Virus record (IMG/VR): IMGVR_UViG_3300013307_000002 | Span: 1 to 64,000 of that record | Strand: one strand, 5' to 3' | Length of the DNA: 64,000 nt | Source of the DNA: a virus | Shown here: one piece after another, positions 1 through 64,000 of the stretch | Layout of the letters: each line of letters starts with the position of its first letter | Numbering within the stretch: the stretch's first letter is position 1 | Notes under the pieces: model-generated | Databases searched by the model: none | Seen by the model: only the letters and a program-made list of their open reading frames with translations | What the model was told of the DNA's origin: nothing | Made by a program: the position numbers and the translations under genes

Positions 1-44
1 CGTCTATATATTATTCATCCTTCCGACTGTAATATAGTTCCAAA

Positions 45-1127
45 TCAGAAGTAATCAGCAGCATCCAAGCAAGGTAGGTTGAACCCCATTTGTGCTCTAA
101 CTGGAGAAGTATAAAAGTACACAGAACCCCCAGCAGGTTTACAGCGATAAGTAGAAACGCTATTACCACTCATAAGTAACCCGGAGTAGTGAGCAATCTT
201 CTGAGGATACTCACCACCAGTTTCATAGTCACCACATTGAAATCCATAAGAACCTAAAGGAACCATCGGTTGAGATACATTACCAGTAGAACCTATCCAC
301 TGAACCTTACCTGCACCGCCTGTGGAGTTTTCTAAATAGAATGGAAAAGGGAAGTATCCACCACGCCAAATCACAGGAGGGTATTTACTAGAATAAGTAT
401 TTACACCGCTAGCATTCTTAATAACAATACCATAACCGCTTGATGGGTTAGGGGGAACAAAACCAGTAGAAACAATTACAATCTGAATATTAGAAATTGA
501 ACCACCAACACCTGCTCCACTATTACCACCGAATCCTGTATATGTTCTTAGTTGGTTCGTATCCCTATCATGCCAGAGGGGCGTTCCTGTTGAGTTGAAT
601 CTAGCAAACACAACACAAGTTTCTCTATTAGGGACTGAAGTAGGGATAGTCCATGTTCCGTTAACATTAATAGTTCCTCTGTAAGTTACATACCCAAATC
701 TACTAACATCTGTAATAGCTAAGAAGTTTACTGAGTTATACATTGCAATACCGTAAGCTGGAAGACCTGAGTTAGCCGCAGGAATCTCAAAGACATTCAT
801 ATCAGCAATATAGTTAGCACTAGAGCCATAACCATTTTCTTGATAGAAGTTAACCCTCATTGTGCTACCACTTACAGTAGCCCCCCTTAATATGTCTATA
901 GATGGGGGATTGCTTAACTCATAAAATTCACAAGACTTAGTTGGAATAACAACAGCAGTTCCTCCTGTAGTCATAGACGTAATACCTACGTTAACGAAAG
1001 TGCTGTTACCGGGGGAACTAGCCCCCTTAACTTTATATCTACCCAAAGAAGAAAGAACCCTAGAAGAATCGCTGATATCAATTATCGGCCCACCATCATC
1101 AGGTCTAATCATAAAACCATGACTCAT
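45..1127 (-). CDS. tail-tip/receptor-associated virion protein
   Basis: 360-aa beta-rich ORF overlapping the upstream tail protein stop; repeated 'YGI-x-[M/I]-x-N' motifs typical of tail-tip accessory proteins. Confidence 0.5.
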   Translation of the reverse strand: MSHGFMIRPDDGGPIIDISDSSRVLSSLGRYKVKGASSPGNSTFVNVGITSMTTGGTAVVIPTKSCEFYELSNPPSIDILRGATVSGSTMRVNFYQENGYGSSANYIADMNVFEIPAANSGLPAYGIAMYNSVNFLAITDVSRFGYVTYRGTINVNGTWTIPTSVPNRETCVVFARFNSTGTPLWHDRDTNQLRTYTGFGGNSGAGVGGSISNIQIVIVSTGFVPPNPSSGYGIVIKNASGVNTYSSKYPPVIWRGGYFPFPFYLENSTGGAGKVQWIGSTGNVSQPMVPLGSYGFQCGDYETGGEYPQKIAHYSGLLMSGNSVSTYRCKPAGGSVYFYTSPVRAQMGFNLPCLDAADYF

Positions 1128-2173
1128 GAAATCCTCCCGACTTTAACTCTCAAAGTCCCTGCTGCATCATAAACAGAAAGACCGTCACCATTCAAGAATA
1201 CTCTACCTGAACCATCCTGATTACCTAAGAAGAAGCTACCACCATTACTATCTATCCTCCATCCAACTACACCGTTATAGTTGTTAGATTGAATTACACC
1301 AGTAATCTTAGCATTCGTAATAGAAGCATCTGCAATCTTAGCCGTAGTAATAGCGGCGTTAGCAATCTTAGCATTTGTAATAGAACCGTCTATAATACTG
1401 GCAGCTTTAATCTGAGTGACGCCACCAGAGATTTGGAAAGGCGTACCAGCAGTTGCACTACCATTAGTGAACACTAAACTGTTCGCATTGATTGTGAAGT
1501 TAGTAGTGGAGCCATTGTTATAAAAACCCACCCCACCCTGTAGTCCATCCACCGAAGTTTTCACTTCCCATTGAGCAGTGTACTTACCATCAACATCTCT
1601 TGCTACAGTTAATGCTTCTGATGCAGTTGATTGAGCATTACTTACTTGGCCTTGAATAGTTTGTATAGTTCCGTTGATATCAGTGATTTCACCAATGATC
1701 TGACTAACGTTACCATTGATTGTATCAACCTGAGTAATCACCCCATCTATTCTGGTATTAGCACTTATTACCTCACCCTGAATAGTTGTAATCTTGCCGT
1801 TGGTAGCATTGATAGTTGTTTGAATACCTTCTAAGATACCATCCAGTTTCTCACCATCAGGGCCAATGATATCATTAACAGTGATACCTTTACCCAACTC
1901 AACTTTAACATTACCTAACTCTAGCCAAACTTTATCCATCGCAGAGTTGACTTGTAAGTTAAGCGCTTGCAGTGCTTTTGTTCTTGCATCTATTTCTTTA
2001 TTCACATCATCTAAAGCTTGGAACATTTGATTAGTTGATGTACTGATTTTTGTTAGTTCATCATAGACAGCAACGTTATACTGTTCACTATCTGTTTCAT
2101 TAAGGAACCCGACATTGTAAGGTTGTGTACTGTTACTTCTTAATGTCTGCTTCCTATTACCATTGGCTCCCAT
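1124..2173 (-). CDS. tail fibre / tail-tip protein (coiled coil plus DUF1983-like C-terminus)
   Basis: GGAGG RBS before ATG at 2173; heptad region, then 'PFQISGGVTQIKAASIIDGSITNAKI' repeats and a 'YDAAGTLRVKVG' end typical of J-like tail tips. Confidence 0.65.
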   Translation of the reverse strand: MGANGNRKQTLRSNSTQPYNVGFLNETDSEQYNVAVYDELTKISTSTNQMFQALDDVNKEIDARTKALQALNLQVNSAMDKVWLELGNVKVELGKGITVNDIIGPDGEKLDGILEGIQTTINATNGKITTIQGEVISANTRIDGVITQVDTINGNVSQIIGEITDINGTIQTIQGQVSNAQSTASEALTVARDVDGKYTAQWEVKTSVDGLQGGVGFYNNGSTTNFTINANSLVFTNGSATAGTPFQISGGVTQIKAASIIDGSITNAKIANAAITTAKIADASITNAKITGVIQSNNYNGVVGWRIDSNGGSFFLGNQDGSGRVFLNGDGLSVYDAAGTLRVKVGRIS

Positions 2174-2217
2174 CGTAACCTCCATAAAAGAAAAGGGAGG
2201 ACAAGCCTCCCCAAATC

Positions 2218-5097
2218 TTATCTCCTACCACCAACTACATATTCAATAATAAGACTATTGATAGCAATAGTTGAATCAGGATCTTCATCATACATTTCAT
2301 AATACAAATAGGGATGATTAAGTCTGACATTAACTTGCCTAGTCTTACCGGCTATATAGTTTCTTACTGAGTGGTTATGTCCTTTCTCGTTTGAATACTG
2401 AGTACCTCCAGCAGCAAACTGTATTGTACCTCTGCCTGTTACTTGAGGGTTAAAGACATTGACGTGTTTCTGATTCCATTCATCTGTCATGTTATCAAAG
2501 TCAATACCAAATCTTTCAGTCCACATCTTCAGAGGAACCTCAGTAACTACATCAGGATTGTCAGGACTCCATAAATGATTATAAGCTCCGATATCCACTT
2601 GGTAGAAACCTTTAGCAGCAGAAGCAACTACTGTGATGCGTTTATGGAAGTTACTCACATCCTTTTGCCACGGAGTTTGCTTAGCTTCTATACTGTCCCA
2701 ACTAACGTTCTGGAAGTCTTCCCAAGTAGCAGACTTAGTTAATACAGGAGGATCAATAAGAGCAATATCATAGCTATATGGAATATCACAAAATGACCAA
2801 GTATCAAATTCATAATTCCAGATTGCAGCTTTATTACAAGCCCAACTATCTTTATCTGAACCCGGAGCTACATAAAGAACCCACACTTCTTTTTTATCAG
2901 AGTGTAGATGAACCTTAGTTGCTGAAGGATTTATCTGACTTATCTCATTAATGATTTTATTCTTCACTCTATTAGAAGCAATAGATTTTTTAGAAGCACC
3001 ATTGTGCATAATGATATCATTCTGAGTTACAACGAAATGACTTCCCTCAACCTCAGTAACACACTCAGGAGCAAGGATACCTGAATCGTTAAATAGTTTC
3101 TTAAACTGGAAAGGTTGGTAAGCGTTCATAGTCGGTGTACCTACGTATGTCTCAAACTCTGTATAAACAAACAGATAGTCTTTTAAGGGCAGCATGTCGA
3201 TAAGCTCACCGTTGGAGTCAGCTAAGTCGATATAGCCCGCATAACCGTTCTGAAGAGCTTCTATAGTACCTTCTGTATTAGTGTTGCTATCAGGATCTCT
3301 TAGATCTGCAAAATCATCCCACAGGAATGGAGCAGCATTCTCTTCAGCAAAGTTAGACCATCTAAGTCTCAATGGGTAATGAATAGAAGCACCAGACGAA
3401 TTGGTCTCTGTCATATTCATAGCAAACAATCTATTGTTAAAAGCCCTCACTCTCTCAGAGAACCAAGTATACTTTTTAACAGAGATGTTACCACCATCAT
3501 CAACTTCTGTTTGATCACCCCAACCCGGAAGATCAGTGAAGTATTCATTACTGAACTCTTTTACTTGAGGTACATGTCTCTTACAAGTAGCAACAGCACA
3601 GTTAGAGATTACAGTATGATACCAAGTAGTATCTGGAGTAGCAGAATAGTCTTCCTGTCTCGTATCATAAACAGCTACAGTAACAGTTACATTACCTTTC
3701 TTAGTTGCAGTAATTTCCAGAGTGTCTTTAGTGTTTTCCACATAAGAAATAATACCATCCCTATTCACTGTCCACTTATACTGAAGATTAGGAATCCCTG
3801 AAGGAGACACAACAGCAGTAAGGGTTTCAGTATCACCTACATCTAAGTTGAGATTCTGTTTATCGATAGTGACACTTGACACTGTAGCCACTGCTCTTGC
3901 AAACAAAGCAAACCTTGACAGTGTTCTGATTCCAGCCTCTCTAACAGTAAGACTACAAACAGCGGTACTCCCACCTTCTACAGCAGTTGCCATAACCTGA
4001 GCTACACCAACCTTCAAGTATTTCAGAGTTACTGTATCTCCTGTACCTACCACCTGAACAACATCAGACCCTAATGGTACGCTCCAGATAACACCCTTCT
4101 TAGCAGTATCTCCCGGATAGTAACCAACAGTAAGTGAGTCACTAGTAGTGTTTACATTAGTAGTAATCTGAGATTTATCAAGAAAGATATAGTCAATAGC
4201 AGAGATAACCTGAACAGGACACTCAGCTCTGAGACTAGGGGTATTGGTAAGGAAACAACTAATAGTAGCTGTACCTCTTCTCTTAGCAGAGATTGTAACC
4301 TTGAGAGGGTTATTAGGGTCTACAGTAAAAGTAGCCACTGACAAATCACTAGACACCCAAGTAACATTTTTATCTACAGGATTAGCTGGATTAAATGCCA
4401 CAGTCAAGGTGTTACTTCCACCATTCCTGATTTGCAATTGAGATTTGTCTAAATAGATACTATCAACATTAGGTGTGATATTAACTACAACAGTATCCCA
4501 AAACTTATCATCTTCTCCAGTAGCAACTCTCACGGTAACATTACCAGTGTAGGTTCCGTTAGCCTTAACCGTAGCTCTTAGAGGGTCGTCAGGGTTAGGA
4601 GTAATGGTTGCATAGCTAGTGTTACTAATAGTCCAGTTAGTCTTTAAGTTACGTACACCTTCTGGAGAAACCTCAGCAACTATCTCGTAAGACTCTCCTA
4701 ATTTAAGTTGAACAAAGCTGTCAACAATAGAGATACCTTCTACGACAGGTGCTACAGTAACAGAAGTAGTGGCAGTAGTTGTCTTGTATGGAGAGAACTT
4801 ATTGAGTCTTGTAAGTGAGTTATTATCTAATTTGTATAGACTATCGGCAGTTCCTACAATATTAAAACTGTTACCACCGCTATAAAAATCAAAAGGCATT
4901 GGAAGAATTGATAAAGGTACAAGACTCTTATCATCTTCAACAAAAGAGCTAGGGGCATTGCCGCCAATCTTTAACACTCTACCATCTACAAACCTAGCGT
5001 TAAGGGCATCGGTAAAACCGTTAGGTGGTAAGTCTGTTGCAGATAAATCAGCAATAACCCCTACAGCACCTAGATTTTTAATCTGATATTGGGCCAT
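2218..5097 (-). CDS. tail nozzle/tubular B-like protein with inserted Ig-like (Big_2) domains
   Basis: 959 aa; about four Ig-like repeats (e.g. 'VTWVSSDLSVAT...GTATISC') between N- and C-terminal beta-propeller-like podovirus tail segments. Confidence 0.65.
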   Translation of the reverse strand: MAQYQIKNLGAVGVIADLSATDLPPNGFTDALNARFVDGRVLKIGGNAPSSFVEDDKSLVPLSILPMPFDFYSGGNSFNIVGTADSLYKLDNNSLTRLNKFSPYKTTTATTSVTVAPVVEGISIVDSFVQLKLGESYEIVAEVSPEGVRNLKTNWTISNTSYATITPNPDDPLRATVKANGTYTGNVTVRVATGEDDKFWDTVVVNITPNVDSIYLDKSQLQIRNGGSNTLTVAFNPANPVDKNVTWVSSDLSVATFTVDPNNPLKVTISAKRRGTATISCFLTNTPSLRAECPVQVISAIDYIFLDKSQITTNVNTTSDSLTVGYYPGDTAKKGVIWSVPLGSDVVQVVGTGDTVTLKYLKVGVAQVMATAVEGGSTAVCSLTVREAGIRTLSRFALFARAVATVSSVTIDKQNLNLDVGDTETLTAVVSPSGIPNLQYKWTVNRDGIISYVENTKDTLEITATKKGNVTVTVAVYDTRQEDYSATPDTTWYHTVISNCAVATCKRHVPQVKEFSNEYFTDLPGWGDQTEVDDGGNISVKKYTWFSERVRAFNNRLFAMNMTETNSSGASIHYPLRLRWSNFAEENAAPFLWDDFADLRDPDSNTNTEGTIEALQNGYAGYIDLADSNGELIDMLPLKDYLFVYTEFETYVGTPTMNAYQPFQFKKLFNDSGILAPECVTEVEGSHFVVTQNDIIMHNGASKKSIASNRVKNKIINEISQINPSATKVHLHSDKKEVWVLYVAPGSDKDSWACNKAAIWNYEFDTWSFCDIPYSYDIALIDPPVLTKSATWEDFQNVSWDSIEAKQTPWQKDVSNFHKRITVVASAAKGFYQVDIGAYNHLWSPDNPDVVTEVPLKMWTERFGIDFDNMTDEWNQKHVNVFNPQVTGRGTIQFAAGGTQYSNEKGHNHSVRNYIAGKTRQVNVRLNHPYLYYEMYDEDPDSTIAINSLIIEYVVGGRR

Positions 5098-5115
5098 AGA
5101 GGTTATCTCCTTTTA

Positions 5116-5949
5116 TTATGAAGTTCGTTTCCAGATATTAGTAACTACGTATGGAGGCATAACATCCAACGGAGCTTGATTCTCAAGAGCTGTACCTAGC
5201 CTTAGAATACCACTAAGTTTATGGTCATGATCACCAGCAGACTCTGTTTGGTAAGTAGCTGGAGTTGCTGTAGAACCAAACACACCACCAGTAGTATCGT
5301 CGATAGAGATTTTATAGTTTCTCATACTCAGGTTATGTCTATGACCGCCACTTCTACTTACAGTGATTCCATTGCTAGCAAAGTTAGAAGTCATAAGAGG
5401 TACGTTAGCTACTAAAATCTGCTTAGAGAAACTACCACCCTTTTCACCAAGTGCGAAAGTTCTAGCAGATTGATTAGGAATAGATCCTGTAGGTTGTACA
5501 GTACCTGAACCCATCAACATACCAGTAACTTTTGTCCAAGTACCGAAACCAAACACATCAGCAGGGTTAGCAGTACTATCAGTACACCAATAACTGCCAA
5601 CCTGAAAGATGTTCTTAATAGCAGAAGTGATTAAGTCTTTAACCTGTTTCAGAATAGTTAAGTCATTATCAGAAGTGCCCGCTGCGGCATTCTTAACTTT
5701 AACATCATCTAAATCTAAAACCTTAGTTTCGCTCCCAGTAGTATTCTCTGTAGTGAAGGACATGTAATCAGGGATCTTATTAAGAACGCCAAACTCAGTA
5801 GTTAATGGGGTTGTAGCAGTTGGGAAGGTATTCTTTAAAACTTGCTTAGTAAGCTTTACATGATCATCACCTTCCGAGATGTAATCTGTAGGATAGGGAT
5901 ACTGAGGATTAAGATCCTGTACCACTACCGCATTAGTCTCAATAGCCAA
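5116..5949 (-). CDS. short tail fibre/baseplate-like protein (gp10 C-terminal-like)
   Basis: 'NPADVFGFGTWTK', 'GDHDH' and 'MPPYVVTNIWKRT' motifs; TTG start after GGAGG. Confidence 0.6.
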   Translation of the reverse strand: MAIETNAVVVQDLNPQYPYPTDYISEGDDHVKLTKQVLKNTFPTATTPLTTEFGVLNKIPDYMSFTTENTTGSETKVLDLDDVKVKNAAAGTSDNDLTILKQVKDLITSAIKNIFQVGSYWCTDSTANPADVFGFGTWTKVTGMLMGSGTVQPTGSIPNQSARTFALGEKGGSFSKQILVANVPLMTSNFASNGITVSRSGGHRHNLSMRNYKISIDDTTGGVFGSTATPATYQTESAGDHDHKLSGILRLGTALENQAPLDVMPPYVVTNIWKRTS

Positions 5950-5960
5950 TTTTGGCCTCC

Positions 5961-6452
5961 TTAATATTTACCATAGTCGAACAGAGCTTTATCATATGTT
6001 CTTCTGTTAACCAATCCGGGAGATGTTACTTTTTTCCCTTTAATCGTAACTTTAGTCCATTTCATAAACTGTCCCGACGCTGCCGAATAATCTCCTTTAT
6101 TTAACATCCTCACCATCGTAGAACCGCAGAACGAATAGTTTCCAATGTTGAATGCAAAAGATGTTAACGCATCGAATTGATATTGATACAGAGGGACGTA
6201 AACACATTTCTGTACGGCTTTGCTGTGGTTTGATATATCCCTTGTCAACAGGGCTAAGCACTCTTGAGGGTTATATTTCAGTCCACGCTTAACTGGCTTC
6301 TCATTTAAGTCTAAGATAGAACCAGAGCAAATAGTCCAAACACCACCTACATCTTGATATGCTACTGGAGCATTACCTTCCCTCTTCATAAGATAAACGA
6401 TCCCTTCATCGCTCATTTCTAATTGAGAGGGAGGCAGAGCATCAGCTATCAT
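5961..6452 (-). CDS. endolysin, GH24 phage lysozyme
   Basis: 'REG...AYQDVGGVWTI' catalytic E-x8-D-x5-T, 'QFDALTSFAFNIG', 'GLVNRR'; strong RBS AGGAGG before ATG at 6452. Confidence 0.9.
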   Translation of the reverse strand: MIADALPPSQLEMSDEGIVYLMKREGNAPVAYQDVGGVWTICSGSILDLNEKPVKRGLKYNPQECLALLTRDISNHSKAVQKCVYVPLYQYQFDALTSFAFNIGNYSFCGSTMVRMLNKGDYSAASGQFMKWTKVTIKGKKVTSPGLVNRRTYDKALFDYGKY

Positions 6453-6472
6453 GTCTAACCTCCTTTCCTTTA

Positions 6473-6691
6473 TTAATCCTTTTCTGTTACCTCTGTGTAG
6501 GTTGAGCATTGTAATGTACTCGTCATGCCCTTTTTATAACTTACACAACCAAAGGTGGTGCTGTTAGTTTCAACAGTATACTTACCACTTCTCTCCAGAG
6601 TCACTTTGATTGTAGTGTGCATACAACCGGCTAGGCCGAAGGAAAGTGTTATTAAAAGCGTCCACCAAAACAACTGGTGAAGCTTCTTCAT
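6473..6691 (-). CDS. small lipoprotein (lysis-cassette associated)
   Basis: signal peptide with lipobox 'LAGC'; directly upstream of the endolysin. Confidence 0.55.
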   Translation of the reverse strand: MKKLHQLFWWTLLITLSFGLAGCMHTTIKVTLERSGKYTVETNSTTFGCVSYKKGMTSTLQCSTYTEVTEKD

Positions 6692-6906
6692 TATTCCTCA
6701 ACGCTAGTCGTTTGAATAATTTTAGCTAGTTTAACTGCATCCTCACCTGAGCAAGAGATCACTAAACTCTTACCAACTTTGGCGGCTGCACACCCTTTAC
6801 CAAAGCTAGAGGCAGAAGCTTGTCCTGCCTGATTTGTATATGACTTGGATGAACTACATCCCACCATTAATGTACTTGCTACGATTAGAACTAAAATGCT
6901 TTTCAT
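6691..6906 (-). CDS. small lipoprotein
   Basis: signal peptide with lipobox 'MVGC'. Confidence 0.55.
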   Translation of the reverse strand: MKSILVLIVASTLMVGCSSSKSYTNQAGQASASSFGKGCAAAKVGKSLVISCSGEDAVKLAKIIQTTSVEE

Positions 6907-6926
6907 ATTAAGTCTCCTTTATCAAG

Positions 6927-8576
6927 TTATTTCCAACGACCAATAGCTATATATTCAAGAATACAAGTAGCTCCATTAACAGGGCCGATAGCATTCATTG
7001 TCACAGAACCAAGACCTACAGTATTAACTCCTGACCAAGCCAAAGAAGAGGAACCACCGTATCTACTTGCTGGACTTACTCTAGGTAAACTACCAACAAA
7101 AGGTGCTGGGTAAGTTAGGGTTTGTCCTGAACTTACATAGATAGAACCTGCTGATGTAGTTGTTGCAGTGGATACCCCATTAGACGACCAACAGACCATT
7201 GTACCATCTGAGTATTTTACATAATTACCATTACTGTTTGAACCGCTATCAACAATAGCAACCATCTCTCCTTGATCTTGAGGAAAAGTCCACTCTTTGT
7301 TTATAGGCGTTGAAGTTCTACTATCCACTAGACTAACAGATGCGGTAGTATTACCACCAATAACAGTCTTACTTCTGAATGTTACCTTAGAGTAGTTAGC
7401 ACCTGCTACTTGATAAGTGGAGTTAACTGAACCACCATAAGTGATTACACCAGAAGAGGGGGCTGTCTTATCGCCAGTAATAACATCAAAGCTAGTATTA
7501 GCAGCAACAAAACTTCCACTTACCCTAATCAGCCAAATACCCCAAGCAGAACGAGGACGAATTTCACCAGTATTGTCTCTACCATATACTACACTTGATT
7601 TACTAGCATCAAAAGACATGACATCTACATTGTTACCACTATTTGTTGACTGAGTTACCCTGTTCCAGTTTGACGAAGATGCCTGTACTGTTTTACTGAA
7701 TACACCTCCCGTAGCAATAATAGTGTCTGTTTCAGTAGATCCGGTAAACACTCTTCTTATATTAAAACCACCAATAATATTAGGAGCAGCGGAATCAGAA
7801 GTTGTACCACCAGGAATATCATTAACATTAGAACTCGTACCTCTAAGATATAAACTGCTAGTAGAACCAGATTGACTACCATTAAGGTCAGGCATTCTAA
7901 ATGTAGTAGAACCATCACCAGTAGAATACATGCCCCTGTTAGATGCAAAGTTTCCATTAGATGCCCCACTGTCTTGCCAGAGAGCTTCAGTTACACTGTT
8001 AAGAACACCAGCGGCAACAGCAGCCCACACGTCAGGATAGTCAGCTCTTTTCAGGAGTTGTCCATCAGCAGGTAAATGACCAGCAGGAATTAATCCAACA
8101 CCACGAGTACCATTGAACCACTCAACAGCACCGATGAAATTATTCATTACACCATTAAGTGAAGCCCCACCTGAACCACCTGAAGATGCTTGAAGCTGAC
8201 GAAGAGTAATAGCATCGTAAGCGTTAACAGCATCGCCACCCAATCTTAATGGGCCAGATAGCGCAGTAAGGGAAGTGATATCAGAGTTAACACCTTTAGC
8301 AGCTTTATTGCTTAGAGAGGTATTGATAGTTCCGATACTAGAGTTGATAGTAGATATGGTTGTCTTAATATCTTTAATATCGTTTTCAGTAGTTGTAACT
8401 CTTGCTTCAAGAGACCCTACTCTCTGATTGTAATCTTTGATTTGTACATATTTATCTGTCAAGTCAACACTACCAGCCTCACCATCAACAGTGAATACAC
8501 CAGCTACGGCAGCATCTCTATTGACTACAATATAAGGCATTAGTGCGGAAGACTTGGGCATAAAATCTCTAGCCAT
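6927..8576 (-). CDS. tail fibre protein
   Basis: collar-like 'GHLPADGQLLKRADYPD...STGDGSTTFRMPDL'; gp53-like C-terminus 'NGNYVKYSDGTMVCW...YIAIGRWK'. Confidence 0.85.
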   Translation of the reverse strand: MARDFMPKSSALMPYIVVNRDAAVAGVFTVDGEAGSVDLTDKYVQIKDYNQRVGSLEARVTTTENDIKDIKTTISTINSSIGTINTSLSNKAAKGVNSDITSLTALSGPLRLGGDAVNAYDAITLRQLQASSGGSGGASLNGVMNNFIGAVEWFNGTRGVGLIPAGHLPADGQLLKRADYPDVWAAVAAGVLNSVTEALWQDSGASNGNFASNRGMYSTGDGSTTFRMPDLNGSQSGSTSSLYLRGTSSNVNDIPGGTTSDSAAPNIIGGFNIRRVFTGSTETDTIIATGGVFSKTVQASSSNWNRVTQSTNSGNNVDVMSFDASKSSVVYGRDNTGEIRPRSAWGIWLIRVSGSFVAANTSFDVITGDKTAPSSGVITYGGSVNSTYQVAGANYSKVTFRSKTVIGGNTTASVSLVDSRTSTPINKEWTFPQDQGEMVAIVDSGSNSNGNYVKYSDGTMVCWSSNGVSTATTTSAGSIYVSSGQTLTYPAPFVGSLPRVSPASRYGGSSSLAWSGVNTVGLGSVTMNAIGPVNGATCILEYIAIGRWK

Positions 8577-8624
8577 TTTAATCTCCTATAATATAGACCC
8601 CCAATAAAGGGGGCCATCTTTTTA

Positions 8625-9422
8625 TTAAGGTGCTCTTAATTCTATGCAGAAATAAGCATTAGTGATAGTAGTAGGGTCAATCAAAGTCCCTGTACTAGAA
8701 GAATAGAAAGTTACATCAGCTTTCAATCTCTTATCACTGTTGCCATTATTAATACCGATAGAGCCGCAGCAATAAACCATAGAACCACCTTCTTGAGTAG
8801 GGGTAAGAAACACTAGAGGTCTTTTAATCTGAATACTATTCAAATAATCAACATAAGTATGATCAAAGATGATTCTTAAAGAAGTGCTACTAATAGCTAA
8901 CTCAGCAATACCATAGTTACTAAAACCCTGATTCACTATAGCTCCATTAGGTTGAGATTTACTTACGTTAATCAGACCCCAAGCTAAGCTTCTGAGAGGT
9001 GCAGTTGCTACACTACCACCAATCAAAGATACACAAGGATTAAAGAAAGATGATACAGTTGAGCTAGTAGCTGAAGAACTGTTACCTACTACAAACATTA
9101 CAGCAACGCCATCTGCGGTGCCTACAGGGCATGTATACTCAAGTTCATAGATATCAAAATCAGGACTAATAGGAAGAGAAATGCTATCATAAGAAGTGCC
9201 CTTAGTTTCAATATCCAGAGATACGAAACCCCCAGCAGCACCTACACATTTAGCATTAACTCTAACCTTGATTGTATCGCCCGGTCTGATTAGGTAGGAC
9301 ATATATCTTTGAGTACCTGCCCCGGTAATCTGGAGCAGTCCTGAGTTTACTGTAGAACTACCTGAGCCAGTAACACTGACCCAAGAGTTTGTTGAGAAAT
9401 TCTTTTCACAAAAAAGGTTCAT
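8625..9422 (-). CDS. tail-associated protein, possible carbohydrate-binding jelly-roll
   Basis: beta-rich 265 aa, translationally coupled between two tail fibre genes. Confidence 0.4.
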   Translation of the reverse strand: MNLFCEKNFSTNSWVSVTGSGSSTVNSGLLQITGAGTQRYMSYLIRPGDTIKVRVNAKCVGAAGGFVSLDIETKGTSYDSISLPISPDFDIYELEYTCPVGTADGVAVMFVVGNSSSATSSTVSSFFNPCVSLIGGSVATAPLRSLAWGLINVSKSQPNGAIVNQGFSNYGIAELAISSTSLRIIFDHTYVDYLNSIQIKRPLVFLTPTQEGGSMVYCCGSIGINNGNSDKRLKADVTFYSSSTGTLIDPTTITNAYFCIELRAP

Positions 9423-11485
9423 TAAGCGCCTCCTGATAAGTTATAGTTAGACATAATTTTATTTATACCTAACTTATTCATTGCTAATTTATCTTTAGGC
9501 TTGTCTACCGTCCATAGAGCTAATCTAATACCTCTATTTCTACACTCTGTCACAACAGCCGCAGTAGTTACTGAGAAGTTAAGCAACAGATAAGCATTAC
9601 CTAAAGCTTGAATCGCATCATAATCAGAAGTAGTAGGAACTGTACCGAATAGAGCGCCAACAGCAATATTTTTATTTAAAGACCTAACCCTTTGCAGATT
9701 ATTAATCTCAAAACCTTGCAACACCACCCTATCTTCCATCTGAGCAGCTACAACATCAGAAACAATCAAATCTACATCGTCGATAGTTCTTATATTTTTA
9801 ATCTCTGGGTAAACCTTGACGCCCTTCAGCTTACAGAAGTTAAGTAGGTCAGCAAACAGAGGGATTCTTTCTCCTGCATAAGCTGGACTGAACTTAGAAC
9901 CAAAATCTAAACCTCTTACATAAGAAGATGTTAGGCTAGTAATTGTACCTGTACCGTTAGAAGTCCTATCAACTGTGGTATCATGCATCAGAACTCTTAC
10001 TCCATCAGAAGTAACAGAGATATCTGTCTCTAAAGAATCTGCTCCAGCTTGTAATGCTGATCTAAAAGCAATCATTGTATTCTCAGGGAACATATTACCA
10101 AAACCTCTATGAGCAATCAGTTCAGGATAATCGTTCTGATCAACAACACCAAGATTAAGTCTTGCAACAGAAGAAGTTTTAGCACCTGTACCACCTTGAG
10201 AAACACTCAGAGCAGTAGTTAGTCCGGTTAAGGATGTAATATCGGAGTTAGCACCCTTCTTAGCATAAGCAGAGAAGTCTAATTCAATATTACCAGTAGC
10301 ATCATCAGGGCTGATACCATTAACAGAAACTACGTAAGGAACTTGAGCAGAAATCTCACCCTTTTCATCCAGAGAGTTTGGAGTTCTTAATGCCTCACCA
10401 GACCACAAAGGTACGCGGAAGGTAGTAGAACCGTCACCTGTTGAGAAGCAGTTCTTTTTACCTGCTTGCCACTCTGCTTCACTGACACTTGGAACATAAC
10501 CAAGATTGATAGCATTCCAAAGGTCTGGATAATCTCTTCTATTATATTCACCACCATTCTGAGGAAGCAGGCCCGGATAGGTAATTGGTTGATCTGGATC
10601 ATATTGGAATAGAACAGTCTCACCTAACCACAGAGATGGGTTCCCTGAAGGGAGGGTAATTTGAACGTTACCAGTATCATCAGGAACAACATTGTTAACT
10701 GTTTTAAGTTTCTTTTCTGAAGAATCTAATTCCAAAGAAAGATTGTTAACAGAACCAGTGACATTATACCAAGTATAAGCAGAAGAACCGTTATCCCAAA
10801 TAAGAACTTTATCCCCAACAGTCCTTTCATTAAGATCTGTATTAGCATCATCTAAACTACGATACACTTTTACAAAACCATCAATTGTTTCTTTACCGGG
10901 AATGTTAGCAATAAGCTCTTCAGCTCTATCTGCCTCAGCTTTAGCTTTTTCTGCCTGAGTAGTAGCATCTGTTACAGCAGCTTCTGCCTTAGTAACACTA
11001 CCTTCAGCTTCGTCAGCAAACCCATCTGCTTCATCTCTATACCCTTTTGCTTCAACAGAAGCTGCTTGAGCTGAATCAGAATAAGACTCGGCTGCTTGTC
11101 TAGCCCCATCTGCTTGCGCAGCAAATTGCTCAGATTTAGCGGCAGCATCTTCAGCTTTCTGAACTACAGCAGCAGCATCATCAATTGCCTGTTGTGCTCT
11201 AGCTACAGCATCATTAGCAACAGCCTCAGCAGCAGCAACCCTAAGCTCCAGCTTCTCTACATTAGATTCTACATCTTTAACACTCTCAAGAATTGTTCTT
11301 GCTTTATCTAATAGCTGGTCAGCACGATTAAGAATATTATCCGCATCCACTAAAGCATCAGCAGCAGCTATGGCATAAAGTCTAGCGTCCTCTGCATATT
11401 CAGCAGCTTGTTTATACCTAATGATATTTGAATCATCAGCACCAAACTGGCCTACATTATTTTCACCTGTATCAAATAAACCCAT
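9422..11485 (-). CDS. tail fibre with C-terminal glycerophosphodiester phosphodiesterase (GDPD) domain
   Basis: Ala-rich coiled coil, collar motif, then 'IAHRG...PENT...LETDISVTSDGVRVLMHD...PEIK...WTVD' GDPD motifs. Confidence 0.85.
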   Translation of the reverse strand: MGLFDTGENNVGQFGADDSNIIRYKQAAEYAEDARLYAIAAADALVDADNILNRADQLLDKARTILESVKDVESNVEKLELRVAAAEAVANDAVARAQQAIDDAAAVVQKAEDAAAKSEQFAAQADGARQAAESYSDSAQAASVEAKGYRDEADGFADEAEGSVTKAEAAVTDATTQAEKAKAEADRAEELIANIPGKETIDGFVKVYRSLDDANTDLNERTVGDKVLIWDNGSSAYTWYNVTGSVNNLSLELDSSEKKLKTVNNVVPDDTGNVQITLPSGNPSLWLGETVLFQYDPDQPITYPGLLPQNGGEYNRRDYPDLWNAINLGYVPSVSEAEWQAGKKNCFSTGDGSTTFRVPLWSGEALRTPNSLDEKGEISAQVPYVVSVNGISPDDATGNIELDFSAYAKKGANSDITSLTGLTTALSVSQGGTGAKTSSVARLNLGVVDQNDYPELIAHRGFGNMFPENTMIAFRSALQAGADSLETDISVTSDGVRVLMHDTTVDRTSNGTGTITSLTSSYVRGLDFGSKFSPAYAGERIPLFADLLNFCKLKGVKVYPEIKNIRTIDDVDLIVSDVVAAQMEDRVVLQGFEINNLQRVRSLNKNIAVGALFGTVPTTSDYDAIQALGNAYLLLNFSVTTAAVVTECRNRGIRLALWTVDKPKDKLAMNKLGINKIMSNYNLSGGA

Positions 11486-11501
11486 CAGATTTCTCCTTCA
11501 A

Positions 11502-11867
11502 TTATTTAGCCACCCAACCTACACTCCCTTCATCTGATTCTTTTACATAGAAGCAAGCATTAGGTTCGCCATCAATCTGACGGTAAGTAGAACCTCTAGT
11601 TGCAACTACCACCCCTTCAGGACTTCCCTCACCATAAAAATCTCCGAGAGTTTCTGTAAACATAAAAGAAGAAGCTGTAATAGTTGATACAGAGATAGAA
11701 CCAGAAGTGATTCCCGATTGTGCAATCTCAGCATACTTCTTAGCATCATCAGCGTAATCCGCAGCTTGTTTATAAGAGTCAATAGTGGCATCAAGAGGGC
11801 CATACTGGCCCACGTTATTAATTAGATTAATAGCTTTGTCCAACAGTATTCTATCTGGAGTAGCCAT
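11502..11867 (-). CDS. miniature tailspike-like protein (anchor plus C-terminal tip)
   Basis: N-terminus paralogous to the fibre at 9422-11485; C-terminus 'GSPEGVVVATRGSTYRQIDG...YVKES...GWVAK' is typical of tailspike ends. Confidence 0.55.
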   Translation of the reverse strand: MATPDRILLDKAINLINNVGQYGPLDATIDSYKQAADYADDAKKYAEIAQSGITSGSISVSTITASSFMFTETLGDFYGEGSPEGVVVATRGSTYRQIDGEPNACFYVKESDEGSVGWVAK

Positions 11868-11880
11868 GTAATTCTCCTTC

Positions 11881-12609
11881 TTATTTGTTATAATCTACAC
11901 CATAGCTGATAGCTCTTCTGCCAAGCATGTCATAAGAGTTAGGAATAACTAGAGGACTACCAGAATATTCTGCCATGTCTGCTTGTTTCTGAATATCGAG
12001 CATAGAAGCTGATGCTAAAGCACTCCATTTCTGAACGCCATTATCGTCCTGAACAAATAGAGCCGCATGTTTAAGTGCAGTATAAAGCATTAACTCTGGG
12101 GCGTTGGTGAGAATTGCACATGAATCAGAATCACTCTTCATCTCAGCAGTATCTCTGTAATAAGAACAAAGAACTTCATTACCAGTAAGCTCTGTTCCTT
12201 GTGGAATAGTTGCAGTAATTGGTGGATAGAAATAAAACCTTCCTGTACTTCTAGCCCAAACAATTTCACTTTCATTGAAAGATGTGGAATGAGTAGTCTT
12301 ACCTCTTCTTAACCAATCAAGTTCTTCCAGAGAAGTTACTCTGAAAATCTGACCAGTCTCAGCTTTCATAATATAGTTAACTTGAAGCAAGTCAGTAGGA
12401 ATATAAGCCATCCCATTTGTAATCTTCAAGTAAATCTCTCTTTCGAATCTTGGGATTCTTACTGCTCTATAGATTTCTTTCTCAGCGAAGTTAATAAAGT
12501 TAGGAATCTGATCTACAAATTCATCATCATCTCTATCAGCCCAAAGAGCTACGGCAGCTTTTAAATCACCATATGTGCGAAGTTGAGAAGGAACAGAAGG
12601 CATTGCCAT
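11881..12609 (-). CDS. head-tail adaptor / tail tubular protein A-like
   Basis: position after capsid; 'TYGDLKAAVALWADRDD...IPNFINFAEKEIYR' and 'PELMLYTALKHA' adaptor-type motifs. Confidence 0.75.
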   Translation of the reverse strand: MAMPSVPSQLRTYGDLKAAVALWADRDDDEFVDQIPNFINFAEKEIYRAVRIPRFEREIYLKITNGMAYIPTDLLQVNYIMKAETGQIFRVTSLEELDWLRRGKTTHSTSFNESEIVWARSTGRFYFYPPITATIPQGTELTGNEVLCSYYRDTAEMKSDSDSCAILTNAPELMLYTALKHAALFVQDDNGVQKWSALASASMLDIQKQADMAEYSGSPLVIPNSYDMLGRRAISYGVDYNK

Positions 12610-12679
12610 AGTTGTCTCTCCTTAGTTGTAAGTCTAGTTTATATTCATTAGTTTAATTAGTATACTAGTGCTAGAAACG

Positions 12680-12711
12680 AAAAAAGCCCCAACCATTTCT
12701 GGAAGGGGCTT
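12680..12711 (-). terminator. rho-independent terminator after capsid/Ig gene
   Basis: minus strand reads AAGCCCC...GGGGCTTTTTT. Confidence 0.8.
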
Positions 12712-12729
12712 GAAGTATTACGTTCTAAC

Positions 12730-13244
12730 TTACGCTGGGTCGGTAACGGTGATAGCTGAAGTATCTGTTTTGCTACCATCAGTAGTTGTTACTGTGATAG
12801 TTGCAGTACCTGCTTTAACACCAGTCACTAAACCAGAGCCACTAACCGTTGCTACAGATGTATCAGAAGACTTGTAAGTTACAGCCTTGTTAGATGCACC
12901 AGAAGGAGCTACAGTTGGTGTTAGTTGACGTGTTGCGCCAACCTCGATTGAGGCGGTCTTAGGAGAGATTGTTACTCCACTCACGGGAGTGGTTACAGTA
13001 ACAGTCGCCGTGCCCTTGATAGTGCCGTCTACGGTTGAAGTTGCCGTGATAGTAGCTGTACCATTAGCTACTGCGGTTACTAAACCAGAAGCATTCACTG
13101 TTGCGGTTGCTGCTGAAGAAGTAGACCATGTAACATTCTGATCTGCGTCGCTAGGGGCTACAGTCGCGGTTAACTGACGAGTAGCACCAACAGCCAAGTT
13201 ATTAGTTGCTGGAGCTACCGTTACGCCCGTAGGGACGCTTACGC
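12730..13244 (-). CDS. Ig-like (2x Big_2) capsid extension, probably expressed by -1 frameshift
   Basis: -1 frame is open across the capsid stop and reads 'GVSVPTGVTVAPATNNLAVGATRQL'; no RBS before the nominal TTG at 13197. Confidence 0.8.
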
Positions 13245-14171
13245 CTTTACCTTCAGGATGCCAGAGGCGAATGGGTTGCGGTGACGCAGACCAACTTCCA
13301 TCTCAATCATCCACTTCTCATAAGAGCCGTCTTTCGCCAGTTCAGTACGCTTAGGAGCGCGCAGAACCATCTGAGTCCAGTCAGAAGCGCGGAAGAAGTA
13401 GATTGCATCTTCAGGCATCCAACGGTTAACAACGATCTTATAAGTCTGACCGAGTGGGTCAGTGATGGTATTAACCTGCTTAACGAACTGCTTGGTATTC
13501 TCGAACAGACGAACGCGAGTTGCACCACCAGCACCACCTTTCTCTTGCAGGTCAGCGAACTGAGTTGCAAATTTAGGGTGAATCATGATGATATCTGCTT
13601 CAGAACCAGCGGTATACAGTTGCAGGGTAATATCGAACAGCTCGTCTTCGGTGAATACACCAGAAGCAGCGGTTTCTTTATGAACAACAGCACCGGTATC
13701 CGGGTCAACAGCATTCAGGTCAGCTACGAGAGCTTGGAAGCCAGCAGTCTTACGAGCTACAGAGCTTGAACCTACAACCATTTCCTGATCGGACAGAAGA
13801 ATAACTTCTAAGTCACGTTTCAGTTCCTTACCTTTCTTCTCCATCTGATACATCAGCTCACGACCACGTCCATAGTTAGCCAGAGTGTTAGCAGTATCAG
13901 AAACTTTAACAACCTTACGCAGAATCTGAGTAACGTTATTCAGTACAGTGGTAGAACCGAGTTCACCGTCTACAGCAGCCGAACCTTCAACAACAGCGTT
14001 GTCTTCGTCCACAGCAGCAAGACTGTCAGTCTGCCATTGGAACAGGGTCTGGTTGATGGATTCTTTACCAGTCATAGACACAAAAGGAGTGTCCTCTGGA
14101 GAGATCATAGAGATCCAGTTTGCGAATGAAAGTTTTTTACCATTCTGATCATATGATACTAAAGTAGCCAT
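13239..14171 (-). CDS. major capsid protein
   Basis: 'ISMISPEDTPFVSM...FQWQTDSL...NNVTQILRK' (SU10/phiEco32-type capsid); position after scaffold. Confidence 0.9.
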   Translation of the reverse strand: MATLVSYDQNGKKLSFANWISMISPEDTPFVSMTGKESINQTLFQWQTDSLAAVDEDNAVVEGSAAVDGELGSTTVLNNVTQILRKVVKVSDTANTLANYGRGRELMYQMEKKGKELKRDLEVILLSDQEMVVGSSSVARKTAGFQALVADLNAVDPDTGAVVHKETAASGVFTEDELFDITLQLYTAGSEADIIMIHPKFATQFADLQEKGGAGGATRVRLFENTKQFVKQVNTITDPLGQTYKIVVNRWMPEDAIYFFRASDWTQMVLRAPKRTELAKDGSYEKWMIEMEVGLRHRNPFASGILKVKA

Positions 14172-14209
14172 ATATTTTTATCTCCTATCATAACTTTTAT
14201 TTTTAGTCA

Positions 14210-15265
14210 TTAGTCAATTAGATGATTGAATGCATCACTGTTCGACATACGACCCTCTGAGTACGCCTTAGCGGCGGCTGCTTTTTTGTCGCCAGTACCC
14301 GATTGCTTGTTACCAGACTTCATAACTTTCTTCGGAGCACCAACTTTCTTAATCTTCGCTACTACGCGCTGCGCACCTTTATCAAACTGATAAGCTTTGT
14401 ACAGAGCAAGGAATACCGAAGGACGGTTCTCTTTAAGAATCTCTTCTTCTGATGAACCTAGATCAATTGCGTATTGCAGAAGATTCTGATACAGTGGTTC
14501 ATCCCAATTAGGAATTGACTTCTTGAGTACCTGAACACACTCGACGCTACGAGCACGATACGCTTCCTGCTCTTTTTCTTCTGCCTCACGGGCCAAGCGC
14601 TGCTGCGCATCGACGAGCTGTTGTTTTCTGTCTTTGTATCTGTCTAGGAATCTGCGATTCTCAACATAACCCTGTGGGTCTTCCTGAGCCAGCTTATCCC
14701 AATCAAAACCTTCGTAATCAGAAATTACTCGGTCTGCTTCTAGCTGAGCTAGGGACAGTACATCTTTAAGACCTGAAACTTTTTCTTCGAAGACTTTAGC
14801 GTTATTTTCTAACTCTTCGAATTTAGAATTGATATCCGAACCATTCATGTATCCATTAGACAGTTCTTCAATAGTCATTTCACGACCATCTGGCAGAGTG
14901 ATTACAGTATCGAAGTCAACATCAACTGCGTCGCCTTCTTCATACTCATACTCTTCATCAGATTCGTCCGCATCACCAGTGCCTTCTTCATCTTCGTCTG
15001 AATCTTCTGATTCATCTTCCGACTCGTCTTCACCTTCTTCAGCATCTTCTTCGTCTTCTGACTCGAAACCATCTTCATCTTCGAATACAGGGTTATTATC
15101 ATCAATACCTTCAAAGCCTTCGATGCCTTCATCAGCAAACTCTTCAGGATCTTCTTCGATAACAACTTCTGGTTCTTTATTAGCTTGGTAATTTTTCAGG
15201 TCTTCCGCAAAGGAGCCTTTCATATCTTCAAGCTGCATAAACATTTCAAAATTATCTTGTGGCAT
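14210..15265 (-). CDS. scaffolding protein
   Basis: extremely acidic N-half and coiled coil, between portal and capsid. Confidence 0.8.
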   Translation of the reverse strand: MPQDNFEMFMQLEDMKGSFAEDLKNYQANKEPEVVIEEDPEEFADEGIEGFEGIDDNNPVFEDEDGFESEDEEDAEEGEDESEDESEDSDEDEEGTGDADESDEEYEYEEGDAVDVDFDTVITLPDGREMTIEELSNGYMNGSDINSKFEELENNAKVFEEKVSGLKDVLSLAQLEADRVISDYEGFDWDKLAQEDPQGYVENRRFLDRYKDRKQQLVDAQQRLAREAEEKEQEAYRARSVECVQVLKKSIPNWDEPLYQNLLQYAIDLGSSEEEILKENRPSVFLALYKAYQFDKGAQRVVAKIKKVGAPKKVMKSGNKQSGTGDKKAAAAKAYSEGRMSNSDAFNHLID

Positions 15266-15486
15266 TATTCAACTTCCTTATCAGCATCATTAATGGCTGC
15301 TCTAATGACCTCTTTAAGCCTACCGATTAATTGATATTGCGTATATAAGTCTTCGCGTTTTCTACTCTCTTGGGGTAGTGTAGTAACTATCTCTTTTGAG
15401 AGCTTTTCTTTTAATGCCTCTAATGCTGCTGAAAGACTTCCGTTTTGGTCAATGGCGGCAAAAGCCGCCTTGTGTTCTCTATTCAA
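15265..15486 (-). CDS. small head-morphogenesis region protein
   Basis: 73-aa helical ORF with AAGGAG RBS between portal and scaffold. Confidence 0.55.
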   Translation of the reverse strand: MNREHKAAFAAIDQNGSLSAALEALKEKLSKEIVTTLPQESRKREDLYTQYQLIGRLKEVIRAAINDADKEVE

Positions 15487-15509
15487 AATTTATACTCCTT
15501 ATTCATTCA

Positions 15510-17753
15510 TCAATCTTCTGCGTTAGTATCATCTTTTTTAGAAGATTTACGCTTAGATGCTTTTGATTGCGTCTGTGCGTCACGCTGAAGCTTAATTCCT
15601 TCATAAGCTTGGTTTGCACTATGTACAATCTTGTGAGCTTGCAGCTGTCCATTCAGGTTGATCTCCAGCTCCTTGAGAGTAGACTCATACTGACGAACCT
15701 GATGTTGCATAAGAGCTAAGTTGTGTTTCATCTGCTCTACAGCTGCATCGTTATCAGTCTTACGATTCTCCAGAGACATTCTATCCGCCGACTCTTCTTG
15801 CTTGTATTGAAGCTCAGTATTCTTCTGTTGAGTTTCATCAGCAGCTTTCTGTTGCTTGAAGGCAAGTTCATTCTCAGCAAGCATACCATCATGACCAATC
15901 TTCTGTACCTGAGCATTAAGCAAATCAACTTGAGCTTTAAGCTGTTGAATCTGTAGAATCTCAGCAGGTTGTGGTTGTGGTGGTTGATACTGCTCAAGTG
16001 GCATAATATAGTTATGAATATCATCAATACCCATAAGTCTCATAATCTCAGCAGTCATATACCTATCTTGTTCCATTGTAAACAGAGGAGCAATAGTAGG
16101 ATCTTGCTGAAGCATACCTTTGATTGTCATTAAGTTTGATGCACGTTGCTGCTTCTCACTAGGGGAGATAGCTACGCTAGTAATGATATTCTCACGAGGA
16201 GGTAGTTGCTTAGGATTAATCTGTGCTAAACCTTTAGAAGTCTGGATGGTCAGAATAGACTCACCATTCTCTCTGAAGAGTTTATAGATAGATTTCATTA
16301 ATCCAGTCATACCACCATTAGCAATGTTACGGCTCACCATACGGATACGGTTTTGAGCTGCGTTCATCATTAAACCAACAGTCGCATAAGCATTATCATT
16401 TTTAAATACATCAGGGTTAATACCCATACCAAGACGAGTAACACCTGTACGCACTTCTTTCACTTCATCAGTCATTCCAAGTAATTGGTCAATACCATTA
16501 GGCAGACTATGATAAGGGAAAAGATTAACTGCATCAGGTCTTTCCATTTCGACAACACCACCGGGTCTGTTATCCAAGAGGGAACGTCTATCGTAAGCAC
16601 CCTGAATAGCAGTGTAGCGTCCATAGTTAGCATTATTGACGTTATCAATATAACCACGAATAATAGCAGTACGGAGATCTTGAATATCTTTAGTAATGTC
16701 GTAGATAGACTCACCGAAGATTGCTCCCGGAATTGGATAAGGGGTGAATGTTTCAAACGGAATGTCATTTACTTCGTTAACTTCAAGGACAATGCCGCCA
16801 GCTTCAAACACTTGGTAAAGCCTAACGTTGTTATTGGAGTCCAAAGAAGAAGTACGAATGTAATGTTCATAAACCCAGATCCTCGCAGCTAAGTCTTGAC
16901 TGTCTGTACCAATGTCATTATCTAAATCAACACGCCAGTCAGTACGTGACCAAGTAACGGTGGTTCTATTTGTATCCTCGTTAGGAGAATACTCTTGCAT
17001 GGAATCAAGTTCATCTTCAGGGAAGCCCATGTCCAGCAATTCGCGTTTAGTTTTTCGAGTACGATGGCAGAAGTAAGTTGCATCTTGGATGTTAACTGCG
17101 AATTCATCAATTAAGATTTCTTCGATAGGTGTATATTCTACACGCACACGTTTAACATCTAGGACGTAGCTAATAGTTGCATCTACCAAACCTTCTGGAT
17201 GCTCTTCTTCTGGTTCATTGATGGTTACTTCAACATCACGAACACCAGCAGCTTCAAGTCCGTCAACATATGAGTTGAGTTCTTGCGGGTTGACACCTTC
17301 CACATCTTCAGTGAGTGCTTTAGATTCAACATTCCAATAACGTTTGATAAAAGAGTTACGAGTGACTAAGCACTCTTTCAAAGCAGATTGTAAAATATTA
17401 TACCCATCATTATCTCTGAGTAAGATTTGGTTTACAGTCTGCGTTGCAACTTTAGCAGCGTCGCTATCTCTCTCGTCTACGCTAGCAAAAACTACAGCAT
17501 CTTCACCTGTGGTGAAAACGTTGAGCAGATCTTGGAGTGTACCGTTTACAGTTTCCCATACAGTGCGGTCAACATACTTAGAACCACCGGCAGTTACAGC
17601 AGCAGGCAGGTTGCCATAGTAATATTCCCACGCTTCACGGGCGTAACCAGTGACTGCTGTGTTCATGTAATCTTGAGCTGAGTTACGGTGCTTATCTAAA
17701 GCTACCTTCAGTTCATCTTTCTGGTCTTCAGTAAGGTTAAGACTCATGTACAC
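15510..17753 (-). CDS. portal protein
   Basis: 747 aa directly after terL; 'YFCHR', 'GESIYD...DIQ' and a long C-terminal coiled-coil barrel. Confidence 0.88.
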   Translation of the reverse strand: MYMSLNLTEDQKDELKVALDKHRNSAQDYMNTAVTGYAREAWEYYYGNLPAAVTAGGSKYVDRTVWETVNGTLQDLLNVFTTGEDAVVFASVDERDSDAAKVATQTVNQILLRDNDGYNILQSALKECLVTRNSFIKRYWNVESKALTEDVEGVNPQELNSYVDGLEAAGVRDVEVTINEPEEEHPEGLVDATISYVLDVKRVRVEYTPIEEILIDEFAVNIQDATYFCHRTRKTKRELLDMGFPEDELDSMQEYSPNEDTNRTTVTWSRTDWRVDLDNDIGTDSQDLAARIWVYEHYIRTSSLDSNNNVRLYQVFEAGGIVLEVNEVNDIPFETFTPYPIPGAIFGESIYDITKDIQDLRTAIIRGYIDNVNNANYGRYTAIQGAYDRRSLLDNRPGGVVEMERPDAVNLFPYHSLPNGIDQLLGMTDEVKEVRTGVTRLGMGINPDVFKNDNAYATVGLMMNAAQNRIRMVSRNIANGGMTGLMKSIYKLFRENGESILTIQTSKGLAQINPKQLPPRENIITSVAISPSEKQQRASNLMTIKGMLQQDPTIAPLFTMEQDRYMTAEIMRLMGIDDIHNYIMPLEQYQPPQPQPAEILQIQQLKAQVDLLNAQVQKIGHDGMLAENELAFKQQKAADETQQKNTELQYKQEESADRMSLENRKTDNDAAVEQMKHNLALMQHQVRQYESTLKELEINLNGQLQAHKIVHSANQAYEGIKLQRDAQTQSKASKRKSSKKDDTNAED

Positions 17754-17819
17754 ATTTCTCCTTAAGAAAAAGTAGGGGAGTTCCGGTTAACTAATCTCCA
17801 GCACCCCTCCCCTTAAATA

Positions 17820-19331
17820 TTAATAGCTACTATTCCAACGACTAATGTTATCATTATACGCTGAAGTGTAACCGTGGTTCGCATCATTCTTAGAAACACC
17901 ACGATGTGTTACAGACATTGCTGAATATCTCATGGCATCCATAGTATCGTCGAAGGTCTTAACAACTTTGCCCTCGTTACGATGATAGCGAGCCTTCTCT
18001 TCAAAAACTCTATGACAGTGATTAAAGACTTTGAAACGACCAGTCTTCATACGTTCACGAATCTCCATGATTCCCGGCTCAACATAATTGTTCTTCTTAC
18101 CATCCATTCCAATTTTGTTATAGAAGGTTTCATGTTTCGCATTAACACCTGCATTTACATAATATTGGGCTACGGACATACCGCTTCCTCGCTCCATATT
18201 CTGTGAGTCATGCGGCAGAACAACAGGTATCCAATTACCCCTCGCGTTAATTGCATGTGCGTGTAAGGCAGGAACTCCGCCATCTGCGTGATATGCGTCA
18301 TAAATATAAATAACATCGGAATCAGGATCGTACGCTGACCAAACAACTGCTGTATCGTGAGTAATACCAATATCGACACCAGCAACACGACGCCAGTGAT
18401 CAGGGATTGGGAACGATTCACAACGAATCATTTCATCTGACACGTCATAGATTAGACCACTACCCATAACTGGTTCACCTCTTGAACGCATCTGAACTTG
18501 CCAGTCTGGAATAGCCGCTAACATATTTTTAATATCTTCCTCAGTGATATGCGGAGCATCCCACCAAGTTGCATTTTGCCAATAGAGATCCCCATCTTTG
18601 TTGACCATGAACTTATCAACTAACTCAGTACGTCCGTTCTCTGGTGTAGCTGTTAACACTACCAAGCCTCTTGTTGTCAGAGTACGTGTAACACACTGAG
18701 AAAAGATGTTCATGCTATCGTAGGGATCTTCTTCATCTAGCCAAATGAAATCTACTGTAGCACCCATGAGTGCGTGTTCACCCTGTTGGGTAGAACGGAA
18801 TTCTAATGTACTTGTTCCATCAAATTCGCCTCTCGCGTTGAAGTGTTTAACTTGTACAATTAGAATCTTGTTACCATCTTTTTCTATTGTGTCAAAGTCG
18901 ATGCAGTCACGCGGGATAGCTCCTGTACCAAGTGCTCCCAAATCTTTGGCTACCGGCGTACCGAACAATTCTTTTTGCAGAACCTTTCTTGTTGAGTCTC
19001 CAGTAATACCAACTGCCCAAGCGAGGATGGGCTTATTAAACCTATGACCAGTCCACCACGTTGGATACCTTCCGGTTAAATGACATGCCATCTCATATGC
19101 TTCACTGTAGGATTTCCCGACACGGTTAGCTGCACAGAGAAACCTAAAGCGATAGTCTTTGCTAGCACTATAGAATTGTTTTTGAAAATCGTAAGCATGG
19201 AAGTAATTCATCTTGTTATACTTCCGAAGGTTTTCCTTTTCCTGTAGCATTCGGAACAACTCAGCCTTTTGTTCTTTATTCATTGTTCTCAGTGCGATTT
19301 CAATTTCTTGTGATAAATCAATATTAGACAT
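17820..19331 (-). CDS. terL: terminase large subunit
   Basis: Walker A 'AANRVGKS', Walker B 'FIWLDEE', 'LTATP', nuclease 'GVDIG' and 'DDTMDAMRY'. Confidence 0.95.
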   Translation of the reverse strand: MSNIDLSQEIEIALRTMNKEQKAELFRMLQEKENLRKYNKMNYFHAYDFQKQFYSASKDYRFRFLCAANRVGKSYSEAYEMACHLTGRYPTWWTGHRFNKPILAWAVGITGDSTRKVLQKELFGTPVAKDLGALGTGAIPRDCIDFDTIEKDGNKILIVQVKHFNARGEFDGTSTLEFRSTQQGEHALMGATVDFIWLDEEDPYDSMNIFSQCVTRTLTTRGLVVLTATPENGRTELVDKFMVNKDGDLYWQNATWWDAPHITEEDIKNMLAAIPDWQVQMRSRGEPVMGSGLIYDVSDEMIRCESFPIPDHWRRVAGVDIGITHDTAVVWSAYDPDSDVIYIYDAYHADGGVPALHAHAINARGNWIPVVLPHDSQNMERGSGMSVAQYYVNAGVNAKHETFYNKIGMDGKKNNYVEPGIMEIRERMKTGRFKVFNHCHRVFEEKARYHRNEGKVVKTFDDTMDAMRYSAMSVTHRGVSKNDANHGYTSAYNDNISRWNSSY

Positions 19332-19347
19332 CTTTCCTCCATCCATG

Positions 19348-19382
19348 AAAAAAGGGCTAGACCCTGTATTAGAGCTAGCCCC
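19348..19382 (-). terminator. terminator-like hairpin between terS and terL
   Basis: minus strand GGGCTAG-loop-CTAGCCC followed by TTTTTT. Confidence 0.65.
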
Positions 19383-19397
19383 TTCCTATATTAACCT

Positions 19398-19814
19398 TTA
19401 GTCGTCTTCTGAATCCTCTTCTTTAGACGGAGGCAAAACATCTCCACCCAAACTCGCAGATAAGAAGTCACGGATTTTATTATCCAGTTGATCTTCAGTG
19501 AGAGCATCATGCTCGTCCATCTTAACTTCAATCGAAGCAGCTTTCGGATATACCAGATCGGCAACCTTAGCAGCAGCTTTGAATCTCAGGTCAGGTGGAA
19601 TGGTTGGATCTTGATAAATATCAATCATGACTTCATCAGGGGACAAACCAGCTTGTGCAACTCTATCTAACATAGCTTGAGTTAATTTGTTTCGTTTACC
19701 TTTAGCTCTTCCGAACTTGTTTCCTTTTTCGAACTTACCTGACTGTGGGTTCATACCTTTAACTTCATATTCATCAGTAACCCCAGCCAACCTTTTGAGT
19801 TGTTCGTTATCCAT
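19398..19814 (-). CDS. terS: terminase small subunit
   Basis: 'GKFEKGNKFGRAKGKRNKLT' motif; immediately upstream of terL. Confidence 0.75.
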   Translation of the reverse strand: MDNEQLKRLAGVTDEYEVKGMNPQSGKFEKGNKFGRAKGKRNKLTQAMLDRVAQAGLSPDEVMIDIYQDPTIPPDLRFKAAAKVADLVYPKAASIEVKMDEHDALTEDQLDNKIRDFLSASLGGDVLPPSKEEDSEDD

Positions 19815-20064
19815 TTATCAGTTCTCCTTTTCTTTCATTATAAATATTTTCGCGCCGGTTCCACCTCCGCCCCCAGCTACGCGGGGTCGTCGGCGTGTCG
19901 CTTACGCTCCTTCCTCTGAAAGAAAGAGAAGTAAGTCTATAAATGGCATGTTTGTTATGAATGGCAGGTCAGCTATGAATGCACACCCAATACCATGAAG
20001 GGCAGGTTTCTCTCTGATAGATACTCCCCACCCCTCATAGCTTACGTACTCTTTACTACTTTCA

Positions 20065-20628
20065 TTAGCTCAGTACAATCTTACCTGTCTTTAATCCTTC
20101 CATGATTTCATCGTACGCTGGATGTTCATGAACAGGGATGGTGTTGTACTCATATGAATGGAATGGTTCTAAGCAATTGAGCTTACCATCTTTATCAACT
20201 TCTACTCGACAACCATTGATGATGTTGCCTGAATGCACATCTTGTTTAGCTAGGCCATTAATGCGATGGTAGGCTTGAGGCCCATTCACCATTTCCATAA
20301 ATCTGTTAGCAGAATCTTCTACTTCTTTGTTATCAACAATATGATAGAAAGTGTTGTGAAGGGGGTTCTTACCACCAGATAAGAAATTCTCATAATCCTC
20401 TAACTTGTTTGGATTATTCACTTCTCTCTCATATTCTTCTTCCAGAGAGATTGCATGACCTGCGATGTTAAGGGCATGTTCCTTATCATAAATATCATTA
20501 ACAGCACCACCACGTAAGCTACTAACTAATTCAGTGAATTCAGTAGGAGTGATGTGACCTTCATTCAGTAGCTCATTCAGGATTGCTACTCTCTCATTAA
20601 AATTACTATTCATTAAATATGTCTCCAT
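20065..20628 (-). CDS. hypothetical protein
   Basis: 187-aa ORF in the late operon. Confidence 0.55.
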   Translation of the reverse strand: METYLMNSNFNERVAILNELLNEGHITPTEFTELVSSLRGGAVNDIYDKEHALNIAGHAISLEEEYEREVNNPNKLEDYENFLSGGKNPLHNTFYHIVDNKEVEDSANRFMEMVNGPQAYHRINGLAKQDVHSGNIINGCRVEVDKDGKLNCLEPFHSYEYNTIPVHEHPAYDEIMEGLKTGKIVLS

Positions 20629-21101
20629 GTTTTTCTGTGTACTACATTATGGATGGTAGTTCTACCAACACCATACCTAGTAGCTAAAGCCCGAACCCCG
20701 TAAGTACGAGACTCCGGTATAAACTCTTTCCGTATCTGGAGAACATCTTCTTCAGTAAGTACGTGTTTTCCGTGACGTTCAGAATATAAATTATTATTTA
20801 CTGCGTGTTCTACATTAATCTTTTGTGTACACCACTCTAGGTTGTCTATGTGGTTGTTAAGCTTATTACCATCTTTGTGATTAACAACTAAACCTTCGTA
20901 GCTTTCTTGTGGATGCCAAGTCATAGCAATCAATCTATGAATGGGGAGGTAGTGAACTTTTTTGTCAACTGTAACCTTAACTTCTAAATATCCTGCAAGA
21001 TTGATTCTGCAATATCTTTGTTTCTTATTTGTTGGTTTTCTTATTTCACCAGTCTCGTTTACCTCTAACCAAGACTCCCAACCATTTACGAGTTTGAACA
21101 T
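20613..21101 (-). CDS. HNH homing endonuclease
   Basis: 'IHRLIA...VNHKDGNKLNNHIDNLEWCT..N..HA' plus C-terminal HTH. Confidence 0.9.
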   Translation of the reverse strand: MFKLVNGWESWLEVNETGEIRKPTNKKQRYCRINLAGYLEVKVTVDKKVHYLPIHRLIAMTWHPQESYEGLVVNHKDGNKLNNHIDNLEWCTQKINVEHAVNNNLYSERHGKHVLTEEDVLQIRKEFIPESRTYGVRALATRYGVGRTTIHNVVHRKTWRHI

Positions 21102-21398
21102 AATGCCTCCAATAATATCTATACATCTTATTCATTATTGAAAGGTGGAATAGGGTTCCGTAATAGGGACACTTTTATTCTCAAAAATCCGACGAGTGGG
21201 GTATAGAGCTTTTGGCGAAAAGGCAGAAAGGGGAGTCCTCATTTGGTTTTTCCTAAACAGAACTATCCTTGTTTGTCAATCGGAACTATCCTAAATCGCT
21301 AGCCATTCACCGCTATGCATACCTATGCACTACCTACCCCTACCCATTAATAACAGGGGGTTTTATTCAGAGGATAAACTATTCAGTGTTATATCTTA

Positions 21399-22219
21399 TA
21401 AACTATTGATTCATATAATATAAAAAATGTAGGAAATAACCCGTATTTATGTTGACAACGTGATGCCGATATGATAGGCCCGACTATAGAACTAAGCATA
21501 GACTATACTCTGAGTAACTAAGCATTCATTGCTATTGCATAACCATTCATTATCCGCTGAGAAAGATAAAGTCTAAAGCATTAATAGCTAAAGAATGATT
21601 ACATTTCCCAGGGTTAATAAACGTAGATTATTCAGTAGGTTAGTTGTAGTAGAGTTAGTAAGTTGTTGATTCTTCTCTCTTTTCTTCAGAGTGTGTTTGA
21701 GTGTAACGAAAACGTTAAAGATGTTAGTAGAGAGTTATATGCCTGTTAAGTAATTGTAATTAGATTGTTAATAGGATGTTATTCATACTTAGAATAAATA
21801 TAGTAACTTAATGAAATAATTCTTGACATTTACTATTAAATATGTTATAATATACTATTAGAATGATAGTAATAAGTTATAATGTTTTATAGAATTATTA
21901 TTAATTGAAATATTATTATTAGAAATTATAACTCTTAGAATTATTAACAAGGTTAACTCTATTACATTCAGATCCGTAGTCTATAAGTACCAGATTATAG
22001 AGTGATTATTGAGCAGTTAGATTAAGTGGTTGATTTATAAGAAGTTTTATTTGTTGATTGTTGGAACTGTACAAGATACGCATGTACGCGTTCTATCTAC
22101 TGAGCGATGATTGATTGGTACTAGATAGATAAACTGTTTATAAATCAGTAACTTAGATGTTTAGTGCGATGGGATGATAAGAATTTAGAGATTATTTTCT
22201 CTTTAGAATCAATAACTTA
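21399..22219. promoter_or_regulatory. cluster of IHF-binding consensus sites
   Basis: exact WATCAANNNNTTR at 21399-21411(-), 21659-21671(-), 22023-22035(-), 22207-22219(+); one-mismatch copy at 22143-22155(+). Confidence 0.6.
21823..21851 (+). promoter_or_regulatory. consensus sigma70 early promoter
   Basis: TTGACA-17 bp-TATAAT with extended -10 TG and AT-rich upstream sequence. Confidence 0.85.
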
Positions 22220-22251
22220 GAAGAAAGATTGAAAATAGTTAGACAAAATGG

Positions 22252-22341
22252 TTGCAGTGAAGGGCGATTCTGATATTATGTATCTCAAGCCAGCAGCAAC
22301 GGCTCAGACAACTAGAAGTTTGGTTGTCGTGCTCTTTAACA
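22252..22341 (+). promoter_or_regulatory. rrn-like promoter 1 plus boxA
   Basis: TTGCAG-16-TATTAT; hairpins; TGCTCTTTAACA at 22330-22341. Confidence 0.75.
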
Positions 22342-22467
22342 ATCAGACTGTTATGTTATCCCTTTAGTAACGATGTTACAAGCTAACGAGAATTAACTAG
22401 ATTGCCGTTGAGGTTGTTACTGGAAACAGTGACTTAGCAAAAAGGTTAATTGAGAGTGAAAAAGAGA

Positions 22468-22579
22468 TTGACAGATTAAAACAGTCTGATAGAATGGGCA
22501 CCAAGTTGAACGGAAAGCCGCGCTGAATAAGTTTAGTAAGCCCCGCAAGATGTTTAGCTAGTAGTACCGCTCTTTAAAA
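22468..22579 (+). promoter_or_regulatory. rrn-like promoter 2 plus boxA
   Basis: TTGACA-16-TAGAAT; CGCTCTTTAAAA at 22568-22579. Confidence 0.75.
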
Positions 22580-22633
22580 ATTTAACTTCAGTCTGGTCTG
22601 ATAAACTATCTACTTAGCAGGGGAAGGTTTATC

Positions 22634-22822
22634 ATGGCAAGAAATACTCTTAAACGTGTGATGTTAGGTTATATCCTAATTGATAACGAAACGGGCGCTG
22701 TATTCGACAGAGGCCCACACGACAGAGAGTGGTCACTAGTGATTAATAAGTCACTGGCAGATACTCTCAGAGATTGGGGCGGCAAGGCTGCCATAGTCGG
22801 GCAAAACGTTGTGTTTAAGTGA
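22634..22822 (+). CDS. first early protein (62 aa), hypothetical
   Basis: purine-rich RBS (GGGGAAGG); gene enclosed by a 28-bp RNA stem. Confidence 0.65.
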   Translation: MARNTLKRVMLGYILIDNETGAVFDRGPHDREWSLVINKSLADTLRDWGGKAAIVGQNVVFK

Positions 22823-22879
22823 TGATAGACTGGCGCTCAGGCGCTGGTTTATCAGACTAGATTGAAGTTGAAAAAATTG

Positions 22880-22977
22880 TTGACCTGACCGGCGATTGCT
22901 GTATAATGGTTAACAAGTTGAGGCGATAAGCCTTAACAGATAACGGTGTAACAGCTTGTTGTCGACGCTCTTTAACA
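22880..22977 (+). promoter_or_regulatory. rrn-like promoter 3 plus boxA
   Basis: TTGACC-16-TATAAT; hairpin GTTGAGGC-GATAA-GCCTTAAC; CGCTCTTTAACA at 22966-22977. Confidence 0.8.
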
Positions 22978-22981
22978 AACA

Positions 22982-23269
22982 GGATGATTACTTAACTAGC
23001 GAAAGCAATCGCTTAGAATGACGCTCAGGCGCTTCTATGATGGTTGTTAGTAGGTTGGTTGTGTGTAGCGGGTAAATAAGCACAATCGACAAGGTTAGTA
23101 GCGAAACAGAAAGCTGATTATCATATCGGGCTTTTGTAGCAGTCTGCCTATCCGGTGAGACTAAGCGCAATAGCTGTAAACGGTAGATGAAAGGTTAATA
23201 AGAAGTGCGAACGCCCACTAAGTTAAGATGACAATACAGAATGTAACAATTCGCTTTTGTCTATCATCC
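22982..23269 (+). ncRNA. candidate structured ncRNA A
   Basis: closing stems GGATGAT/ATCATCC and CTTAACT/AGTTAAG; possible internal pseudoknot; no plus-strand ORF of 60 codons or more. Confidence 0.45.
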
Positions 23270-23287
23270 GAGCGGCTAACGCCGCGC

Positions 23288-23542
23288 CCCGTTTAACAAT
23301 ATGGTTTTGATTCTATCCAAGTATGAGACTAGCGAGATAGTTTAGTGTTGAGGATTGAAAGCAGATAACTCCCTGTTGTAGTTTGATATAGTGATTCTGT
23401 GAGTAGTGGCTTAACGATAATCGCTGATAGTAAAAGTAGGGCATGAGTACGTGATAGGCCGGAAAGTGTGCGAACTGAAAACGGTGATTAGTGCGGCGTT
23501 AGAGATTATTTGGATTAAATAGAATCGCCTTTGTTAAACGGG
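23288..23542 (+). ncRNA. candidate structured ncRNA B
   Basis: perfect 12-bp closing stem CCCGTTTAACAA/TTGTTAAACGGG extended by GATTCTA/TAGAATC and TCCAA/TTGGA. Confidence 0.5.
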
Positions 23543-23725
23543 AGGATAAAATGTAAAGCGTAAAGGTTTACAACCTAAATTAATGTGAGGTGGCTTGGTG
23601 CCTTAATCTGAAAAAGATTATGTGAGCATGAGCCTCTTTACCTGTTGTCAGTGCGGTTACTACTGTGACGGCGCTGATAATGGTAAACAGGTTTTTAAAC
23701 AACACCTTAGCAGGGAGTGAAGTAA

Positions 23726-24022
23726 ATGGAAAAAATAACACTGGTTAGAATGTTTAGACAATTACTTGTTAGTTCAATCGACAAGTTAGGCGCAGGCGGT
23801 ATGAAACCGGAGGCTGTTTATCGGGAGTTTATCGCTCGCAAGGCTAACATCCTCGAAAATGTACACTCTACCACTAACCGCAAAGAGCATTTAGCGTTAA
23901 TGCTTATTGCAAACAAAGTTTATGTGAACCCCACTAAAAAGGGCAGTAGCGAACTGTTAAAGAAAGAGTTTGAAACGTGTTTAAACAAACTCCCTTCAGC
24001 AGTTAACGGTTTTAAAAAGTAG
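23726..24022 (+). CDS. hypothetical early protein
   Basis: 98-aa ORF with GGGAG RBS. Confidence 0.6.
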   Translation: MEKITLVRMFRQLLVSSIDKLGAGGMKPEAVYREFIARKANILENVHSTTNRKEHLALMLIANKVYVNPTKKGSSELLKKEFETCLNKLPSAVNGFKK

Positions 24023-24089
24023 TAAACTGTAGTACAATCCGAGTGTAATAACTCAATCTCATAAATAAATACTTTGAAAGGTAAATAAA

Positions 24090-24971
24090 ATGTCTAAAGT
24101 TGAAATCGTAAAAGGTCAAGATAACATCCGTAGCGTAATTGGCGCAATCGCTGGTAAAGCTAAAGCGTACAAAACCGTTATTTCTAGCGCAATCCTCTCT
24201 GCTTATCAGCACTACCGTTTACACGGTGATTACACCCTGCTGCAAGAAGCGTTAGACACTGTTTTCTCTATCAATTACCGTGATTACTCCGCCGTTGCTG
24301 ATTTTGTTCGCTCTTACACTGAGCTGGAATGTGTTACTCTTAATCAGGGCCGCCGTCAGCGTGTTGAGATCGCTGGAACAATTGAATCTCAGATGGAACG
24401 CCCGGAAAATATGTCCATGAAAGATTGGAACGCTAAGCTGGAGTCTAAGCGTAGTGAAATGATCATCCGTAATGGTCGCTTTGACGATTTTGCTACCGGC
24501 AAGCCGATCCCAATGAAGAATCCTAATTGGGTACAGGGTATGCCTAAAGATGAAAAGCAGGAAGGCGTAGTTTACGACGGCGACATCTTTGCATGGCATG
24601 ATGATGTTAAATGGCTGCGCACTGCTGCCCCTACTGTTGGCGGTGAAAGCACTGAAAACCTGCGAGAGCTGCCGGTAGAGCAAGCGGTAAACGTCGCTGT
24701 TAAACTGGAAGATCGTGTCCTGAAATCCAGCAACAAGCCAGTGTTTGCTGTCCTGATTCATATGATGGAACGTTTTGAAGCTGAAACCGGCGTGTATGCT
24801 ACTGATGAAGAGATTGAAACTTTCCAGCGCCGTGTAAATGCACTGCTGGAGCGCACCAAAGCGCGGTCAGAAAGCAAAGCAGAACGTGAAGCTGCTGAAA
24901 AGCAGGCTGCTGAAGAAAACAGCGGTGAGCAGGTAGTAACAACAGAGCAGGGCGAACCACTGCCTTACTAA
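24090..24971 (+). CDS. hypothetical early protein
   Basis: 293-aa ORF with RBS and high-expression-type codon usage. Confidence 0.75.
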   Translation: MSKVEIVKGQDNIRSVIGAIAGKAKAYKTVISSAILSAYQHYRLHGDYTLLQEALDTVFSINYRDYSAVADFVRSYTELECVTLNQGRRQRVEIAGTIESQMERPENMSMKDWNAKLESKRSEMIIRNGRFDDFATGKPIPMKNPNWVQGMPKDEKQEGVVYDGDIFAWHDDVKWLRTAAPTVGGESTENLRELPVEQAVNVAVKLEDRVLKSSNKPVFAVLIHMMERFEAETGVYATDEEIETFQRRVNALLERTKARSESKAEREAAEKQAAEENSGEQVVTTEQGEPLPY

Positions 24972-25125
24972 TACCTGATTGTATAAAAGTCAAAGGGCAT
25001 AATCTAACAGGTTGTGCCCTTTATTGTATGCAATTATAAGATTTATGTTTACCCCGTCTTAAATGTAACCCTGCTAAGTTATTAGGCGGGGTAGACATAC
25101 CCATTATTACTAGGAAAAATTATCA

Positions 25126-25524
25126 ATGTCTGAATTTGTACAGATGAAAGATGCTCAAACCGCTGAAGAGAAAGCAGCATCTATCGCAGCTATTGCAGCC
25201 CGTAGTAAAACACGCCACCTAACTAACTTTGGTTTAAGCCGTGGTGCTCTGCGAGTGTCTAAGCAGTCTGAAAATAGTGATGTCCGTAGCAGCGTAACAT
25301 CTCGCTTTCGTAAACCTGCGGAACGTGGTACGTTAGAACATCGTGAGACGCGCAAAGTAACTAAAGGCCGTCAGAAAGTTAAAGGTAAAACTATTGAGCC
25401 TGACGGCTGGTATACTCTTTCTCAGGGCGCTGATTGTGTGATGGGGCGTGATGAAAACAAACGCACCAAAGCTACCACGTCACAAGGCGTTTTTGTGAAC
25501 GGAAAGAATAAAGGGTTTAAATGA
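25126..25524 (+). CDS. basic hypothetical early protein
   Basis: 132 aa, Lys/Arg-rich; followed by a terminator. Confidence 0.7.
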   Translation: MSEFVQMKDAQTAEEKAASIAAIAARSKTRHLTNFGLSRGALRVSKQSENSDVRSSVTSRFRKPAERGTLEHRETRKVTKGRQKVKGKTIEPDGWYTLSQGADCVMGRDENKRTKATTSQGVFVNGKNKGFK

Positions 25525-25554
25525 TCAACTGCTGTTTATAAGGTAACTTTACCT

Positions 25555-25583
25555 AGCCACTCCTCCGGGGGTGGCTTTTTTTT
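25555..25583 (+). terminator. rho-independent terminator
   Basis: AGCCACTCC-TCC-GGGGGTGGC followed by a T run. Confidence 0.8.
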
Positions 25584-25625
25584 GCTTAAAGAAAAGTGTA
25601 ACCTTTTGTATAGGAATGTCTAACA

Positions 25626-25982
25626 ATGAAACAGCAAACAATATCTAAAGAGCGTCGCAATGCGATGCATCGTAATTACAAGGCATACATAGGCAGGCTG
25701 ATTGCCTTGTTCCCTGAAGTGTTTGACCGTGAAAACCCTAAGCCGCTGGCTATCGGTACTGCTGAAATGCTTCTCAGTCTGCCAGCGTTAAAGATGGATG
25801 ATGATCTAGTGTCTGACGTGCTGGCTTGTTGGTGTAGCCGCCGGGAGTATATCCGTGCTGCTTATCAACTGCGGGAACGTTGGAACGTGGTCGGTGTGCC
25901 TGTTGGCCCTATCATTGATTGGCAACAGAAACGTTTTGACACTCTTTATCACAAGATGGTCAAGCGTGGTTTGTATAACTAA
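25626..25982 (+). CDS. proQ: ProQ/FinO-domain RNA chaperone
   Basis: 'LFPEVFDRENPKPLAIG...LACWCSRREY...RWNVVGVPVG' follows the FinO pattern P-x-F...PLKIGI...Y...R-x-DLDG. Confidence 0.75.
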   Translation: MKQQTISKERRNAMHRNYKAYIGRLIALFPEVFDRENPKPLAIGTAEMLLSLPALKMDDDLVSDVLACWCSRREYIRAAYQLRERWNVVGVPVGPIIDWQQKRFDTLYHKMVKRGLYN

Positions 25983-26042
25983 GCTATACGGGGCAGGTTT
26001 TACTACTGTGACGCCGCGCCCCCTCAGTAAAAGGAATTACTA

Positions 26043-26441
26043 TTGATCTCTACGGCTATATTATATGTCGCTCTCACTACTTACCATGAGGCAAGAGGTG
26101 AGCCAAAATTGTGTCAGTTATTAGTGGCTGAGACAGTGAGCAACCGTATGAAAAGCCGTGATTTAACAGCTAAGCAGGTTGTAAGACAAAAGAATCAATT
26201 CTCATGGGTATCTGTCTTAAAGGGCAGAAGTGTTAGACAGGAATATAAAAGAATACAAAGGACAGCAGAACCTGCTGATAGGAAAGCACTAGATGATTCA
26301 ATCAATCTGGCTAATTGGGTTCTCTCTCCTTTGTATGTTTCAGTGAGTGATGCTGAATATTTCCACGATACTAGCATACGTACCCCTAAACACTTTAAAC
26401 ATAGGATAACGTGTGGAGGTAAGCTAGTTTTTTCTAGGTAA
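26043..26441 (+). CDS. cell wall hydrolase (Hydrolase_2/SleB-like)
   Basis: 'YHEARGEP...VAETVSNR...VVRQKNQFSW...AEYFH' motifs. Confidence 0.85.
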   Translation: MISTAILYVALTTYHEARGEPKLCQLLVAETVSNRMKSRDLTAKQVVRQKNQFSWVSVLKGRSVRQEYKRIQRTAEPADRKALDDSINLANWVLSPLYVSVSDAEYFHDTSIRTPKHFKHRITCGGKLVFSR

Positions 26442-26654
26442 ATCAATATGGATAAATGCGTATTCTGTAAGCAGCCGATTGGTTTGCTACAAGAAATAAT
26501 CTTAATCAATTGGCGTAAGCGTAAAGGTGAGCGCCGTATTGTTATTGCTTATAGCTGCACTGGTTGTGGTGAAGATCGTATAACTGACTTCTGCCAGCCT
26601 GAAAGGCCAGTGTTCAAATAAACAACTACTGTGACGTTTTTGTGAGGAATTGCC

Positions 26655-27125
26655 ATGCGTAAATTATTGTTGTTGGCTGTGTCAGTCTCGTTAGTTTTCA
26701 CCGCCCCGGCAATGGCTCGTGGCAATTACAATTCATCCTCTGAAAATTACCAGAAATATCAGCAGGATACTCGTACCCCTGAAGAGATTGAAGAGGACGA
26801 GGATTATGAAGATGGTGTTACAGATTGGGAAGATCACACTGTACCATCTCCTCAGCATGACTCTCAGAACGCCTCTTTAGCTATGTGCGGTAAACACACT
26901 GTCTTTATAAATCAAGATGATAATGTGCTTACAGTGGATGGTTTAAGCTATCAGTTGCTGGGTTTTGATTATAAGGTAGTTAACTCAGAACCTGTTCTAA
27001 TTGATCACTATGCTCTTGGCAATAAGATTGCTAACTTAGCAGTATTTCAAAACTCTAAGAAAATGATCTTCTTTCTTCAGGGTGAAAAACACTCTGTTGA
27101 ATGTGTTCCATATCAGTGGAACTAA
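26655..27125 (+). CDS. exported hypothetical protein
   Basis: classical signal peptide ending 'APAMA'. Confidence 0.6.
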   Translation: MRKLLLLAVSVSLVFTAPAMARGNYNSSSENYQKYQQDTRTPEEIEEDEDYEDGVTDWEDHTVPSPQHDSQNASLAMCGKHTVFINQDDNVLTVDGLSYQLLGFDYKVVNSEPVLIDHYALGNKIANLAVFQNSKKMIFFLQGEKHSVECVPYQWN

Positions 27126-27445
27126 GAGTATATTTCTCATAATGGACTCAAAGCATGAGCTTAACGCTAGCGTTGGATCGCTTGCTTCTGCACATGCTTA
27201 GTATTCTTTTGTATAGGAGTTCATTATGGCTAAGATTAACGTTAAAACAGCCAAAAAACCTCTTAATAATAAAGAGGATAAGGCAAAAGATCCAGATGTG
27301 AATGATGTTAAACGTAAGTTAGCAGCACTACTTCTGTTTCAACAACTCCACAAAGAGAAGCCCAAGAAAGGTAGCCTATCTAAAGTGGATTCAAACGACA
27401 AACCCTCTGAGTAATCAGGGGGTTTTCTTTTATCAGGGTTAATAT

Positions 27446-27721
27446 ATGTACGAAGATTTCGGTAGTATATGGGTAACAGCGTTGCTGGTTTACCTTATCG
27501 TTTTCTTTATCGATTTTGTGTGGATGAATAAAGTAGACAAAGAGAATCAAGGTGTTATGACTAAAGCAGATTACTTTATTAATCTGGTTGAAAGCATGAT
27601 GTGGCCTATCCTCTTACCACTTGAGATCATCTTCTTTCTTATCATTACAGTGTTCTCACTAACTCTTGAGTCTTTGTTCTGGATTCGTCGTAAGGTTAAA
27701 ACGCTGTGTAAGCAATTCTAG
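27446..27721 (+). CDS. small membrane protein
   Basis: two hydrophobic segments, 'WP' motif. Confidence 0.55.
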   Translation: MYEDFGSIWVTALLVYLIVFFIDFVWMNKVDKENQGVMTKADYFINLVESMMWPILLPLEIIFFLIITVFSLTLESLFWIRRKVKTLCKQF

Positions 27722-27730
27722 GAGGCGTCA

Positions 27731-27949
27731 ATGGATGCCGGGTACATTCTTACTATCTTCTGGTTTTTCTTTGCCTGCATCACATTTGGCTGCCTTGTAG
27801 GTGGTGATACACCTAAAGAGTTCATCAAGCCTACTAAGGGTTTTGTCTTAAAGGCTTGGTTTATCTCTGTATTCTGGCCTATAGCTTTCCTCTTAGTTAC
27901 TATCGAATATCTTGCTAAGAAAACTTCTTGGTTAGGTGGTTGGAGATAA
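27731..27949 (+). CDS. small membrane protein
   Basis: two hydrophobic segments, 'FWP' motif; GGAGG RBS. Confidence 0.55.
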   Translation: MDAGYILTIFWFFFACITFGCLVGGDTPKEFIKPTKGFVLKAWFISVFWPIAFLLVTIEYLAKKTSWLGGWR

Positions 27950-28012
27950 AATAGTTGGTAGTGTTTATATACTATAGCGAATGGATATAGTATATAACCA
28001 GTAACTAATTAT

Positions 28013-28088
28013 GATTCTGTAGTTCAGTTGGTAGAACGGTGGACTGTTAATCCATATGTCGCAGGTTCAAATCCTGCCAGAATCGCCA
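28013..28088 (+). tRNA. tRNA-Asn(GTT)
   Basis: cloverleaf GATTCTG/CAGAATC, loop CT-GTT-AA, TTCAAAT T-loop, encoded CCA. Confidence 0.95.
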
Positions 28089-28094
28089 AACAAT

Positions 28095-28163
28095 GGGAAC
28101 CTGAGCACTCTAGGGGACTAGAATATGAGCAATGGTTAATGACACTCGTGATGGTTCCCACCA
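28095..28163 (+). ncRNA. non-canonical tRNA-like RNA
   Basis: 7-bp acceptor GGGAACC/GGTTCCC plus A-CCA, but only two internal hairpins and no T-loop. Confidence 0.55.
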
Positions 28164-28169
28164 TTCAAT

Positions 28170-28256
28170 GTTGGATTACTCAAGCGGCAACGAGAGCAGA
28201 CTGTAAATCTGTGGCCCATATGGGCTTCGAAGGTTCGAGTCCTTCATCCAACACCA
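28170..28256 (+). tRNA. tRNA-Tyr(GTA)
   Basis: GTTGGAT/ATCCAAC, loop CT-GTA-AA, long variable arm, CCA. Confidence 0.95.
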
Positions 28257-28291
28257 AACAATGCACCTATAGTTAATTTTTGAGGTTTACT

Positions 28292-28501
28292 ATGGCAGAC
28301 TGTAATCGTTGTGGGGATTCTGGGGGAAAGTACTCCCCAAATGAAAACTCTAATAATGGGGTTTTCTGTTACAACTGTATTGATATTGTGTTAGCTGGGG
28401 GCGGAGGAGGTGACTGTAACCCTCGTTACTCTGATAACCCCGGCACAAGGGAAGCTTATAGAAGACTTATGAGCGCCCCAAACTCAGAGTACAAGTATTA
28501 A
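28292..28501 (+). CDS. small CxxC/CxxC zinc-binding protein inserted in the tRNA array
   Basis: GAGG RBS; 'CNRC' and 'CYNC'. Confidence 0.55.
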   Translation: MADCNRCGDSGGKYSPNENSNNGVFCYNCIDIVLAGGGGGDCNPRYSDNPGTREAYRRLMSAPNSEYKY

Positions 28502-28514
28502 TCAAATATATAAT

Positions 28515-28589
28515 GCACCTATAGTTAAATGGATATAACAGGAGCCTTCTAAGCTCTAGTTCTAGGTTCGATTCCTAGTGGGTGTGCCA
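28515..28589 (+). tRNA. tRNA-Arg(TCT)
   Basis: GCACCTA/TGGGTGT, loop CT-TCT-AA, CCA. Confidence 0.93.
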
Positions 28590-28595
28590 TATTTA

Positions 28596-28684
28596 GCCCG
28601 GATGATGAAACTGGTAAACATAGGAGACTTAAAATTTCCCGTCTCGTAAGAGGCTTGCGGGTTCGACCCCCGCTCCGGGCACCA
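28596..28684 (+). tRNA. tRNA-Leu(TAA)
   Basis: GCCCGGA/TCCGGGC, loop CT-TAA-AA, long variable arm, CCA. Confidence 0.93.
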
Positions 28685-28717
28685 AACAAAGTAACTTTCA
28701 GTTCAGTGAGATAAAGT

Positions 28718-28915
28718 ATGAACAGAGAGCAGTCCTTGCACTGGAGGGGTTGGTTAGAAAAACAGCCCATGTTTAATGCGAGAGTTTACTGTGTTAGATG
28801 TATGGCACCTTATAAAATAGGTGAATGTCAAGAGACACTAGATTCTCCGGGTTGCTATTGGAAGGAGAGTAAATGCCCTTCATGTGGGTGTAAACTTTAT
28901 TACAGCCATCTATAG
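28718..28915 (+). CDS. small zinc-finger protein
   Basis: 'CVRC' and 'CPSC' motifs. Confidence 0.5.
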   Translation: MNREQSLHWRGWLEKQPMFNARVYCVRCMAPYKIGECQETLDSPGCYWKESKCPSCGCKLYYSHL

Positions 28916-28945
28916 TAATACATCTAGCAAGAATAACCAAACAAT

Positions 28946-29020
28946 AGGGCTATCGTATAATGGTTATTACATCGGCCTTTGACTCCGATAATCCACGTTC
29001 GATTCGTGGTAGCTCTGCCA
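28946..29020 (+). tRNA. tRNA-Gln(TTG)
   Basis: AGGGCTA/TAGCTCT, loop CT-TTG-AC, CCA. Confidence 0.9.
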
Positions 29021-29050
29021 ATTTAAATGTGTAAACTAAAGGTGGCTAAT

Positions 29051-29470
29051 ATGAAAAAGCTTTCACTGGTATTGTGTGCTTTAGCATTAGCAGGTTGTGC
29101 TCATACTTCCACCGAAGTTAGTGAGCCGATTGCTTGCAGTGCAGATTGTGATGCACGGTTTGAGAACATCAGAGCTGTTGCTACTAAGTTCTTGGGCTAT
29201 ACAATCACTCACGAAACTTCTAATAGTTTCACGGCTCAATTAGTAAATCTTGATAAATCTGTTGTGGTAACAAGTGCAATGAATGTATTCAAGATGCCAG
29301 AACAAATCTTCGTTGACGTAGAAACATCAGGCGTATCTGATATTACTACAGCGGCTAACATCTCTAACCTTACTAGCCATGAAGATTTCAGAACTATCAA
29401 AGTTCATAAAACAGAGAGTGTTGTAATACCAAACACTTATACAGAAAACCTGTTTAGGATTCCTCACTAA
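29051..29470 (+). CDS. putative lipoprotein
   Basis: 'MKKLSLVLCALALAGC' lipobox. Confidence 0.6.
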   Translation: MKKLSLVLCALALAGCAHTSTEVSEPIACSADCDARFENIRAVATKFLGYTITHETSNSFTAQLVNLDKSVVVTSAMNVFKMPEQIFVDVETSGVSDITTAANISNLTSHEDFRTIKVHKTESVVIPNTYTENLFRIPH

Positions 29471-29916
29471 TGTCAATGGCTAGTAAATATAACGCTATTT
29501 GCGAGAAGTGTGAGTCAGATATGGAAGAAGGCCCAGTTCTTTATTCAGAAGTTATGGACTGTGTTGTTCAGTCTTATATCTGTCCTCTTTGTAATCATGA
29601 GCAAGAGGAGGTAGTAGAGTGAGTATCATCTGGTATCTGCTCATTCGTTATAACAAGTTTAGCGATGATGCTTTGTTCGGGTTCAGTATCATAGGTGTGG
29701 TAGAGATGATTATTGAATTTGCTCTACTGGCAAACTTTATTCTTTAGTATAAAGACCCGGAAGTATAGGGTCTTTTCAATTGACAACATGAAAGATCATT
29801 ACCCACTTCCTTCTATTAGTGTTCGGTTATGACATTCCGCTGGTAGTGGTCTTTCAGGTGTTCATTGAATATCGCTTGGAATCGATAATCCTGTTTAGCC
29901 AGCATCAATGGCAATA

Positions 29917-30007
29917 GTTACAGGTCGTCTAGTGGACTAGGACAACAGCCAAGTAATTCTTAGGAATGAAACGCGGGAAACGTAGGTTCAAATCCTGCTC
30001 TGTAACA
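29917..30007 (+). pseudogene. pseudo-tRNA / tRNA-like RNA with replaced anticodon arm
   Basis: intact acceptor, D-arm (GTCTAGTGGACTAGGAC) and T-arm (GTAGGTTCAAATCCTGC); anticodon region expanded; no CCA. Confidence 0.6.
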
Positions 30008-30051
30008 TCTCAAATACTGAAAATGATACGTCTCTTCAGAGGAAATATAAA

Positions 30052-30411
30052 ATGGGCAACAAAAAATCTAACGCAGGTAAAGGTTCACTGGCAGCATACA
30101 AATCAAACAATAGCTTTGGTAAAAATAAAGTTCGTAAGCTGCAAACTCACCTGAAAAAGCATCCTGAAGATGCTGTTGCTGCTGCAACCCTGTCGGCTGT
30201 AAGCCGTTCTATTGCTACCTCCCCTCGTTGGGGTCATAAGCGTGTAGGTAATCTGAATGCATCTCAGCGCCTGCAAGATCAAACTGTAAGCAAAGTGAAG
30301 TCTGGCCTGCGTCAGCTCTCTTTCCTGTCTCGCCACGACAATGTTGAAATGGTTGACGGTAACTACACCTCTGATCAAATCAAAGAGCGTGCTGCACGTA
30401 AAGCCGCGTAA
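30052..30411 (+). CDS. basic hypothetical protein
   Basis: 119 aa, GAGG RBS, followed by a terminator at ~30419-30449. Confidence 0.7.
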   Translation: MGNKKSNAGKGSLAAYKSNNSFGKNKVRKLQTHLKKHPEDAVAAATLSAVSRSIATSPRWGHKRVGNLNASQRLQDQTVSKVKSGLRQLSFLSRHDNVEMVDGNYTSDQIKERAARKAA

Positions 30412-30602
30412 TTCTGCCGGGGAGCCTTTTGGCTCCTCTTCTTTTTTTTATATGTGAGAGATGCTGTAATGATTGAGAATGCTGACGACAACGATATCCT
30501 GAATATTGCAATCGTTGCTTGTGTGGTTTGTATTGCTCTGGTTCTGTGTGTAGCCATCCCTGCTGCATACTTTTTATTTACTACTGTGACGGGTGGTGCG
30601 TA

Positions 30603-30905
30603 ATGTCAAAACCAATTCAACTTTATGCGGTTCATGAAAAGCAGGATGGCGTGCAGTGCAGTCATATCAAAACTGCGTACAATATCAATGCCCTCTTCCG
30701 TGCGCTGAATCTTCAGCCTGATATGAATGACGTAAACTCTCAGCGGTGTGTTGAAGCCATTAAAAGTAATGGCAAAATGTTTGTTTATCTCTCTCCTGAA
30801 ATTAAGAAGTTTCATTTTTCCCGTGAAGCTCTTATGGAAGAGTTGATGTATTATCGTCAACAAAAACAGCTATTGTCTGCTGTTGAGTCATTAGATAATA
30901 CCTAA
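30603..30905 (+). CDS. hypothetical protein
   Basis: ORF from 'MSKPIQ' with GGTGG RBS. Confidence 0.55.
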   Translation: MSKPIQLYAVHEKQDGVQCSHIKTAYNINALFRALNLQPDMNDVNSQRCVEAIKSNGKMFVYLSPEIKKFHFSREALMEELMYYRQQKQLLSAVESLDNT

Positions 30906-31322
30906 CAAAATATTGACCATTCATATATTAAACATTTAATTGTGAATATAGAAAGTTAAACCCTAATTATTAGGGGGGTTCGGGAAACCTAGTTTTACTA
31001 ACAAAACTTAAACTATCACGAATGGTCAATCTTTTGTTAGGTAGCGCATCTGGTATATGTGAGTTATAGAATGTAGCGTATCTCACCTCCGTGTAAAGAG
31101 GGTTGTTTCGGCCCGATTGAATGCCCATGTGTGAGTGAGCATTCTCCGCACATCTATATGTAATATACAAGCCATCCAGTCTGAGATAAGGTGGTAGGAG
31201 CGCCACTGGCGACAAAGCTCCAACCTTTAAGTTTTCATTATAATACAGCTCTGTCATTCTTTTACTTTAACGTAATCTGACGACACCTTCACTGGACAGA
31301 TAAAGCTGTATTCTAATGAAAA
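30899..31322 (+). ncRNA. candidate structured intergenic RNA(s)
   Basis: 23/24-bp inverted repeat 30899-30922/31020-31043, two H-type pseudoknot patterns, long hairpin ~31232-31322. Confidence 0.45.
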
Positions 31323-31553
31323 TTTAGCCCTACAATAAGAATGCTGGAAACCTTGCAAGTAGGTTCGGGGCTTACAGAAACGTCTCCATATCCTAACTCG
31401 AAATTAGGATGAATTATATTCATTAGTTTAATTGGTAAAACATGGAGCCATTTCTATGGATCTCGTTTATTTATATTCTGTACTTCTACTCTCCATAGGA
31501 GCGCTAATCTTTTGCCTTAGAGAGTTATTCATCCACCTTCTGAGGATCTTTGA

Positions 31554-31766
31554 ATGAAGCGTCTGTTAGTATCAGTAGCTGTTGTTATTTCACTGGCTGC
31601 ATGTTCCACACCACCTGTTGTAAAGTCTGCTATTGAACGTGATTCCGCTTATCACAAAGCAGTAGATTTTTGTGGAGATAAAGATAATATCTCCTATTTT
31701 TTCTACAAACAACAAGTAGCATCCTTTAAAGTCTACTGCATGGATGGTCGAGGTCGTGAGCTATAA
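31554..31766 (+). CDS. small lipoprotein
   Basis: lipobox 'LAAC'. Confidence 0.6.
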   Translation: MKRLLVSVAVVISLAACSTPPVVKSAIERDSAYHKAVDFCGDKDNISYFFYKQQVASFKVYCMDGRGREL

Positions 31767-32350
31767 AAACTGCAATTCAGTAAGACGACACTACATTAAA
31801 CAAGGTAAAAGTTTGCATACAGTTAAGTGTAAACTTAAAGAAAGTCGTAAAGCTAAGTACTTAGCTACAAGACTTCGCCTTGCTGAGTCTGAAAGAGAGG
31901 TTGATTATTATAAACGATTGATTGCATATTATGCTAAAAATGGTTTATTTGGCGGTGTCCACTGGTATAACGCTAAATCCAATCTCATGCTCTATGCACA
32001 ACAAGTTAAGGATCTTTCTCATGCTCTTGGACATGATTAAAGAGTATAAACTCTCTGTCATTTTTGGTGGTATGGAAGAACCTCCGCTGCCCCCAGTATG
32101 GCATGTTATTTCTCCATTCATCAGAGATAACCTCCCTAGATTCTCTGCCTCTAACGAAGATTTAGAGGCTGCAATCTACGATGTTGTTGGGATGATTGAC
32201 AGGGGAAGTAAGTGATTTGGATATATAACTTCTTTTGTGGCATCTGGCTGGGGGTCTGTTACTTCTGGTTTCCTGAAGATTTCTGGACTAATTTTGCTAT
32301 CCTTGTTCCTAATATGATTTTGTGGACACTAATTTTCGACCTATAAAACT

Positions 32351-32383
32351 GCCCTGACCAGAAATGGTTGGGGCTTTTTTTTT
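32351..32383 (+). terminator. rho-independent terminator
   Basis: GCCCTGACCA-GAAA-TGGTTGGGGC followed by T9. Confidence 0.85.
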
Positions 32384-32421
32384 GTTTAAAGTATAACCCA
32401 CTGAAATAAATAGGAATAAAT

Positions 32422-33642
32422 ATGACTGGTCAAATGTTCGATGTTCGTGGAAAGCGCGTTTTTACTGCATCTGATCGTGGTACAGAAGTTAGTGTGATTC
32501 CTGCCAGTGTTTACACTGTGGAGTTCAACCCCATGACTGGTTGGTATCTGGAGCGTGCTGCTATCCCTTCCCGACCGAAGCGTCTGTACGGCGATGTGGC
32601 AGACCGTGCTCAACGTATTCTGAACACTTATCATGATCGTCTGAACCAGCCCGGTAAAAACACAGCGGCGCTGCTGTCAGGTAATAAAGGCTCAGGCAAA
32701 ACTATGCTGTCTGCTGAAGTTGCTGTAGCTGCTATTGAATCTGGTCTGCCAGTTATTCTGGTTGAAGCGGGCCACACTGATCCTAGCTTCTTTAAGTTCC
32801 TGAACTCAATCACCCAGCCTTCTATCGTTCTGATTGACGAGTTCGAGAAGAAGTATAAAGACGATGAAGAGCAAAATGCTCTGCTCGGTCTGTTGGACGG
32901 TATCAATGCTGGCGGTAAGCTTTTCATTCTTACCTCAAACAACAGCACCGTATCTCAGTTCCTCATGTCTCGTCCGAGTCGTATCTTTTACCACTACCGC
33001 TATGAAAAGCTGGACGAAGCAACTGTGGTTGGTTACTGTAACGACAATCTGACCGATGCAGCTAAGCATCATCAAGTGAATATCAAAACTCTGTGGGATT
33101 TCTCTACAGATTTTAACTTCGATATTCTTCAGTGTCTGGTCGAAGAGCTTAATCGTTATCCAGCGATCAATTTTGTTGAATGTCTGAAAGTTCTGAACAT
33201 TGTGGTTAATGGCCTCACTGAGCGCCGTTTTGTTCTGGAGAAATTCACCCTTGATGGTGTAGATATTTCCAGAAGTAAAGGTCAGATGTTCAGCATCAAC
33301 GTGGCAACTTTCGTAGATGGCTATCAAGGCTTAGCTGTCAACGGATTCTTTTCACAAGAAGAAGACATGTTGCAGCTTGAACGTTGTGCCGGTAAGAGTA
33401 TGTATCATCACAATATTAACTACTTTAAGCTAAAAGCTGAAACTGGTAAAGCCGCATCTGATGATTATTATGATGGAGATTTTACTTATTATGTTAAAGC
33501 AGACCCCTCTCATGTCTCTGTTTCTGCTGAAGAAATTAGCGGTATGTGGGACATTGAAGGCCGTCGCCTTGAAGTTAAAGCTGTTGTTTCTCGCAAGTCT
33601 TCAGAGCAAGACCTGTATGAAAAAATCTTTGTTAGCAATTAA
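32422..33642 (+). CDS. AAA+ ATPase
   Basis: Walker A 'GNKGSGKT', Walker B 'VLIDEFEK', 'FILTSN', 'RPSRI'. Confidence 0.88.
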   Translation: MTGQMFDVRGKRVFTASDRGTEVSVIPASVYTVEFNPMTGWYLERAAIPSRPKRLYGDVADRAQRILNTYHDRLNQPGKNTAALLSGNKGSGKTMLSAEVAVAAIESGLPVILVEAGHTDPSFFKFLNSITQPSIVLIDEFEKKYKDDEEQNALLGLLDGINAGGKLFILTSNNSTVSQFLMSRPSRIFYHYRYEKLDEATVVGYCNDNLTDAAKHHQVNIKTLWDFSTDFNFDILQCLVEELNRYPAINFVECLKVLNIVVNGLTERRFVLEKFTLDGVDISRSKGQMFSINVATFVDGYQGLAVNGFFSQEEDMLQLERCAGKSMYHHNINYFKLKAETGKAASDDYYDGDFTYYVKADPSHVSVSAEEISGMWDIEGRRLEVKAVVSRKSSEQDLYEKIFVSN

Positions 33643-34157
33643 CAAATGATGTGGGAGTTATTGCTCTATCGTAAGCCACGTTAAAAAGTATAGAAAGAGC
33701 ATGAAGAATATAATAGTCGGACTATCAATCCACGGAATGCATACACCCACAAAGTAGTATGTGGCTATTATGTTTCTTCGCTGCAAGCCTTCCAGTTTTC
33801 GGTCTGGGTTATCAAAACCGTTTAACTAAAGAGGTTAATATGTCAAAACCAACTAAAGCTATCTGTATTTATCCTTTTACTTTTGAAGTGATAGAAAAGT
33901 CTGGAAATATTTATAGACACTCGGTTCCAGTTGGAACTATTGCAGACTTAGAGGAAGGTAAATGGTTAATCTGGTGTGGTGATATATCAAAGGAAGTTAA
34001 ACAGTATTTTAGACCACTACTGGAATGGTAAGTATTCGGTACTCATGTTATGTTAGTGAAAATGTACAAAAGATATAACAAGAAAGAAATTTCCTCTGTT
34101 ATCCACCCGTAACGCTAATAGACAATTGGATTGTCGCTAACCTGAAAGGTAATCTAC

Positions 34158-34898
34158 ATGGGAAAACAACGTAATTCTCGCAGATCTAACCGTCAAATGG
34201 ATGTTGAAAACATGGGGACTCCAGCTAATGTTGAACACCTCCACCTCGTCACGAAAACCAAACGCGATTCTTCGCCCATCGAGCCTCGCACTAGCAATCA
34301 AGCTAAATATATCGACGCTATTAACACTAAGCTCCTCGTCTTTGCTACAGGAGATGCCGGTTGTGGCAAGACATTCCTCAGTTCCGCCCTCGCTGCTGAG
34401 AGATTGTGGAATAAAGAAGTAGACAAGATTATTGTTACTCGTCCTGTACTGCAAGCTGATGAAGATCTCGGCTTCTTACCGGGAGATGTAGCAGAGAAGT
34501 TTGCTCCTTATTTCCGTCCAGTGTATGACGTATTGCAGAAGCGTCTCGGTGCATCTTTCCTTGAATACTGCTTGAAACCTCAAGTAGCTAAGGTAGAGAT
34601 TGCTCCTTTTGCTTATATGCGTGGTCGTACTTTTGAGAATGCTTTTGTTATTCTTGATGAAGCACAGAACGTAACTCCTTCACAAATGAAAATGTTCCTC
34701 ACTCGTATTGGTGAAAACTGTACAGTGATTGTGAATGGCGATGTTACTCAGTGCGACCTTCCAAATAAAGCGTCAAATGGTCTGGCTGATGCCCTCACTC
34801 GTTTTGGTGTAGATGATCAAGTTGACTTGATTCAGTTCACTGTAGACGATTGTGTGCGTTCTGAGATTTGCCAGAAAGCATTGTTTGCATATCGCTAA
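34158..34898 (+). CDS. phoH: PhoH-family ATPase
   Basis: 'GDAGCGKT', 'TRP', 'LGFLPGD', 'YMRGRTF', 'DEAQN', 'GDVTQCD'. Confidence 0.95.
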   Translation: MGKQRNSRRSNRQMDVENMGTPANVEHLHLVTKTKRDSSPIEPRTSNQAKYIDAINTKLLVFATGDAGCGKTFLSSALAAERLWNKEVDKIIVTRPVLQADEDLGFLPGDVAEKFAPYFRPVYDVLQKRLGASFLEYCLKPQVAKVEIAPFAYMRGRTFENAFVILDEAQNVTPSQMKMFLTRIGENCTVIVNGDVTQCDLPNKASNGLADALTRFGVDDQVDLIQFTVDDCVRSEICQKALFAYR

Positions 34899-35065
34899 TA
34901 ACGTAAAGGCTACTTTTTGTATTGAGTGGCCTTTGAGTTGTGTAGTGAAGCACACAACAACTAACCTATCTTATCAACCCAAAGCGGTGTTGGATGGTGT
35001 TAGCCCTGACATAATGTACTGTCTAGGGTGAGTGTATTGCAGCACTCCCCTATTTATTCTATAGA

Positions 35066-35096
35066 GGCTCGCTACTTAACGGTAGCGGGCTTTTTT
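35066..35096 (+). terminator. rho-independent terminator
   Basis: GCTCGCTAC-TTAACG-GTAGCGGGC followed by T6. Confidence 0.8.
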
Positions 35097-35131
35097 CGTT
35101 TGTAGTTCTCGTAAATTAAAAGGTAAAGTTT

Positions 35132-35521
35132 ATGACCGATATTACCCCTGAGTCACTGCTGGAAGAGAGTAAAGTATTGGCATCAAAAGCGGCTGGCGCT
35201 ACTGTCGAAAGTGTGTTGATTGGCAACCTGAAGCGTTGGGATACCAATCTGAAAATTGCTCGTGACAACATTTCAACCTACAAAATGACCTCGAAAGCTA
35301 CCGGCCTTCTGCTGTCTAAGCTTAAAGCTAAGCGTCTGGTTGCAGATCGTAATGGTGGCGGTAATATCACTTCTCGCCTGACCAAGCAAATCAACACTGG
35401 TCGTAATATCATCAACGAATCTCGTCAGATGATTGAAGAAGAAATCACCTCTGCCCAGCGGTTTTATGAAATCCGCAAAAGTGTTCTCGGCGCTCTGCGT
35501 CTTTATTATTCTCAGATGTAA
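35132..35521 (+). CDS. hypothetical protein
   Basis: 129-aa helical ORF with RBS. Confidence 0.65.
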   Translation: MTDITPESLLEESKVLASKAAGATVESVLIGNLKRWDTNLKIARDNISTYKMTSKATGLLLSKLKAKRLVADRNGGGNITSRLTKQINTGRNIINESRQMIEEEITSAQRFYEIRKSVLGALRLYYSQM

Positions 35522-35533
35522 GAGGTAACTACT

Positions 35534-36001
35534 GTGACGGATTTTGTTTTGGAAGCATCTAAATTAGCGGCTCAGTTTCATCAGGGTCAAAAGTATGGCA
35601 ACCTCGATTACTTCGAGGGTCATATTGATTCAGTCGCAACTCAAGCTGATGTAATTGCATATGGTTTGAAGTTTAGTAGTGAAGAAATCCGCCATGTGGT
35701 TGCCGCTGCGTATCTTCATGATATTCTTGAGGATACTTTCTGTGAAGCTAAAACTCTCCTTGAGAAAGGTATACCGCATGTTGTTGTAACTGCTGTCGGT
35801 GTTCTGACTAAAGGGTGCGAGTCTAAGAGTCAGTATTTAGCGGCTATCTCTTGTAGTAGAATAGCTACTGTCGTTAAATTGGCTGACAGCATGGTGAACT
35901 TAAGGGCTTGTATTGCTGATGGCAAATTTGTCAAAGCTCTTAAGTATTCAGACAACATCAACTTTCTTACGACTGTTATTAGTCGTTGGAGTGGTCAATG
36001 A
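35534..36001 (+). CDS. HD-domain hydrolase, SpoT/Mesh1 small alarmone hydrolase-like
   Basis: 'FHQGQ.Y...Y..H', 'AAYLHDILEDT', 'VKLADSMVNL'. Confidence 0.8.
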   Translation: MTDFVLEASKLAAQFHQGQKYGNLDYFEGHIDSVATQADVIAYGLKFSSEEIRHVVAAAYLHDILEDTFCEAKTLLEKGIPHVVVTAVGVLTKGCESKSQYLAAISCSRIATVVKLADSMVNLRACIADGKFVKALKYSDNINFLTTVISRWSGQ

Positions 36002-36348
36002 AAAAAGCTGTATTAGTTTTAATCGCTGTAGCAGCACTGCTTTTGATTTTCCGTGGTTACGGTCTGGTCAAATGTACTGTTGCTCAGTATGACCTTAAGC
36101 GTCCTACCCATTACAGTTTCGTAACTGGTAACTGTATGGTAGACACTGAAAAAGGTCGCATCTACCTGAAATCTCTTCGTGGCTATGGAGATGCTGATAG
36201 TGAGTCACACTGAGCCAGTTAATATGATGGATCGTGCTCCCTTTTTAGTAGGTGAGCTGGTAGGTCATCGTCCATTCATCTTTTATAAATTCGACAAGCG
36301 TTACTATATGTCGATTGTCAACAAACCAAATCAAAAGGTAATTCACTA

Positions 36349-36783
36349 ATGTTCGGACTGAAAAAGAAACTGCAATCCCTGATCTCTTCCATCAAAAAGA
36401 TCGAAAATAAATCTGCATTCCAAGCTGCTGTAGCTTCTGCTGTTTGGGTAGCTGCTGCTGATGGCTCTATCGACGATAACGAACTGGATCTGCTGGAAAA
36501 ACTGATCAAAGGCAACGATAAGCTGTCTAACTTCTCCAGCGAAATCGATTCTGAAATGGGCAAATGGGTTGCTGCCTTCACTGGCGGTGGTAAGCGTTCT
36601 GCAATGCTTCAGGTAAACGCTCTGCTGGATTCCATCAAAACTGACCGTGCTGCTGCTGAGCAGGTACTGGTTACTGTCATTGATGTGGCAGATACTGATA
36701 ATAACATCGACGAAAATGAAGCGGCTGTCGTTCGTCAGGTTGCTTCCCGCCTCGGCCTGAATGCTTCTAATTACGGCCTGTAA
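36349..36783 (+). CDS. terB: TerB-family protein
   Basis: 'VAAADGSIDDNE' and 'VADTDNNIDENE' paired metal-binding motifs. Confidence 0.85.
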   Translation: MFGLKKKLQSLISSIKKIENKSAFQAAVASAVWVAAADGSIDDNELDLLEKLIKGNDKLSNFSSEIDSEMGKWVAAFTGGGKRSAMLQVNALLDSIKTDRAAAEQVLVTVIDVADTDNNIDENEAAVVRQVASRLGLNASNYGL

Positions 36784-36926
36784 TAAATGCTGATGGTCTT
36801 TCTTCAACTGTGGTGGATAGTGGCAGTGTTCGTAATAATACTGCTTTATACGTTCTAAGTTGATTACTTATAAGCCTCTACGGGGGCTTATTATTGATTA
36901 ATCTTTGTGACAATAAGAGGTTCAAT

Positions 36927-37808
36927 ATGATTCGTCTTAAAATTAATAATGTCGATGTAGCCTTAAATCAGGTTTCATTCTCAGATGGAGCTAAGAGCTT
37001 ATCACTTCGTGGTGCCTTACCTACCTACTGTAATAACGCCACCATTGAAGCAACACCCGATGGCAGCCTTCCAGAGCTTTTCTTTGAAATTGCTCAATGT
37101 GTAGATGTTCTTCGTCAGAAGAATAATCGCATTGAAATTAAACTGATCATGCCTTACATTCCATATGCAAGACAAGATCGTCCAATGGTGCGCAACGATT
37201 CCTTCTCTCTCAGAGTGTTCGCTGATTTACTCAACAGCTTAAACCTCGATAAAGTTATTGTTGTCGATGCCCATAGCAATGTAAGCACCGCGTTAATTCG
37301 TAACTGTGTGCATATCGAGCAGCATCAGCTCATTTCATATTCTCCGATTCTGGTTATCTTCCCTAAAGATTGCGTTCTGGTTGCTCCAGACGAAGGATCT
37401 CTGAAGAAGATTAATAAGGTTGCTGATGTTGTTAAGCCTGCTGGCGTTGTTGTAATGTCTAAAGAGCGTGACGTTTCGACAGGACAAATTATTGGATCTT
37501 CGATTGTGTCTAGCCCTTTCCAATCGTTAGAAGGTCGAACCTGTACGATTGTTGATGATATCTGCGATGGCGGAGCAACATTCATCAGTATCGCACAAAA
37601 GCTTAAAGAAGCTGGAGTTGAGCGTGTGTATCTCTGGGTTACTCATGGCATATTCAGTAAAGGTCTGACACCTTTGCTAGAGCAGGGTATTGATGGTGTC
37701 TACACCACAAACAGCCTGAACCAGTCTAAGCAACTTGACAAAGATTGGCGTGGTAAATTCTGCTCTTTCAACCTCTCTCCTATGATTTCCGCAAGAAGTT
37801 TAATGTGA
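36927..37808 (+). CDS. PRPP-synthetase-like enzyme (NARP1 Adps candidate)
   Basis: 'MPYIPYARQDR', 'VDAHS', 'VAPDEG', 'IVDDICDGGATF', 'VTHGIFS'. Confidence 0.9.
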   Translation: MIRLKINNVDVALNQVSFSDGAKSLSLRGALPTYCNNATIEATPDGSLPELFFEIAQCVDVLRQKNNRIEIKLIMPYIPYARQDRPMVRNDSFSLRVFADLLNSLNLDKVIVVDAHSNVSTALIRNCVHIEQHQLISYSPILVIFPKDCVLVAPDEGSLKKINKVADVVKPAGVVVMSKERDVSTGQIIGSSIVSSPFQSLEGRTCTIVDDICDGGATFISIAQKLKEAGVERVYLWVTHGIFSKGLTPLLEQGIDGVYTTNSLNQSKQLDKDWRGKFCSFNLSPMISARSLM

Positions 37809-37835
37809 TTACTATCTCTGATAATAGGATGTAAA

Positions 37836-39470
37836 ATGGATCTGAATCCGATTTTTGCAATTGATGGCTATAAAACTTCACATCGTGACCAATACCCATC
37901 AGGCACTGAGAAGGTGTACGGCAACTTTACCCCTCGCAGTAATAAGCACTTTGACTCTCCATTCTTTGCTAAACGCAAAGGTGGTAGCCCTCTGATTTGG
38001 GCTGGCTCTCAGGCGCTGGTTCTTCAGTGGTTGTGCAAAAACTTCAATCAGTATTTCTTCAATGCTGATAAAACTCGCACGGTCAATGAGTTCAAATCTT
38101 TTATGGACTCATATCTCGGCAAAAATGCTGTTTCTGTAGATGGCATTGCTGCACTTCATGACCTCGGATATCTGCCTCTGGAGATTAAATCTCTCCCTGA
38201 AGGTAGTTTCGTTGAAATGAAAACGCCAGTGCTTACCATCACAAATACTCTGCCTGAATTCTTCTGGCTGGTTAACTATCTGGAAACCCTGTTCAGCGCT
38301 GAGCTTTGGCCTGTAGCAACTGCTGCCACGATCGGTTTCAACTACCGCTGTATTGGCGAGTATTGGGCAGCCAAGACTTGTGACAATTCAGAGCACATTG
38401 GTTGGCAGTTCCATGACTTCTCTGCCCGTGGTGACATGGGTATGTGGGCTAACACTCTGGTTGGTATGGGGCATCTGTTCTCCTTCACCGGCACTGATTC
38501 AGTGGCTGCTCTGCGTCGTCTGCAAATGCAGTATGAGATTGATTGTCTGGATGGTGGTTCTATCCCAGCGACAGAGCATAGCGTGATGTGTATGGGGACT
38601 AAGGACGGTGAACTTGAAACGTTCCGCCGTCTTGTTCAAGATATCTATCCATCAGGCCCAATGGCAGCAGTGGGTGATACTTGGGATTGGTGGAAAGTCC
38701 TTCTTGAGTATGCTTCCCAACTGAAAGAGATTATTTTGTCCCGCGAAGGCAAAGTAGTTTTCCGTCCAGACTCAGGTGACCCGGTAGATATTATCTGCGG
38801 TGAGCAGTTCATCGATCTGGATAGTTGTACTCATCTTGGCGAAGCACTTACTACTATGCTGCGTGCTAGAGCTGAAGGTCTTGTTTGCCGTTTTAATGGC
38901 GAATATTTCCGTCTAGTTGACGGTGGCTTTGTTCAAGTTCCTGAACACATCATCAAAGGCTCTATTCAGTTGCTGTGGGAAATCTTTGGTGGCACGATCA
39001 ATAAGAAGGGCTTCAAAGTTCTGAACCCTAAAGTTGGTCTGATTTATGGTGATAGCATCACTATGGAACGTGCTGAAGAGATTTTCGAACGCTTAGCCAA
39101 TAAGAGCTTTGCGTCGTCCAACGTAGTGCTGGGTATTGGTTCTTATACCTATCAGTATGTTACTCGTGACACGTTTGGTTTTGCCATGAAAGCTACTTAT
39201 GGCGTTGTTAATGGCGAACCTCGTGAAATCTTTAAAGACCCTGCTACCGATGATGGGACTAAGAAGTCTCTGAAAGGTCTGCTATGCCACACGGTTAATG
39301 ATCGTGGTGAATGGTCAGTTAAAGATCAAGTAACCCCTGAAGAAGAGGCTAAGAGCGAGCTGACCACTATCTTTAAAGATGGTAAGGTCACTGGTCACAC
39401 TTCCCTTCAGGAAATTCGTAACCGCGTATCTTATGCGGTGTCTAAATTCGTGGCAGAACGTTCTGTCTAA
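37836..39470 (+). CDS. nicotinamide phosphoribosyltransferase-like enzyme (NARP1 Namat candidate)
   Basis: 'IDGYKTSH', 'HDFSARG', 'IPATEHSVM', 'RPDSGDP', 'IYGDSI', 'KDPATDDGTKKS'. Confidence 0.92.
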   Translation: MDLNPIFAIDGYKTSHRDQYPSGTEKVYGNFTPRSNKHFDSPFFAKRKGGSPLIWAGSQALVLQWLCKNFNQYFFNADKTRTVNEFKSFMDSYLGKNAVSVDGIAALHDLGYLPLEIKSLPEGSFVEMKTPVLTITNTLPEFFWLVNYLETLFSAELWPVATAATIGFNYRCIGEYWAAKTCDNSEHIGWQFHDFSARGDMGMWANTLVGMGHLFSFTGTDSVAALRRLQMQYEIDCLDGGSIPATEHSVMCMGTKDGELETFRRLVQDIYPSGPMAAVGDTWDWWKVLLEYASQLKEIILSREGKVVFRPDSGDPVDIICGEQFIDLDSCTHLGEALTTMLRARAEGLVCRFNGEYFRLVDGGFVQVPEHIIKGSIQLLWEIFGGTINKKGFKVLNPKVGLIYGDSITMERAEEIFERLANKSFASSNVVLGIGSYTYQYVTRDTFGFAMKATYGVVNGEPREIFKDPATDDGTKKSLKGLLCHTVNDRGEWSVKDQVTPEEEAKSELTTIFKDGKVTGHTSLQEIRNRVSYAVSKFVAERSV

Positions 39471-39494
39471 CAACCCAAAACAGAGGCTTAACTG

Positions 39495-40424
39495 ATGGGT
39501 AATCCATTCTGGTTGTATGTTGCACTAGCTGTAACTTTGGTAGTGTCTATCTTTGTTGATTTTATTGGTCACAAGGAAGGCAAAGAACAAACTTTGGCCT
39601 CAAGCGTTGTATGGTCATTGTTCTGGATTGCAGCAGCCGTAACACTCGGTGGTTATATCTACCTTGTTTATGGGTCAACTGCTGCCAGTGAATACTTCTC
39701 AGGCTATGCAATGGAGAAAGCACTCTCTATTGATAACTTGATGGTGTTTGTTGCTATCTTCTCGTTCTTCGGTATCAAAGACAGTTATCGAAAGCATAAG
39801 ATCCTGCTATGGGGTATTGCTGGAGCACTTGTGTTCCGTGCAATATTTGTAGCTTTAGGTACTACGTTGTTCCATCTACATTGGAGCGTCGAAGTTATCT
39901 TTGGCTTACTGGTTATCTTTTCAGCTTACGCTTTGGTCAAAGGTGGAGATGATGAAGAAGAGGAAAACTATAATGAAAAACCGTACATCAGGCTGGTTCG
40001 CAAGTTCTACCCTGTGGACTCAGACTCTAACAGTAGCCGCTTTTTTACTGTTAATAACGGTGTTCGTTATGTTACGCCTATGTTTCTTTGTCTGCTCACT
40101 GTTGAGCTTAGCGACATTATGTTTTCGTTCGACTCCGTGCCAGCAGTTATCGGAATCACGAAAGAGCCACCTCTGGTATATGCGGCGATGATTATGGCCA
40201 TTCTTGGCCTGAGAGCGCTGTTCTTCGTACTAGGCTGGATGATGAAGCATCTGACACGTCTCGACGCTTTCGTAGCACTTATTCTAGTGTTTGTTGGTGT
40301 TAAACTTGTTGGACACCCTTTTGGGTTGGAAATCGGGGCAACGCAAAGTCTTTATGTGGTGCTCGGTTTGCTGTTGGCTGGCGTACTTGTTTCTTTGGTT
40401 CTCCCTAAGAAAGAGAACGATTAA
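39495..40424 (+). CDS. terC: TerC/Alx family membrane protein
   Basis: 'EKALSIDNL.VF', 'LLWGIAGALVFR', 'ELSDIMFSFDSVPA', 'AILGLRALFF'. Confidence 0.92.
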   Translation: MGNPFWLYVALAVTLVVSIFVDFIGHKEGKEQTLASSVVWSLFWIAAAVTLGGYIYLVYGSTAASEYFSGYAMEKALSIDNLMVFVAIFSFFGIKDSYRKHKILLWGIAGALVFRAIFVALGTTLFHLHWSVEVIFGLLVIFSAYALVKGGDDEEEENYNEKPYIRLVRKFYPVDSDSNSSRFFTVNNGVRYVTPMFLCLLTVELSDIMFSFDSVPAVIGITKEPPLVYAAMIMAILGLRALFFVLGWMMKHLTRLDAFVALILVFVGVKLVGHPFGLEIGATQSLYVVLGLLLAGVLVSLVLPKKEND

Positions 40425-40686
40425 ACAGCATCACATATTGGACTCTAACAAGGAGGTTCAATATGTTCCACTTTCTGTTTATGTCAATGCTAACTTTTGC
40501 AACAGGTTATGCAGCTTGGCATGTCGTAGGATTCTTTATTGGTTGGATTCTTGAGCTGTTAGGTTATCAGTTAGAGTTCACGAACGATAAAGATGACGAA
40601 GATTCTGACGAAGAATAAGAGAGTTTTTAACTTCGAGGGTGTCAGTTATTCTGACTTCCCTCTTTTAAACATTCTCAGGAGGTAAT

Positions 40687-41043
40687 ATGTTTAGAGGTAA
40701 AAAATGGACTCCTGAAGCTATTGAAGCTTTTGGTAAGTCCTATGAAACAGATGGCCCGAAAGCAACCGCTGCTAAATACGGTTTAACAGTAAAACATACG
40801 TATTCCTTAGCAGGTCGGTATGGTTTTAAATCTAATCCCCATAAGAACAATTGGGATGAAGGTGATGATTATTTAGTGGTTGGCCTTCATTTAGAAGGTG
40901 TGAGCCACAAAGAGATAGCACGTAAGATGGATAAGACAGAGTGGCAAATTAGCGCTCTTATTGCCTCTTTACGGGCTAAAGGTAAGTTTGACGACTTAAT
41001 GAATCGTCATGTCCGTTCTAAGTTTAAATGGGTGAAACAATGA
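40687..41043 (+). CDS. helix-turn-helix DNA-binding protein
   Basis: two Trp-initiated repeats; 'GVSHKEIARKMDKT' HTH. Confidence 0.6.
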   Translation: MFRGKKWTPEAIEAFGKSYETDGPKATAAKYGLTVKHTYSLAGRYGFKSNPHKNNWDEGDDYLVVGLHLEGVSHKEIARKMDKTEWQISALIASLRAKGKFDDLMNRHVRSKFKWVKQ

Positions 41044-41327
41044 AATCTACAGCAGTTTTGACTAATCCAGTGGTTATTTGTACTGGAACTGCTATTGAAG
41101 CAGAAACAGGCACTGCAATCTGGTTAGGGTGGGGAAACATCAAAGATGATACTTCTTCAGTCGGAGATCGTCCTTTTCCTGATGGGACGCAAATTCGCAC
41201 TTCTCCCATCGAAGATATCGTAACTGAGGACGGAAAGCAGTATTTAGTCACCCGTAACTCAGTTTATGAGATTTCTGGCGAAATTAACTATCAAGGGCCA
41301 GTTTTCATTAAAAAAGCTGGTAATTGA
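41040..41327 (+). CDS. conserved phage hypothetical protein
   Basis: 'FPDGTQIRTS...VTRNSVY' motif seen in many phage proteins. Confidence 0.55.
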   Translation: MKSTAVLTNPVVICTGTAIEAETGTAIWLGWGNIKDDTSSVGDRPFPDGTQIRTSPIEDIVTEDGKQYLVTRNSVYEISGEINYQGPVFIKKAGN

Positions 41328-41589
41328 GTTTTAGCCCCTTTTCGGAGGGGTTTTTACTGAATTACTACACTAAACTCAATAATAGAAGGAAATATCATGT
41401 TTAAGCCAAAACCAACCCACGCTTCAGCTATGAAACTGTTCACCGAAGCGAAAAACGAGCTGGAAGCAGCTCAAGAGATCAACCGTGCTGAAAAAGCTGA
41501 ACTGACTGAAAAAATGTCAGCAGTTGAGAAAGAAGAAGCAGCTATTAACCAGTCTCTGTCCTTCTTCAACACCCTTTTCGGTACAAACA

Positions 41590-42060
41590 ATGCATAAGCA
41601 GCGTTTTCTGATTCCAAGCCTCATTTTAGGGGCTTTTCTCTTATCAGGGTGCGATGATAGTGATGTGTCTCGCACTAAATTCACTGCTGAACAGCAAATC
41701 CGGCTGGCAGAGATTAAATCTCAAGAACGTATTGAGTTAGCGCGTATTTCTAAAGAAGAAAATCGCCGAAATCTGCAAGCCCAACAGGAAGCTTCATATA
41801 ATGAAGATCGTGAAGTGTATCTCGATAGTTCTAATCGTCATAGCACTAGCGATGCTAACTATGATGGCGGGAATGGTGTGGGGTCTCACGTTCTTGCTGC
41901 CAGTGCTGGGGCTGTAGGCGGATATTTAGCTGGTAAAGCTATATCTAAGCCTGATAATCAGCAAAAAGTTTCTCAGTATAAGCGTAAAGCCTATACTCAA
42001 TACCGCTTTGCTAAAAGCAAGGCATCTTCAAAATATCGTTCTCTGAAAAAACGCAAATAA
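41590..42060 (+). CDS. putative lipoprotein
   Basis: 'LLSGC' lipobox, glycine-zipper and basic tail. Confidence 0.55.
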   Translation: MHKQRFLIPSLILGAFLLSGCDDSDVSRTKFTAEQQIRLAEIKSQERIELARISKEENRRNLQAQQEASYNEDREVYLDSSNRHSTSDANYDGGNGVGSHVLAASAGAVGGYLAGKAISKPDNQQKVSQYKRKAYTQYRFAKSKASSKYRSLKKRK

Positions 42061-42358
42061 AAGGTAATAGCAAATGCTTAAAATTCACGTAAAGTTGTTA
42101 GCTAAAATTCGTTTAATTTCTCTGCGTGACATGGAAGTCGGCATGGTCTATCGAGGGTATAAGGGATTACCCAAAATCGTAGTCCATAAAACTCGTTGTA
42201 CTGTTGTTGTTCGTAATCTTGGGGAGGAAAAAACATTCCCCTTCAGTATTACACGAAAAGCAGGCACTAAGCCTTTCCAAGTATTTGCTTTTACTCGTAA
42301 TGACCAGAGTGATATTGATACACTGGTAAGTAAAACCCCTGCCAAATAAGGATCTGTC

Positions 42359-42736
42359 GTGGCTAAACTTCGTCCAATTGTCGGTACTGTAGCAAATCTG
42401 TCTCTTCTTACTGAAATCGCTGAGCGTAATGTTGTTTCAGCACAAGAGCAGGCTCAGTATTTCTTCAAAGCCATTCAGGCAGCTCGTAAAAAGCTGAATG
42501 AAACGATCAGTCGTCAAAAAAACATCAAAGCAACAATTCGTCGTCGTGCTAAGTTGGGTAATATGCCGAAAGGCGCTTTTAAAGACCTGCTTAACATGAA
42601 AGCTGAGGCTGCTTACAAAGAGTCTCAGATTCGTGCTGAAATTGAAAGCTTCAAATCTAATTTGAATGTTTGTCGTGAAGTAGAATTCAGCTACGCTTCA
42701 ATGTTGAAGTTGATTGACCTTCAATCCGATAAGTAA
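42359..42736 (+). CDS. hypothetical coiled-coil protein
   Basis: 125-aa ORF in operon. Confidence 0.6.
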   Translation: MAKLRPIVGTVANLSLLTEIAERNVVSAQEQAQYFFKAIQAARKKLNETISRQKNIKATIRRRAKLGNMPKGAFKDLLNMKAEAAYKESQIRAEIESFKSNLNVCREVEFSYASMLKLIDLQSDK

Positions 42737-42744
42737 GGGTATTT

Positions 42745-43914
42745 ATGTTCCCGGTGACTCTTGAAAGCGTCGGGGGTTTGTTGCAAACGTATCAGACCCC
42801 TTGTTATGGTTTCCTTCATGAAGGTGAGTGGTGGAGTGAGAATTATGCATTCGTTGATGGCTGGCAAAACATGGTCAGTTATCCGTATCATTCCGCTTCA
42901 CCACAACAGCCTTTTGGGTTCTACTGCCTACAAAACTATGGGTCTACGGTTTTTTCAGAAGAAGATAGAATCGAGTTAGATGATCTTCGTTATATCTGGA
43001 ATAGTGGCGCTGTTCTTCCGACTGTAGGTTTGGGTAAAGATAATAATCCCAAAAACCCTATTGCTAAGCAGCATTGGGGTAGCTCAAAGATCTCCTATGG
43101 TGAAGAACCAGCAACACCAGTGGATAATGTAGCTCTGTGGAGCCAAGCATCTGGAATACCTTACACTCGTAAGGAGTTCTTAGAAGCTCTTGAATCTTGG
43201 ATTGATGCTGGAAGAAGTTCCGCAATGGTTTGGGATCATCGTGGCTTCATGGGTGTTCGAGCTGATGTTCCTGCTGACAGGGCTTTGTTTTATCTCATGG
43301 TAGATAGAGAGCTTTGGGATAATGATGTGAAGTCTAAGACTAACTTCATTATGGATCAGATTCATAAGAAGGGACGTAATCCTATGATTGCCTTCCTCAT
43401 GAGTCGATTAGTCTCGATTGAAACCAATGCTGTTGGTCAGACTAAGATGTACTACACTGGCAACACAGGGGATAACTGTATTTTACCTGATTCTTTACTG
43501 GTTAAAGGGTTAGGTTCTAAGTACAAAGAACCTCTTGCTGTCGAGTGGGAGCAATCTTGCTATTCTGACAACTGTCCGCATGAAAGGGATGAAGATATCG
43601 ATGAAAGAAAAGGTGGCTGGTACTTCGAATCAGAAGAGTTCTGCGCTACTGTTTCCAACTCAATGTTTAACCCACTGTTCATGCTAGAGCAAAGCAGCAC
43701 CTCTGCCGTCTCCCTGATTGGGGAAGGTGAAGAAGCTACTCCGATTAATAAGCTATTCGGGATTGAAGTGCTAGGTGAGTCTGTATTCCGATCTAGTAAC
43801 TATCGATATTGGGAAATTGGTGAAATTATCAATGCCCTATCGGAAAGCGACGAAACAAAAATCCCTTCCTCAGAGTGGGAAGATGTTATGTATAAACTCC
43901 TTATGGGTGAATAA
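42745..43914 (+). CDS. hypothetical protein (amidoligase-cluster associated)
   Basis: 389-aa ORF heading the ligase cluster. Confidence 0.7.
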   Translation: MFPVTLESVGGLLQTYQTPCYGFLHEGEWWSENYAFVDGWQNMVSYPYHSASPQQPFGFYCLQNYGSTVFSEEDRIELDDLRYIWNSGAVLPTVGLGKDNNPKNPIAKQHWGSSKISYGEEPATPVDNVALWSQASGIPYTRKEFLEALESWIDAGRSSAMVWDHRGFMGVRADVPADRALFYLMVDRELWDNDVKSKTNFIMDQIHKKGRNPMIAFLMSRLVSIETNAVGQTKMYYTGNTGDNCILPDSLLVKGLGSKYKEPLAVEWEQSCYSDNCPHERDEDIDERKGGWYFESEEFCATVSNSMFNPLFMLEQSSTSAVSLIGEGEEATPINKLFGIEVLGESVFRSSNYRYWEIGEIINALSESDETKIPSSEWEDVMYKLLMGE

Positions 43915-43917
43915 AAA

Positions 43918-44769
43918 ATGTCAACATCCTTTCTGTCCGCTCCCTCTGTCCCTCTACGAAATGGGAGAGTAGTGGAGCAATCCCGTAGAGCGTGCTTCGG
44001 TGAGTATAATCGACTTTCTGATGAAGCTAGAAGCACACTGGAAGTCATGGAGTGGCACCCAGAAACATCTAACGGGTATAAACAGGCAAAGGAATGTCGT
44101 GAATTTATTAGCAGCTTTGGTTTCTGGAAAGATGTGTATCGAGTGACAACACTGAGTGGAATGGCTGCTGATATCCGAGATAAACCTGCTGATTTAATTA
44201 TCACTGGTTTCATGGCGGCAAGAAACTTTAGCCAGCGTCAGTATGAGTTTTTGGCAGATGGCGGTTCTTTCCCTGAAGGAACTACCTATCTTGATTCGTG
44301 CCGATACAGCTTTCTTGCCTCAGTGATTGGCGGGTCTGTTGGGGCTTTTGGTTTCAACTACACCGACCCGCGTAATGGCGAGAGTGGTCTTTGTCGTTTG
44401 TTAGAAGAAGATGATGCTTATGGCTTATATCTTCTGGCGTTTGGTAGTAAAGAAGAGTGTGAAGGGGCTTTCTTTCAACATCCACTGTTTACTCCGGGCA
44501 CCCCTAATGACAACGGTTATCTGAGAGATGATCACCGTACCACTGCACGGAGCATGATGCGCCAGATGGGCTACACACCTCAGCAAGTAGATGTGTGGCG
44601 ATCAATGTCTGATTGGCTCCGGCTGTTCCTGACCTCATCTAAAGCTCAGGCTTCTGGTAAGTTAGGTCGCTTAACTGTAGGACAGTTTATCTCTCGTCAT
44701 TCACAACGTGGTAATGATATTACTACCTTCGTATCTATGTTTGAAGAACTTAAGGATATGTACTCATGA
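43918..44769 (+). CDS. hypothetical protein (amidoligase-cluster associated)
   Basis: 283-aa ORF overlapping the ligase start. Confidence 0.7.
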   Translation: MSTSFLSAPSVPLRNGRVVEQSRRACFGEYNRLSDEARSTLEVMEWHPETSNGYKQAKECREFISSFGFWKDVYRVTTLSGMAADIRDKPADLIITGFMAARNFSQRQYEFLADGGSFPEGTTYLDSCRYSFLASVIGGSVGAFGFNYTDPRNGESGLCRLLEEDDAYGLYLLAFGSKEECEGAFFQHPLFTPGTPNDNGYLRDDHRTTARSMMRQMGYTPQQVDVWRSMSDWLRLFLTSSKAQASGKLGRLTVGQFISRHSQRGNDITTFVSMFEELKDMYS

Positions 44770-45560
44770 GTTTCACTATCGGAACCGATCCAGAGCTGTT
44801 CACCCGTCGTCAAGGCAAAATCTCCTCAGTAGCAGGTCTGCTGGGCTGTAGTAAGTCTGAGAAGTTGCATCTTAGTCAGAACGTTCGTCTGCAAGAAGAT
44901 AATGTTCTTGCTGAATTCGATATTAACCCTTGTAAGGGTTTTGAGCAGTTCGATGCAACTGTGCAGGAAGGTCTGGATCTTACTCAGGCGCTTCTGGCTA
45001 AGCATGGCCTTGAGATTGCTAACGGTGTTAGTAGTCACATTTTCTCTGAAGAAGAGATGAAAAGCTTCCATAAGAGTGCTTTTGAGTTTGGATGTACTCC
45101 AGACTATAATGCTTTTACTGGTCGTCAGAACGCTTCTCCTTCAGCAGCAGATCCCGGCCTTCGTACTGCCGGTGGTCACATCCACATCGGTTATGCTGAA
45201 ACAATTCCAGTCACCAAACAAAACCAGTTAACTGCTGGCGTTCTGTGTGACTATTTCCACTCACTTCCAGCGATGTTTATGGATGGTGATGAACGTCGTA
45301 AAGAGCTTTACGGCAAAGCAGGTGCAATTCGTTTCAAAGATTACGGTATCGAATATCGTTCTCTTAGTAATTTCTGGGTAACAGATAAGAATCTGCGTCG
45401 TGTCATTTACGACCAGACAGAGAAAGTTGTTCAGTTCTTGGGAACAGATAAGCTGCTTCAGCTCAACTCCCTGCTGCCTGTACAGCGTTTACAGACCATC
45501 ATTAACACTAATGATAAGCGTACAGCAGAATCTTTCTTATCTCGTTTGGGTATTATTTAA
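44766..45560 (+). CDS. phiEco32-like COOH-NH2 ligase type 2
   Basis: 'IGTDPELF', 'QEDNVLAEF', 'FGCTPDYNA', 'RTAGGHIHIG', 'YGIEYRSLSNFW'. Confidence 0.9.
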   Translation: MSFTIGTDPELFTRRQGKISSVAGLLGCSKSEKLHLSQNVRLQEDNVLAEFDINPCKGFEQFDATVQEGLDLTQALLAKHGLEIANGVSSHIFSEEEMKSFHKSAFEFGCTPDYNAFTGRQNASPSAADPGLRTAGGHIHIGYAETIPVTKQNQLTAGVLCDYFHSLPAMFMDGDERRKELYGKAGAIRFKDYGIEYRSLSNFWVTDKNLRRVIYDQTEKVVQFLGTDKLLQLNSLLPVQRLQTIINTNDKRTAESFLSRLGII

Positions 45561-45569
45561 GGGGGCTAT

Positions 45570-46175
45570 ATGAGCTTGCTTCGTGACTATAATCACTATT
45601 ACCAGCAATCTTGGGTAGGGGTGAAAGAGGGTAATCTTCTTCTCCCTATCTATGTTGAGCAGGTTATTGACAGTAGTGATTATGACAGAGATGATTACTC
45701 GGAAGAACACAGAGCGCGTCTTGAAATACACGGTTATCGCTACACTAAGAATAGTCGTGGTCGCGTGTCTGGTTCTCGTTTTTCTATCTCTGTTCTTGAT
45801 GAAAGTCTTGTTCTGGAATCTCCAGACGTAGGTTACATCTCAAACGGTCATGATGTTCGTTGGGCGGTTATCCGTCCAGTTCGTCAGCGCATGAAAGGCA
45901 TGGTAAGCAATAAGGTTGTTGGTACAAGTTTGGGTCGTAGCAATGAAAATGCTTCGATTATCTACAACCTGTTTAATCCTGAATTTGAAGGTATGATTAA
46001 TCGCTATATGTTTGTAGCTCCGTCTGACAATCACATCTATTATAAAGGTGCGAAAGTTGGGGTAATTACAGAAACTGGTGTTAATATTATCTCTCGGTTC
46101 TCTTACCTGCTTCCTATGCTTACCGCGTGTGAGCAGTATCGTGATTTACCTGTAACTCCTGTAGAGGCTCTATGA
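45570..46175 (+). CDS. hypothetical protein
   Basis: 201-aa ORF between the two ligases. Confidence 0.7.
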   Translation: MSLLRDYNHYYQQSWVGVKEGNLLLPIYVEQVIDSSDYDRDDYSEEHRARLEIHGYRYTKNSRGRVSGSRFSISVLDESLVLESPDVGYISNGHDVRWAVIRPVRQRMKGMVSNKVVGTSLGRSNENASIIYNLFNPEFEGMINRYMFVAPSDNHIYYKGAKVGVITETGVNIISRFSYLLPMLTACEQYRDLPVTPVEAL

Positions 46176-47308
46176 CCACTGTACAGTCTGTATTTAATCA
46201 TCGTCCCCCACGGCTTAGCAGCCCGCATCCAAAAATCGCATTCAATGCCGGCGTTGGTATTGAGTTAGAGGTTGAGGGTGTAAGTCACATTGATGTACCC
46301 CTCTGGAACTGCACTGAAGATGGCTCACTTCGTAATGGTTGTGAGCTGGTTTGTGCTAATCCTTACTCTGGCGTTCAGTTGTATGAAGCGATTGAAAACC
46401 TCAGCGAATCAGTAACTCGTAGCGGTGCTCAAGGCACTTGGCGCTGTTCCACTCACGTTCACTTAGATGTTCGTGATTGTGATGATAACACGCTGAAGAA
46501 AGTCATTCTTGCATGGGCTTTTTATGAAAAGCTCCTGTTTAAATGCTCTGGTTTCCATCGTTATCGTAGTAACTTCTGTCCGGCGTTTGCTGTTGTTCAG
46601 GCTCAGCTTTTAAACGCTTCTATAGCGTTCAATCATTCTGGTGAAAACTTCTTTCATCGTCTGGTTAGTTGCTGGGATAAATACACTTCACTGAATCTGC
46701 TCCCTTTGATGCAGTTCGGTAGTGTTGAATTCAGAATTTCTGAGCCTAAGTGGAAGCGTACTAACCTGTTGAATCTGGTTAACCGTTTCTTAACTCTGAA
46801 AAAACTGGCTGTAGAAAACAGTCATCTGACACATCAAGCTTTTATTGATATGTTACGTGATTTAGGTTTCTCTGCAATGATGGAATATCTGCCGCTTGAT
46901 TATATGCTTGACCAGAGAGATCTGGATGATGGGTATATTCTGGCGAATGATGTTCTTAATGTTCGTGCAAGAGAGACTACTGTTGTTTCTCGTGTTACTC
47001 TTAATGTTCTGAATGCTGAAGCTATTGATAACTACGTAGTGGAAGATGTTCGTTCTGTATTGAATAACTGGACACACTATGCAGGGCACTGTGTATCTAA
47101 GAATGAGTTGTACGCTAACATTTTTAGAGAGATCTTTTCGACAGGTTCACCTCGTTCTGTAGATAGTTGTAATCTCGGAATGATTAGCCGGTTGATCGAA
47201 GAGTGGAAAGTTATTGCGCAAAGTCGTGCCGACACTGACAGTGAGATCAATGAGATTATCCTGTCGAACTGGACTAATGAATTAAGTCGTTTTATTGAAA
47301 ATCTTTAA
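46172..47308 (+). CDS. putative amidoligase (glutamine-synthetase-like COOH-NH2 ligase)
   Basis: 'GIELEVE', 'EDGSL', 'CSTHVHLD', 'KYTSLNL', 'GSVEFR'. Confidence 0.88.
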   Translation: MTTVQSVFNHRPPRLSSPHPKIAFNAGVGIELEVEGVSHIDVPLWNCTEDGSLRNGCELVCANPYSGVQLYEAIENLSESVTRSGAQGTWRCSTHVHLDVRDCDDNTLKKVILAWAFYEKLLFKCSGFHRYRSNFCPAFAVVQAQLLNASIAFNHSGENFFHRLVSCWDKYTSLNLLPLMQFGSVEFRISEPKWKRTNLLNLVNRFLTLKKLAVENSHLTHQAFIDMLRDLGFSAMMEYLPLDYMLDQRDLDDGYILANDVLNVRARETTVVSRVTLNVLNAEAIDNYVVEDVRSVLNNWTHYAGHCVSKNELYANIFREIFSTGSPRSVDSCNLGMISRLIEEWKVIAQSRADTDSEINEIILSNWTNELSRFIENL

Positions 47309-47325
47309 AAATAGAGGATTATAAG

Positions 47326-49353
47326 ATGTGTGGAATCGTATTGGCAGGTGGTAACTTATTCGCTACAGAAGCAGATATTTTTAGTAATCTTCTGTATGCT
47401 GATGTATTTCGTGGTATTCATGCAACTGGTGTTTATGCAAAGCGTGGTACTGAAGGTATCGTAATGGCTAAAGATGCCGTGCCTTCTTATACTTTCCTTA
47501 ACACGAAAGCTTATAAAGAAGTGCTGACTGGTAAAACAACAGCTAACGTATTTCCTTCTTTCATCGTTGGGCATAACCGCCATGCAACACGGGGTAACTC
47601 AGATGATCCTAAAGGTGCCCACCCGTTCCAGCACGGTAAAATAACGCTGGTTCATAACGGTACTCTGTATGACACTTCTCACTTACCAGAGCACGAGAAG
47701 TTTGTTGTGGACAGTGAAAACATCTGTTACTCGATTGATAAGATTGGAGCGGAAGCGACCATTCAGAAACTGGATGGTGCCTTTACTCTTATTTGGCACG
47801 ATGCCAATGATGAAACAGTGCATATCATTCGTAACAGTGAGCGTCCATTCCATCTTGCCAAAGCAGGCGCTGATTGGTTTGGTGCTTCTGAAGAAGAGAT
47901 GCTGATGTGGATTCTGAATCGCAGCAAATCTGTAGGCAAACGTAAAATTGAACACTTCGAATGCGAAGTAGGTGTTGAATACATCTTCGACGTTAGTGGT
48001 GTCGGTAAGAAGTTTGAACTTAAATCTCAGGTCAAACACACTCTCCCAACTTTTACGTACGCCAGTCGTTATGGAGCGCTGGGAAGCGGTTGGCAAAACA
48101 GCTATGGAAACAAGAGAAGCTACTATCCAGCGGTAAGTCAGGAAGAAAGAAAGGCAACCGCAAACGCAGGCTATAATGCTATTGCTATTCGTAATGGCCT
48201 TAAAGTTCGTGTTGATCATCGTGTTGACTTTATTCCAACATCTTTCTTCCCCTACAGCAACAACAGTAATGTAGGTAAGATGATGGGCTACTTCATGGAT
48301 AATGACACTGAGTACCTTGAAGTTGATGTGTTCGGTGTTAAGAAAGAATTGTATGACGAGTCTCAGAGAGATTTGAACTTCGTCTTTACTGGCACTGTTC
48401 AGTCTATCATTGAGCTGAAACCTGCTGCCTCTGCCCATAGCAACCGCCCTATTCCTCGTCTGATTGTGACTGGTATTTCTTTGCTTAGTCCAGAAGCAAA
48501 AAAAACAAGGGATACGATTGACGAAGAGTTAACTGAACTCGCTGATGATGTACCTTTTGAGCATGAAGGGGGTGATACGGATTCTCCGGACTCCTTTCGT
48601 ACCATTGGAGGTACAGAGATTACTCGCGACTTTTGGATGAAGCATGACCACGGTGTCTGCATGGGTTGTAACAAAACAATCCCGTGGAGTAAGGCGAAGG
48701 ATGCAGCATATGCATACCAAGCTTTCTGGCATCCAGAATGTTTAGCTCGTACAGAGAAAGAAGAGGCTGATGTTCGTGAACAGTCTAATAATACTTTCTA
48801 CTGTGGTTCATGTGGTAGTGAAAAGGATATGAAATTCCTCGACACCACTGCATCAGCGAAGAACGAAACTGACACTTGCTCAGCTTGCGGCTCTGAAGAA
48901 CGTCGTCGTGGCGCTGTTCAGGGGAATGATTACGTCACCGCTTCTTTCAAAGTTTCGGATAGTTCAGGTAATGTTAAAATGACGTCTCGTGTGTTTAATC
49001 GTCGTGAGTTTGAACACATGATTCGTGAACGTGGTAGTGATAGTGTGGAGTTCAAAAACTTAGCAGATGCGAATATTACACTTCGCGGAAGCAATGTGTT
49101 TGCTTATTTCTATAAGAAAGATGGTAGTCACAAAGCTGTAGCTAAGGAGGAAACCAGCACTCAAGCTGGAAGCTTTCCCACAGCAAAGTTCATCAAAAAG
49201 TCTGATGGAACAAGCTACAAAGTCTCAAAAGCCCTCTGGCTTCAAATCGGTTCTTGCGTCCATTGTCGGAGCACTGTTCCGTGGATAGATGTTGAGAAGT
49301 GTTCATTTACTGAAAATGGTAAAGTGGTCTGCAAAGATTGTAAAGGTGAATAA
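47326..49353 (+). CDS. class II (Ntn) glutamine amidotransferase with C-terminal Zn-finger repeats
   Basis: N-terminal 'MCGIV', 'RG.HATG', 'GHNRHAT', 'AHPF', 'HNGTL', 'VDSE'; several CxxC motifs in the C-half. Confidence 0.9.
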   Translation: MCGIVLAGGNLFATEADIFSNLLYADVFRGIHATGVYAKRGTEGIVMAKDAVPSYTFLNTKAYKEVLTGKTTANVFPSFIVGHNRHATRGNSDDPKGAHPFQHGKITLVHNGTLYDTSHLPEHEKFVVDSENICYSIDKIGAEATIQKLDGAFTLIWHDANDETVHIIRNSERPFHLAKAGADWFGASEEEMLMWILNRSKSVGKRKIEHFECEVGVEYIFDVSGVGKKFELKSQVKHTLPTFTYASRYGALGSGWQNSYGNKRSYYPAVSQEERKATANAGYNAIAIRNGLKVRVDHRVDFIPTSFFPYSNNSNVGKMMGYFMDNDTEYLEVDVFGVKKELYDESQRDLNFVFTGTVQSIIELKPAASAHSNRPIPRLIVTGISLLSPEAKKTRDTIDEELTELADDVPFEHEGGDTDSPDSFRTIGGTEITRDFWMKHDHGVCMGCNKTIPWSKAKDAAYAYQAFWHPECLARTEKEEADVREQSNNTFYCGSCGSEKDMKFLDTTASAKNETDTCSACGSEERRRGAVQGNDYVTASFKVSDSSGNVKMTSRVFNRREFEHMIRERGSDSVEFKNLADANITLRGSNVFAYFYKKDGSHKAVAKEETSTQAGSFPTAKFIKKSDGTSYKVSKALWLQIGSCVHCRSTVPWIDVEKCSFTENGKVVCKDCKGE

Positions 49354-49771
49354 AATGGAAGTGAAGAAAATTTTACTGGATGATGTAGCGGTTGTACGTA
49401 AAATCCCTATGTCAGAGAAAGGATGCGACAATCTCCGAGCTATTCAGAAGTATCTCGTTGATGGACTATCAGCAAAAATGGGTAAGCCTGTTGAGCTGCC
49501 ATACCCTACCGTGATTAACATGGTTCTTGCTGAGTTTGTACAGAGGCACAATATCCATGTCCCAGGTAAGTCAAGTTGAGTTTTCACTAGCTTTCATCAT
49601 GGGTCGACTCTCCGCTCTTGTGGCGGAGCAGTCTCGTGCCTATGTTTATGCTTTCGATATCGAAGCACCCTCTGATGAAGTTTATTTTCAATCATTAGAA
49701 GATTACATATTCCTAGCAGAACAAATCCAATACTGCTTAATTGAACTCGATCAAATCAAAAGGTTATTAAA

Positions 49772-51025
49772 ATGACTCGTATTGCTATCCTTCCTTATGG
49801 CCCATCTGACTCTTGTACTGCACTGCGTGATGCTCTTATTGCTCAGTTTGAAGGTGACAACACTACTTCTGTTCGTAAACTTCGTAGTGATAATAGCAGC
49901 ACTTTTCGTGGTCGTGCTGGTGATATCATCATCAACTATGGCAATCGTTCAGCCCCTGAAGAACGTTTCGGTAATGCCTTTGTCTTAAACAGTCAGGGTG
50001 CTCTGAGAAATGCAGCTAACAAGCTGAATGCCTTGAATACGATGCGTAATAACAACGTGTCAACTGTCCCATTCACTGTAAACTCAGAAGAAGCTCGTAT
50101 TTGGGCGGCATCTGGTTCAGTTGTATATGCTCGTACAACTTTGAATGGTCACTCTGGTGAAGGTATTGTTGTTGTCAATGCTAATAACATTGATGCTATG
50201 CCGGAAGCACCTCTGTACACCAAGGGTATTACTGGTCGTCGTCGTGAATGGCGTGTTCATGTTTTCGATGGTGTAATCACTCATGTTCAGGTTAAACGTC
50301 GTCGTAACGGTTATGCTGAAGATCCTAACTATCGTGATGATGTACGTAACCATCAAACTGGTTGGATTTATGCAACTGAAAACATCAACCCATCTCAGGC
50401 AGTTCTGCGTAATGCAGTGAATGCTGTTGCTTGTATGGGTCTTGACTTCGGTGCTGTTGATATCATCAGTCTTGGTGATGAAGCTTGGGTTCTGGAGGTT
50501 AATACTGCTCCGGGTCTTCAGGCAGAAACTACTATGACAGCTTTTGTCAATGCTCTAACTGCGAAAATTCATAACATTCGCTTCCGGGGTGCGCCTCAAA
50601 TGGTTATCACTCCAGCGTTCCAACTGGAACCAGAGGTACAGGAAGAAGATGCTTTTACTCCAGAAGAAATTGCTGCTGAAGAAGATGATCTTGCTGGTAG
50701 TTATGACCCAGAAGCCGCAGCCTTCTTTAATGCGGGAGCTTTTGGCACTGATCGTCCGGCAGCCATGTCAGCTCCTCAAGTACAAATGACTGCTGAAGGT
50801 ACTCTCCCTGAAGCAGAAACTCGCAATGTTCCAGATGGCTATTATCTTGCAAATATTCAGCGAATGGACGATCGTTCAACTGCAATGAATGTAATTGTGT
50901 GGGTTTCTAGTGGTCTTGTATATCGACACGGTTGGAACTCTCCGATTCGTCTGAGTCAAGTTCGTGGCCTTCGTGCCATCACCTCTGTAGTGTCTGGTAA
51001 CGAAACTGTAGCTGTTTCTGTATAA
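49772..51025 (+). CDS. ATP-grasp peptide ligase
   Basis: 'AANKL', 'REWRVHV', 'LDFGAVDI', 'VLEVNTAPG'. Confidence 0.88.
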   Translation: MTRIAILPYGPSDSCTALRDALIAQFEGDNTTSVRKLRSDNSSTFRGRAGDIIINYGNRSAPEERFGNAFVLNSQGALRNAANKLNALNTMRNNNVSTVPFTVNSEEARIWAASGSVVYARTTLNGHSGEGIVVVNANNIDAMPEAPLYTKGITGRRREWRVHVFDGVITHVQVKRRRNGYAEDPNYRDDVRNHQTGWIYATENINPSQAVLRNAVNAVACMGLDFGAVDIISLGDEAWVLEVNTAPGLQAETTMTAFVNALTAKIHNIRFRGAPQMVITPAFQLEPEVQEEDAFTPEEIAAEEDDLAGSYDPEAAAFFNAGAFGTDRPAAMSAPQVQMTAEGTLPEAETRNVPDGYYLANIQRMDDRSTAMNVIVWVSSGLVYRHGWNSPIRLSQVRGLRAITSVVSGNETVAVSV

Positions 51026-51936
51026 CTTTTTAAACAACTTATTAAGGGTATTAGTATGTCAATGGAAGACATTTTAGATCGCGGTTTTATGGAAGAAAAA
51101 GAGCCTATGATTGTCCACTCTCGCAAAGTTCTTAAAGGGCTTTGTGAAGAGTATGGAATCACCAATCAGCGTCGAGTTAGCAGCGAGTATTCAGCTTTCG
51201 TTACCTTCATGAATCGTGGTGATGAAGAAAGTGCTCGTCGTATGCTGACTCAGTGGCAAGAAGATGAAGCTGTAACTAAAATCCCTCACTAATAACTGAA
51301 ACAACAGCCCGGCGGTGTTCGGGCTTATGGAGTTCTTATGGCTATTGTAACTGCTAAGAAAGTATTTACTGCACTGAATCCTGAAAATGGTCTTATGTTA
51401 GACATTGTTGCTAACAGCTTTATTCGTAATGGAGATCATTTTGAGTTTGCCGACAGTACAAGTATTATTGCTTTTATCCCTGATAATTTTATTGTGGCAC
51501 TGAAGGATAACATCGTAAATGAATAATACAGCCAAGTAAGGCAAAAGTAATTAATTACTACAAGGCATTCTTTTGAGTGCCTTGTGTTGATTATGTTGGA
51601 GAATACTTATGTTGAAATACAGTATTCATGGAAGGATGGATAAGGATGATGATTGGCATTTTATTGGAGTCTTCTCTGAAGAGGAGTTGGAAGATAAAAT
51701 TGATTATTATCTAATCTTCTGGAGATACCTAAAGCGTCAAGCTTTTATAGGATATTTATGAAAATCGGAAGTCCTGAACACAAGAAGTTTCAAGAAGAAA
51801 ATGGTCGTAAGCTCCGAGAAAGGCTTCAGAAAGAAGTTGAAGCCGGGCCAAAAAGTGATGGCATGTTTGACCGCTTATCACATAACTTTTCTTCAAATCT
51901 GTTAAATTCACTCAACACTCGTAAGGTAGTTAAATA

Positions 51937-52338
51937 ATGTCAGATGTTCAACTGGTAGCTGTATATGGATCACTTCGTTCAGGGATGCAGAACTTTCACG
52001 TTAACAATCGAGCTGGAGCTGCTCTGGTTGGTAAGGGTGCTACTGTAGATAACCACGATCTGTTTCGTTATGCAGGTTGCTACTTCCCATCAGTTTCTCT
52101 GGCACATTCAGAGTCAGGTAAACCTGTTGTAGTGGAAGTATTCGCCACAGATGAAGCAGGACTGACTGGCCCGTATGATGCTCTTGAGGGTTATCCAAAC
52201 TTCTATAATCGTACTCAGATTCCAGTTAAACTGGATGATGGTCGCGATGTTATGGCTTGGATTTATCACATTGATGAAGAGCAATCTGATCGTGTTGAAT
52301 CTGGTGATTGGGTTGAATATTGCAAAGGGGATAAATAA
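51937..52338 (+). CDS. gamma-glutamylcyclotransferase (AIG2-like)
   Basis: 'VYGSLRSG..N', 'DALEGYPNFYNR', 'AWIY', 'SGDW'. Confidence 0.9.
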   Translation: MSDVQLVAVYGSLRSGMQNFHVNNRAGAALVGKGATVDNHDLFRYAGCYFPSVSLAHSESGKPVVVEVFATDEAGLTGPYDALEGYPNFYNRTQIPVKLDDGRDVMAWIYHIDEEQSDRVESGDWVEYCKGDK

Positions 52339-52760
52339 TGGGCTTAGTTAATCTGGAAACTTTAAACAGAATTAAAGAAGAAAGACGACAAGCTTATCTA
52401 TCTGGTAACTACGGGGTTTCTCAAGCTTTAAGGGCTTTAGATTCTGCTATCGCACAACTCGAACAGATAGATTTAGTGACCAAAAATCTTGAATTAAAGG
52501 TTGTTGAGAAAGGATAACCTATGTGCTCCAAAGTTGAAGAAGTAAGGCAGCTTCAACAAAAACTATGCTTCTTCAAATGGAAAATCCGTACATTCGAAAA
52601 ATACTGGTCAGAGCAAAAGCTGACCGGTTCAAGAAACACAATCGAATATGCGGAGAAGAGCATTAAAGCCTATGAAGCCGCCGCTGATACTTGTCTTAGG
52701 CGTATTGGCGAATTAATAGGATAAAGTAATTATGCTCATGGAACTCAAGGAGAGAAGAGC

Positions 52761-54557
52761 GTGAAAACAGATAAAGTAATCGTAGGTGATACAGCTTGTC
52801 CAGAATGTCGCTCTCATGGACGTGACAAGTCAGGCAATCACCTAATCCTTTTTCACAACACTCAGACAGATGAGCGGTGGGGCAAATGTGGTCGTTGTGG
52901 TCACTATGAGGTATTTGATAAGGGTAATATGCCTGAAGTCAAAGAGAAGAAGGAGCTAACTCCAGAAGAGCTTAAAGAGCTTTTGGATGAAGTTCTGGAA
53001 CTTCCTCAGAAAGACCTCACTGACAGATTGATTCCTAAATCTGTTGCTGAACGCTTCGGTGTTCGTATTGGTCTTAGTTGTGAAGATGGTCAGACCCCTG
53101 TAAGTTATTTCTTTCCTCGTGAGAAGGAAGGGGATATTCAGGGGTATGAAGTTAAAGGTATTGAACGTAAATATTTTTACTTCGTAGGTAATGTCAAAGA
53201 GTCTGATTTCTTTGGACTCTCTCAAGCACAGCGTGGCGATGTTTATAACAAGAAGCTTTTCATCTTTGAGGATGCTTTGAGTTGTATGTCTGGTTTCCAT
53301 GTCCTGACTCAGTTCACGACAGCCACTAACATCAAACCAGCTTGTGTTGCACTTCCAAACGGTGCAGGAAGCATCTCTTCAGTCATGTCTCGCAATCGTG
53401 AGTTTCTTAACGGCTTTGATGAAATTGTTATCTGTATGGATAATGATTCTGCTGGAGAGGAAGCTCTGATTAAAGGTCGTGCTCTTTATCCGAATGCCAA
53501 GTTTGCAAGGATTCCGAAAGGTATCTTTACTTACAAAGGTAATGAGAAAGAGATGAAGGATGCCAATGATATGCTTCTGGCAGGTCGTGGTCAGGAACTC
53601 TTTAACATTCTCAAGTATTCAGCGAAACGTGAATCTCCAGCAGGTTCTGTTACGGTGTTTGATTGCTTAGAGGATGCTCTAAAGAAACCTGAGTGGGGTA
53701 TTCCATATCCGTGGGAGACTCTGAACAACATGACCTTTGGTATTCGTTGGGGTGAGATGGTCGCTATTGGTGGCGGTGTAGGGTCTGGTAAGACTCTGAT
53801 TGCTCATGAACTAGTAGCGTGGCTTTGCCTCAAGCACGGATTTAATGGCGGTGGATTCTTCTTAGAAGAAAAAGTCGGCATGTCCGTTAAGAATATCGCT
53901 GGTAAAGCAGCAAGTATTCCATTCCATCGTCCAGATATCGAGTATGACCAAGATGTTCTGTACAACGAAGCTTTGAAGTTCGCTGATAAGTTCTTCCTGT
54001 ACGACAACTTTGGTCAGAATGACTGGAGTGATATTAAGCAGTGTATTCGTTTTTGGGTTGTTGAGAATGATTGTAAGTTTATTATTCTTGATAACATCAC
54101 AGCCCTTGTCTCACATCTTACTCCTTCAGAGATCAATACTGAGATTAGTAAGATTGCATCTGAGCTTGCTGGTATGTGTCAGGAACTGAACTTCACTGCT
54201 TTTGTTCTGTCTCACTTGAACTCACCAACATCAGGCAATCCTCATGAAGAGGGCGGTCAGGTTAAAGAGGTGCAGTTCACTGGTTCTCGTTCACTTATGC
54301 GTTGGTGCCAGTGCATCATCGGCTTTGAGCGTAACAAACAGGCAGATGGTAATGGAAAGAACTTGTCCTTGATTCGACTTCTCAAGGAACGTAACTATGG
54401 TCAGACAGGTATCTGTTATACCAAGTACGAACCAGCCACAGGGCGTCTCTTAGAGCGTACTGAGGAAGAAGTGGATGAAGGTAATCCTTTTGCTTGCATG
54501 GAAGATGTAATCGCAATGGAAGAAGGTGCGAAAGAGAATGACAAGTCTCCGTGGTAA
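52761..54557 (+). CDS. primase/helicase (T7 gp4-like)
   Basis: Zn-binding 'CPEC...CGRC', TOPRIM 'MDNDSAG', 'GGVGSGKT', 'IILDNI', 'VLSHL'. Confidence 0.93.
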
Positions 54558-55074
54558 TAAAAAGATCTATGCGTTCGATATTGAATCCAACGGTCTGTAT
54601 GATGATATTACAACCGTTTGGTGTGTCTTTATCGAGGACATTCTCACAGGAGAGAAGTGGGGGTATCGCCCCCATGAGATTGAATTTGCTATTGAGAAAC
54701 TGAAAGATGCTGATATTCTCGTAGGGCATAACATCATTGACTACGACTTACCAGCTCTTGCTAAAGTTTATGGGCAGCTTAAGGGCTGCTCTTTCAATGT
54801 AGTAGATACTCTCTGCCTGAGTCGTTTTCTTCAACCAGACCGTAACTTTGAATCTCCTCCGGGACACTCCTTAAAATCTTGGGGTATCAGGTTAGGTGAT
54901 GCAAAAGGTGCTTATGGTGATGAAGTAGAAAACGCTTGGGACGTCTTCAGTGAGGAGATGTTTGAATATTGTGAGCAGGATGTTCACGTAACTGTTCTGC
55001 TGTACAAAACACTGTGTAGGGCGGCTGGTTATGATGTTGCAGACCCGCCGACTATCACTAATACGTTAAATTGA
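54538..55074 (+). CDS. stand-alone DNA polymerase A 3'-5' exonuclease domain (split polymerase)
   Basis: ExoI 'FDIESNG', ExoII 'GHNIIDYD', 'HSLKSWG', ExoIII 'YCEQDV'. Confidence 0.88.
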
Positions 55075-55090
55075 TTATTAGGATAATCCA

Positions 55091-55930
55091 ATGCAAGTAT
55101 GTTCTCTTGGAACCGCTCTAGCTTCTATTGCTCCAAATCAACGGCTTAATACGGGGATTGATTTCTTAAGACTTTTGAGGTCTGAAGGTATTTGTCCTTT
55201 AGGGGAAGGGTTATCCCCTGCTATCATGGGAGGTGCTCCCAGAGATGTGTTCTTTTCAGGAACTAACCCCAATGATATCGATATCTTCTTTTTTGCAAAC
55301 CTAAACTATCAGAGAGCCTCTTCTACAAGGGTTTTAAATAATCTGAAAGAGGATTTAATTGTTTGGTTGGAAGATCAAAACATTGACTACGAATCTCTTC
55401 TCAACGAAGCTAGTAGTGAATATGGAAACGAAAATCGATTCTTGGATATTATCTCTTTTAATTGGAGAGATACAAAGATCCAAGTAATGATTCCTAGTAG
55501 TCATCTTAATACCTCTGGTGATGTATTCTCTTTAGTTAATTCTATGCCGTTGTTCAGCTCAATAGCTGTCACTCAGGAGAATCTTGTTATTGCTAATACA
55601 TTCTTAGCTGCGTATAAGATGTCTGAAAGTAATCTGTATCCATTTACAAGTTATAAGGATGTTGCCTATATACGTAAAAAACGTCCTAATGGTAATTTAA
55701 TCCATGTATCATCAGGAGATGCTTTAAATTATTTAGCTTTTGGTGAGGATGCAAGGAGTGTGTATATTCCTCCTAGTGACCAAAGATCTCCAGAAATGAT
55801 TTACAGATCTTCTAATCCCGTAAGAAGAAGTGTGCTATCACGGAGAGAGATCTCTCGTAGATTCTCCGGGCCTGTTGCATCATCTTTCCGTGATACTTTG
55901 AGTGTCACAAGTTTGAATGAAACGCTTTAA
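55091..55930 (+). CDS. nucleotidyltransferase (CCA/poly(A) polymerase head-like)
   Basis: 'MGGAPRD...PNDIDIF' motif. Confidence 0.65.
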   Translation: MQVCSLGTALASIAPNQRLNTGIDFLRLLRSEGICPLGEGLSPAIMGGAPRDVFFSGTNPNDIDIFFFANLNYQRASSTRVLNNLKEDLIVWLEDQNIDYESLLNEASSEYGNENRFLDIISFNWRDTKIQVMIPSSHLNTSGDVFSLVNSMPLFSSIAVTQENLVIANTFLAAYKMSESNLYPFTSYKDVAYIRKKRPNGNLIHVSSGDALNYLAFGEDARSVYIPPSDQRSPEMIYRSSNPVRRSVLSRREISRRFSGPVASSFRDTLSVTSLNETL

Positions 55931-55954
55931 TAATTTAAAACAAGGATGTTTATA

Positions 55955-56488
55955 ATGAGTTTATTAGGTTCTAAAGAATTACATGATGTAATCGATCAAG
56001 GTTTTCTGGATGCTAAGCATGAGTTTGTTAATGCAGCATCTATTGATATTCGTATTGGCGACACCATTCTGGTAGAAGTTGCTGCGAGTGGTGTTGTTGA
56101 TATTGATAAGAAAGAGAATCTTAACTGGAAAGAAGTTGTTATTCCAGATGAAGGTTATGTGGTGAAGCCCGGTGAGTTCTTCTTGGCTCATAGTGTTGAA
56201 GAGTTTAACCTCCCTGATAATATCAGTGGACAGTTTATTCTCCGTAGCTCTATGGCTCGTTGTGGTATGAATCACGCATTTGCCGGTTGGGTGGATGCAG
56301 GCTTCACTAAAAGTAAACTAACTTTTGAATTTTATAATATAACCCAGCATCATAGCTTGAGGATTAAGAAGGGGATGCGTGTTGGTCAAATGGTATTTTC
56401 TGAACACTCACCTGCTGGAGACCACTCATATGCTGTGAAAGGTAACTACAACAACAGTGCGAGTGTAAGAGCAAGTAATGGTGTTTGA
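55955..56488 (+). CDS. dcd: dCTP deaminase
   Basis: 'NAASIDIRIG', 'RSSMARCG', 'AGWVDAGF...LTFE', 'GQMVF'. Confidence 0.9.
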   Translation: MSLLGSKELHDVIDQGFLDAKHEFVNAASIDIRIGDTILVEVAASGVVDIDKKENLNWKEVVIPDEGYVVKPGEFFLAHSVEEFNLPDNISGQFILRSSMARCGMNHAFAGWVDAGFTKSKLTFEFYNITQHHSLRIKKGMRVGQMVFSEHSPAGDHSYAVKGNYNNSASVRASNGV

Positions 56489-56936
56489 TTTACCAGAAAT
56501 TAAAAGAAGGTTTGATTACCATCAAGATGGGTATTTGATCTGGAAAATTTCTCCTTCTAATAATGTAAAAGTGGGCGACATAGCTGGGTGTTTAAATAGG
56601 GATGGTTATTATAGAGTAACTATAAATAACAGAATTTACCTTCTTCATAGGATTATTTATTTTTGGCATCACGGAGTTCTTCCTGAACTTATTGACCATA
56701 AAGACAGGAATCCTTTGAATAATAAAATAGATAACCTGAGAAGCTCAGATAAAACAAGAAACGGCCTAAACAGAGGTGCTAATAAAAATAGCAAATCTGG
56801 CATAAAAGGTGTTTCATTTGATGTATCAAGAACTAAGTGGAAAGCTCAACTAAAAATCGGATCTAAAGTTTATTCTAAAAGGTTTGATAGTTGTGATGAT
56901 GCAGTAGCTTGGTTAGAAAATTTAAGGAAGGTATAA
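56478..56936 (+). CDS. HNH endonuclease with AP2-like C-terminus
   Basis: 'HRIIY...IDHKDRNPLNNKIDNLR', 'SGIKGV...KWKAQ'. Confidence 0.88.
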   Translation: MVFDLPEIKRRFDYHQDGYLIWKISPSNNVKVGDIAGCLNRDGYYRVTINNRIYLLHRIIYFWHHGVLPELIDHKDRNPLNNKIDNLRSSDKTRNGLNRGANKNSKSGIKGVSFDVSRTKWKAQLKIGSKVYSKRFDSCDDAVAWLENLRKV

Positions 56937-57472
56937 TGTCTCAAGTAAAAGTGTCAAAAGAAGATGGTCGCTATTTCATCCAAATCGATGAAGGGGAAAC
57001 TGGAGTAAATCTTTTTGTAAAAGAAGATACTCTTCCACTCTTACAAGAGGCTATCACCACTCAATTTAACTCAGAAATCGTTCTGGATGATTTTGTCCTA
57101 GACGATGATGACTGTGCGGGGTGCAAGATTTAATGATTGTAAAAGATAGAAAGGGTGATTGGGTTGCTCGTATTTACACACAAAATCCCGGTGAGGACTT
57201 TAAGGTGATTTGTGAGCAGTATTATGCTACCAGAGCTGAAATGCGTGATGGTATTCAGTTGTGGAAAAAGCTAACAGCTAGCTCCACCACTAAAGTAAAA
57301 ATCAAAAGCTATCGAATTAAAATTTTAGGGGAGTCTATTGTCACCCCTATGGGCGTCTTCAACACAGTGGTATACAAAGAAGCTCGATAATGGAAAAAAG
57401 GGTGGGACTTTTGTCCTGCCCTTTATAATGTATATAATAGTATCTATGTACACATGAATAAGGATATTCAAA

Positions 57473-57730
57473 ATGGTATTGACTAAATTATATACTGATA
57501 GCTGCCAGCCTTGTAAGGATATGGCTCCTGTCATTGAAAAAGTTCTGGAAGATTTCCCTGAGATTGAATTTAAGGAAGTAAATGCTCGCACGGAAGAAGG
57601 TGCTGCTAAAGCGGCTGAGCTGGGTGTTCGTTCCGTTCCTACCCTGTTCCTTAATAATGACTATAAGCATAGCGGCCCAATGTCTGAATCTCAGCTAAGG
57701 TCGTGGCTTAGTAATTATCAAGGAGCATAA
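57473..57730 (+). CDS. thioredoxin/glutaredoxin-like protein
   Basis: 'CQPC' active site and 'VRSVPTL'. Confidence 0.85.
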   Translation: MVLTKLYTDSCQPCKDMAPVIEKVLEDFPEIEFKEVNARTEEGAAKAAELGVRSVPTLFLNNDYKHSGPMSESQLRSWLSNYQGA

Positions 57731-58053
57731 TGATGATTGATCTCAGACAAGTTGCTCCTCCTGAAGAAGTCGTAGCCCAATCAAGGGTTATGCAAAAGTA
57801 TTATCACCGAGATATGCTAGGTCGTTATATCAAGAACCGAGATATTGTGGCTTGGTCTATCGGCAATCAAGGTTATCTGTTGAAGGTTCTCCAAGTAGTA
57901 GGAAGCACAGCTAAGCGTGTTAAAGTCTATGACCCTGAGAAGGGTAAGTCTAAGGATGTTTTACCAACTAACTGTATTGTGATCACACAGCAGGTGTTGG
58001 ATAATATTCAGAGAAACGTAGCTCATTCCGAAAACGTAGATGGAGATGTATAA
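57730..58053 (+). CDS. hypothetical protein
   Basis: 107-aa translationally coupled ORF. Confidence 0.6.
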   Translation: MMIDLRQVAPPEEVVAQSRVMQKYYHRDMLGRYIKNRDIVAWSIGNQGYLLKVLQVVGSTAKRVKVYDPEKGKSKDVLPTNCIVITQQVLDNIQRNVAHSENVDGDV

Positions 58054-58496
58054 TGATTGAAACTTCAATGGGTCGCCTTGATGCAATGCAAAATCTTATC
58101 AGTGGATATAATTCAGAGACAGACGTTCTTAATGATTTGTCTCGACATGCACTGACTGTATTAACTAATGCACATGTCGCTGAGTATAGCGATGATAAAT
58201 GTGATTTAATACATCAACTTATTGATGATTTTTCTTGTCACTACTCTAAAATTGCTCGTCGCCTTCAGATTAAAGGTCGAACTATGACCTTAAGCGACAT
58301 TCCTTGTTGCAGTTTCGTTTCAGAAGAAATGGTTATCCCTCAATTGCTCTCCTTAATTTCAGAAATGCGGGACTGCCTGCTCTCTGGTATTAATGTAATG
58401 AGTATAGGAGATAAATATATTCTAGGTGAAATTGCTGCTAAGTTAGATGATACTATCTATTGTCTATCTGAATGCTTAATGAACGACGATGAATAA
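58053..58496 (+). CDS. ferritin/Dps-like four-helix protein (degenerate)
   Basis: 'NAHV...H.LIDD....SKIARRLQIKG' resembles Dps helices; metal ligands partly lost. Confidence 0.4.
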   Translation: MIETSMGRLDAMQNLISGYNSETDVLNDLSRHALTVLTNAHVAEYSDDKCDLIHQLIDDFSCHYSKIARRLQIKGRTMTLSDIPCCSFVSEEMVIPQLLSLISEMRDCLLSGINVMSIGDKYILGEIAAKLDDTIYCLSECLMNDDE

Positions 58497-58555
58497 TTTC
58501 CTGAATTACCCTGCATGATGCGGGGTTTTCTTGTCCTCAATATAAGGAGAGTAGC

Positions 58556-60502
58556 TTGACACAAACAGCAGAGGTAGTATTAGCAGAAGGTTTTAATGAA
58601 TCAGTAGCTGGAATTGCTCAGCAGCAGATTGATGCATTCTCTAATGGTATTGAATCGTTTGATAAGTTAAGAAATAGGACACCGAGATTTGAAGGTGAAC
58701 GAGTATACCTAAAGTCTTGGAATGAAGGTGTTGGTAAGGGTGGTGGTTTCTTTGTTGGTAAATTGACTAGACAAGCTGACGATGGTGGTTACATTGCTTC
58801 TGTAGGAAGTAATTATCACTGGAAGCGTGAATGTGTAGACATTGACCATCTGACAGTTCTAGACTTTGGAGCTGTAGGTGATGGAACAACTGATGACGCT
58901 CCTGCTGTTCGTAGGATGATTGATTTCTCTTATAGTAATTACGCTAAGACAATCAGTATTCATGCTGGTCGTGTTGGTGTTAGATTTCCAACTGGATCTT
59001 TCAACGTAAGCCCTATTGATATTACAGATAAAGGAGAAGTTCCTGAATTTGTTATCTTTGCTCCGTGGATGATCTTTGGTGTAATGCCTCTGACGACTAT
59101 CACCTCAGATAAGAGTGATAAACCTGTATTCCTTGTAAAAGCTCGTCGTATGACAGTGCATGGAATCAATTGGGATGGTCAACAGACTACTCCAATTAAT
59201 CGTAGGAATGAAAGTAACCCGACAGGCACTAATATGCTTGTAGGCGCTACTCTGGGTATCTTTAATGATACAGCAAGTAATAAACAATCATTCCTAAGAA
59301 ATATTTGTTCAGGTGGTGAATATGTTCGAATCCACTGTTTCCGTGCTTATCGTACTGGCGGTGTGGTATTCGATACCCTTGATACGTTGGATACTAAACT
59401 TGATCAAGTATATGGCAATATGACAGCAGCTCCGTTTATTACAGCGGGCTGGTCAAATCAGTCATGGGCTTCATGGGATCATTCAACAGCATTAGAGCTT
59501 TCAAATGCGAACTTCCAGTTCTGTATGGCTCCTGCTATTTATGCTCCTCGTTGTGCTCAGTCTATCTTTGATAATGTTTGGTTTGAACATGGAGCTATTC
59601 CTTTCGACATTAACAACGGTCACTTCCGACTGATGAATGTTAGTGTTGAAGATTGTGTTTACAATCCTGTTGCTTGGAAAGCTCGACTGAATATTCAAGG
59701 TTGGTCTGGCCCTACTGGTAATAAACTAGACACTACAACCACTCCTACTGATGCAGCATGGCCTAGCTATCCTACTAATCCTGATGGTCAACCTATCACT
59801 GGTTGGTTATCTGGTTATGAAGATGGTAAGTTTGAATTAGAGCATTACGGCGCTCGGTTTGATTGCCCTGTTCGTATTCTCTGGAGTGAGGGTAATGTTC
59901 GTGGTCGTAATAACACCGGTTCTTCAGTGTGGGTTAAACTCTGTAGATTGCAGTCTCAAACAGTGGGTCAGCAATGGGAGTTAGAAATCCTATCTAAGAA
60001 TGGTTATAGTGGACTGAGAGCAGCACCTAAGCCTACTGGCGATGGTACAGCAGGTAAGACAGTAATTCGAGTACAGAGGGGCGCTGGTTCAGCTCCTATT
60101 CTCTCTATGCATCATGAAGGTTTTAATGGTATTCTAGAGGCTCAGTATACTGCTCCTTATAGTAATATCGTAGAGATTTGGGTGAAAGTAGCTGCTTGGT
60201 GTGGTGAATATGCAATGTTCGCTAAATCAACAGGAGTCACTCGTTATGATGCAGGAGCTTGTTGTATCTTCACCCCTTATGGTGATCAACAGACAGATGC
60301 TCCGGGTCTTACACCTATTGCCCCTATGTTCAGTTTACATAATGGACAGGCAGGAGTTGGTGCTTATGGAGATACGATTGCGTTTGATACAGCGTTTGTA
60401 GCAGCCAATCAAATCGATACAAGTAAAACACCTGTATATGTTAAAGTCCGATTTAACGGGAAAGACTATGCATTAGCTTTAAGTAGCTTGCTAGCTTCCT
60501 AA
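58556..60502 (+). CDS. beta-helix polysaccharide depolymerase/tailspike-like protein
   Basis: 'GGGFFVG...DDGG', 'VLDFGAVGDGTTDDAPA', 'VRFPTG' pectate-lyase-3-type start; flanked by terminators. Confidence 0.75.
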   Translation: MTQTAEVVLAEGFNESVAGIAQQQIDAFSNGIESFDKLRNRTPRFEGERVYLKSWNEGVGKGGGFFVGKLTRQADDGGYIASVGSNYHWKRECVDIDHLTVLDFGAVGDGTTDDAPAVRRMIDFSYSNYAKTISIHAGRVGVRFPTGSFNVSPIDITDKGEVPEFVIFAPWMIFGVMPLTTITSDKSDKPVFLVKARRMTVHGINWDGQQTTPINRRNESNPTGTNMLVGATLGIFNDTASNKQSFLRNICSGGEYVRIHCFRAYRTGGVVFDTLDTLDTKLDQVYGNMTAAPFITAGWSNQSWASWDHSTALELSNANFQFCMAPAIYAPRCAQSIFDNVWFEHGAIPFDINNGHFRLMNVSVEDCVYNPVAWKARLNIQGWSGPTGNKLDTTTTPTDAAWPSYPTNPDGQPITGWLSGYEDGKFELEHYGARFDCPVRILWSEGNVRGRNNTGSSVWVKLCRLQSQTVGQQWELEILSKNGYSGLRAAPKPTGDGTAGKTVIRVQRGAGSAPILSMHHEGFNGILEAQYTAPYSNIVEIWVKVAAWCGEYAMFAKSTGVTRYDAGACCIFTPYGDQQTDAPGLTPIAPMFSLHNGQAGVGAYGDTIAFDTAFVAANQIDTSKTPVYVKVRFNGKDYALALSSLLAS

Positions 60503-60548
60503 ATAAATAACCTCGCTTCGGCGGGGTTTTCTTTTCTCTGGAGTAAGT

Positions 60549-60863
60549 ATGAAAAATCTTCCACAGCTTATTAATCTTTGTCGTAAAGCTCTTATGCCGC
60601 CTGCTTCTCCAGTAGAAGAGAAGACTACTGTGACGCCTAAAAAGTTTTCTTTATCAGAAGCTCACGCTATTCTATGTATTGCTGAGGAAGAGCGTAGACG
60701 TTCTTGTAATCAGTTACGGTTAGGGCAGGCTATCTGGAACGTAGCGAGAGATAAAAATCCAGATCTTATGTCAGCGCATTGTGCTACTGATAAAGATTTC
60801 TTCTATTTTAGAGATCCTCATAAGGCTTTAGAATACTTCAACACTTATTATGTAGAGCATTAA
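60549..60863 (+). CDS. hypothetical protein
   Basis: 'LRLGQAIWN...DFFY' motif common in small phage proteins. Confidence 0.55.
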   Translation: MKNLPQLINLCRKALMPPASPVEEKTTVTPKKFSLSEAHAILCIAEEERRRSCNQLRLGQAIWNVARDKNPDLMSAHCATDKDFFYFRDPHKALEYFNTYYVEH

Positions 60864-61470
60864 AATGAAATGCTTTAGTTGTAGTAGTCCTCAAGTGAAT
60901 CTAAGATATTACTCTATGCAAGAGTTAAAGAAGGGTTCACCCACTAGAGGGAAGAATAAAGAGTATGTTACTGTTAAAGTTAAACATGCAACCTGTAAAG
61001 TTTGTCAAGCTCAATCAGCGGAGTATTCATGAAAGTAGCTATTTTAATTTGCGATGCTGGGGATGGCTCAGCATATTTGGACTGGTTTAAAAATGTTGAA
61101 CTGGCAAAGTCTATTAGCAATAAACATGAAGATTATTATATGAACGAAGGATCTCCAAACATTATTGAGGTTCCAGATGGTTGGTCGCCTCCGAGTGGAT
61201 TCTCTGATGATATGTTTTCAGACAATGGAGAGGAAGAATAATGGCTGTAAATAACTCTCGTCGTTTTCGTGTAGCAGAACCTCCTGCTTCTTCTCCAGAT
61301 AAGTTTAGAGTTACCCTCACTCAGTGGAATCCTGAGTTTACAGAGGTTCGTTGGCAGGATGTTAAAGTAGCTAAAACAATGGGTCAGGCTGCTAAGATTA
61401 AAGGCGACTTTGAGGCAGAGCATTTTACCAACATCGGAAATATTGAATCAATTTAAGTAAGGAGTCATGG

Positions 61471-62127
61471 ATGACTGCGGAAGTAAAACTAGTAAGTATT
61501 ACCCCTGATGCAGAAGCAACTATGGGTTACATCGCTCGTGTATCAAACCCAGCTAATCAGAACAACCCAAATGTTGCAGGTCTGCTTTCTTATTGTCTAC
61601 GTCATGGTCACTGGTCTGTATTTGAACAGGCTACAATGACTCTGGAGATTAAGACAACGAGAGCTATCTCAGCTCAGATTCTTCGTCATCGAAGCTTCAC
61701 TTTCCAAGAGTTTAGTCAGCGGTATGCTGAAGTCAGTTCGGAGTCTCTGGAAGTTCCAGAACTCAGAGCACAAGACACTACAAATCGTCAGAACTCTTTT
61801 GTTGTAGAAGGTGAAGAACAGAAAGCGGTATTTGAAGGCTTTCAAAAAGAAGCTGAAATACTCTTTGAAGAGATTATGGATCTCTATGAAGAGATGCTTA
61901 GATTCGGTGTTGCTAAAGAATGTGCTCGAATGATTCTTCCTATGTGTTCACCTACCACGATTTATATGACTGGTAATGTTCGTAGTTGGATTAATTATAT
62001 TAACCTCCGTGCTGCTAATGGTACACAGAAAGAGCATATGGAAGTAGCTGAGCTGGCTAAGAAAGTATTTGTAGAACAACTACCTATTGTTTCAAAAGCA
62101 TTAGGTTGGGTTTCTGAGACTGAGTAA
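61471..62127 (+). CDS. thyX: FAD-dependent thymidylate synthase
   Basis: 'GHWSVFE', 'RHRSFTFQEFSQRY' (RHRx7SxR), 'ECARMILP'. Confidence 0.95.
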   Translation: MTAEVKLVSITPDAEATMGYIARVSNPANQNNPNVAGLLSYCLRHGHWSVFEQATMTLEIKTTRAISAQILRHRSFTFQEFSQRYAEVSSESLEVPELRAQDTTNRQNSFVVEGEEQKAVFEGFQKEAEILFEEIMDLYEEMLRFGVAKECARMILPMCSPTTIYMTGNVRSWINYINLRAANGTQKEHMEVAELAKKVFVEQLPIVSKALGWVSETE

Positions 62128-62578
62128 GAGGAGAGTAGAATGAATATTATCTACGTTGCGTTTATTGTTTATATCGTATTGTCAGCTATTCCTGTTTATC
62201 TTCTTTTCCGCTGGAAACGAAAGCATGAACAAGACCTTAGAAACCTAGCTATGCAATCTGGTAAAATGGCAGTAGCACAATTAAATCAGACTCTTCTTAT
62301 CAGTGACCTCTCAGAACGAATGACATCGTTAGAGTCTAAGACAGAGGAGTCTAAAACTCAATGATGGCAAGTATGGAGGTTAAAATGGGAGTTGATACAG
62401 TGAAATGGTGTGACGATAAAATGAAAGAGGCTATCGAAGGTGGTAAGCAACAAGAAGCTGCTGCCTATGCTAGACTCAAACATATGTGGGAAGAAAGAGT
62501 AAATGATCCGAGTAAGAAACCTGATAACGGGTAAGATTGAAGAAGCTCACTTTGACAACGACTTTTGGAGATTGAAAG

Positions 62579-63088
62579 ATGAAGTACGTACAAGGGAATC
62601 TGTTGACGGCTCTACAATCTGGCAAGCTGGATGTGATCGCCCATCAGACGAACTGCTTCTGCAAGGGTCGTCGTGGAATAGCACCTCAAATCTTTGATGC
62701 CTTTCCTGAAGCTAAGCTTGCTGACGATAAAACAGAAGTAGGCGATGCAAGCAAGATGGGCAACTTTACTGTAGCGACCACTATGTGTGGTGGTCGTGTT
62801 TATAACCTCTATGGTCAATATCATTTTGATAACAGGAAGTCTGACTATGGAACTCATTATCCCTCTTTGCAGAACTCTTTATATGAAATGGCTTGTGATT
62901 TGCGAGAAGTTTATAGAAGCTCTACCGATGATACTCCTATTAGGGTTGGCTTTCCTCTCATTGGCTGCGGCCTTGCCGGGGGTGATTGGAATCGTGTTTC
63001 AGAGTTTATAAAGAATGCCTTTGATGGCCCAGAATATGATGTTTATATTTATACTTTAAATAAAATGGATGGTGTTCAATATGTCTAA
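62579..63088 (+). CDS. macrodomain (ADP-ribose binding/hydrolysing) protein
   Basis: 'GNLL...IAHQTNC...GIA', 'NLYGQY', 'FPLIGCGLAGGDW'. Confidence 0.88.
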   Translation: MKYVQGNLLTALQSGKLDVIAHQTNCFCKGRRGIAPQIFDAFPEAKLADDKTEVGDASKMGNFTVATTMCGGRVYNLYGQYHFDNRKSDYGTHYPSLQNSLYEMACDLREVYRSSTDDTPIRVGFPLIGCGLAGGDWNRVSEFIKNAFDGPEYDVYIYTLNKMDGVQYV

Positions 63089-63318
63089 GATTAGTAAAAT
63101 TGCTTTACATCTGGATGTACTTTTCTGGTTTATTATTGTTGTTTCTACCACAGTTTTTGACATGATATTTTCACCGACCTTCTGGGTGTTTGTTGCAATC
63201 TGCGGTTTGATTGAAGCATGTGCTCGTTTGTTAAAATCAGACTAATTAGCACTCTAGACTCCTTCAGATGAATGAATATGTATTGTATACGTATACACTT
63301 ATCTACAAGGAGTTTAAG

Positions 63319-63636
63319 ATGCCATCAAGTAAAGGATACATTCGCAATTATGATCAAGAAAGAAAAACAGCCATCTCCAGAGGGGAAACTGGAAAAGGAT
63401 CTAATTCTGGAGATGCAGTACGTCACCGCGCACGTAGGATCGTTGAAAAACGCTCTGGTAAGAGTGCAATCGCTGGAAAAGATGTTGACCACATTAAAAC
63501 CATCAAGTCAGGTGGCAGTAATGAATCACACAACTTACGTATTAGATCAGCTTCCGCAAATCGCTCAGATGGTGGAAAGTCTGGCTCTGTCAGCGGAAAA
63601 GCTAAAGGCGGAAGAAAAGGAGCTTTAAACAGTTGA
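63319..63636 (+). CDS. small HNH endonuclease
   Basis: AGGAG RBS; 'KDVDHIK...GGSNESHNLR...ANRS'. Confidence 0.8.
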   Translation: MPSSKGYIRNYDQERKTAISRGETGKGSNSGDAVRHRARRIVEKRSGKSAIAGKDVDHIKTIKSGGSNESHNLRIRSASANRSDGGKSGSVSGKAKGGRKGALNS

Positions 63637-63914
63637 GTGTAACTATAACAGTTCCTGATTACCAAGTGCTGGAGAGCTTAACATCATCAACCGTTGTTGA
63701 GTTCTTTGGAAACGATCTTCTTACCTACTTCAGCGAATCAAGTTTAATTGAAGCTGCGGGAGGGTTAGAACATCTTGTCAGTTATTTACCTGATGATAAG
63801 ATTGACGAAGAGTTTCTCCATAGGCACCCAAATCCTAGCGAAATCCTAGACTACCTAGATGATGAAGCTATTATGGATTACCTTATTAATAAAGGTTACA
63901 ATATCGAAATGTAA
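63633..63914 (+). CDS. hypothetical acidic protein
   Basis: 93-aa ORF followed by a terminator at ~63918-63948. Confidence 0.55.
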   Translation: MSVTITVPDYQVLESLTSSTVVEFFGNDLLTYFSESSLIEAAGGLEHLVSYLPDDKIDEEFLHRHPNPSEILDYLDDEAIMDYLINKGYNIEM

Positions 63915-64000
63915 AACAACCCGCTAGAGGGATCTAGTGGGTTTTCTTGTCTCTAAATTAGGATTAGCATATGTCTAAAAATATCCCTTCAAATTCAGTA

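Follow-up and report, generated by a model that had tools for sequence, protein, structure and literature searches.

The IMG/VR record under study, which comes from a rhizosphere metagenome, is a phage genome of 82,361 bp with direct terminal repeats, and the window, i.e. the whole stretch of DNA analysed here, comprises its first 64 kb. Leftward structural genes end at position 21101 and rightward early genes begin at 23726, and the 2.6 kb between them hold a single ORF, a conserved gene for a 62-aa protein (22634–22822). All features located below lie on the plus strand, along which the early genes are read. The large terminase (TerL) is 67–68% identical to those of Kuravirus-type coliphages, i.e. 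the phiEco32 group. Closer comparison is based on three diverged sequences in all, namely the window and two metagenomic relatives, L002 and L003, whose TerL proteins are 95% and 93% identical to that of the window phage and in which the region aligns at about 70% identity. Searches for further members of this clade, made with two DNA patterns and, in metagenomes, with the 98-aa protein, returned the same two contigs and none else, and DNA similarity searches gave no match, neither for 21700–24100 in the phage collection nor for 22280–22400 in E. coli genomes, even at E ≤ 10. The clade is divergent and probably a non-E. coli lineage: the tail fibre is nearest to fibres of Pantoea and Erwinia phages, and since this likeness amounts to 45–46% only, it hints weakly at a host other than E. 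coli.

Four candidate promoters for sigma70-containing host RNA polymerase are arranged in tandem in this intergenic region. The most upstream one, P0 (21823–21851; TTGACA-17-TATAAT with a TG before the -10 hexamer), corresponds to the consensus at 12 of 12 positions and is conserved in L002 and L003; it precedes three further promoter units and lacks a boxA, none being present between P0 and P1. The other three promoters all have 16-bp spacers. P2 (TTGACA at 22468–22473, TAGAAT at 22490–22495, with a TG before the -10) and P3 (TTGACC at 22880–22885, TATAAT at 22902–22907) both score 11/12 and are equipped with an upstream A-tract. P1 (TTGCAG at 22252–22257, TATTAT at 22274–22279) combines a weak -35 with a TG-extended -10, reaches a consensus score of just 8/12 and is absent from the output of the promoter scanner; its position is conserved, with homologous -35/-10 pairs in both relatives. 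Across the entire 82-kb genome, matches of at least 11/12 occur at 21823, 22468 and 22880 only, i.e. all of them are in the early region and on the same strand. The -10 hexamers of the three units in the window are each followed by G-N5-CAAG; in alignments read by eye, CA at 6–7 nt past the -10 is retained in nine of nine units of the clade and CAAG in six. Transcription probably starts at about 22287 (P1, with CA at 22286/22287), 22503 and 22915, predictions with which this complete retention of CA fits. The original prediction had already described three tandem promoter units with 16-bp spacers and with G-N5-CAAG behind each -10. Every coordinate proved correct and the units themselves stand, but the promoters had been undercounted, with a fourth one at 21823, and P1 turns out to be weak.

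Each of the three units carries a perfect match to GYTCTTTAANA, the published boxA consensus (Baniulyte et al. 2017), which is gamma-proteobacterial and may differ from the boxA of the phage's own host. The elements boxA1 (TGCTCTTTAACA, 22330–22341), boxA2 (CGCTCTTTAAAA, 22568–22579) and boxA3 (CGCTCTTTAACA, 22966–22977) are found 50, 72 and 58 nt, respectively, from the -10 hexamer, i.e. all three 12-mers are located exactly where they had been reported, and boxA2 is also 54 nt 5′ of the start codon of the 62-aa gene (22634). Chance was rejected as the origin of this cluster. The core GCTCTTTAA occurs four times in the 64-kb window, with 0.83 expected, and none of 100 shuffles reached four; three of these four occurrences fall within 22331–22975 on the plus strand, i.e. 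inside 650 nt. GYTCTTTAANA itself is present four times in the whole 82,361-bp genome, three times within this region and on the early strand, and in 300 first-order Markov resamples of the genome it averaged 0.76 occurrences and never exceeded 4. The clustering is thus far beyond chance. Near-matches at 29997 (GCTCTGTAACA) and 53597 (ACTCTTTAACA) were disregarded because of deviations at core positions.

In the minimum-energy folds of all three units, boxA is unpaired and preceded by one or two hairpins, as in rrnB. A hairpin in the position of boxB (22307–22328) ends 1 nt before boxA1, and a hairpin of different sequence is seen by eye at the same place in L002. Two hairpins (22917–22963; −19.3 kcal/mol, with 0 of 200 shuffles as stable) lie between the P3 start and boxA3. 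Short hairpins had been noted ahead of each boxA, and they do appear in these folds with boxA unpaired, but those of units 1 and 2 are no stabler than shuffled sequences and only unit 3 goes beyond them (z = −1.0, −0.1 and −2.9 for units 1–3). A terminator-like signal called by a scanner at the hairpin and the U-rich boxA1 was reread as a hairpin/boxA pair, since rrnB has the same design.

Within the clade, boxA elements are present at homologous positions. The counterparts of boxA1 are TGTTCTTTAAAA in L002 and TGCTCTTTAATA in L003, those of boxA2 are CGTTCTTTAAAA and TGCTCTTTAACA, and those of boxA3 are CGTTCTTTAACA and TGTTCTTTAACA. Thus, a perfect consensus boxA is found in nine of nine homologous units, though their flanks are only about 70% identical, and all changes are restricted to the degenerate positions, i.e. 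C/U at position 2 and N at position 10. Each unit of L002 features GTTCTTTAA; of the L003 units, two have the C form and one has the U form. Conservation also extends beyond this clade. In 13 of 13 loci—the window phage, its two close relatives L002 and L003, and ten Kuravirus-type coliphages (phiEco32, SU10, L005, L009, NC-B, PAS59, TH42, Bas93, Bas88 and KBNP1711)—consensus boxAs are on the early strand, with 3–5 per locus and a total of 52 versus none on the opposite strand. When whole records were scanned, this cluster accounted for 3–5 of the 4–8 boxA matches per record. Some of the coliphage copies are identical to the E. coli rrnB leader over up to 19 contiguous bases. That the motifs are boxAs of the rrn type, as originally proposed, is supported by perfect matches to the published consensus on the transcribed strand only and by their conservation in a diverged phage family.

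The proposal had also named phiEco32, GAP52 and 7-11 as relatives in which conservation could be checked, and boxA was found in two of them. In phiEco32, genes 124 and 125 are separated by an unannotated gap that contains four boxAs, every one preceded by a TTGACA promoter. GAP52 has a single boxA, near the left end of its record; a strikingly P2-like promoter (TTGACA-16-TAGAAT-G-N5-CAAG) is close to it, but is not the promoter upstream of this boxA. Phage 7-11, however, has none on the early strand, since its only match in the whole record is on the wrong strand, given the leftward early transcription described for this phage.

Downstream of boxA, the units share a further architectural element: the 5′ arm of a long-range helix starts 0, 1 and 4 nt after boxA1, boxA2 and boxA3, respectively. 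The most extensive of these is helix 2, a 27-bp leader–trailer helix with its 5′ arm at 22581–22607, 1 nt after boxA2, and its 3′ arm at 22846–22872, ending just before the A-tract of P3. In the alignment 97.5% of its cells are paired, versus 27–51% when the arms are slid against each other, there are four compensatory pairs, and 17 of 500 shuffles scored as high. This helix encloses the 62-aa gene, the product of which is 61–66% identical to the first sequence of the protein alignment and has no PHROG or Pfam match. Helix 3 is formed by GGATGAT (22982–22988) and ATCATCC (23263–23269) and closes a domain of about 288 nt; it has 7 bp with one compensatory pair (alignment columns 138–145 with 426–433). 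Helix 1, detected de novo by RNAalifold, has its 5′ arm (22342–22363) directly after boxA1 and its 3′ arm at 22464–22490; 90.9% of its cells are paired, versus 27–45% when slid, with 0 compensatory pairs, and its conservation could be explained by the overlap of its 3′ arm with the -35 hexamer and spacer of P2. Among the helices preceded by boxA, helices 2 and 3 are thus backed by compensatory pairs, and helix 1 is compatible with the alignment.

The last unit is followed by a gene-free stretch (22978–23725) up to the 98-aa gene at 23726, which would be fed by the units and is predicted to form a structured leader RNA. Over 22860–23760, RNAalifold predicts 178 pairs for the three sequences, 53 of them compensatory. 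The only ORF in 22287–23725 is the 62-aa gene, in agreement with the earlier notion of about 1.4 kb of largely untranslated RNA. A scan of 19000–27000 against Rfam found no family at E ≤ 1, save one chance miRNA match elsewhere in this stretch. In the ten Kuraviruses, the last boxA is situated 836–845 nt before the first long ORF; a covarying helix arm starts 1 nt past this boxA, and the stretch has 239 predicted pairs, 64 of which are compensatory. No homology is claimed for the folded RNAs of the two clades, since nhmmer profiles revealed no significant likeness between the leaders (E > 0.5), with boxA and a TTTAACAATA motif alone being aligned, and weakly so.

How might these elements operate? 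We assign a probability of roughly 70% to the reading that the three GYUCUUUAA elements are rrn-type, N-independent loading sites for host Nus factors, with one such site per early transcript. In the mechanism that we infer from the sequence, host sigma70 RNA polymerase would start at the four tandem early promoters, and in the three downstream transcripts a boxA, unpaired and preceded by its hairpin, would emerge once a few tens of nucleotides have been made. Host NusB–NusE (S10) could then bind to boxA and nucleate a complex of the NusA/NusG/SuhB type on the polymerase. Modified in this way, the polymerase would complete about 1.44 kb of almost untranslated RNA (22287–23725), which ribosomes would be unable to protect, before proceeding into the early genes. 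In addition, the tethered boxA would probably retain the 5′ arm of the adjacent helix at the RNA exit channel, allowing this long-range helix to close when its 3′ arm emerges 150–290 nt later. That no N-like protein is evident, as had been noted before, agrees with the absence of any such family among the first ten early ORFs in PHROGs and among ten partly different ones in Pfam, although failure to find a match is weak evidence in itself. To our knowledge, phiEco32-like phages encode no known antiterminator. For boxC (UCUGUGUGGG), no match within two mismatches was found in 21262–27346, which counts against the rrn-type reading, as do the low score of P1 and the lack of boxA on the early strand of the related phage 7-11.

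A related question is against what the polymerase or its transcript would have to be protected. Protection from Rho, which the original proposal invoked, would presuppose that Rho otherwise terminates this RNA. The early RNA, however, contains 16–17% C versus 23–26% G, and C exceeds G in only 9.4% of the 78-nt windows of the 1.44-kb transcript, versus 22–26% in coding DNA, with the windows of C>G located around boxA1 and just upstream of boxA2. By its composition, the 1.44-kb transcript therefore looks like a poor Rho substrate, and because it is C-poor as well as heavily structured, a need for anti-Rho protection is not evident. The location of boxA directly before the long-range helices points to an rrn-type role in folding and tethering at least as much as to one against Rho. 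In one model for rrn operons, the 5′ strand of the leader–trailer helix stays anchored by boxA at the RNA exit channel as long as the trailer has not yet emerged (Warner et al. 2023), and the same role has been proposed for boxA and boxC in 16S rRNA. Along these lines, one may speculate that chaperone logic, besides antitermination, was taken over by the phage from rrn operons, such that 5′ arms held by Nus factors would help to fold modules enclosed by stems (the small gene, caged in this way, and large non-coding domains) that act early in infection as functional RNAs or RNPs, perhaps together with the phage's own protein of the ProQ/FinO type. We consider this extension rather unlikely.

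Loading of Nus factors in cis has to be weighed against three other explanations, which jointly take up about a quarter of the probability. The motif may have nothing to do with Nus factors, i.e. it could be a DNA-level site for some phage or host protein or a passenger in the duplication of promoter units. The units of phiEco32 do look paralogous, with similar promoters, and helix 1 is without covariation. Neither a DNA site nor a passenger, however, would be expected to show an absolute strand bias of 52 to 0, to lie always downstream of a promoter, to be kept in two clades with leaders that are otherwise not detectably alike (nhmmer E > 0.5), to vary solely at the degenerate positions of an RNA consensus and, in some coliphage copies, to match the E. 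coli rrnB leader over up to 19 nt, and we thus regard this explanation as improbable.

Granted that Nus factors are bound, what follows from binding could still be something else than read-through. Strong promoters might flood the cell with boxA RNA as a decoy that titrates NusB/NusE off the host rrn operons and shuts down ribosome synthesis, with read-through being incidental. Having several boxA copies (3–5 per genome) behind the strongest promoters of the genome, on an RNA that seems to need little protection from Rho, would suit this purpose, and over-expressed boxA RNA reportedly competes for a host factor. Yet, no boxA is followed by a terminator that could release short decoy RNAs, the precise placement of boxA at the 5′ arm of a long-range helix argues for a role in cis, and the boxA of T7 is described as acting in cis on anti-terminated transcription, all of which renders a decoy function very improbable. 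The least credit goes to repression as seen at suhB, where Nus factors assembled at boxA2 would loop the RNA, block ribosomes at the 62-aa gene and promote Rho termination, with early expression in effect sensing free Nus factors. The distance of 54 nt between boxA2 and the ATG at 22634 would allow this, given that the suhB boxA represses translation even with up to 100 nt inserted before the Shine–Dalgarno sequence (according to Baniulyte et al. 2017), and the windows of C>G around boxA1 and upstream of boxA2 resemble in their position the overlapping rut site reported for suhB. Of the three boxAs, however, boxA2 alone stands ahead of an ORF, the last boxA of the Kuraviruses is as far as 836–845 nt from the next long ORF, and repression would work against the strong early promoters.

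Among known systems, the E. coli rrn operons—with their P1/P2 promoters, boxB-boxA-boxC, a leader–trailer helix and the rrnTAC complex consisting of NusA/B/E/G, SuhB and S4—provide a close comparison for reading the elements as Nus loading sites. In rrn operons, boxB, boxA and boxC form a set that comes shortly behind P2 and recurs ahead of the 23S rRNA gene. For NusB/E recruitment and formation of the antitermination complex, boxA is both necessary and sufficient, and boxC follows boxA after 18–19 nt, with helix structure being more important than boxC sequence (Warner et al. 2023). Common to both systems are tandem strong sigma70 promoters (both rrnB promoters were read with 16-bp spacers), a boxA placed behind a hairpin (a predicted one in the phage) soon after the start, two or more boxAs per transcript with each ahead of a stem-enclosed domain, no need for a phage or N protein and a product that is mostly untranslated, folded RNA. 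In contrast to rrn operons, the phage has no boxC and its helix arm begins 0–4 nt after boxA rather than at the 18–19 nt of boxC, each phage promoter has its own boxA, one of the enclosed domains is a protein-coding gene, and the phage RNA is not rRNA and belongs to no Rfam family.

T7, like the phage studied here, is a virulent podovirus in which three strong host promoters stand in tandem at the leading end and are followed by a boxA, with no N protein involved. In T7, boxA is located behind the early promoters A0–A3, and its mutations make Gp2 dispensable (Savalia et al. 2010, cited in PMC3709561); within the region compared (T7 498–823), it reads CGCTCTTTAACA at 812–823, 62 nt after the A3 start. 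All promoters of T7, however, share a single boxA, with translated genes following about 100 nt further on, whereas the phage here has three, and members of its family 3–5, i.e. one per promoter, feeding 0.75–1.4 kb of structured untranslated RNA.

phiEco32 and SU10 belong to the family of the phage, and their spacer between genes 124 and 125 (120 and 121 in SU10) has the corresponding position ahead of the main early genes and contains four boxAs per phage. They differ from it in that TerL is just 67–68% identical and the leaders are not detectably homologous, and the phiEco32 cluster comes only after four genes and a terminator. For SU10, three sigma70 promoters have been described in the homologous spacer, ‘like phage phiEco32’, and neither boxA nor ‘antitermin’ occurs in the text searched. 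A full-text literature search found no boxA for phiEco32 or Kuravirus, with the proviso that earlier phiEco32 papers and supplementary promoter tables may mention it, and Kuravirus and Gordonclarkvirinae were absent among the matches listed in a wider search.

The nut sites of lambda likewise employ a boxA that recruits NusB/NusE to phage early transcripts. The boxA of lambda is a shorter form, whereas that of the phage is the full rrn consensus. Moreover, in lambda boxA precedes the N-bound boxB, whereas the phage hairpin stands before boxA, i.e. in the order of rrn; its hairpin sequences vary between relatives, and no N-like family was found among the early ORFs searched. Outside rRNA operons, boxA elements of the same consensus are also found at CRISPR arrays and at suhB. 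boxA promotes long non-coding transcription, e.g. of rRNA and of CRISPR arrays (Ellis et al. 2021, PMC7862264, citing Stringer et al. 2020), at the latter by carrying the polymerase through long untranslated RNA, and GTTCTTTAAAA, the U variant of L002, equals the boxA given for the Legionella Lens array. In contrast to the phage, these are cellular loci with a single boxA, and at suhB the reported outcome is repression.

A boxA behind early promoters as such is thus of a kind already known from rrn operons, T7 and CRISPR arrays. What is new here is its occurrence in a divergent clade, the C/U variation of boxA inside the consensus, the presence of a separate boxA in every promoter unit and the close linkage of boxA with long-range helices. 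Our data suggest how phiEco32-like phages could carry the host polymerase through a long, untranslated and folded early RNA, by a trick that is conserved in both clades of the family examined here, with the boxAs of a probable non-E. coli lineage drifting only inside the functional consensus. As phiEco32 grows on E. coli K-12-type hosts, for which nus, suhB, rho and rnc mutants exist, the idea can be tested at once. The pairing of boxA with helices, moreover, offers a natural system for separating the anti-Rho from the RNA-folding roles of the Nus complex, and if the chaperone reading were true, these phages would provide a system that is not essential to the cell and hence convenient for testing the disputed role of Nus factors in folding.

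Finally, variation on a finer scale can be seen in contigs from four related sequencing runs, which are 90–99% alike. Among the differences listed, the boxA 12-mers differ at 22330 (T>C) and 22340 (C>A) only, i.e. at two positions outside the nine-base cores. The -10 hexamer of P1 is variable across these runs (TA[T/A/G]TAT). In one of them, 22546–22898 is replaced by 362 other letters.

In the alignment of the window with its two close metagenomic relatives over positions 22860-23760 (A2), RNAalifold predicts base pairing between the 5' end (22914-22923) of the transcript from the putative early promoter P3 and positions 23701-23712, i.e. between alignment columns 67-76 and 996-1005. This predicted pairing would close the entire leader, the structured early RNA that extends up to the 98-aa gene at 23726. 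Its 3' partner overlaps the ribosome-binding site of this gene, which might thereby be masked. The early gene for a ProQ/FinO-family RNA-binding protein (25626-25982, plus strand; Pfam PF04352, E = 3.6e-12) encodes a candidate partner of this structured RNA.

A predicted pairing in phiEco32 (L016) involves the last boxA itself (1113-1121) and a 9-nt complement at about 320-330, approximately 35 nt 5' of the start codon of gene 124. The same pairing is predicted in the nine other Kuravirus loci aligned with phiEco32 (A7). Both of its arms are almost invariant in these 10 sequences, and the pairing is therefore without covariation; it may represent chance complementarity.

The module consisting of boxA2, the 62-aa gene and the leader-trailer helix appears to be exchangeable, because a related contig from sequencing run X6 carries 362 unrelated letters in place of window positions 22546-22898, which include all three elements. 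A conserved GC hairpin (GGCGCT...GGCGCT, 22830-22847) is located immediately to the inner side of the helix's 3' arm, and GCGCTCAGGCGCT at 23021-23034 resembles it. Both metagenomic relatives have approximately 70 extra bases 3' of the 62-aa gene (L002, 3270-3345; L003, 6650-6715; both on the minus strand) that are absent from the window and, by eye, read as a small hydrophobic ORF.

Further upstream, an AT-rich stretch of approximately 400 nt without genes (21858-22250) extends from the perfect promoter P0 to P1. Invariant blocks common to the window and both relatives occur in it, e.g. around 21940-21965 and 22010-22040, and the stretch could represent RNA or else DNA signals close to the genome end. 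At the left record end of GAP52 (L030, 1-480, minus strand), one boxA is found together with a promoter (TTGACA-16-TAGAAT-G-N5-CAAG) whose design is almost the same as that of the window's P2. Transcription in this direction would lead off the end of the record, and the early leader of GAP52 thus appears to straddle both ends of the deposited sequence.

Approximately 5 kb downstream of the boxA units, and on the same (plus) strand, the window encodes five tRNAs (Asn, Tyr, Arg, Leu and Gln; 28013-29020), and their genes would be another untranslated stretch for a putative boxA-modified polymerase to cross.

Follow-up and report, generated by a model that had tools for sequence, protein, structure and literature searches.

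A base-paired early RNA behind boxA, probably a leader of the rRNA-operon type, in an uncultured phiEco32-like phage

The ribosomal RNA (rrn) operons of Escherichia coli are transcribed from the tandem promoters P1 and P2 into a leader that carries the boxB, boxA and boxC elements and takes part in leader-trailer helices, and a second boxA lies in the spacer between 16S and 23S rRNA. BoxA recruits NusB and NusE together with partner factors, and the polymerase modified in this way resists Rho. Among phages, the early control region of T7 combines the promoters A1-A3 and a boxA-like sequence with a leader and early mRNAs that are processed by RNase III, the stems for this enzyme bracketing the early mRNAs as they do in pre-rRNA; the T7 leader is short, and no conserved multi-domain RNA is known to form within it. 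For rRNA, the roles of boxA and of the leader-trailer helix are given in PMC10250234. For the related phage 7-11, PMC8948821 describes strong sigma70 promoters that give rise to long polycistronic early transcripts, and it mentions a strategy of anti-termination "that remains to be defined". GOLLD, ROOL and other large ornate RNAs are often found in association with phages, and their function is given as unknown (bioRxiv 10.1101/2024.12.08.627333). Among openly accessible papers, which do not include the original descriptions of phiEco32, we found none on boxA or on structured RNA in the phiEco32-like phages.

The locus described here lies in a stretch of 64 kb, referred to below as the window, that opens an IMG/VR virus record of 82,361 bp with direct terminal repeats. 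Its portal protein exhibits 61% identity to the portals of phiEco32-like coliphages (Gordonclarkvirinae), and its terminase about 67% identity to phiEco32-like terminases. Late genes run leftward up to 21101, all genes from 22634 on run rightward, and the ORF-poor stretch that separates them carries three plus-strand promoters of the sigma70 type. Within the rightward part, the segment 22982-23700 is a tightly folded, non-coding plus-strand RNA under selection for base pairing. It comprises two domains, A and B, each closed by a stem, followed by two long hairpins; it starts 3 nt after the third boxA and ends at the ribosome-binding site of a 98-aa ORF. The features of the locus are as follows.

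21823-21851, plus strand: promoter P1, upstream of P2.
22468-22495, plus strand: promoter P2, upstream of P3.
22569-22872, plus strand: upstream unit, in which boxA-2 (22569-22580) is followed by a long-range helix (22581-22618 / 22835-22872) around a 62-aa ORF.
22880-22907, plus strand: promoter P3, TTGACC-16-TATAAT with 11 of 12 consensus matches, the predicted driver of the RNA.
22967-22978, plus strand: boxA-3 (GCTCTTTAACAA), a putative anti-termination signal of the rrn type, about 55 nt past the P3 start.
22982-23269, plus strand: domain A, about 288 nt, closed by GGAUGAU/AUCAUCC; 71 pairs, 25 of them compensatory.
23272-23285, plus strand: small, G+C-rich inter-domain hairpin; five pairs, one of them compensatory (G-C to C-G).
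23288-23542, plus strand: domain B, 255 nt, with a 12-bp closing helix and further helices; 66 pairs, 23 of them compensatory.
23543-23557, plus strand: candidate start-stop mini-ORF directly after domain B, an SD-like GGAGGA and then ATG TAA.
23589-23637, plus strand: hairpin C1, long and bulged.
23638-23686, plus strand: hairpin C2, long, with a U-run after it in the window only; C1 and C2 together form 38 pairs, eight of them compensatory.
ATG at 23726, plus strand: 98-aa early ORF, with its ribosome-binding motif CTTAGCAGGG within 23706-23728; 3' limit of the untranslated RNA.

The three promoter-like sites each match the consensus at 11-12 of 12 positions, and one of them lies upstream of each boxA. 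According to the alignment, P3 is kept in the two relatives of the window that were used throughout, the IMG/VR phage genomes L004 and L005 (terminases 95% and 93% identical to that of the window, respectively), and its 16-nt core, GATTGCTGTATAATGG, is common to the window and the Aeromonas phage BUCT695. A scan for this core elsewhere returned seven loci, none with a boxA nearby, and these were taken as chance. The window contains three exact copies of GCTCTTTAA(A/C)AA, which we take to be the boxA of enterobacterial rrn operons (consensus GCUCUUUAACAA), and these copies, within 22331-22978, form its boxA set. In the form GCTCTTTAAMAA, exact boxA occurs three times in 64 kb, at 22331, 22569 and 22967 and always on the plus strand, with 0.03 occurrences expected. 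The sites match GCUCUUUAACAA and are placed on the transcript shortly after a strong predicted promoter, the distance from P2 and P3 being about 55-70 nt; boxA-3 is present as GTTCTTTAACAA in both relatives. A hairpin (22307-22328) precedes boxA-1, and hairpin-forming sequence lies between P3 and boxA-3 (match 22907-22965). Moreover, each boxA directly precedes the 5' strand of a long-range helix: boxA-2 that of the helix around the 62-aa ORF, which has arms of 38 nt in the window and is kept in L004 and L005 with arms of 22 and 23 nt, and boxA-3 that of domain A.

With the rrn operon of E. coli the locus shares tandem near-consensus promoters with an exact boxA at a short distance from P2 and P3, a large untranslated structured RNA laid out in long-range helices whose 5' strand comes right after boxA, and, ahead of the second domain, another boxA-like element comparable to the one in the 16S-23S spacer. 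However, the product in the window is not rRNA, it is about 740 nt long and runs straight into protein genes, and the body of the RNA varies between phage lineages. T7 resembles the phage of the window in being a podophage, in having strong host promoters lined up where the early region begins and in long-range stems that bracket segments of early RNA. On the other hand, RNase III processing is a feature of T7, whereas the stalks of the window are predicted from sequence.

The plus strand of the structured segment folds with an energy of -220.5 kcal/mol (z = -4.0 versus shuffled sequences) and the minus strand with -144.1 kcal/mol (z = -1.8); the RNA is G-rich and C-poor, with a GC skew of +0.2. 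A consensus structure was calculated with RNAalifold from three sequences, those of the window, L004 and L005, which in this RNA are 54-72% identical to one another. Over the three genomes, 501 of the 523 pair cells (95.8%) are standard, 76 of them G.U, although this agreement is inflated, since the structure was derived from the same three sequences. If the same pairs are read as the minus strand, 82.2% of the cells are standard; this difference and the G.U cells indicate that the molecule under selection is the plus-strand RNA. The pairing also stands out from controls: 93.4% of the cells of domain A are paired, compared with 29-47% (and 1-5 compensatory pairs) in slid controls, and 97.0% of those of domain B, compared with 38-44% (and 2-5 compensatory pairs), and for neither domain did any of the 500 shuffles score as high. 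The preliminary description of this locus, made from the letters of the window, had suggested covariation in related phages as a check, and compensatory changes are indeed present in domain A, in domain B and in the 3' part (C1 and C2), in the numbers given above. Together with the boxA count, this covariation supports its central proposal, a structured non-coding plus-strand RNA past boxA with stem-closed domains akin to those of pre-rRNA.

Near-identical variants of the RNA, which serve as a partly independent check of the structure, are available as contigs of three public runs (X2, X3 and X4), which are about 96-98% identical to the window. The count of their differences refers to 34 listed substitution sites within 22982-23700 and leaves out five places outside this segment, a second alternative letter at 23483 in X4 and eight unlisted differences. 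Twenty of these 34 sites fall in modelled pairs and 17 of the 20 keep a standard pair, the substitutions being mostly pair-preserving transitions; two pairs are doubly compensated (23242/23249 from U-A to C-G, 23450/23461 from C-G to U-A). Of the three pairs that are broken, two belong to the small hairpin 23272-23285, from which these variants have also lost a base. An RNA library, X14, provided one 151-nt contig over 22981-23124, which is not proof of transcription and is silent on the level and the ends of the RNA. The parts of the stretch that are uncovered in X4 and X14 carry no meaning, and the habitat labels of runs with a small share were left out.

As originally stated, the segment 22982-23700 holds no plus-strand ORF of 60 or more codons, the longest one, at 23622-23720, having 32 aa. 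A tiling of small translated ORFs had been named as one observation that would refute the preliminary description. At the level of sequence, no ORF of at least 20 aa is kept across the window, L004 and L005; such ORFs as occur vary from genome to genome in position and length, and a small-ORF reading was rejected.

The sequence words quoted in the preliminary description were all found where it had placed them, and its picture of a region tiled by self-contained domains stands for two stem-closed domains and two hairpins but not for the pseudoknot and the four-way junction that it included. The closing helix of domain A (GGATGAT/ATCATCC, 22982-22988 / 23263-23269) is paired in 21 of 21 cells of the three genomes and has one compensatory pair. 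The second helix proposed for this domain, CTTAACT/AGTTAAG, is paired in 76% of the cells and is lost in L004. The two arms of the supposed pseudoknot, TTGTAGC/GCTGTAA and TCTGCC/GGTAGA, reach 62% and 78%, respectively, against 96% for a competing nested hairpin at 23142-23161, which contains four covarying pairs. In domain B, the 12-bp helix (23288-23299 / 23531-23542) and GATTCTA/TAGAATC were confirmed as parts of a stalk of about 31 bp, interrupted by small internal loops, which is 97% paired and exhibits a C-G to U-A swap in L005. The 5' strand of this domain holds the boxA-like UUUAACAAU, in which just the 3' half of boxA is preserved; by itself, TTTAACAAT is no rarer than expected by chance (three found, 1.45 expected). 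The hairpin loop of domain A at 23146-23152 and the loop at 23453-23459 are both invariant and mutually complementary, which hints that the RNA may attain a compact tertiary fold like those of the large ornate RNAs.

The inter-domain hairpin has a GCAA tetraloop in L004 and L005 and is re-registered, with one base fewer, in the variants X3 and X4. At the place of the mini-ORF, L004 and L005 have a purine-rich SD-like run, TTG, one codon and TAA, and both have about 85-100 extra nucleotides upstream of hairpin C1. It is here that a four-way junction closed by GTTTACA/TGTGAGC had been drawn, for which the consensus substitutes the bulged hairpin C1. The long hairpin reported as the last element, C2, is conserved; the U-run that follows it is not, so that C2 is not a conserved terminator. 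A 10-nt inverted repeat (23276-23285 / 23493-23502) is, according to the alignment, not conserved in L004 or L005 and was dismissed as chance or specific to the window.

A scan of the window sequence found no terminator-like site between the structured RNA and the next ORF, and hence the RNA makes up at least the leader at the 5' end of the early operon. The next gene, the 98-aa ORF, is kept in the relatives (99 aa in L004, 95 aa in L005). A downstream gene encodes a 293-aa protein homologous to SU7 gp105 / phiEco32 gp124, with 23% identity (E 2e-9 in a single pairwise comparison). Five further proteins, P0003-P0007, encoded on Logan contigs, show 48-56% identity to it. The 293-aa protein has no match in Pfam, no relative in the PDB and no tblastn match in 50,697 phage records; its PHROG matches are weak and lack a functional annotation, its atlas neighbours are without names, and a profile comparison with gp001 of BUCT695 gave a probability of 4%. 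A protein with a ProQ/FinO domain is encoded 1.9 kb downstream of the structured RNA, tRNA genes lie 4 kb downstream of it, and an AT-rich divergent region, possibly a genome end, is found about 1 kb from it.

The suggestion that the RNA is of an undescribed family agrees with the Infernal searches against Rfam that had been recommended. At the gathering score, the whole window yielded only five tRNAs, and between 22500 and 24100, with E-values up to 10, there was no SSU, LSU or other match, from which it follows that the product is not rRNA. Apart from these tRNAs, no family of Rfam 15, GOLLD, ROOL, HEARO, OLE, RNase P, tmRNA and 6S among them, reached the gathering threshold, and the relatives L004, L005, L020 and L036 had no Rfam match either. 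Eight sub-threshold listings, none of them a large ornate RNA family, are far below the cut-offs and look like chance. The region found no blastn match among the 50,697 phage records, and searches by protein or by pattern revealed no relatives beyond the L004 and L005 contigs.

A similar layout is seen in two other lineages of phages. In SU7, four promoter-boxA units are followed by about 820 nt without a gene and then by gp105. These 820 nt are 75-100% conserved in 98 phage records of phiEco32-like coliphages, where they are mostly unannotated, and are as conserved as the adjoining gene. Among 12 diverse aligned genomes of this group, 67 of the 241 predicted pairs are compensatory; boxA directly precedes the 5' strand of the helix that closes domain I (about 300 nt), and the 5' strand of the helix closing domain II (about 285 nt) lies within the boxA-like GCUAUUUAACAAU. 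The Aeromonas phage BUCT695 (Grimontviridae) has two promoters, two boxA-like sites and about 690 nt without an annotated gene (z = -4.2 for the fold), in which an internal GAUAUUUAACAAUCC is predicted, from the single sequence of one genome, to pair with a partner about 180 nt further on. When BUCT695 was aligned with the window clade in MAFFT, nothing convincing emerged besides promoter and boxA.

In our opinion, the locus probably encodes a structured early leader RNA in the style of the rrn operons, dependent on boxA, of an uncultured phiEco32-like phage, with 22914-23725 as the untranslated, heavily base-paired front of the early transcript. The host sigma70 RNA polymerase would start at P3, with read-through from P1 and P2 as well. 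Once boxA has been transcribed, NusB/NusE and partner factors would convert the polymerase to a fast, Rho-resistant elongation complex, as on rrn operons, and the modified enzyme would then make the RNA of about 740 nt without cover by ribosomes. The RNA would fold into the two domains with closing helices of the leader-trailer type, then into the two long hairpins. The 5' strands of the closing helices come right after boxA (domain A) or overlap UUUAACAAU (domain B), and therefore the 5' strand could be retained at the RNA exit by a complex bound to boxA and so be available when the 3' strand comes out, a course of events that has been proposed for 16S rRNA. The polymerase, in its modified form, would then continue into the plus-strand early genes, a block that extends over more than 40 kb. 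We infer the action of Nus factors, the co-transcriptional delivery of helices and any processing from the analogy with the rrn operons.

This leader reading is favored by the strand-specific pairing, the boxA count, the placement of the promoters and the recurrence of the layout in two other phage lineages. It also fits the long early transcripts and the undefined anti-termination of phage 7-11, as described in PMC8948821. On the other hand, the type of RNA found in the window is carried by only three diverged genomes, the closing helix of domain A has just 7 bp and UUUAACAAU retains the 3' half of boxA only. In the Salmonella phage SE131, a relative of 7-11, the two matches to boxA with at most one mismatch (46960 and 51048) are both on the reverse strand. 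Furthermore, about 50 nt suffice for anti-termination, which therefore leaves the retention of some 700 nt of elaborate structure unexplained. As to its role, we rank an action in cis (a leader proof against Rho and RNases, processing stalks, or the loading of ribosomes) slightly above that of a released RNA.

It is quite possible, if short of probable, that the RNA of the window is a very diverged member of one ancient family together with the giant early RNA of the phiEco32 type. Both occupy the same genomic slot, behind an array of promoters and boxA sites and ahead of an early gene, both have two stem-closed domains of about 260-300 nt plus hairpins, with strong covariation, and the protein family encoded downstream (gp124-like, at the 23% identity mentioned above) is the same. 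In addition, the two RNAs have the sequence UUUAACAAUA(U/A)GGUUU in common where the 5' strand of their second domain lies. Nevertheless, the inner helices are laid out differently, the window clade has the 98-aa ORF between the RNA and the gp124-like gene, and there is neither blastn similarity nor similarity between covariance models in either domain. The models R1 (phiEco32 domain II) and R2 (phiEco32 domain I) had no match in the window, L004 or L005 at default filters; with the filters off, the best matches overlapping 22982-23700 reached 3.0 bits (E 0.33) for R1 and 2.3 bits (E 0.36) for R2, whereas the score of R1 for a genuine member, L011, is 336 bits. Conversely, model R3, built from domain A of the window clade, matched boxA alone in the phiEco32-like loci and in BUCT695. 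Because of these negative results we do not file the window RNA in the phiEco32 family. However, between genomes with 93-95% identity in the terminase this RNA has already diverged by 28-46%, and at that rate an undetectable similarity is to be expected where the terminases are only 67% identical. Extreme divergence from a common ancestor shared with the phiEco32 RNA is therefore plausible, and the comparison suggests that promoters, boxA, domain plan and downstream gene are common property, whereas the body of the RNA is specific to each lineage.

A released product appears rather unlikely to us, although several observations point in its direction. According to this alternative, which extends the preliminary description, the closing helices are stalks of the RNase III type, and a precursor is cut into discrete, stable RNAs of about 250-290 nt that act in trans early in infection, be it as decoys, as anti-defence factors or as partners of an RNA-binding protein of the phage or the host. 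The stalk of domain B, about 31 bp with small internal loops, is long enough for RNase III, and the helix with 38-nt arms brackets the upstream 62-aa ORF in the manner of pre-rRNA. The body of the RNA evolves fast (54-72% identity) with 95.8% of its cells paired and is unrecognisable between lineages, as expected of a molecule in an arms race. The ProQ/FinO-domain protein encoded downstream would also agree with such RNAs, as would the complementary invariant loops at 23146-23152 and 23453-23459. However, a helix of 7 bp, such as the one closing domain A, is short for an RNase III site, a contact between the loops of A and B would argue for one RNA rather than several, and between the RNA and the next gene there is no terminator-like site. 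The large ornate RNAs offer a parallel: like GOLLD and ROOL, the RNA of the window is an intricately folded molecule of several hundred nucleotides in phage DNA, seemingly free of protein, with tRNA genes downstream, but it has no match in Rfam and is situated in an mRNA leader behind boxA.

It is tempting, if more speculative still and on balance improbable, to extend the comparison with rRNA to a "pseudo-rRNA operon" of the phiEco32 / 7-11 supergroup, in which the rrn anti-termination and RNA-chaperone complex of the host would be hijacked for a giant effector RNA that is made first and is specific to each lineage. Such an RNA could stay tethered to the polymerase by way of boxA and lend it processivity across the 40-kb early block; alternatively, it could be set free and, evolving fast, neutralise a host factor or a defence before any phage protein is made. 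If tethered, it would be the very anti-termination strategy that was left undefined for phage 7-11. Finally, that the region acts as DNA (a replication origin, a packaging or an ejection-end signal) or as a tiling of small ORFs, its RNA structure being incidental, is very improbable: the AT-rich divergent region and possible genome end about 1 kb away, the SD-like GGAGGA with ATG TAA after domain B and the ORFs of 20-60 aa on both strands would suit it, but the pairing is strand-specific (95.8% of cells on the plus strand versus 82.2% on the minus strand, with 76 G.U cells), the substitutions are mostly transitions that preserve pairs, and no ORF of at least 20 aa is conserved in the three genomes.

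If the rrn-style leader reading is true, the first abundant product of a group of lytic podophages would be an untranslated RNA of about 0.7 kb rather than a protein, and the machinery with which the host transcribes its ribosomal RNA would be making a phage RNA. The layout is not peculiar to coliphages, as an uncultured clade from rhizosphere and silage and a phage of Aeromonas have it too. What is conserved is the promoters, boxA and the succession of boxA and a long-range helix, while the body of the RNA turns over completely, with its pairing nevertheless under strong selection. How these phages make their long early transcripts, whether the rrn complex can chaperone RNAs that are not ribosomal, and what a giant RNA does at the start of infection are questions that may be tested in the culturable relatives phiEco32, SU7 and BUCT695.

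Domains A and B of the folded RNA may be in contact with each other. The motif GCCUAUC in a hairpin of domain A (23146-23152) is complementary to GAUAGGC in a hairpin loop of domain B (23453-23459), and both motifs lie within blocks that are invariant among the three genomes (the window and the related IMG/VR phage genomes L004 and L005); none of the listed variants, i.e. near-identical contigs from public sequencing runs, alters either of them. On the basis of this complementarity we propose the two loops as a candidate loop-loop contact linking the domains; the pairing shows no covariation. An alternative pairing may involve boxA-3, the third exact boxA: the 3' strand of the domain B closing helix (23530-23538) carries the complement of its segment TTTAACAAA (window 22971-22979). 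This strand could therefore have two alternative partners, boxA-3 or the internal boxA-like element of domain B.

The region 3' of domain B contains the following elements:
Window 23543-23557, + strand: start-stop mini-ORF directly 3' of domain B, with the strong Shine-Dalgarno-like GGAGGA followed by ATG TAA.
L004 ~2440-2560, - strand: extra nucleotides between domain B and hairpin C1.
L005 ~3815-3935, - strand: extra nucleotides in the same interval.

At the site of the mini-ORF, L004 and L005 keep the Shine-Dalgarno-like purine-rich run, followed by TTG, one codon and TAA. The element may serve as a ribosome landing or standby site within the leader. The extra ~85-100 nt of these two genomes are absent from the window; the RNA has a variable insertion point in the interval that separates domain B from hairpin C1. 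The 10-mer CTTAGCAGGG occurs at window 22613-22622 and 23706-23715 (+), where it lies at the ribosome-binding site of the 62-aa early ORF and of the 98-aa one, respectively, and its exact complement is found at 25069-25078 (-), within a proposed hairpin (25045-25098).

In the phiEco32-like phages (alignment A2, RNAalifold), the sequence flanking the last boxA on its 5' side (columns 24-34) is predicted to pair with the Shine-Dalgarno region of gp124 (864-874), in a helix that would enclose the entire 830-nt RNA. RNAalifold gives no covariation support for this helix, because every pair is invariant or nearly so.

Further downstream in the window are encoded:
25626-25982: ProQ/FinO-domain protein of 118 aa (Pfam PF04352, E 3.6e-12).
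28013-29020, same strand as the RNA: five clustered tRNA genes (Asn, Tyr, Arg, Leu, Gln), ~4 kb downstream of it.

The ProQ/FinO protein has homologues in 19 records from phages of Aeromonas, Salmonella, Vibrio, Shewanella and Erwinia, which include the Grimontviridae members SE131 and BUCT695 and none of the phiEco32-like coliphages.

Aeromonas phage BUCT695 itself exhibits a related arrangement at its left end:
NC_070977 560-1445: two strong promoters with a boxA-like site downstream of each, then ~690 nt without an annotated gene (fold z = -4.2).

The stretch is unique within the phage collection searched. The left end of BUCT695 looks like a third lineage that shares this layout.

Follow-up and report, generated by a model that had tools for sequence, protein, structure and literature searches.

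The genome of a phage recovered from a rhizosphere metagenome carries a recurrent 12-mer, ACTACTGTGACG, the core of which is identical in sequence to the proven nick sites of Pseudomonas phage tf, and we consider it likely that these words are programmed single-strand nick sites. The genome of tf, a Pseudomonas putida phage (Krylovvirus), contains 14 nicks, all in the top strand, at the consensus 5'-TACT/RTGMC-3', 11 of them at TACTGTGAC (PMC3517423), and according to the available text of the two reports every instance of the motif is nicked in tf (14/14; PMC3517423) and in Pseudomonas phage Rembedalsseter (13/13; Dougherty et al.). The initial annotation had quoted the tf consensus correctly (PMC3517423). 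In the reading that we favour ACTACTRTGACG would be recognised by a strand-specific nicking system that the phage itself encodes, like the one for which there is physical evidence in tf and Rembedalsseter. By analogy with tf, the marked strand would be cut late in infection between T and R (ACTACT^GTGACG) to leave a ligatable 3'-OH and 5'-phosphate, and we infer nicking of this phage's DNA, together with its timing and end chemistry, on that basis. The virion genome would then contain about eight to nine fixed single-strand interruptions, seven in the sense strand of early and middle genes, crowded at the early-gene end, and one in that of a late virion gene.

Distribution and strand bias of the motif

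The whole genome is 82,361 bp long and the window analysed comprises its first 64,000 nt. An exhaustive count of both strands of the window, which had been proposed as a check, recovered all six exact copies of the 12-mer reported earlier on the plus strand and none on the minus strand (Table 1). The 12-mer occurred in none of 100 dinucleotide-preserving shuffles of the window (mean 0.00 against six seen), in keeping with the rarity by chance that had been claimed for it. The consensus TACTRTGMC has seven matches on the plus strand of the window and none on the minus strand (mean 2.04 and maximum 6 in the shuffles), the extra match being TACTATGAC at 50530, in the variant that had been noted at 50528. 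Genome-wide, TACTRTGAC occurs seven times on the plus strand and once on the minus strand, against 1.56 expected (Poisson P = 2e-4; binomial p = 0.07 for the 7:1 strand ratio); the statement that all copies lie on the plus strand is thus true of the window and not of the genome, where the copy at 75762 is on the minus strand. TACT/RTGMC is matched at eight places in the genome, of which seven fall within the window; seven of the eight have the main tf form TACTGTGAC, and a G directly follows the core at seven of the eight TACTRTGAC sites, as it does at 11 of the 14 proven tf sites.

Table 1. Putative nick sites and associated features, with counterparts in the uncultured relative G001 (positions on G001rc).
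Feature	Position	Strand	Context	Counterpart in G001
Near-copy	2627..2638	+	ACTACTGTGATG, 1 mismatch; antisense in minus-strand tail-fibre ORF 2218-5097	
Near-consensus sigma-70 promoters (3)	21823-21851, 22468-22495, 22880-22907	+	Start of early region	
Site 23659	23659..23670	+	Exact ACTACTGTGACG; early leader without ORFs, with ATG 23726 lying 55 nt downstream; predicted cut between 23664 and 23665	Absent
Site 26002	26002..26013	+	Exact; intergenic, between stop 25982 and start 26043	305, ACTACTATGACG; 13-nt indel directly upstream
Site 26625	26625..26636	+	Exact; intergenic, begins 3 nt after stop codon ending 26621 and ends 18 nt before ATG 26655	1146
Site 30580	30580..30591	+	Exact; 11 nt upstream of ATG 30603, directly 3' of weak terminator-like hairpin (30546-30570) and T run	6172; upstream flanks barely alignable
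Site 35528	35528..35539	+	Exact; ORF 35534-36001 starts with the motif's own GTG (35534); predicted cut immediately 5' of this codon	10920; reading frame unchanged
Site 50528	50528..50539	+	Variant ACTACTATGACA inside ATP-grasp ORF 49772-51025; matches TACTRTGAC, no G after core; encodes T T M T	Absent
Site 60624	60624..60635	+	Exact; inside ORF 60549-60863; encodes T T V T	Absent
Candidate nickase	63319..63636	+	105-aa HNH-like (His-Me finger) protein, replication module	
Site 75762	75762	-	Exact; inside minus-strand 1318-aa ORF 73786-77742, late virion gene	Intact

Site-by-site mapping agrees with the original placement of the copies in intergenic DNA, across a start codon and inside ORFs. 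Five of the eight genome copies lie outside ORFs or at ORF boundaries, against a share of non-coding DNA of about 8% (binomial P = 1.8e-4), and all eight are on the sense strand with respect to local gene orientation. These last two features count against the nick reading to the extent that an expression-linked signal would also fit them. All three in-ORF copies are read in the same frame (ACT ACT RTG ACN at 50528 and 60624), since the second frame would create TGA and the third would need a cysteine codon. The variant at 50528 is the weakest member of the set, while the near-copy at 2627 is a possible weak site; a C-to-T variant such as it carries is common in Vibrio phage Vp_R1, on the strand that bears the motif there (TACTGTGAT, 0/8 on forward and reverse strands).

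Measured from the inferred early end (the early and physical genome ends were placed from the promoters and the phiEco32 layout), the sites lie at about 2.6, 5.5, 6.2, 11, 17, 35, 48, 66 and 77% of the genome, five of the nine falling within 17% of genome length. The early region, to which the sites are skewed, has its start marked by the three sigma-70 promoters, and no site overlaps a sigma-70-like promoter. Pavlova and colleagues reportedly described, in 2012, a 9-nt consensus for the gp36-dependent middle and late promoters of phiEco32. This consensus is not contained in the 12-mer, and its one match in the genome, at 57426, is away from all sites.

Conservation of the sites in related and distant phages

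Comparison with G001, an uncultured relative 65-88% identical to this phage, shows five sites intact at matching positions amid flanks that have accumulated substitutions and indels. The three others are absent from G001: at the 23659 site there is a 5-nt gap inside the motif, at the 50528 site the residues are encoded by other codons (ACA ACA ATG), and the 60624 site falls in a four-codon length difference. The late-gene site at 75762 is found also in phiEco32, Paul and SU7, in a protein just 27% identical to that of this phage, and the minus-strand site is a real exception rather than noise because it is kept in all four genomes. On this comparison of sequences the motif is selected at the DNA level. 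The shared frame of the in-ORF copies might suggest a by-product of coding for a repeated T-T-V-T peptide, or chance, but five copies are non-coding, not one arose in 100 shuffles, and sites are kept where the surrounding protein sequence is not; the shuffles and the conservation in G001 refute this explanation, and the earlier view that coding does not account for the copies stands.

The core was counted on both strands of 24 other phage genomes (given as forward/reverse) and is enriched on one strand in nine: Salmonella phage SE131 (12/1), Proteus phage 3H10_20 (1/7), Vibrio phage Vp_R1 (0/11), the uncultured G001 (1/5), Photobacterium phage PhCF1.2 (6/0), Cronobacter phage 009 (0/7) and the Pseudomonas phages LUZ24 (9/0), Bjorn (0/17) and tf (14/0). 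Three phiEco32-type phages (Gordonclarkvirinae) have 1/2 each, with the three sites at matching places, and the other 12 genomes have 0 to 5 sites without one-strand enrichment. By these counts the motif is spread over several phage groups. The Aeromonas phages BUCT695 (0/1) and LAh_9 (0/0) lack it despite shared core genes, and among the compared genomes none of the genes common to all motif-bearing ones is missing from BUCT695. Dougherty et al., to judge from the portion available, found that, of the 250 phages nearest to Rembedalsseter, none outside a cluster of 61 showed enrichment, a set of 250 that may or may not cover the groups examined here. The literature searched, as far as its text was accessible, ties the tf motif only to LUZ24-like Pseudomonas phages, with no printed report beyond them; nicks and phiEco32 appear together only in the tf paper, Grimontviridae are never coupled with nicks, and LUZ24 is coupled with a nickase only in the tf paper and in one that, by its abstract, deals with a protein of a Staphylococcus phage.

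Several of these genomes bear on whether the word could instead act in mRNA, as ACUACUGUGACG, serving as a processing site or translational operator near early and middle start codons. Such a role would suit the location of every copy on the sense strand and of five of them across a start codon or in the 70 nt that precede one. It would not suit copies that are antisense to genes while keeping to the same DNA strand, namely sci13 and sci14 of tf, both physically nicked, 95597 of Vp_R1 and 63121 of SE131, which point to a DNA-level rather than an mRNA-level signal; the near-copy at 2627 is likewise antisense. Moreover, the sequence around the copies is not conserved and gives no sign of a shared RNA structure, and the in-ORF copies 50528 and 75762 are far from starts. 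We regard action in mRNA as very unlikely.

Relationship to known nicked genomes

This phage has 17 ORFs with tblastn hits in tf, among them the portal (26% identity), large terminase (37%) and primase-helicase (48%), and its portal is 27% identical to LUZ24-like portals (E = 2e-41). These similarities indicate common descent with nicked phages, and they join the core with its following G, the early skew, the placement at a GTG start codon and the conservation in G001 in supporting the initial interpretation of the 12-mer as a tf-type site. The correspondence with tf and the LUZ24-like phages, including Rembedalsseter (TACT/RTGMC or WACTRTGAC), comprises the same 9-letter core followed by the same G, an apparent one-strand bias, crowding at the early end, to which the tf sites are likewise skewed (PMC3517423), and cuts, predicted in this phage, some of which fall immediately 5' of a start codon. 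The sequence record of tf annotates the nicks, and its sci1, sci4 and sci11 have the arrangement predicted at 35528. There are also differences. In this phage an AC prefix extends the fixed word to a 12-mer, the density is lower (8-9 sites in 82 kb, whereas tf has 14 in 46 kb), and the putative sites are strongly enriched between genes in a genome of another lineage, closest to the phiEco32-type phages (portal 60%). Whereas all sites of tf, LUZ24 and Bjorn lie on one strand, one exact and conserved copy here is on the opposite strand, in a late gene, and this counts against the nick reading.

Two further explanations invoke other DNA transactions. The word could be a double-stranded DNA binding site of a conserved phage protein, for example an early or middle regulator or a signal for pausing or condensation in packaging or ejection, that is left uncut in this phage group. 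The conservation of the sites, their polarity and their enrichment at gene boundaries accord with it, the evidence from this genome is sequence evidence, and the Aeromonas relatives have the core gene set without the motif. The same 9-10 letters are nicked at every tf and Rembedalsseter instance, however, and function would have to change between very distant phages with no change in the sequence, which makes such a binding site a distinctly unlikely alternative. Alternatively, the word could be a preferred start site of the primase-helicase, a 'nick' being the unsealed junction where a new DNA strand starts. The strand polarity and the good conservation of the primase-helicase (57-77% identity to homologues other than that of tf) accord with this, but lagging-strand priming would call for more sites, and more evenly spaced ones, than the 8-9 present in 82 kb with their crowding into 14 kb, the BUCT695 primase is 57% identical in a genome lacking the motif, and the tf nicks are reported as ligatable DNA ends present in >90% of virions (PMC3517423). 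Priming is accordingly a highly improbable origin of the sites.

Fixed interruptions of one strand are known from two unrelated groups, as described in the accessible part of the tf report (PMC3517423). The phiKMV-like Pseudomonas phages (CGACxxxxxCCTA/CTCCGG) are also podoviruses with fixed-sequence one-strand interruptions and share TACT in their consensus, but they are T7-like viruses unrelated to this phage, in the genome of which their consensus has no match on either strand. Coliphage T5 (R/GCGCRGG) likewise has programmed one-strand nicks of unexplained purpose, but is an unrelated siphovirus with a different nick sequence, which has one chance match here; its nickless mutants are viable and its consensus is insufficient for nicking (PMC3517423).

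Candidate nickase and biological implications

If a phage enzyme makes the proposed nicks, the 105-aa protein encoded at 63319-63636 is the likeliest one, an assignment that we regard as possible but well short of assured. Of the three HNH genes first suggested, only this one is kept across the group, those at 20613 and 56478 being sporadic HNH_3 genes. All 36 sequences of the protein share H58, N68, N72 and N81, and the predicted model (mean pLDDT 73.5) has strands at 54-58 and 73-77 followed by a helix at 78-84. These elements would form a beta-beta-alpha core that, with one His and three Asn kept throughout, resembles small HNH nickases, and HNH domains make up almost all of the best structural matches, although all scores (best Z 5.4, best Foldseek E 0.43) are too low to distinguish true relatives from a common arrangement. 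The best match is the Gme HNH nicking endonuclease (PDB 4h9d; Z 5.4, rmsd 4.7 over 65 residues), from which the candidate differs in having no zinc-binding cysteines. It has no Pfam match and, in a PDB sequence search, no detectable similarity to solved structures. Its BUCT695 homologue has all invariant residues intact in a genome lacking the motif, which we count against the nick reading, and LAh_9 likewise keeps the candidate and lacks the motif.

The EPS-depolymerase of this phage has relatives mostly in Erwinia and Pantoea phages. The probable host is a bacterium similar to Erwinia or Pantoea. The earlier label 'enterobacterial' is plausible in the broad sense and, given these relatives and the rhizosphere source, not beyond that.

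Fixed nicks in phage genomes have been on record for some 50 years, and their purpose and the enzyme of the tf type are described as unexplained in the published text consulted (PMC3517423; Dougherty et al.). We tentatively offer, as a combination that is rather unlikely to hold in every part, that tf-type nicking may be an old shared trait of the LUZ24-like Pseudomonas phages, the Grimontviridae, the phiEco32-type phages and this plant-associated lineage; that its enzyme may be the 105-aa HNH-like protein, the most conserved protein these phages share; and that a fixed core, preceded by a prefix that differs by lineage (AC, AG or GG), may be kept at gene starts on the non-template strand, with one site switching strand in the late genes here. 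Were this so, the nicks would serve a process that runs with the direction of transcription, and not only the polarity of packaging. To judge from the distribution of the motif, self-nicking is probably far more widespread than reported. If the sites are nicked, the phenomenon would reach phages of Salmonella, Proteus, Cronobacter, Vibrio and Photobacterium, and of E. coli with only three sites, and the good genetics of those hosts make the question testable. The phiEco32 group would then constitute a minimal system of three individually mutable sites, with one small candidate enzyme named that is open to direct assay.

The repeated 12-mer and the genome that carries it

The strand-polar 12-mer reported in the initial annotation of this phage is confirmed here and its occurrence extended. 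Exact searching finds six copies of ACTACTGTGACG in the window, 6/6 on the + strand and precisely at the coordinates first claimed, while the claim that such a word would be rare by chance is borne out by dinucleotide-preserving shuffles of the window, which held 0 copies in 100/100 cases. The consensus of the nick sites of Pseudomonas phage tf, TACTRTGMC, occurs seven times on the + strand of the window and never on the minus strand, the shuffle mean being 2.04. The flanks of the window sites have nothing in common beyond two or three bases on each side, and the repeat is therefore a sharp short word and not a piece of a longer one. That all copies lie on the + strand holds for the window and not for the whole genome, where an eighth exact copy is found on the minus strand.

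Positions of the 12-mer, of its variant at 50528 and of the main genome features
Feature	Position	Strand	Context
Large terminase, portal, scaffold and tail genes	1-21,100 and 73,786-82,220	minus	
Early, nucleotide-metabolism and replication genes	about 22,600-73,250	+	
Three near-consensus sigma-70 promoters	21823, 22468, 22880		start of + block
Site 23659	23659	+	55 nt upstream of ATG 23726
Site 26002	26002	+	between two genes
Site 26625	26625	+	18 nt upstream of ATG 26655
Site 30580	30580	+	11 nt upstream of ATG 30603
Site 35528	35528	+	includes GTG start of ORF 35534-36001
Site 50528	50528	+	
Site 60624	60624	+	
Eighth exact copy	75762	minus	inside minus-strand 1318-aa ORF 73786-77742
One-mismatch copy	2627	+	antisense to tail-fibre gene

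The window makes up the opening 64 kb of one 82,361-bp contig, whose nearest named relatives are the phiEco32-type phages (60% identity in the portal and 65% in the scaffold protein). The Grimontviridae come next, at about 43% in the portal, and the LUZ24-like Pseudomonas phages, which include tf, are far more distant (portal 27%, E = 2e-41); related portals occur in 335 records. A DNA-level search of the phage collection gave no close relative. Within the early region, only the five-tRNA cluster at 28013-29020 (Asn, Tyr, Arg, Leu, Gln) is matched almost identically at the DNA level in named phages, namely jumbo phages of Erwinia, Salmonella and Klebsiella. The contig was recovered from a rhizosphere metagenome, contigs related to it are known from silage and soil, and the relatives of the EPS depolymerase are found chiefly in phages of Erwinia (102 records) and Pantoea (16 records), which makes a plant-associated member of the Enterobacterales the probable host. 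The EPS-depolymerase/tailspike-like gene itself (PHROG 4250; 58556-60502, + strand), with relatives about 40% identical, is situated inside the replication/middle block, distant from the structural genes.

Identical 123-bp direct repeats end both this contig (1-123 and 82239-82361) and that of G001, an uncultured IMG/VR relative. They fall at non-matching places of the two genomes and are overlaps left by the assembler in circularly closed assemblies, not physical terminal repeats; the IMG/VR label of G001 is ‘direct terminal repeats’.

Placement of the sites and comparison with phage tf

Five of the eight exact copies lie outside ORFs or at ORF boundaries (binomial P = 1.8e-4 with ~8% of the genome non-coding), and the placement first described, in intergenic DNA, across a start codon and inside ORFs, agrees with the ORF positions. 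The in-ORF copies (3/3) are translated in the frame ACT ACT RTG ACN, a preference also seen in relatives, and a common frame is expected because one other frame gives an in-frame TGA and the other needs a cysteine codon. Scanning the sequence for sigma-70 promoters and terminators revealed no general overlap with the sites. In run X13 (2025) one low-depth contig stops at 30593, 2 nt past the 30580 site, and then runs into adapter letters; nothing is concluded from a single contig, and a similar contig end at 25529 is not close to any site.

In the parts of the tf study on which we draw, the top strand carries all 14 nicks described, with the consensus TACT/RTGMC (Glukhov et al., 2012; PMC3517423), in agreement with the one given in the initial annotation. 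The sequence at 11/14 of these nicks is TACTGTGAC, 11/14 fall in the left half, the early one, and ligase seals the nicks, which >90% of molecules carry; the same parts of the paper name no nicking enzyme (PMC3517423). Each nick is annotated in the tf record, three of them (sci1, sci4 and sci11) falling exactly before a start codon, and the 35528 site shares this arrangement, with the predicted cut directly before the start codon. A G follows the core at 11/14 tf nick sites, as counted in the tf sequence itself, and at 7/8 TACTRTGAC sites of the present genome, so that the word common to the two phages has 10 letters, the following G included. A further case is the LUZ24-like phage Rembedalsseter, in which one-strand nanopore depth falls at 13 WACTRTGAC sites; in the 250-phage set of that report, its authors saw no motif enrichment outside Rembedalsseter's cluster (Dougherty et al., 2025; PMC11780129).

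Conservation, distribution and strand choice

G001 (87,959 bp) is collinear with this genome throughout, with 65-88% identity in aligned blocks, and holds six copies of ACTACTRTGACG, five of them at places matching 26002, 26625, 30580, 35528 and 75762. At all five the 12-mer is whole, a single G-to-A substitution falling where R allows either base, and is surrounded by numerous substitutions and indels, including a 13-nt indel abutting the motif at 26002. The sites also turn over: one G001 copy is its own, without counterpart here, and the counterparts of 23659 and 60624 are missing, the former (about 85590 on the reverse complement of G001) with a 5-nt gap within the motif and the latter (36691 on the same strand) with a four-codon length difference. 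Both absences, two cases only, are indels at the motif and not point changes, and could be mutations left behind by DNA breakage there. Conservation at matching positions is judged from one close relative and three Gordonclarkvirinae, since a metagenome scan for further early-region relatives returned G001 alone, plus distant contigs.

The core was counted on both strands in 24 other genomes. Strong one-strand enrichment was present in 9/24 (forward/reverse): Salmonella phage SE131 (12/1), Proteus 3H10_20 (1/7), Cronobacter 009 (0/7), Vibrio phage Vp_R1 (0/11; GTACTGTGA 0/17), Photobacterium PhCF1.2 (6/0), G001 (1/5), and the Pseudomonas phages tf (14/0), LUZ24 (9/0) and Bjorn (0/17). In the phiEco32-group phages phiEco32, Paul and SU7 the count is only 1/2 in each, the three sites lying at matching places with conserved flanks. 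Their late-block site matches the minus-strand site (75762) here and falls in a variable proline-/glutamate-rich stretch of a protein in which phiEco32 and the present phage share only 27% identity. The two early-region sites of phiEco32 (63070 and 70592, minus strand; also in Paul and SU7) come after a stop codon and a pyrimidine-rich run, and a short hairpin (e.g. GACGCT..AGCGTC) has the final letters of the site as its first arm; no such hairpin is seen around the window sites. The letters preceding the core are lineage-specific, AC in this phage, G001, SE131, Proteus and SU7, AG in Kuravirus and GG or AG in Vp_R1, with none fixed in tf.

The remaining 12/24 genomes showed no one-strand enrichment. 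Eight have 0 or 1 site (Aeromonas BUCT695, 0/1; Aeromonas LAh_9, 0/0; Vibrio Ph19S9E2; a Microcystis phage; N4-like CB3; Planktothrix Pra-JY27; Salinivibrio CW02; and fragment G003), and N4-like P184 (3/2), N4-like RHph_N38 (2/2) and Vibrio 275E43-1 (1/1) have more sites without strand concentration; fragment G002 (2/0, both TACTATGAT) was grouped with them. A replacement motif was sought in BUCT695 and rejected, as k-mer counts gave no comparable polar word and GAATATCTT (10/1) lacks conserved flanks. Other repeated words of at least 12 letters, TAAT(T)AATCCACATA-like in BUCT695 and SE131 and TATTATGTGCAATAAT in Proteus 3H10_20, may be phage-specific promoters.

Every exact copy in this genome is on the sense strand, as would be allowed if the 12-mer acted at the level of mRNA. 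Copies are antisense, however, in relatives, two in tf (both physically nicked) and one each in Vp_R1 (95597) and SE131 (63121), as is the near-copy at 2627 here, which argues against an mRNA signal. The relatives' copies are antisense in the oppositely transcribed block because they are kept on the same DNA strand as the other copies. Strand choice is not absolute, given that this lineage conserves a late-gene site that is sense and lies on the minus strand. The best-supported reading from sequence comparison is the one first proposed, that the copies of the 12-mer are probably programmed single-strand nick sites.

A candidate nicking enzyme

Three HNH genes had been proposed as nickase candidates. 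Two of them (20613-21101 and 56478-56936) are Pfam HNH_3 matches that occur patchily, in the manner of homing-type genes; the third, 63319-63636, was found in all the motif-bearing genomes that were checked (tf, LUZ24, Bjorn, phiEco32, SE131, Proteus 3H10_20, Vp_R1, G001, PhCF1.2 and Cronobacter 009). Its 105-residue product has no Pfam match and is 55% identical to tf_29, the highest value among 17 ORFs matching tf. The protein occurs in 259 phage records and 201 protein clusters with no family assigned, and His58, Asn68, Asn72 and Asn81 are invariant in an alignment of 36 sequences. A strand-strand-helix core is seen in an AlphaFold model (mean pLDDT 73.5), and the best structural matches of the protein are nearly all HNH domains with the Gme HNH nicking endonuclease on top, all of them weak (Foldseek E 0.43; Z 5.4, rmsd 4.7, 65 residues). 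The ORFs 63268-63636 and 63272-63628 (+ strand), of about 120 codons, overlap fully in different frames, and only the first (HNH-like) has strong relatives; the weak phiEco32 and SE131 matches of the second probably reflect conserved DNA underneath.

Two outgroups without the motif, Vibrio Ph19S9E2 and the Microcystis phage, lack the protein as well, which counts in its favour. Against it, motif-less BUCT695 keeps an intact gene. In LAh_9, also motif-less, the HNH-like gene (63370-63681) has an in-frame TAG at codon 10, which could mean that translation starts further on or that the gene is damaged; its sister phage LAh_8 has two hypothetical proteins annotated at the matching place. As its presence tracks descent, the association of the protein with the motif is not independent evidence, and we put it forward tentatively, as a possible but somewhat doubtful nickase. 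A comparison of gene content revealed no ORF, either here or in SE131, that all motif-bearing genomes share and BUCT695 lacks. The T7-endonuclease-I-like tf_46 was rejected as the common enzyme because neither this genome nor G001, Vp_R1 or phiEco32 carries it. A role of the motif in terminase cutting or at genome ends was likewise rejected, since in tf and phiEco32 neither the ends of the genome nor the junctions of the terminal repeats resemble the motif; the phiEco32 ends showed no similarity to window positions 19301-23800.

In the papers searched, we found no published extension of the tf motif beyond the LUZ24-like phages. Programmed nicking at these predicted sites would widen the phenomenon to phages of genetically tractable hosts, for which one small candidate enzyme can now be named.
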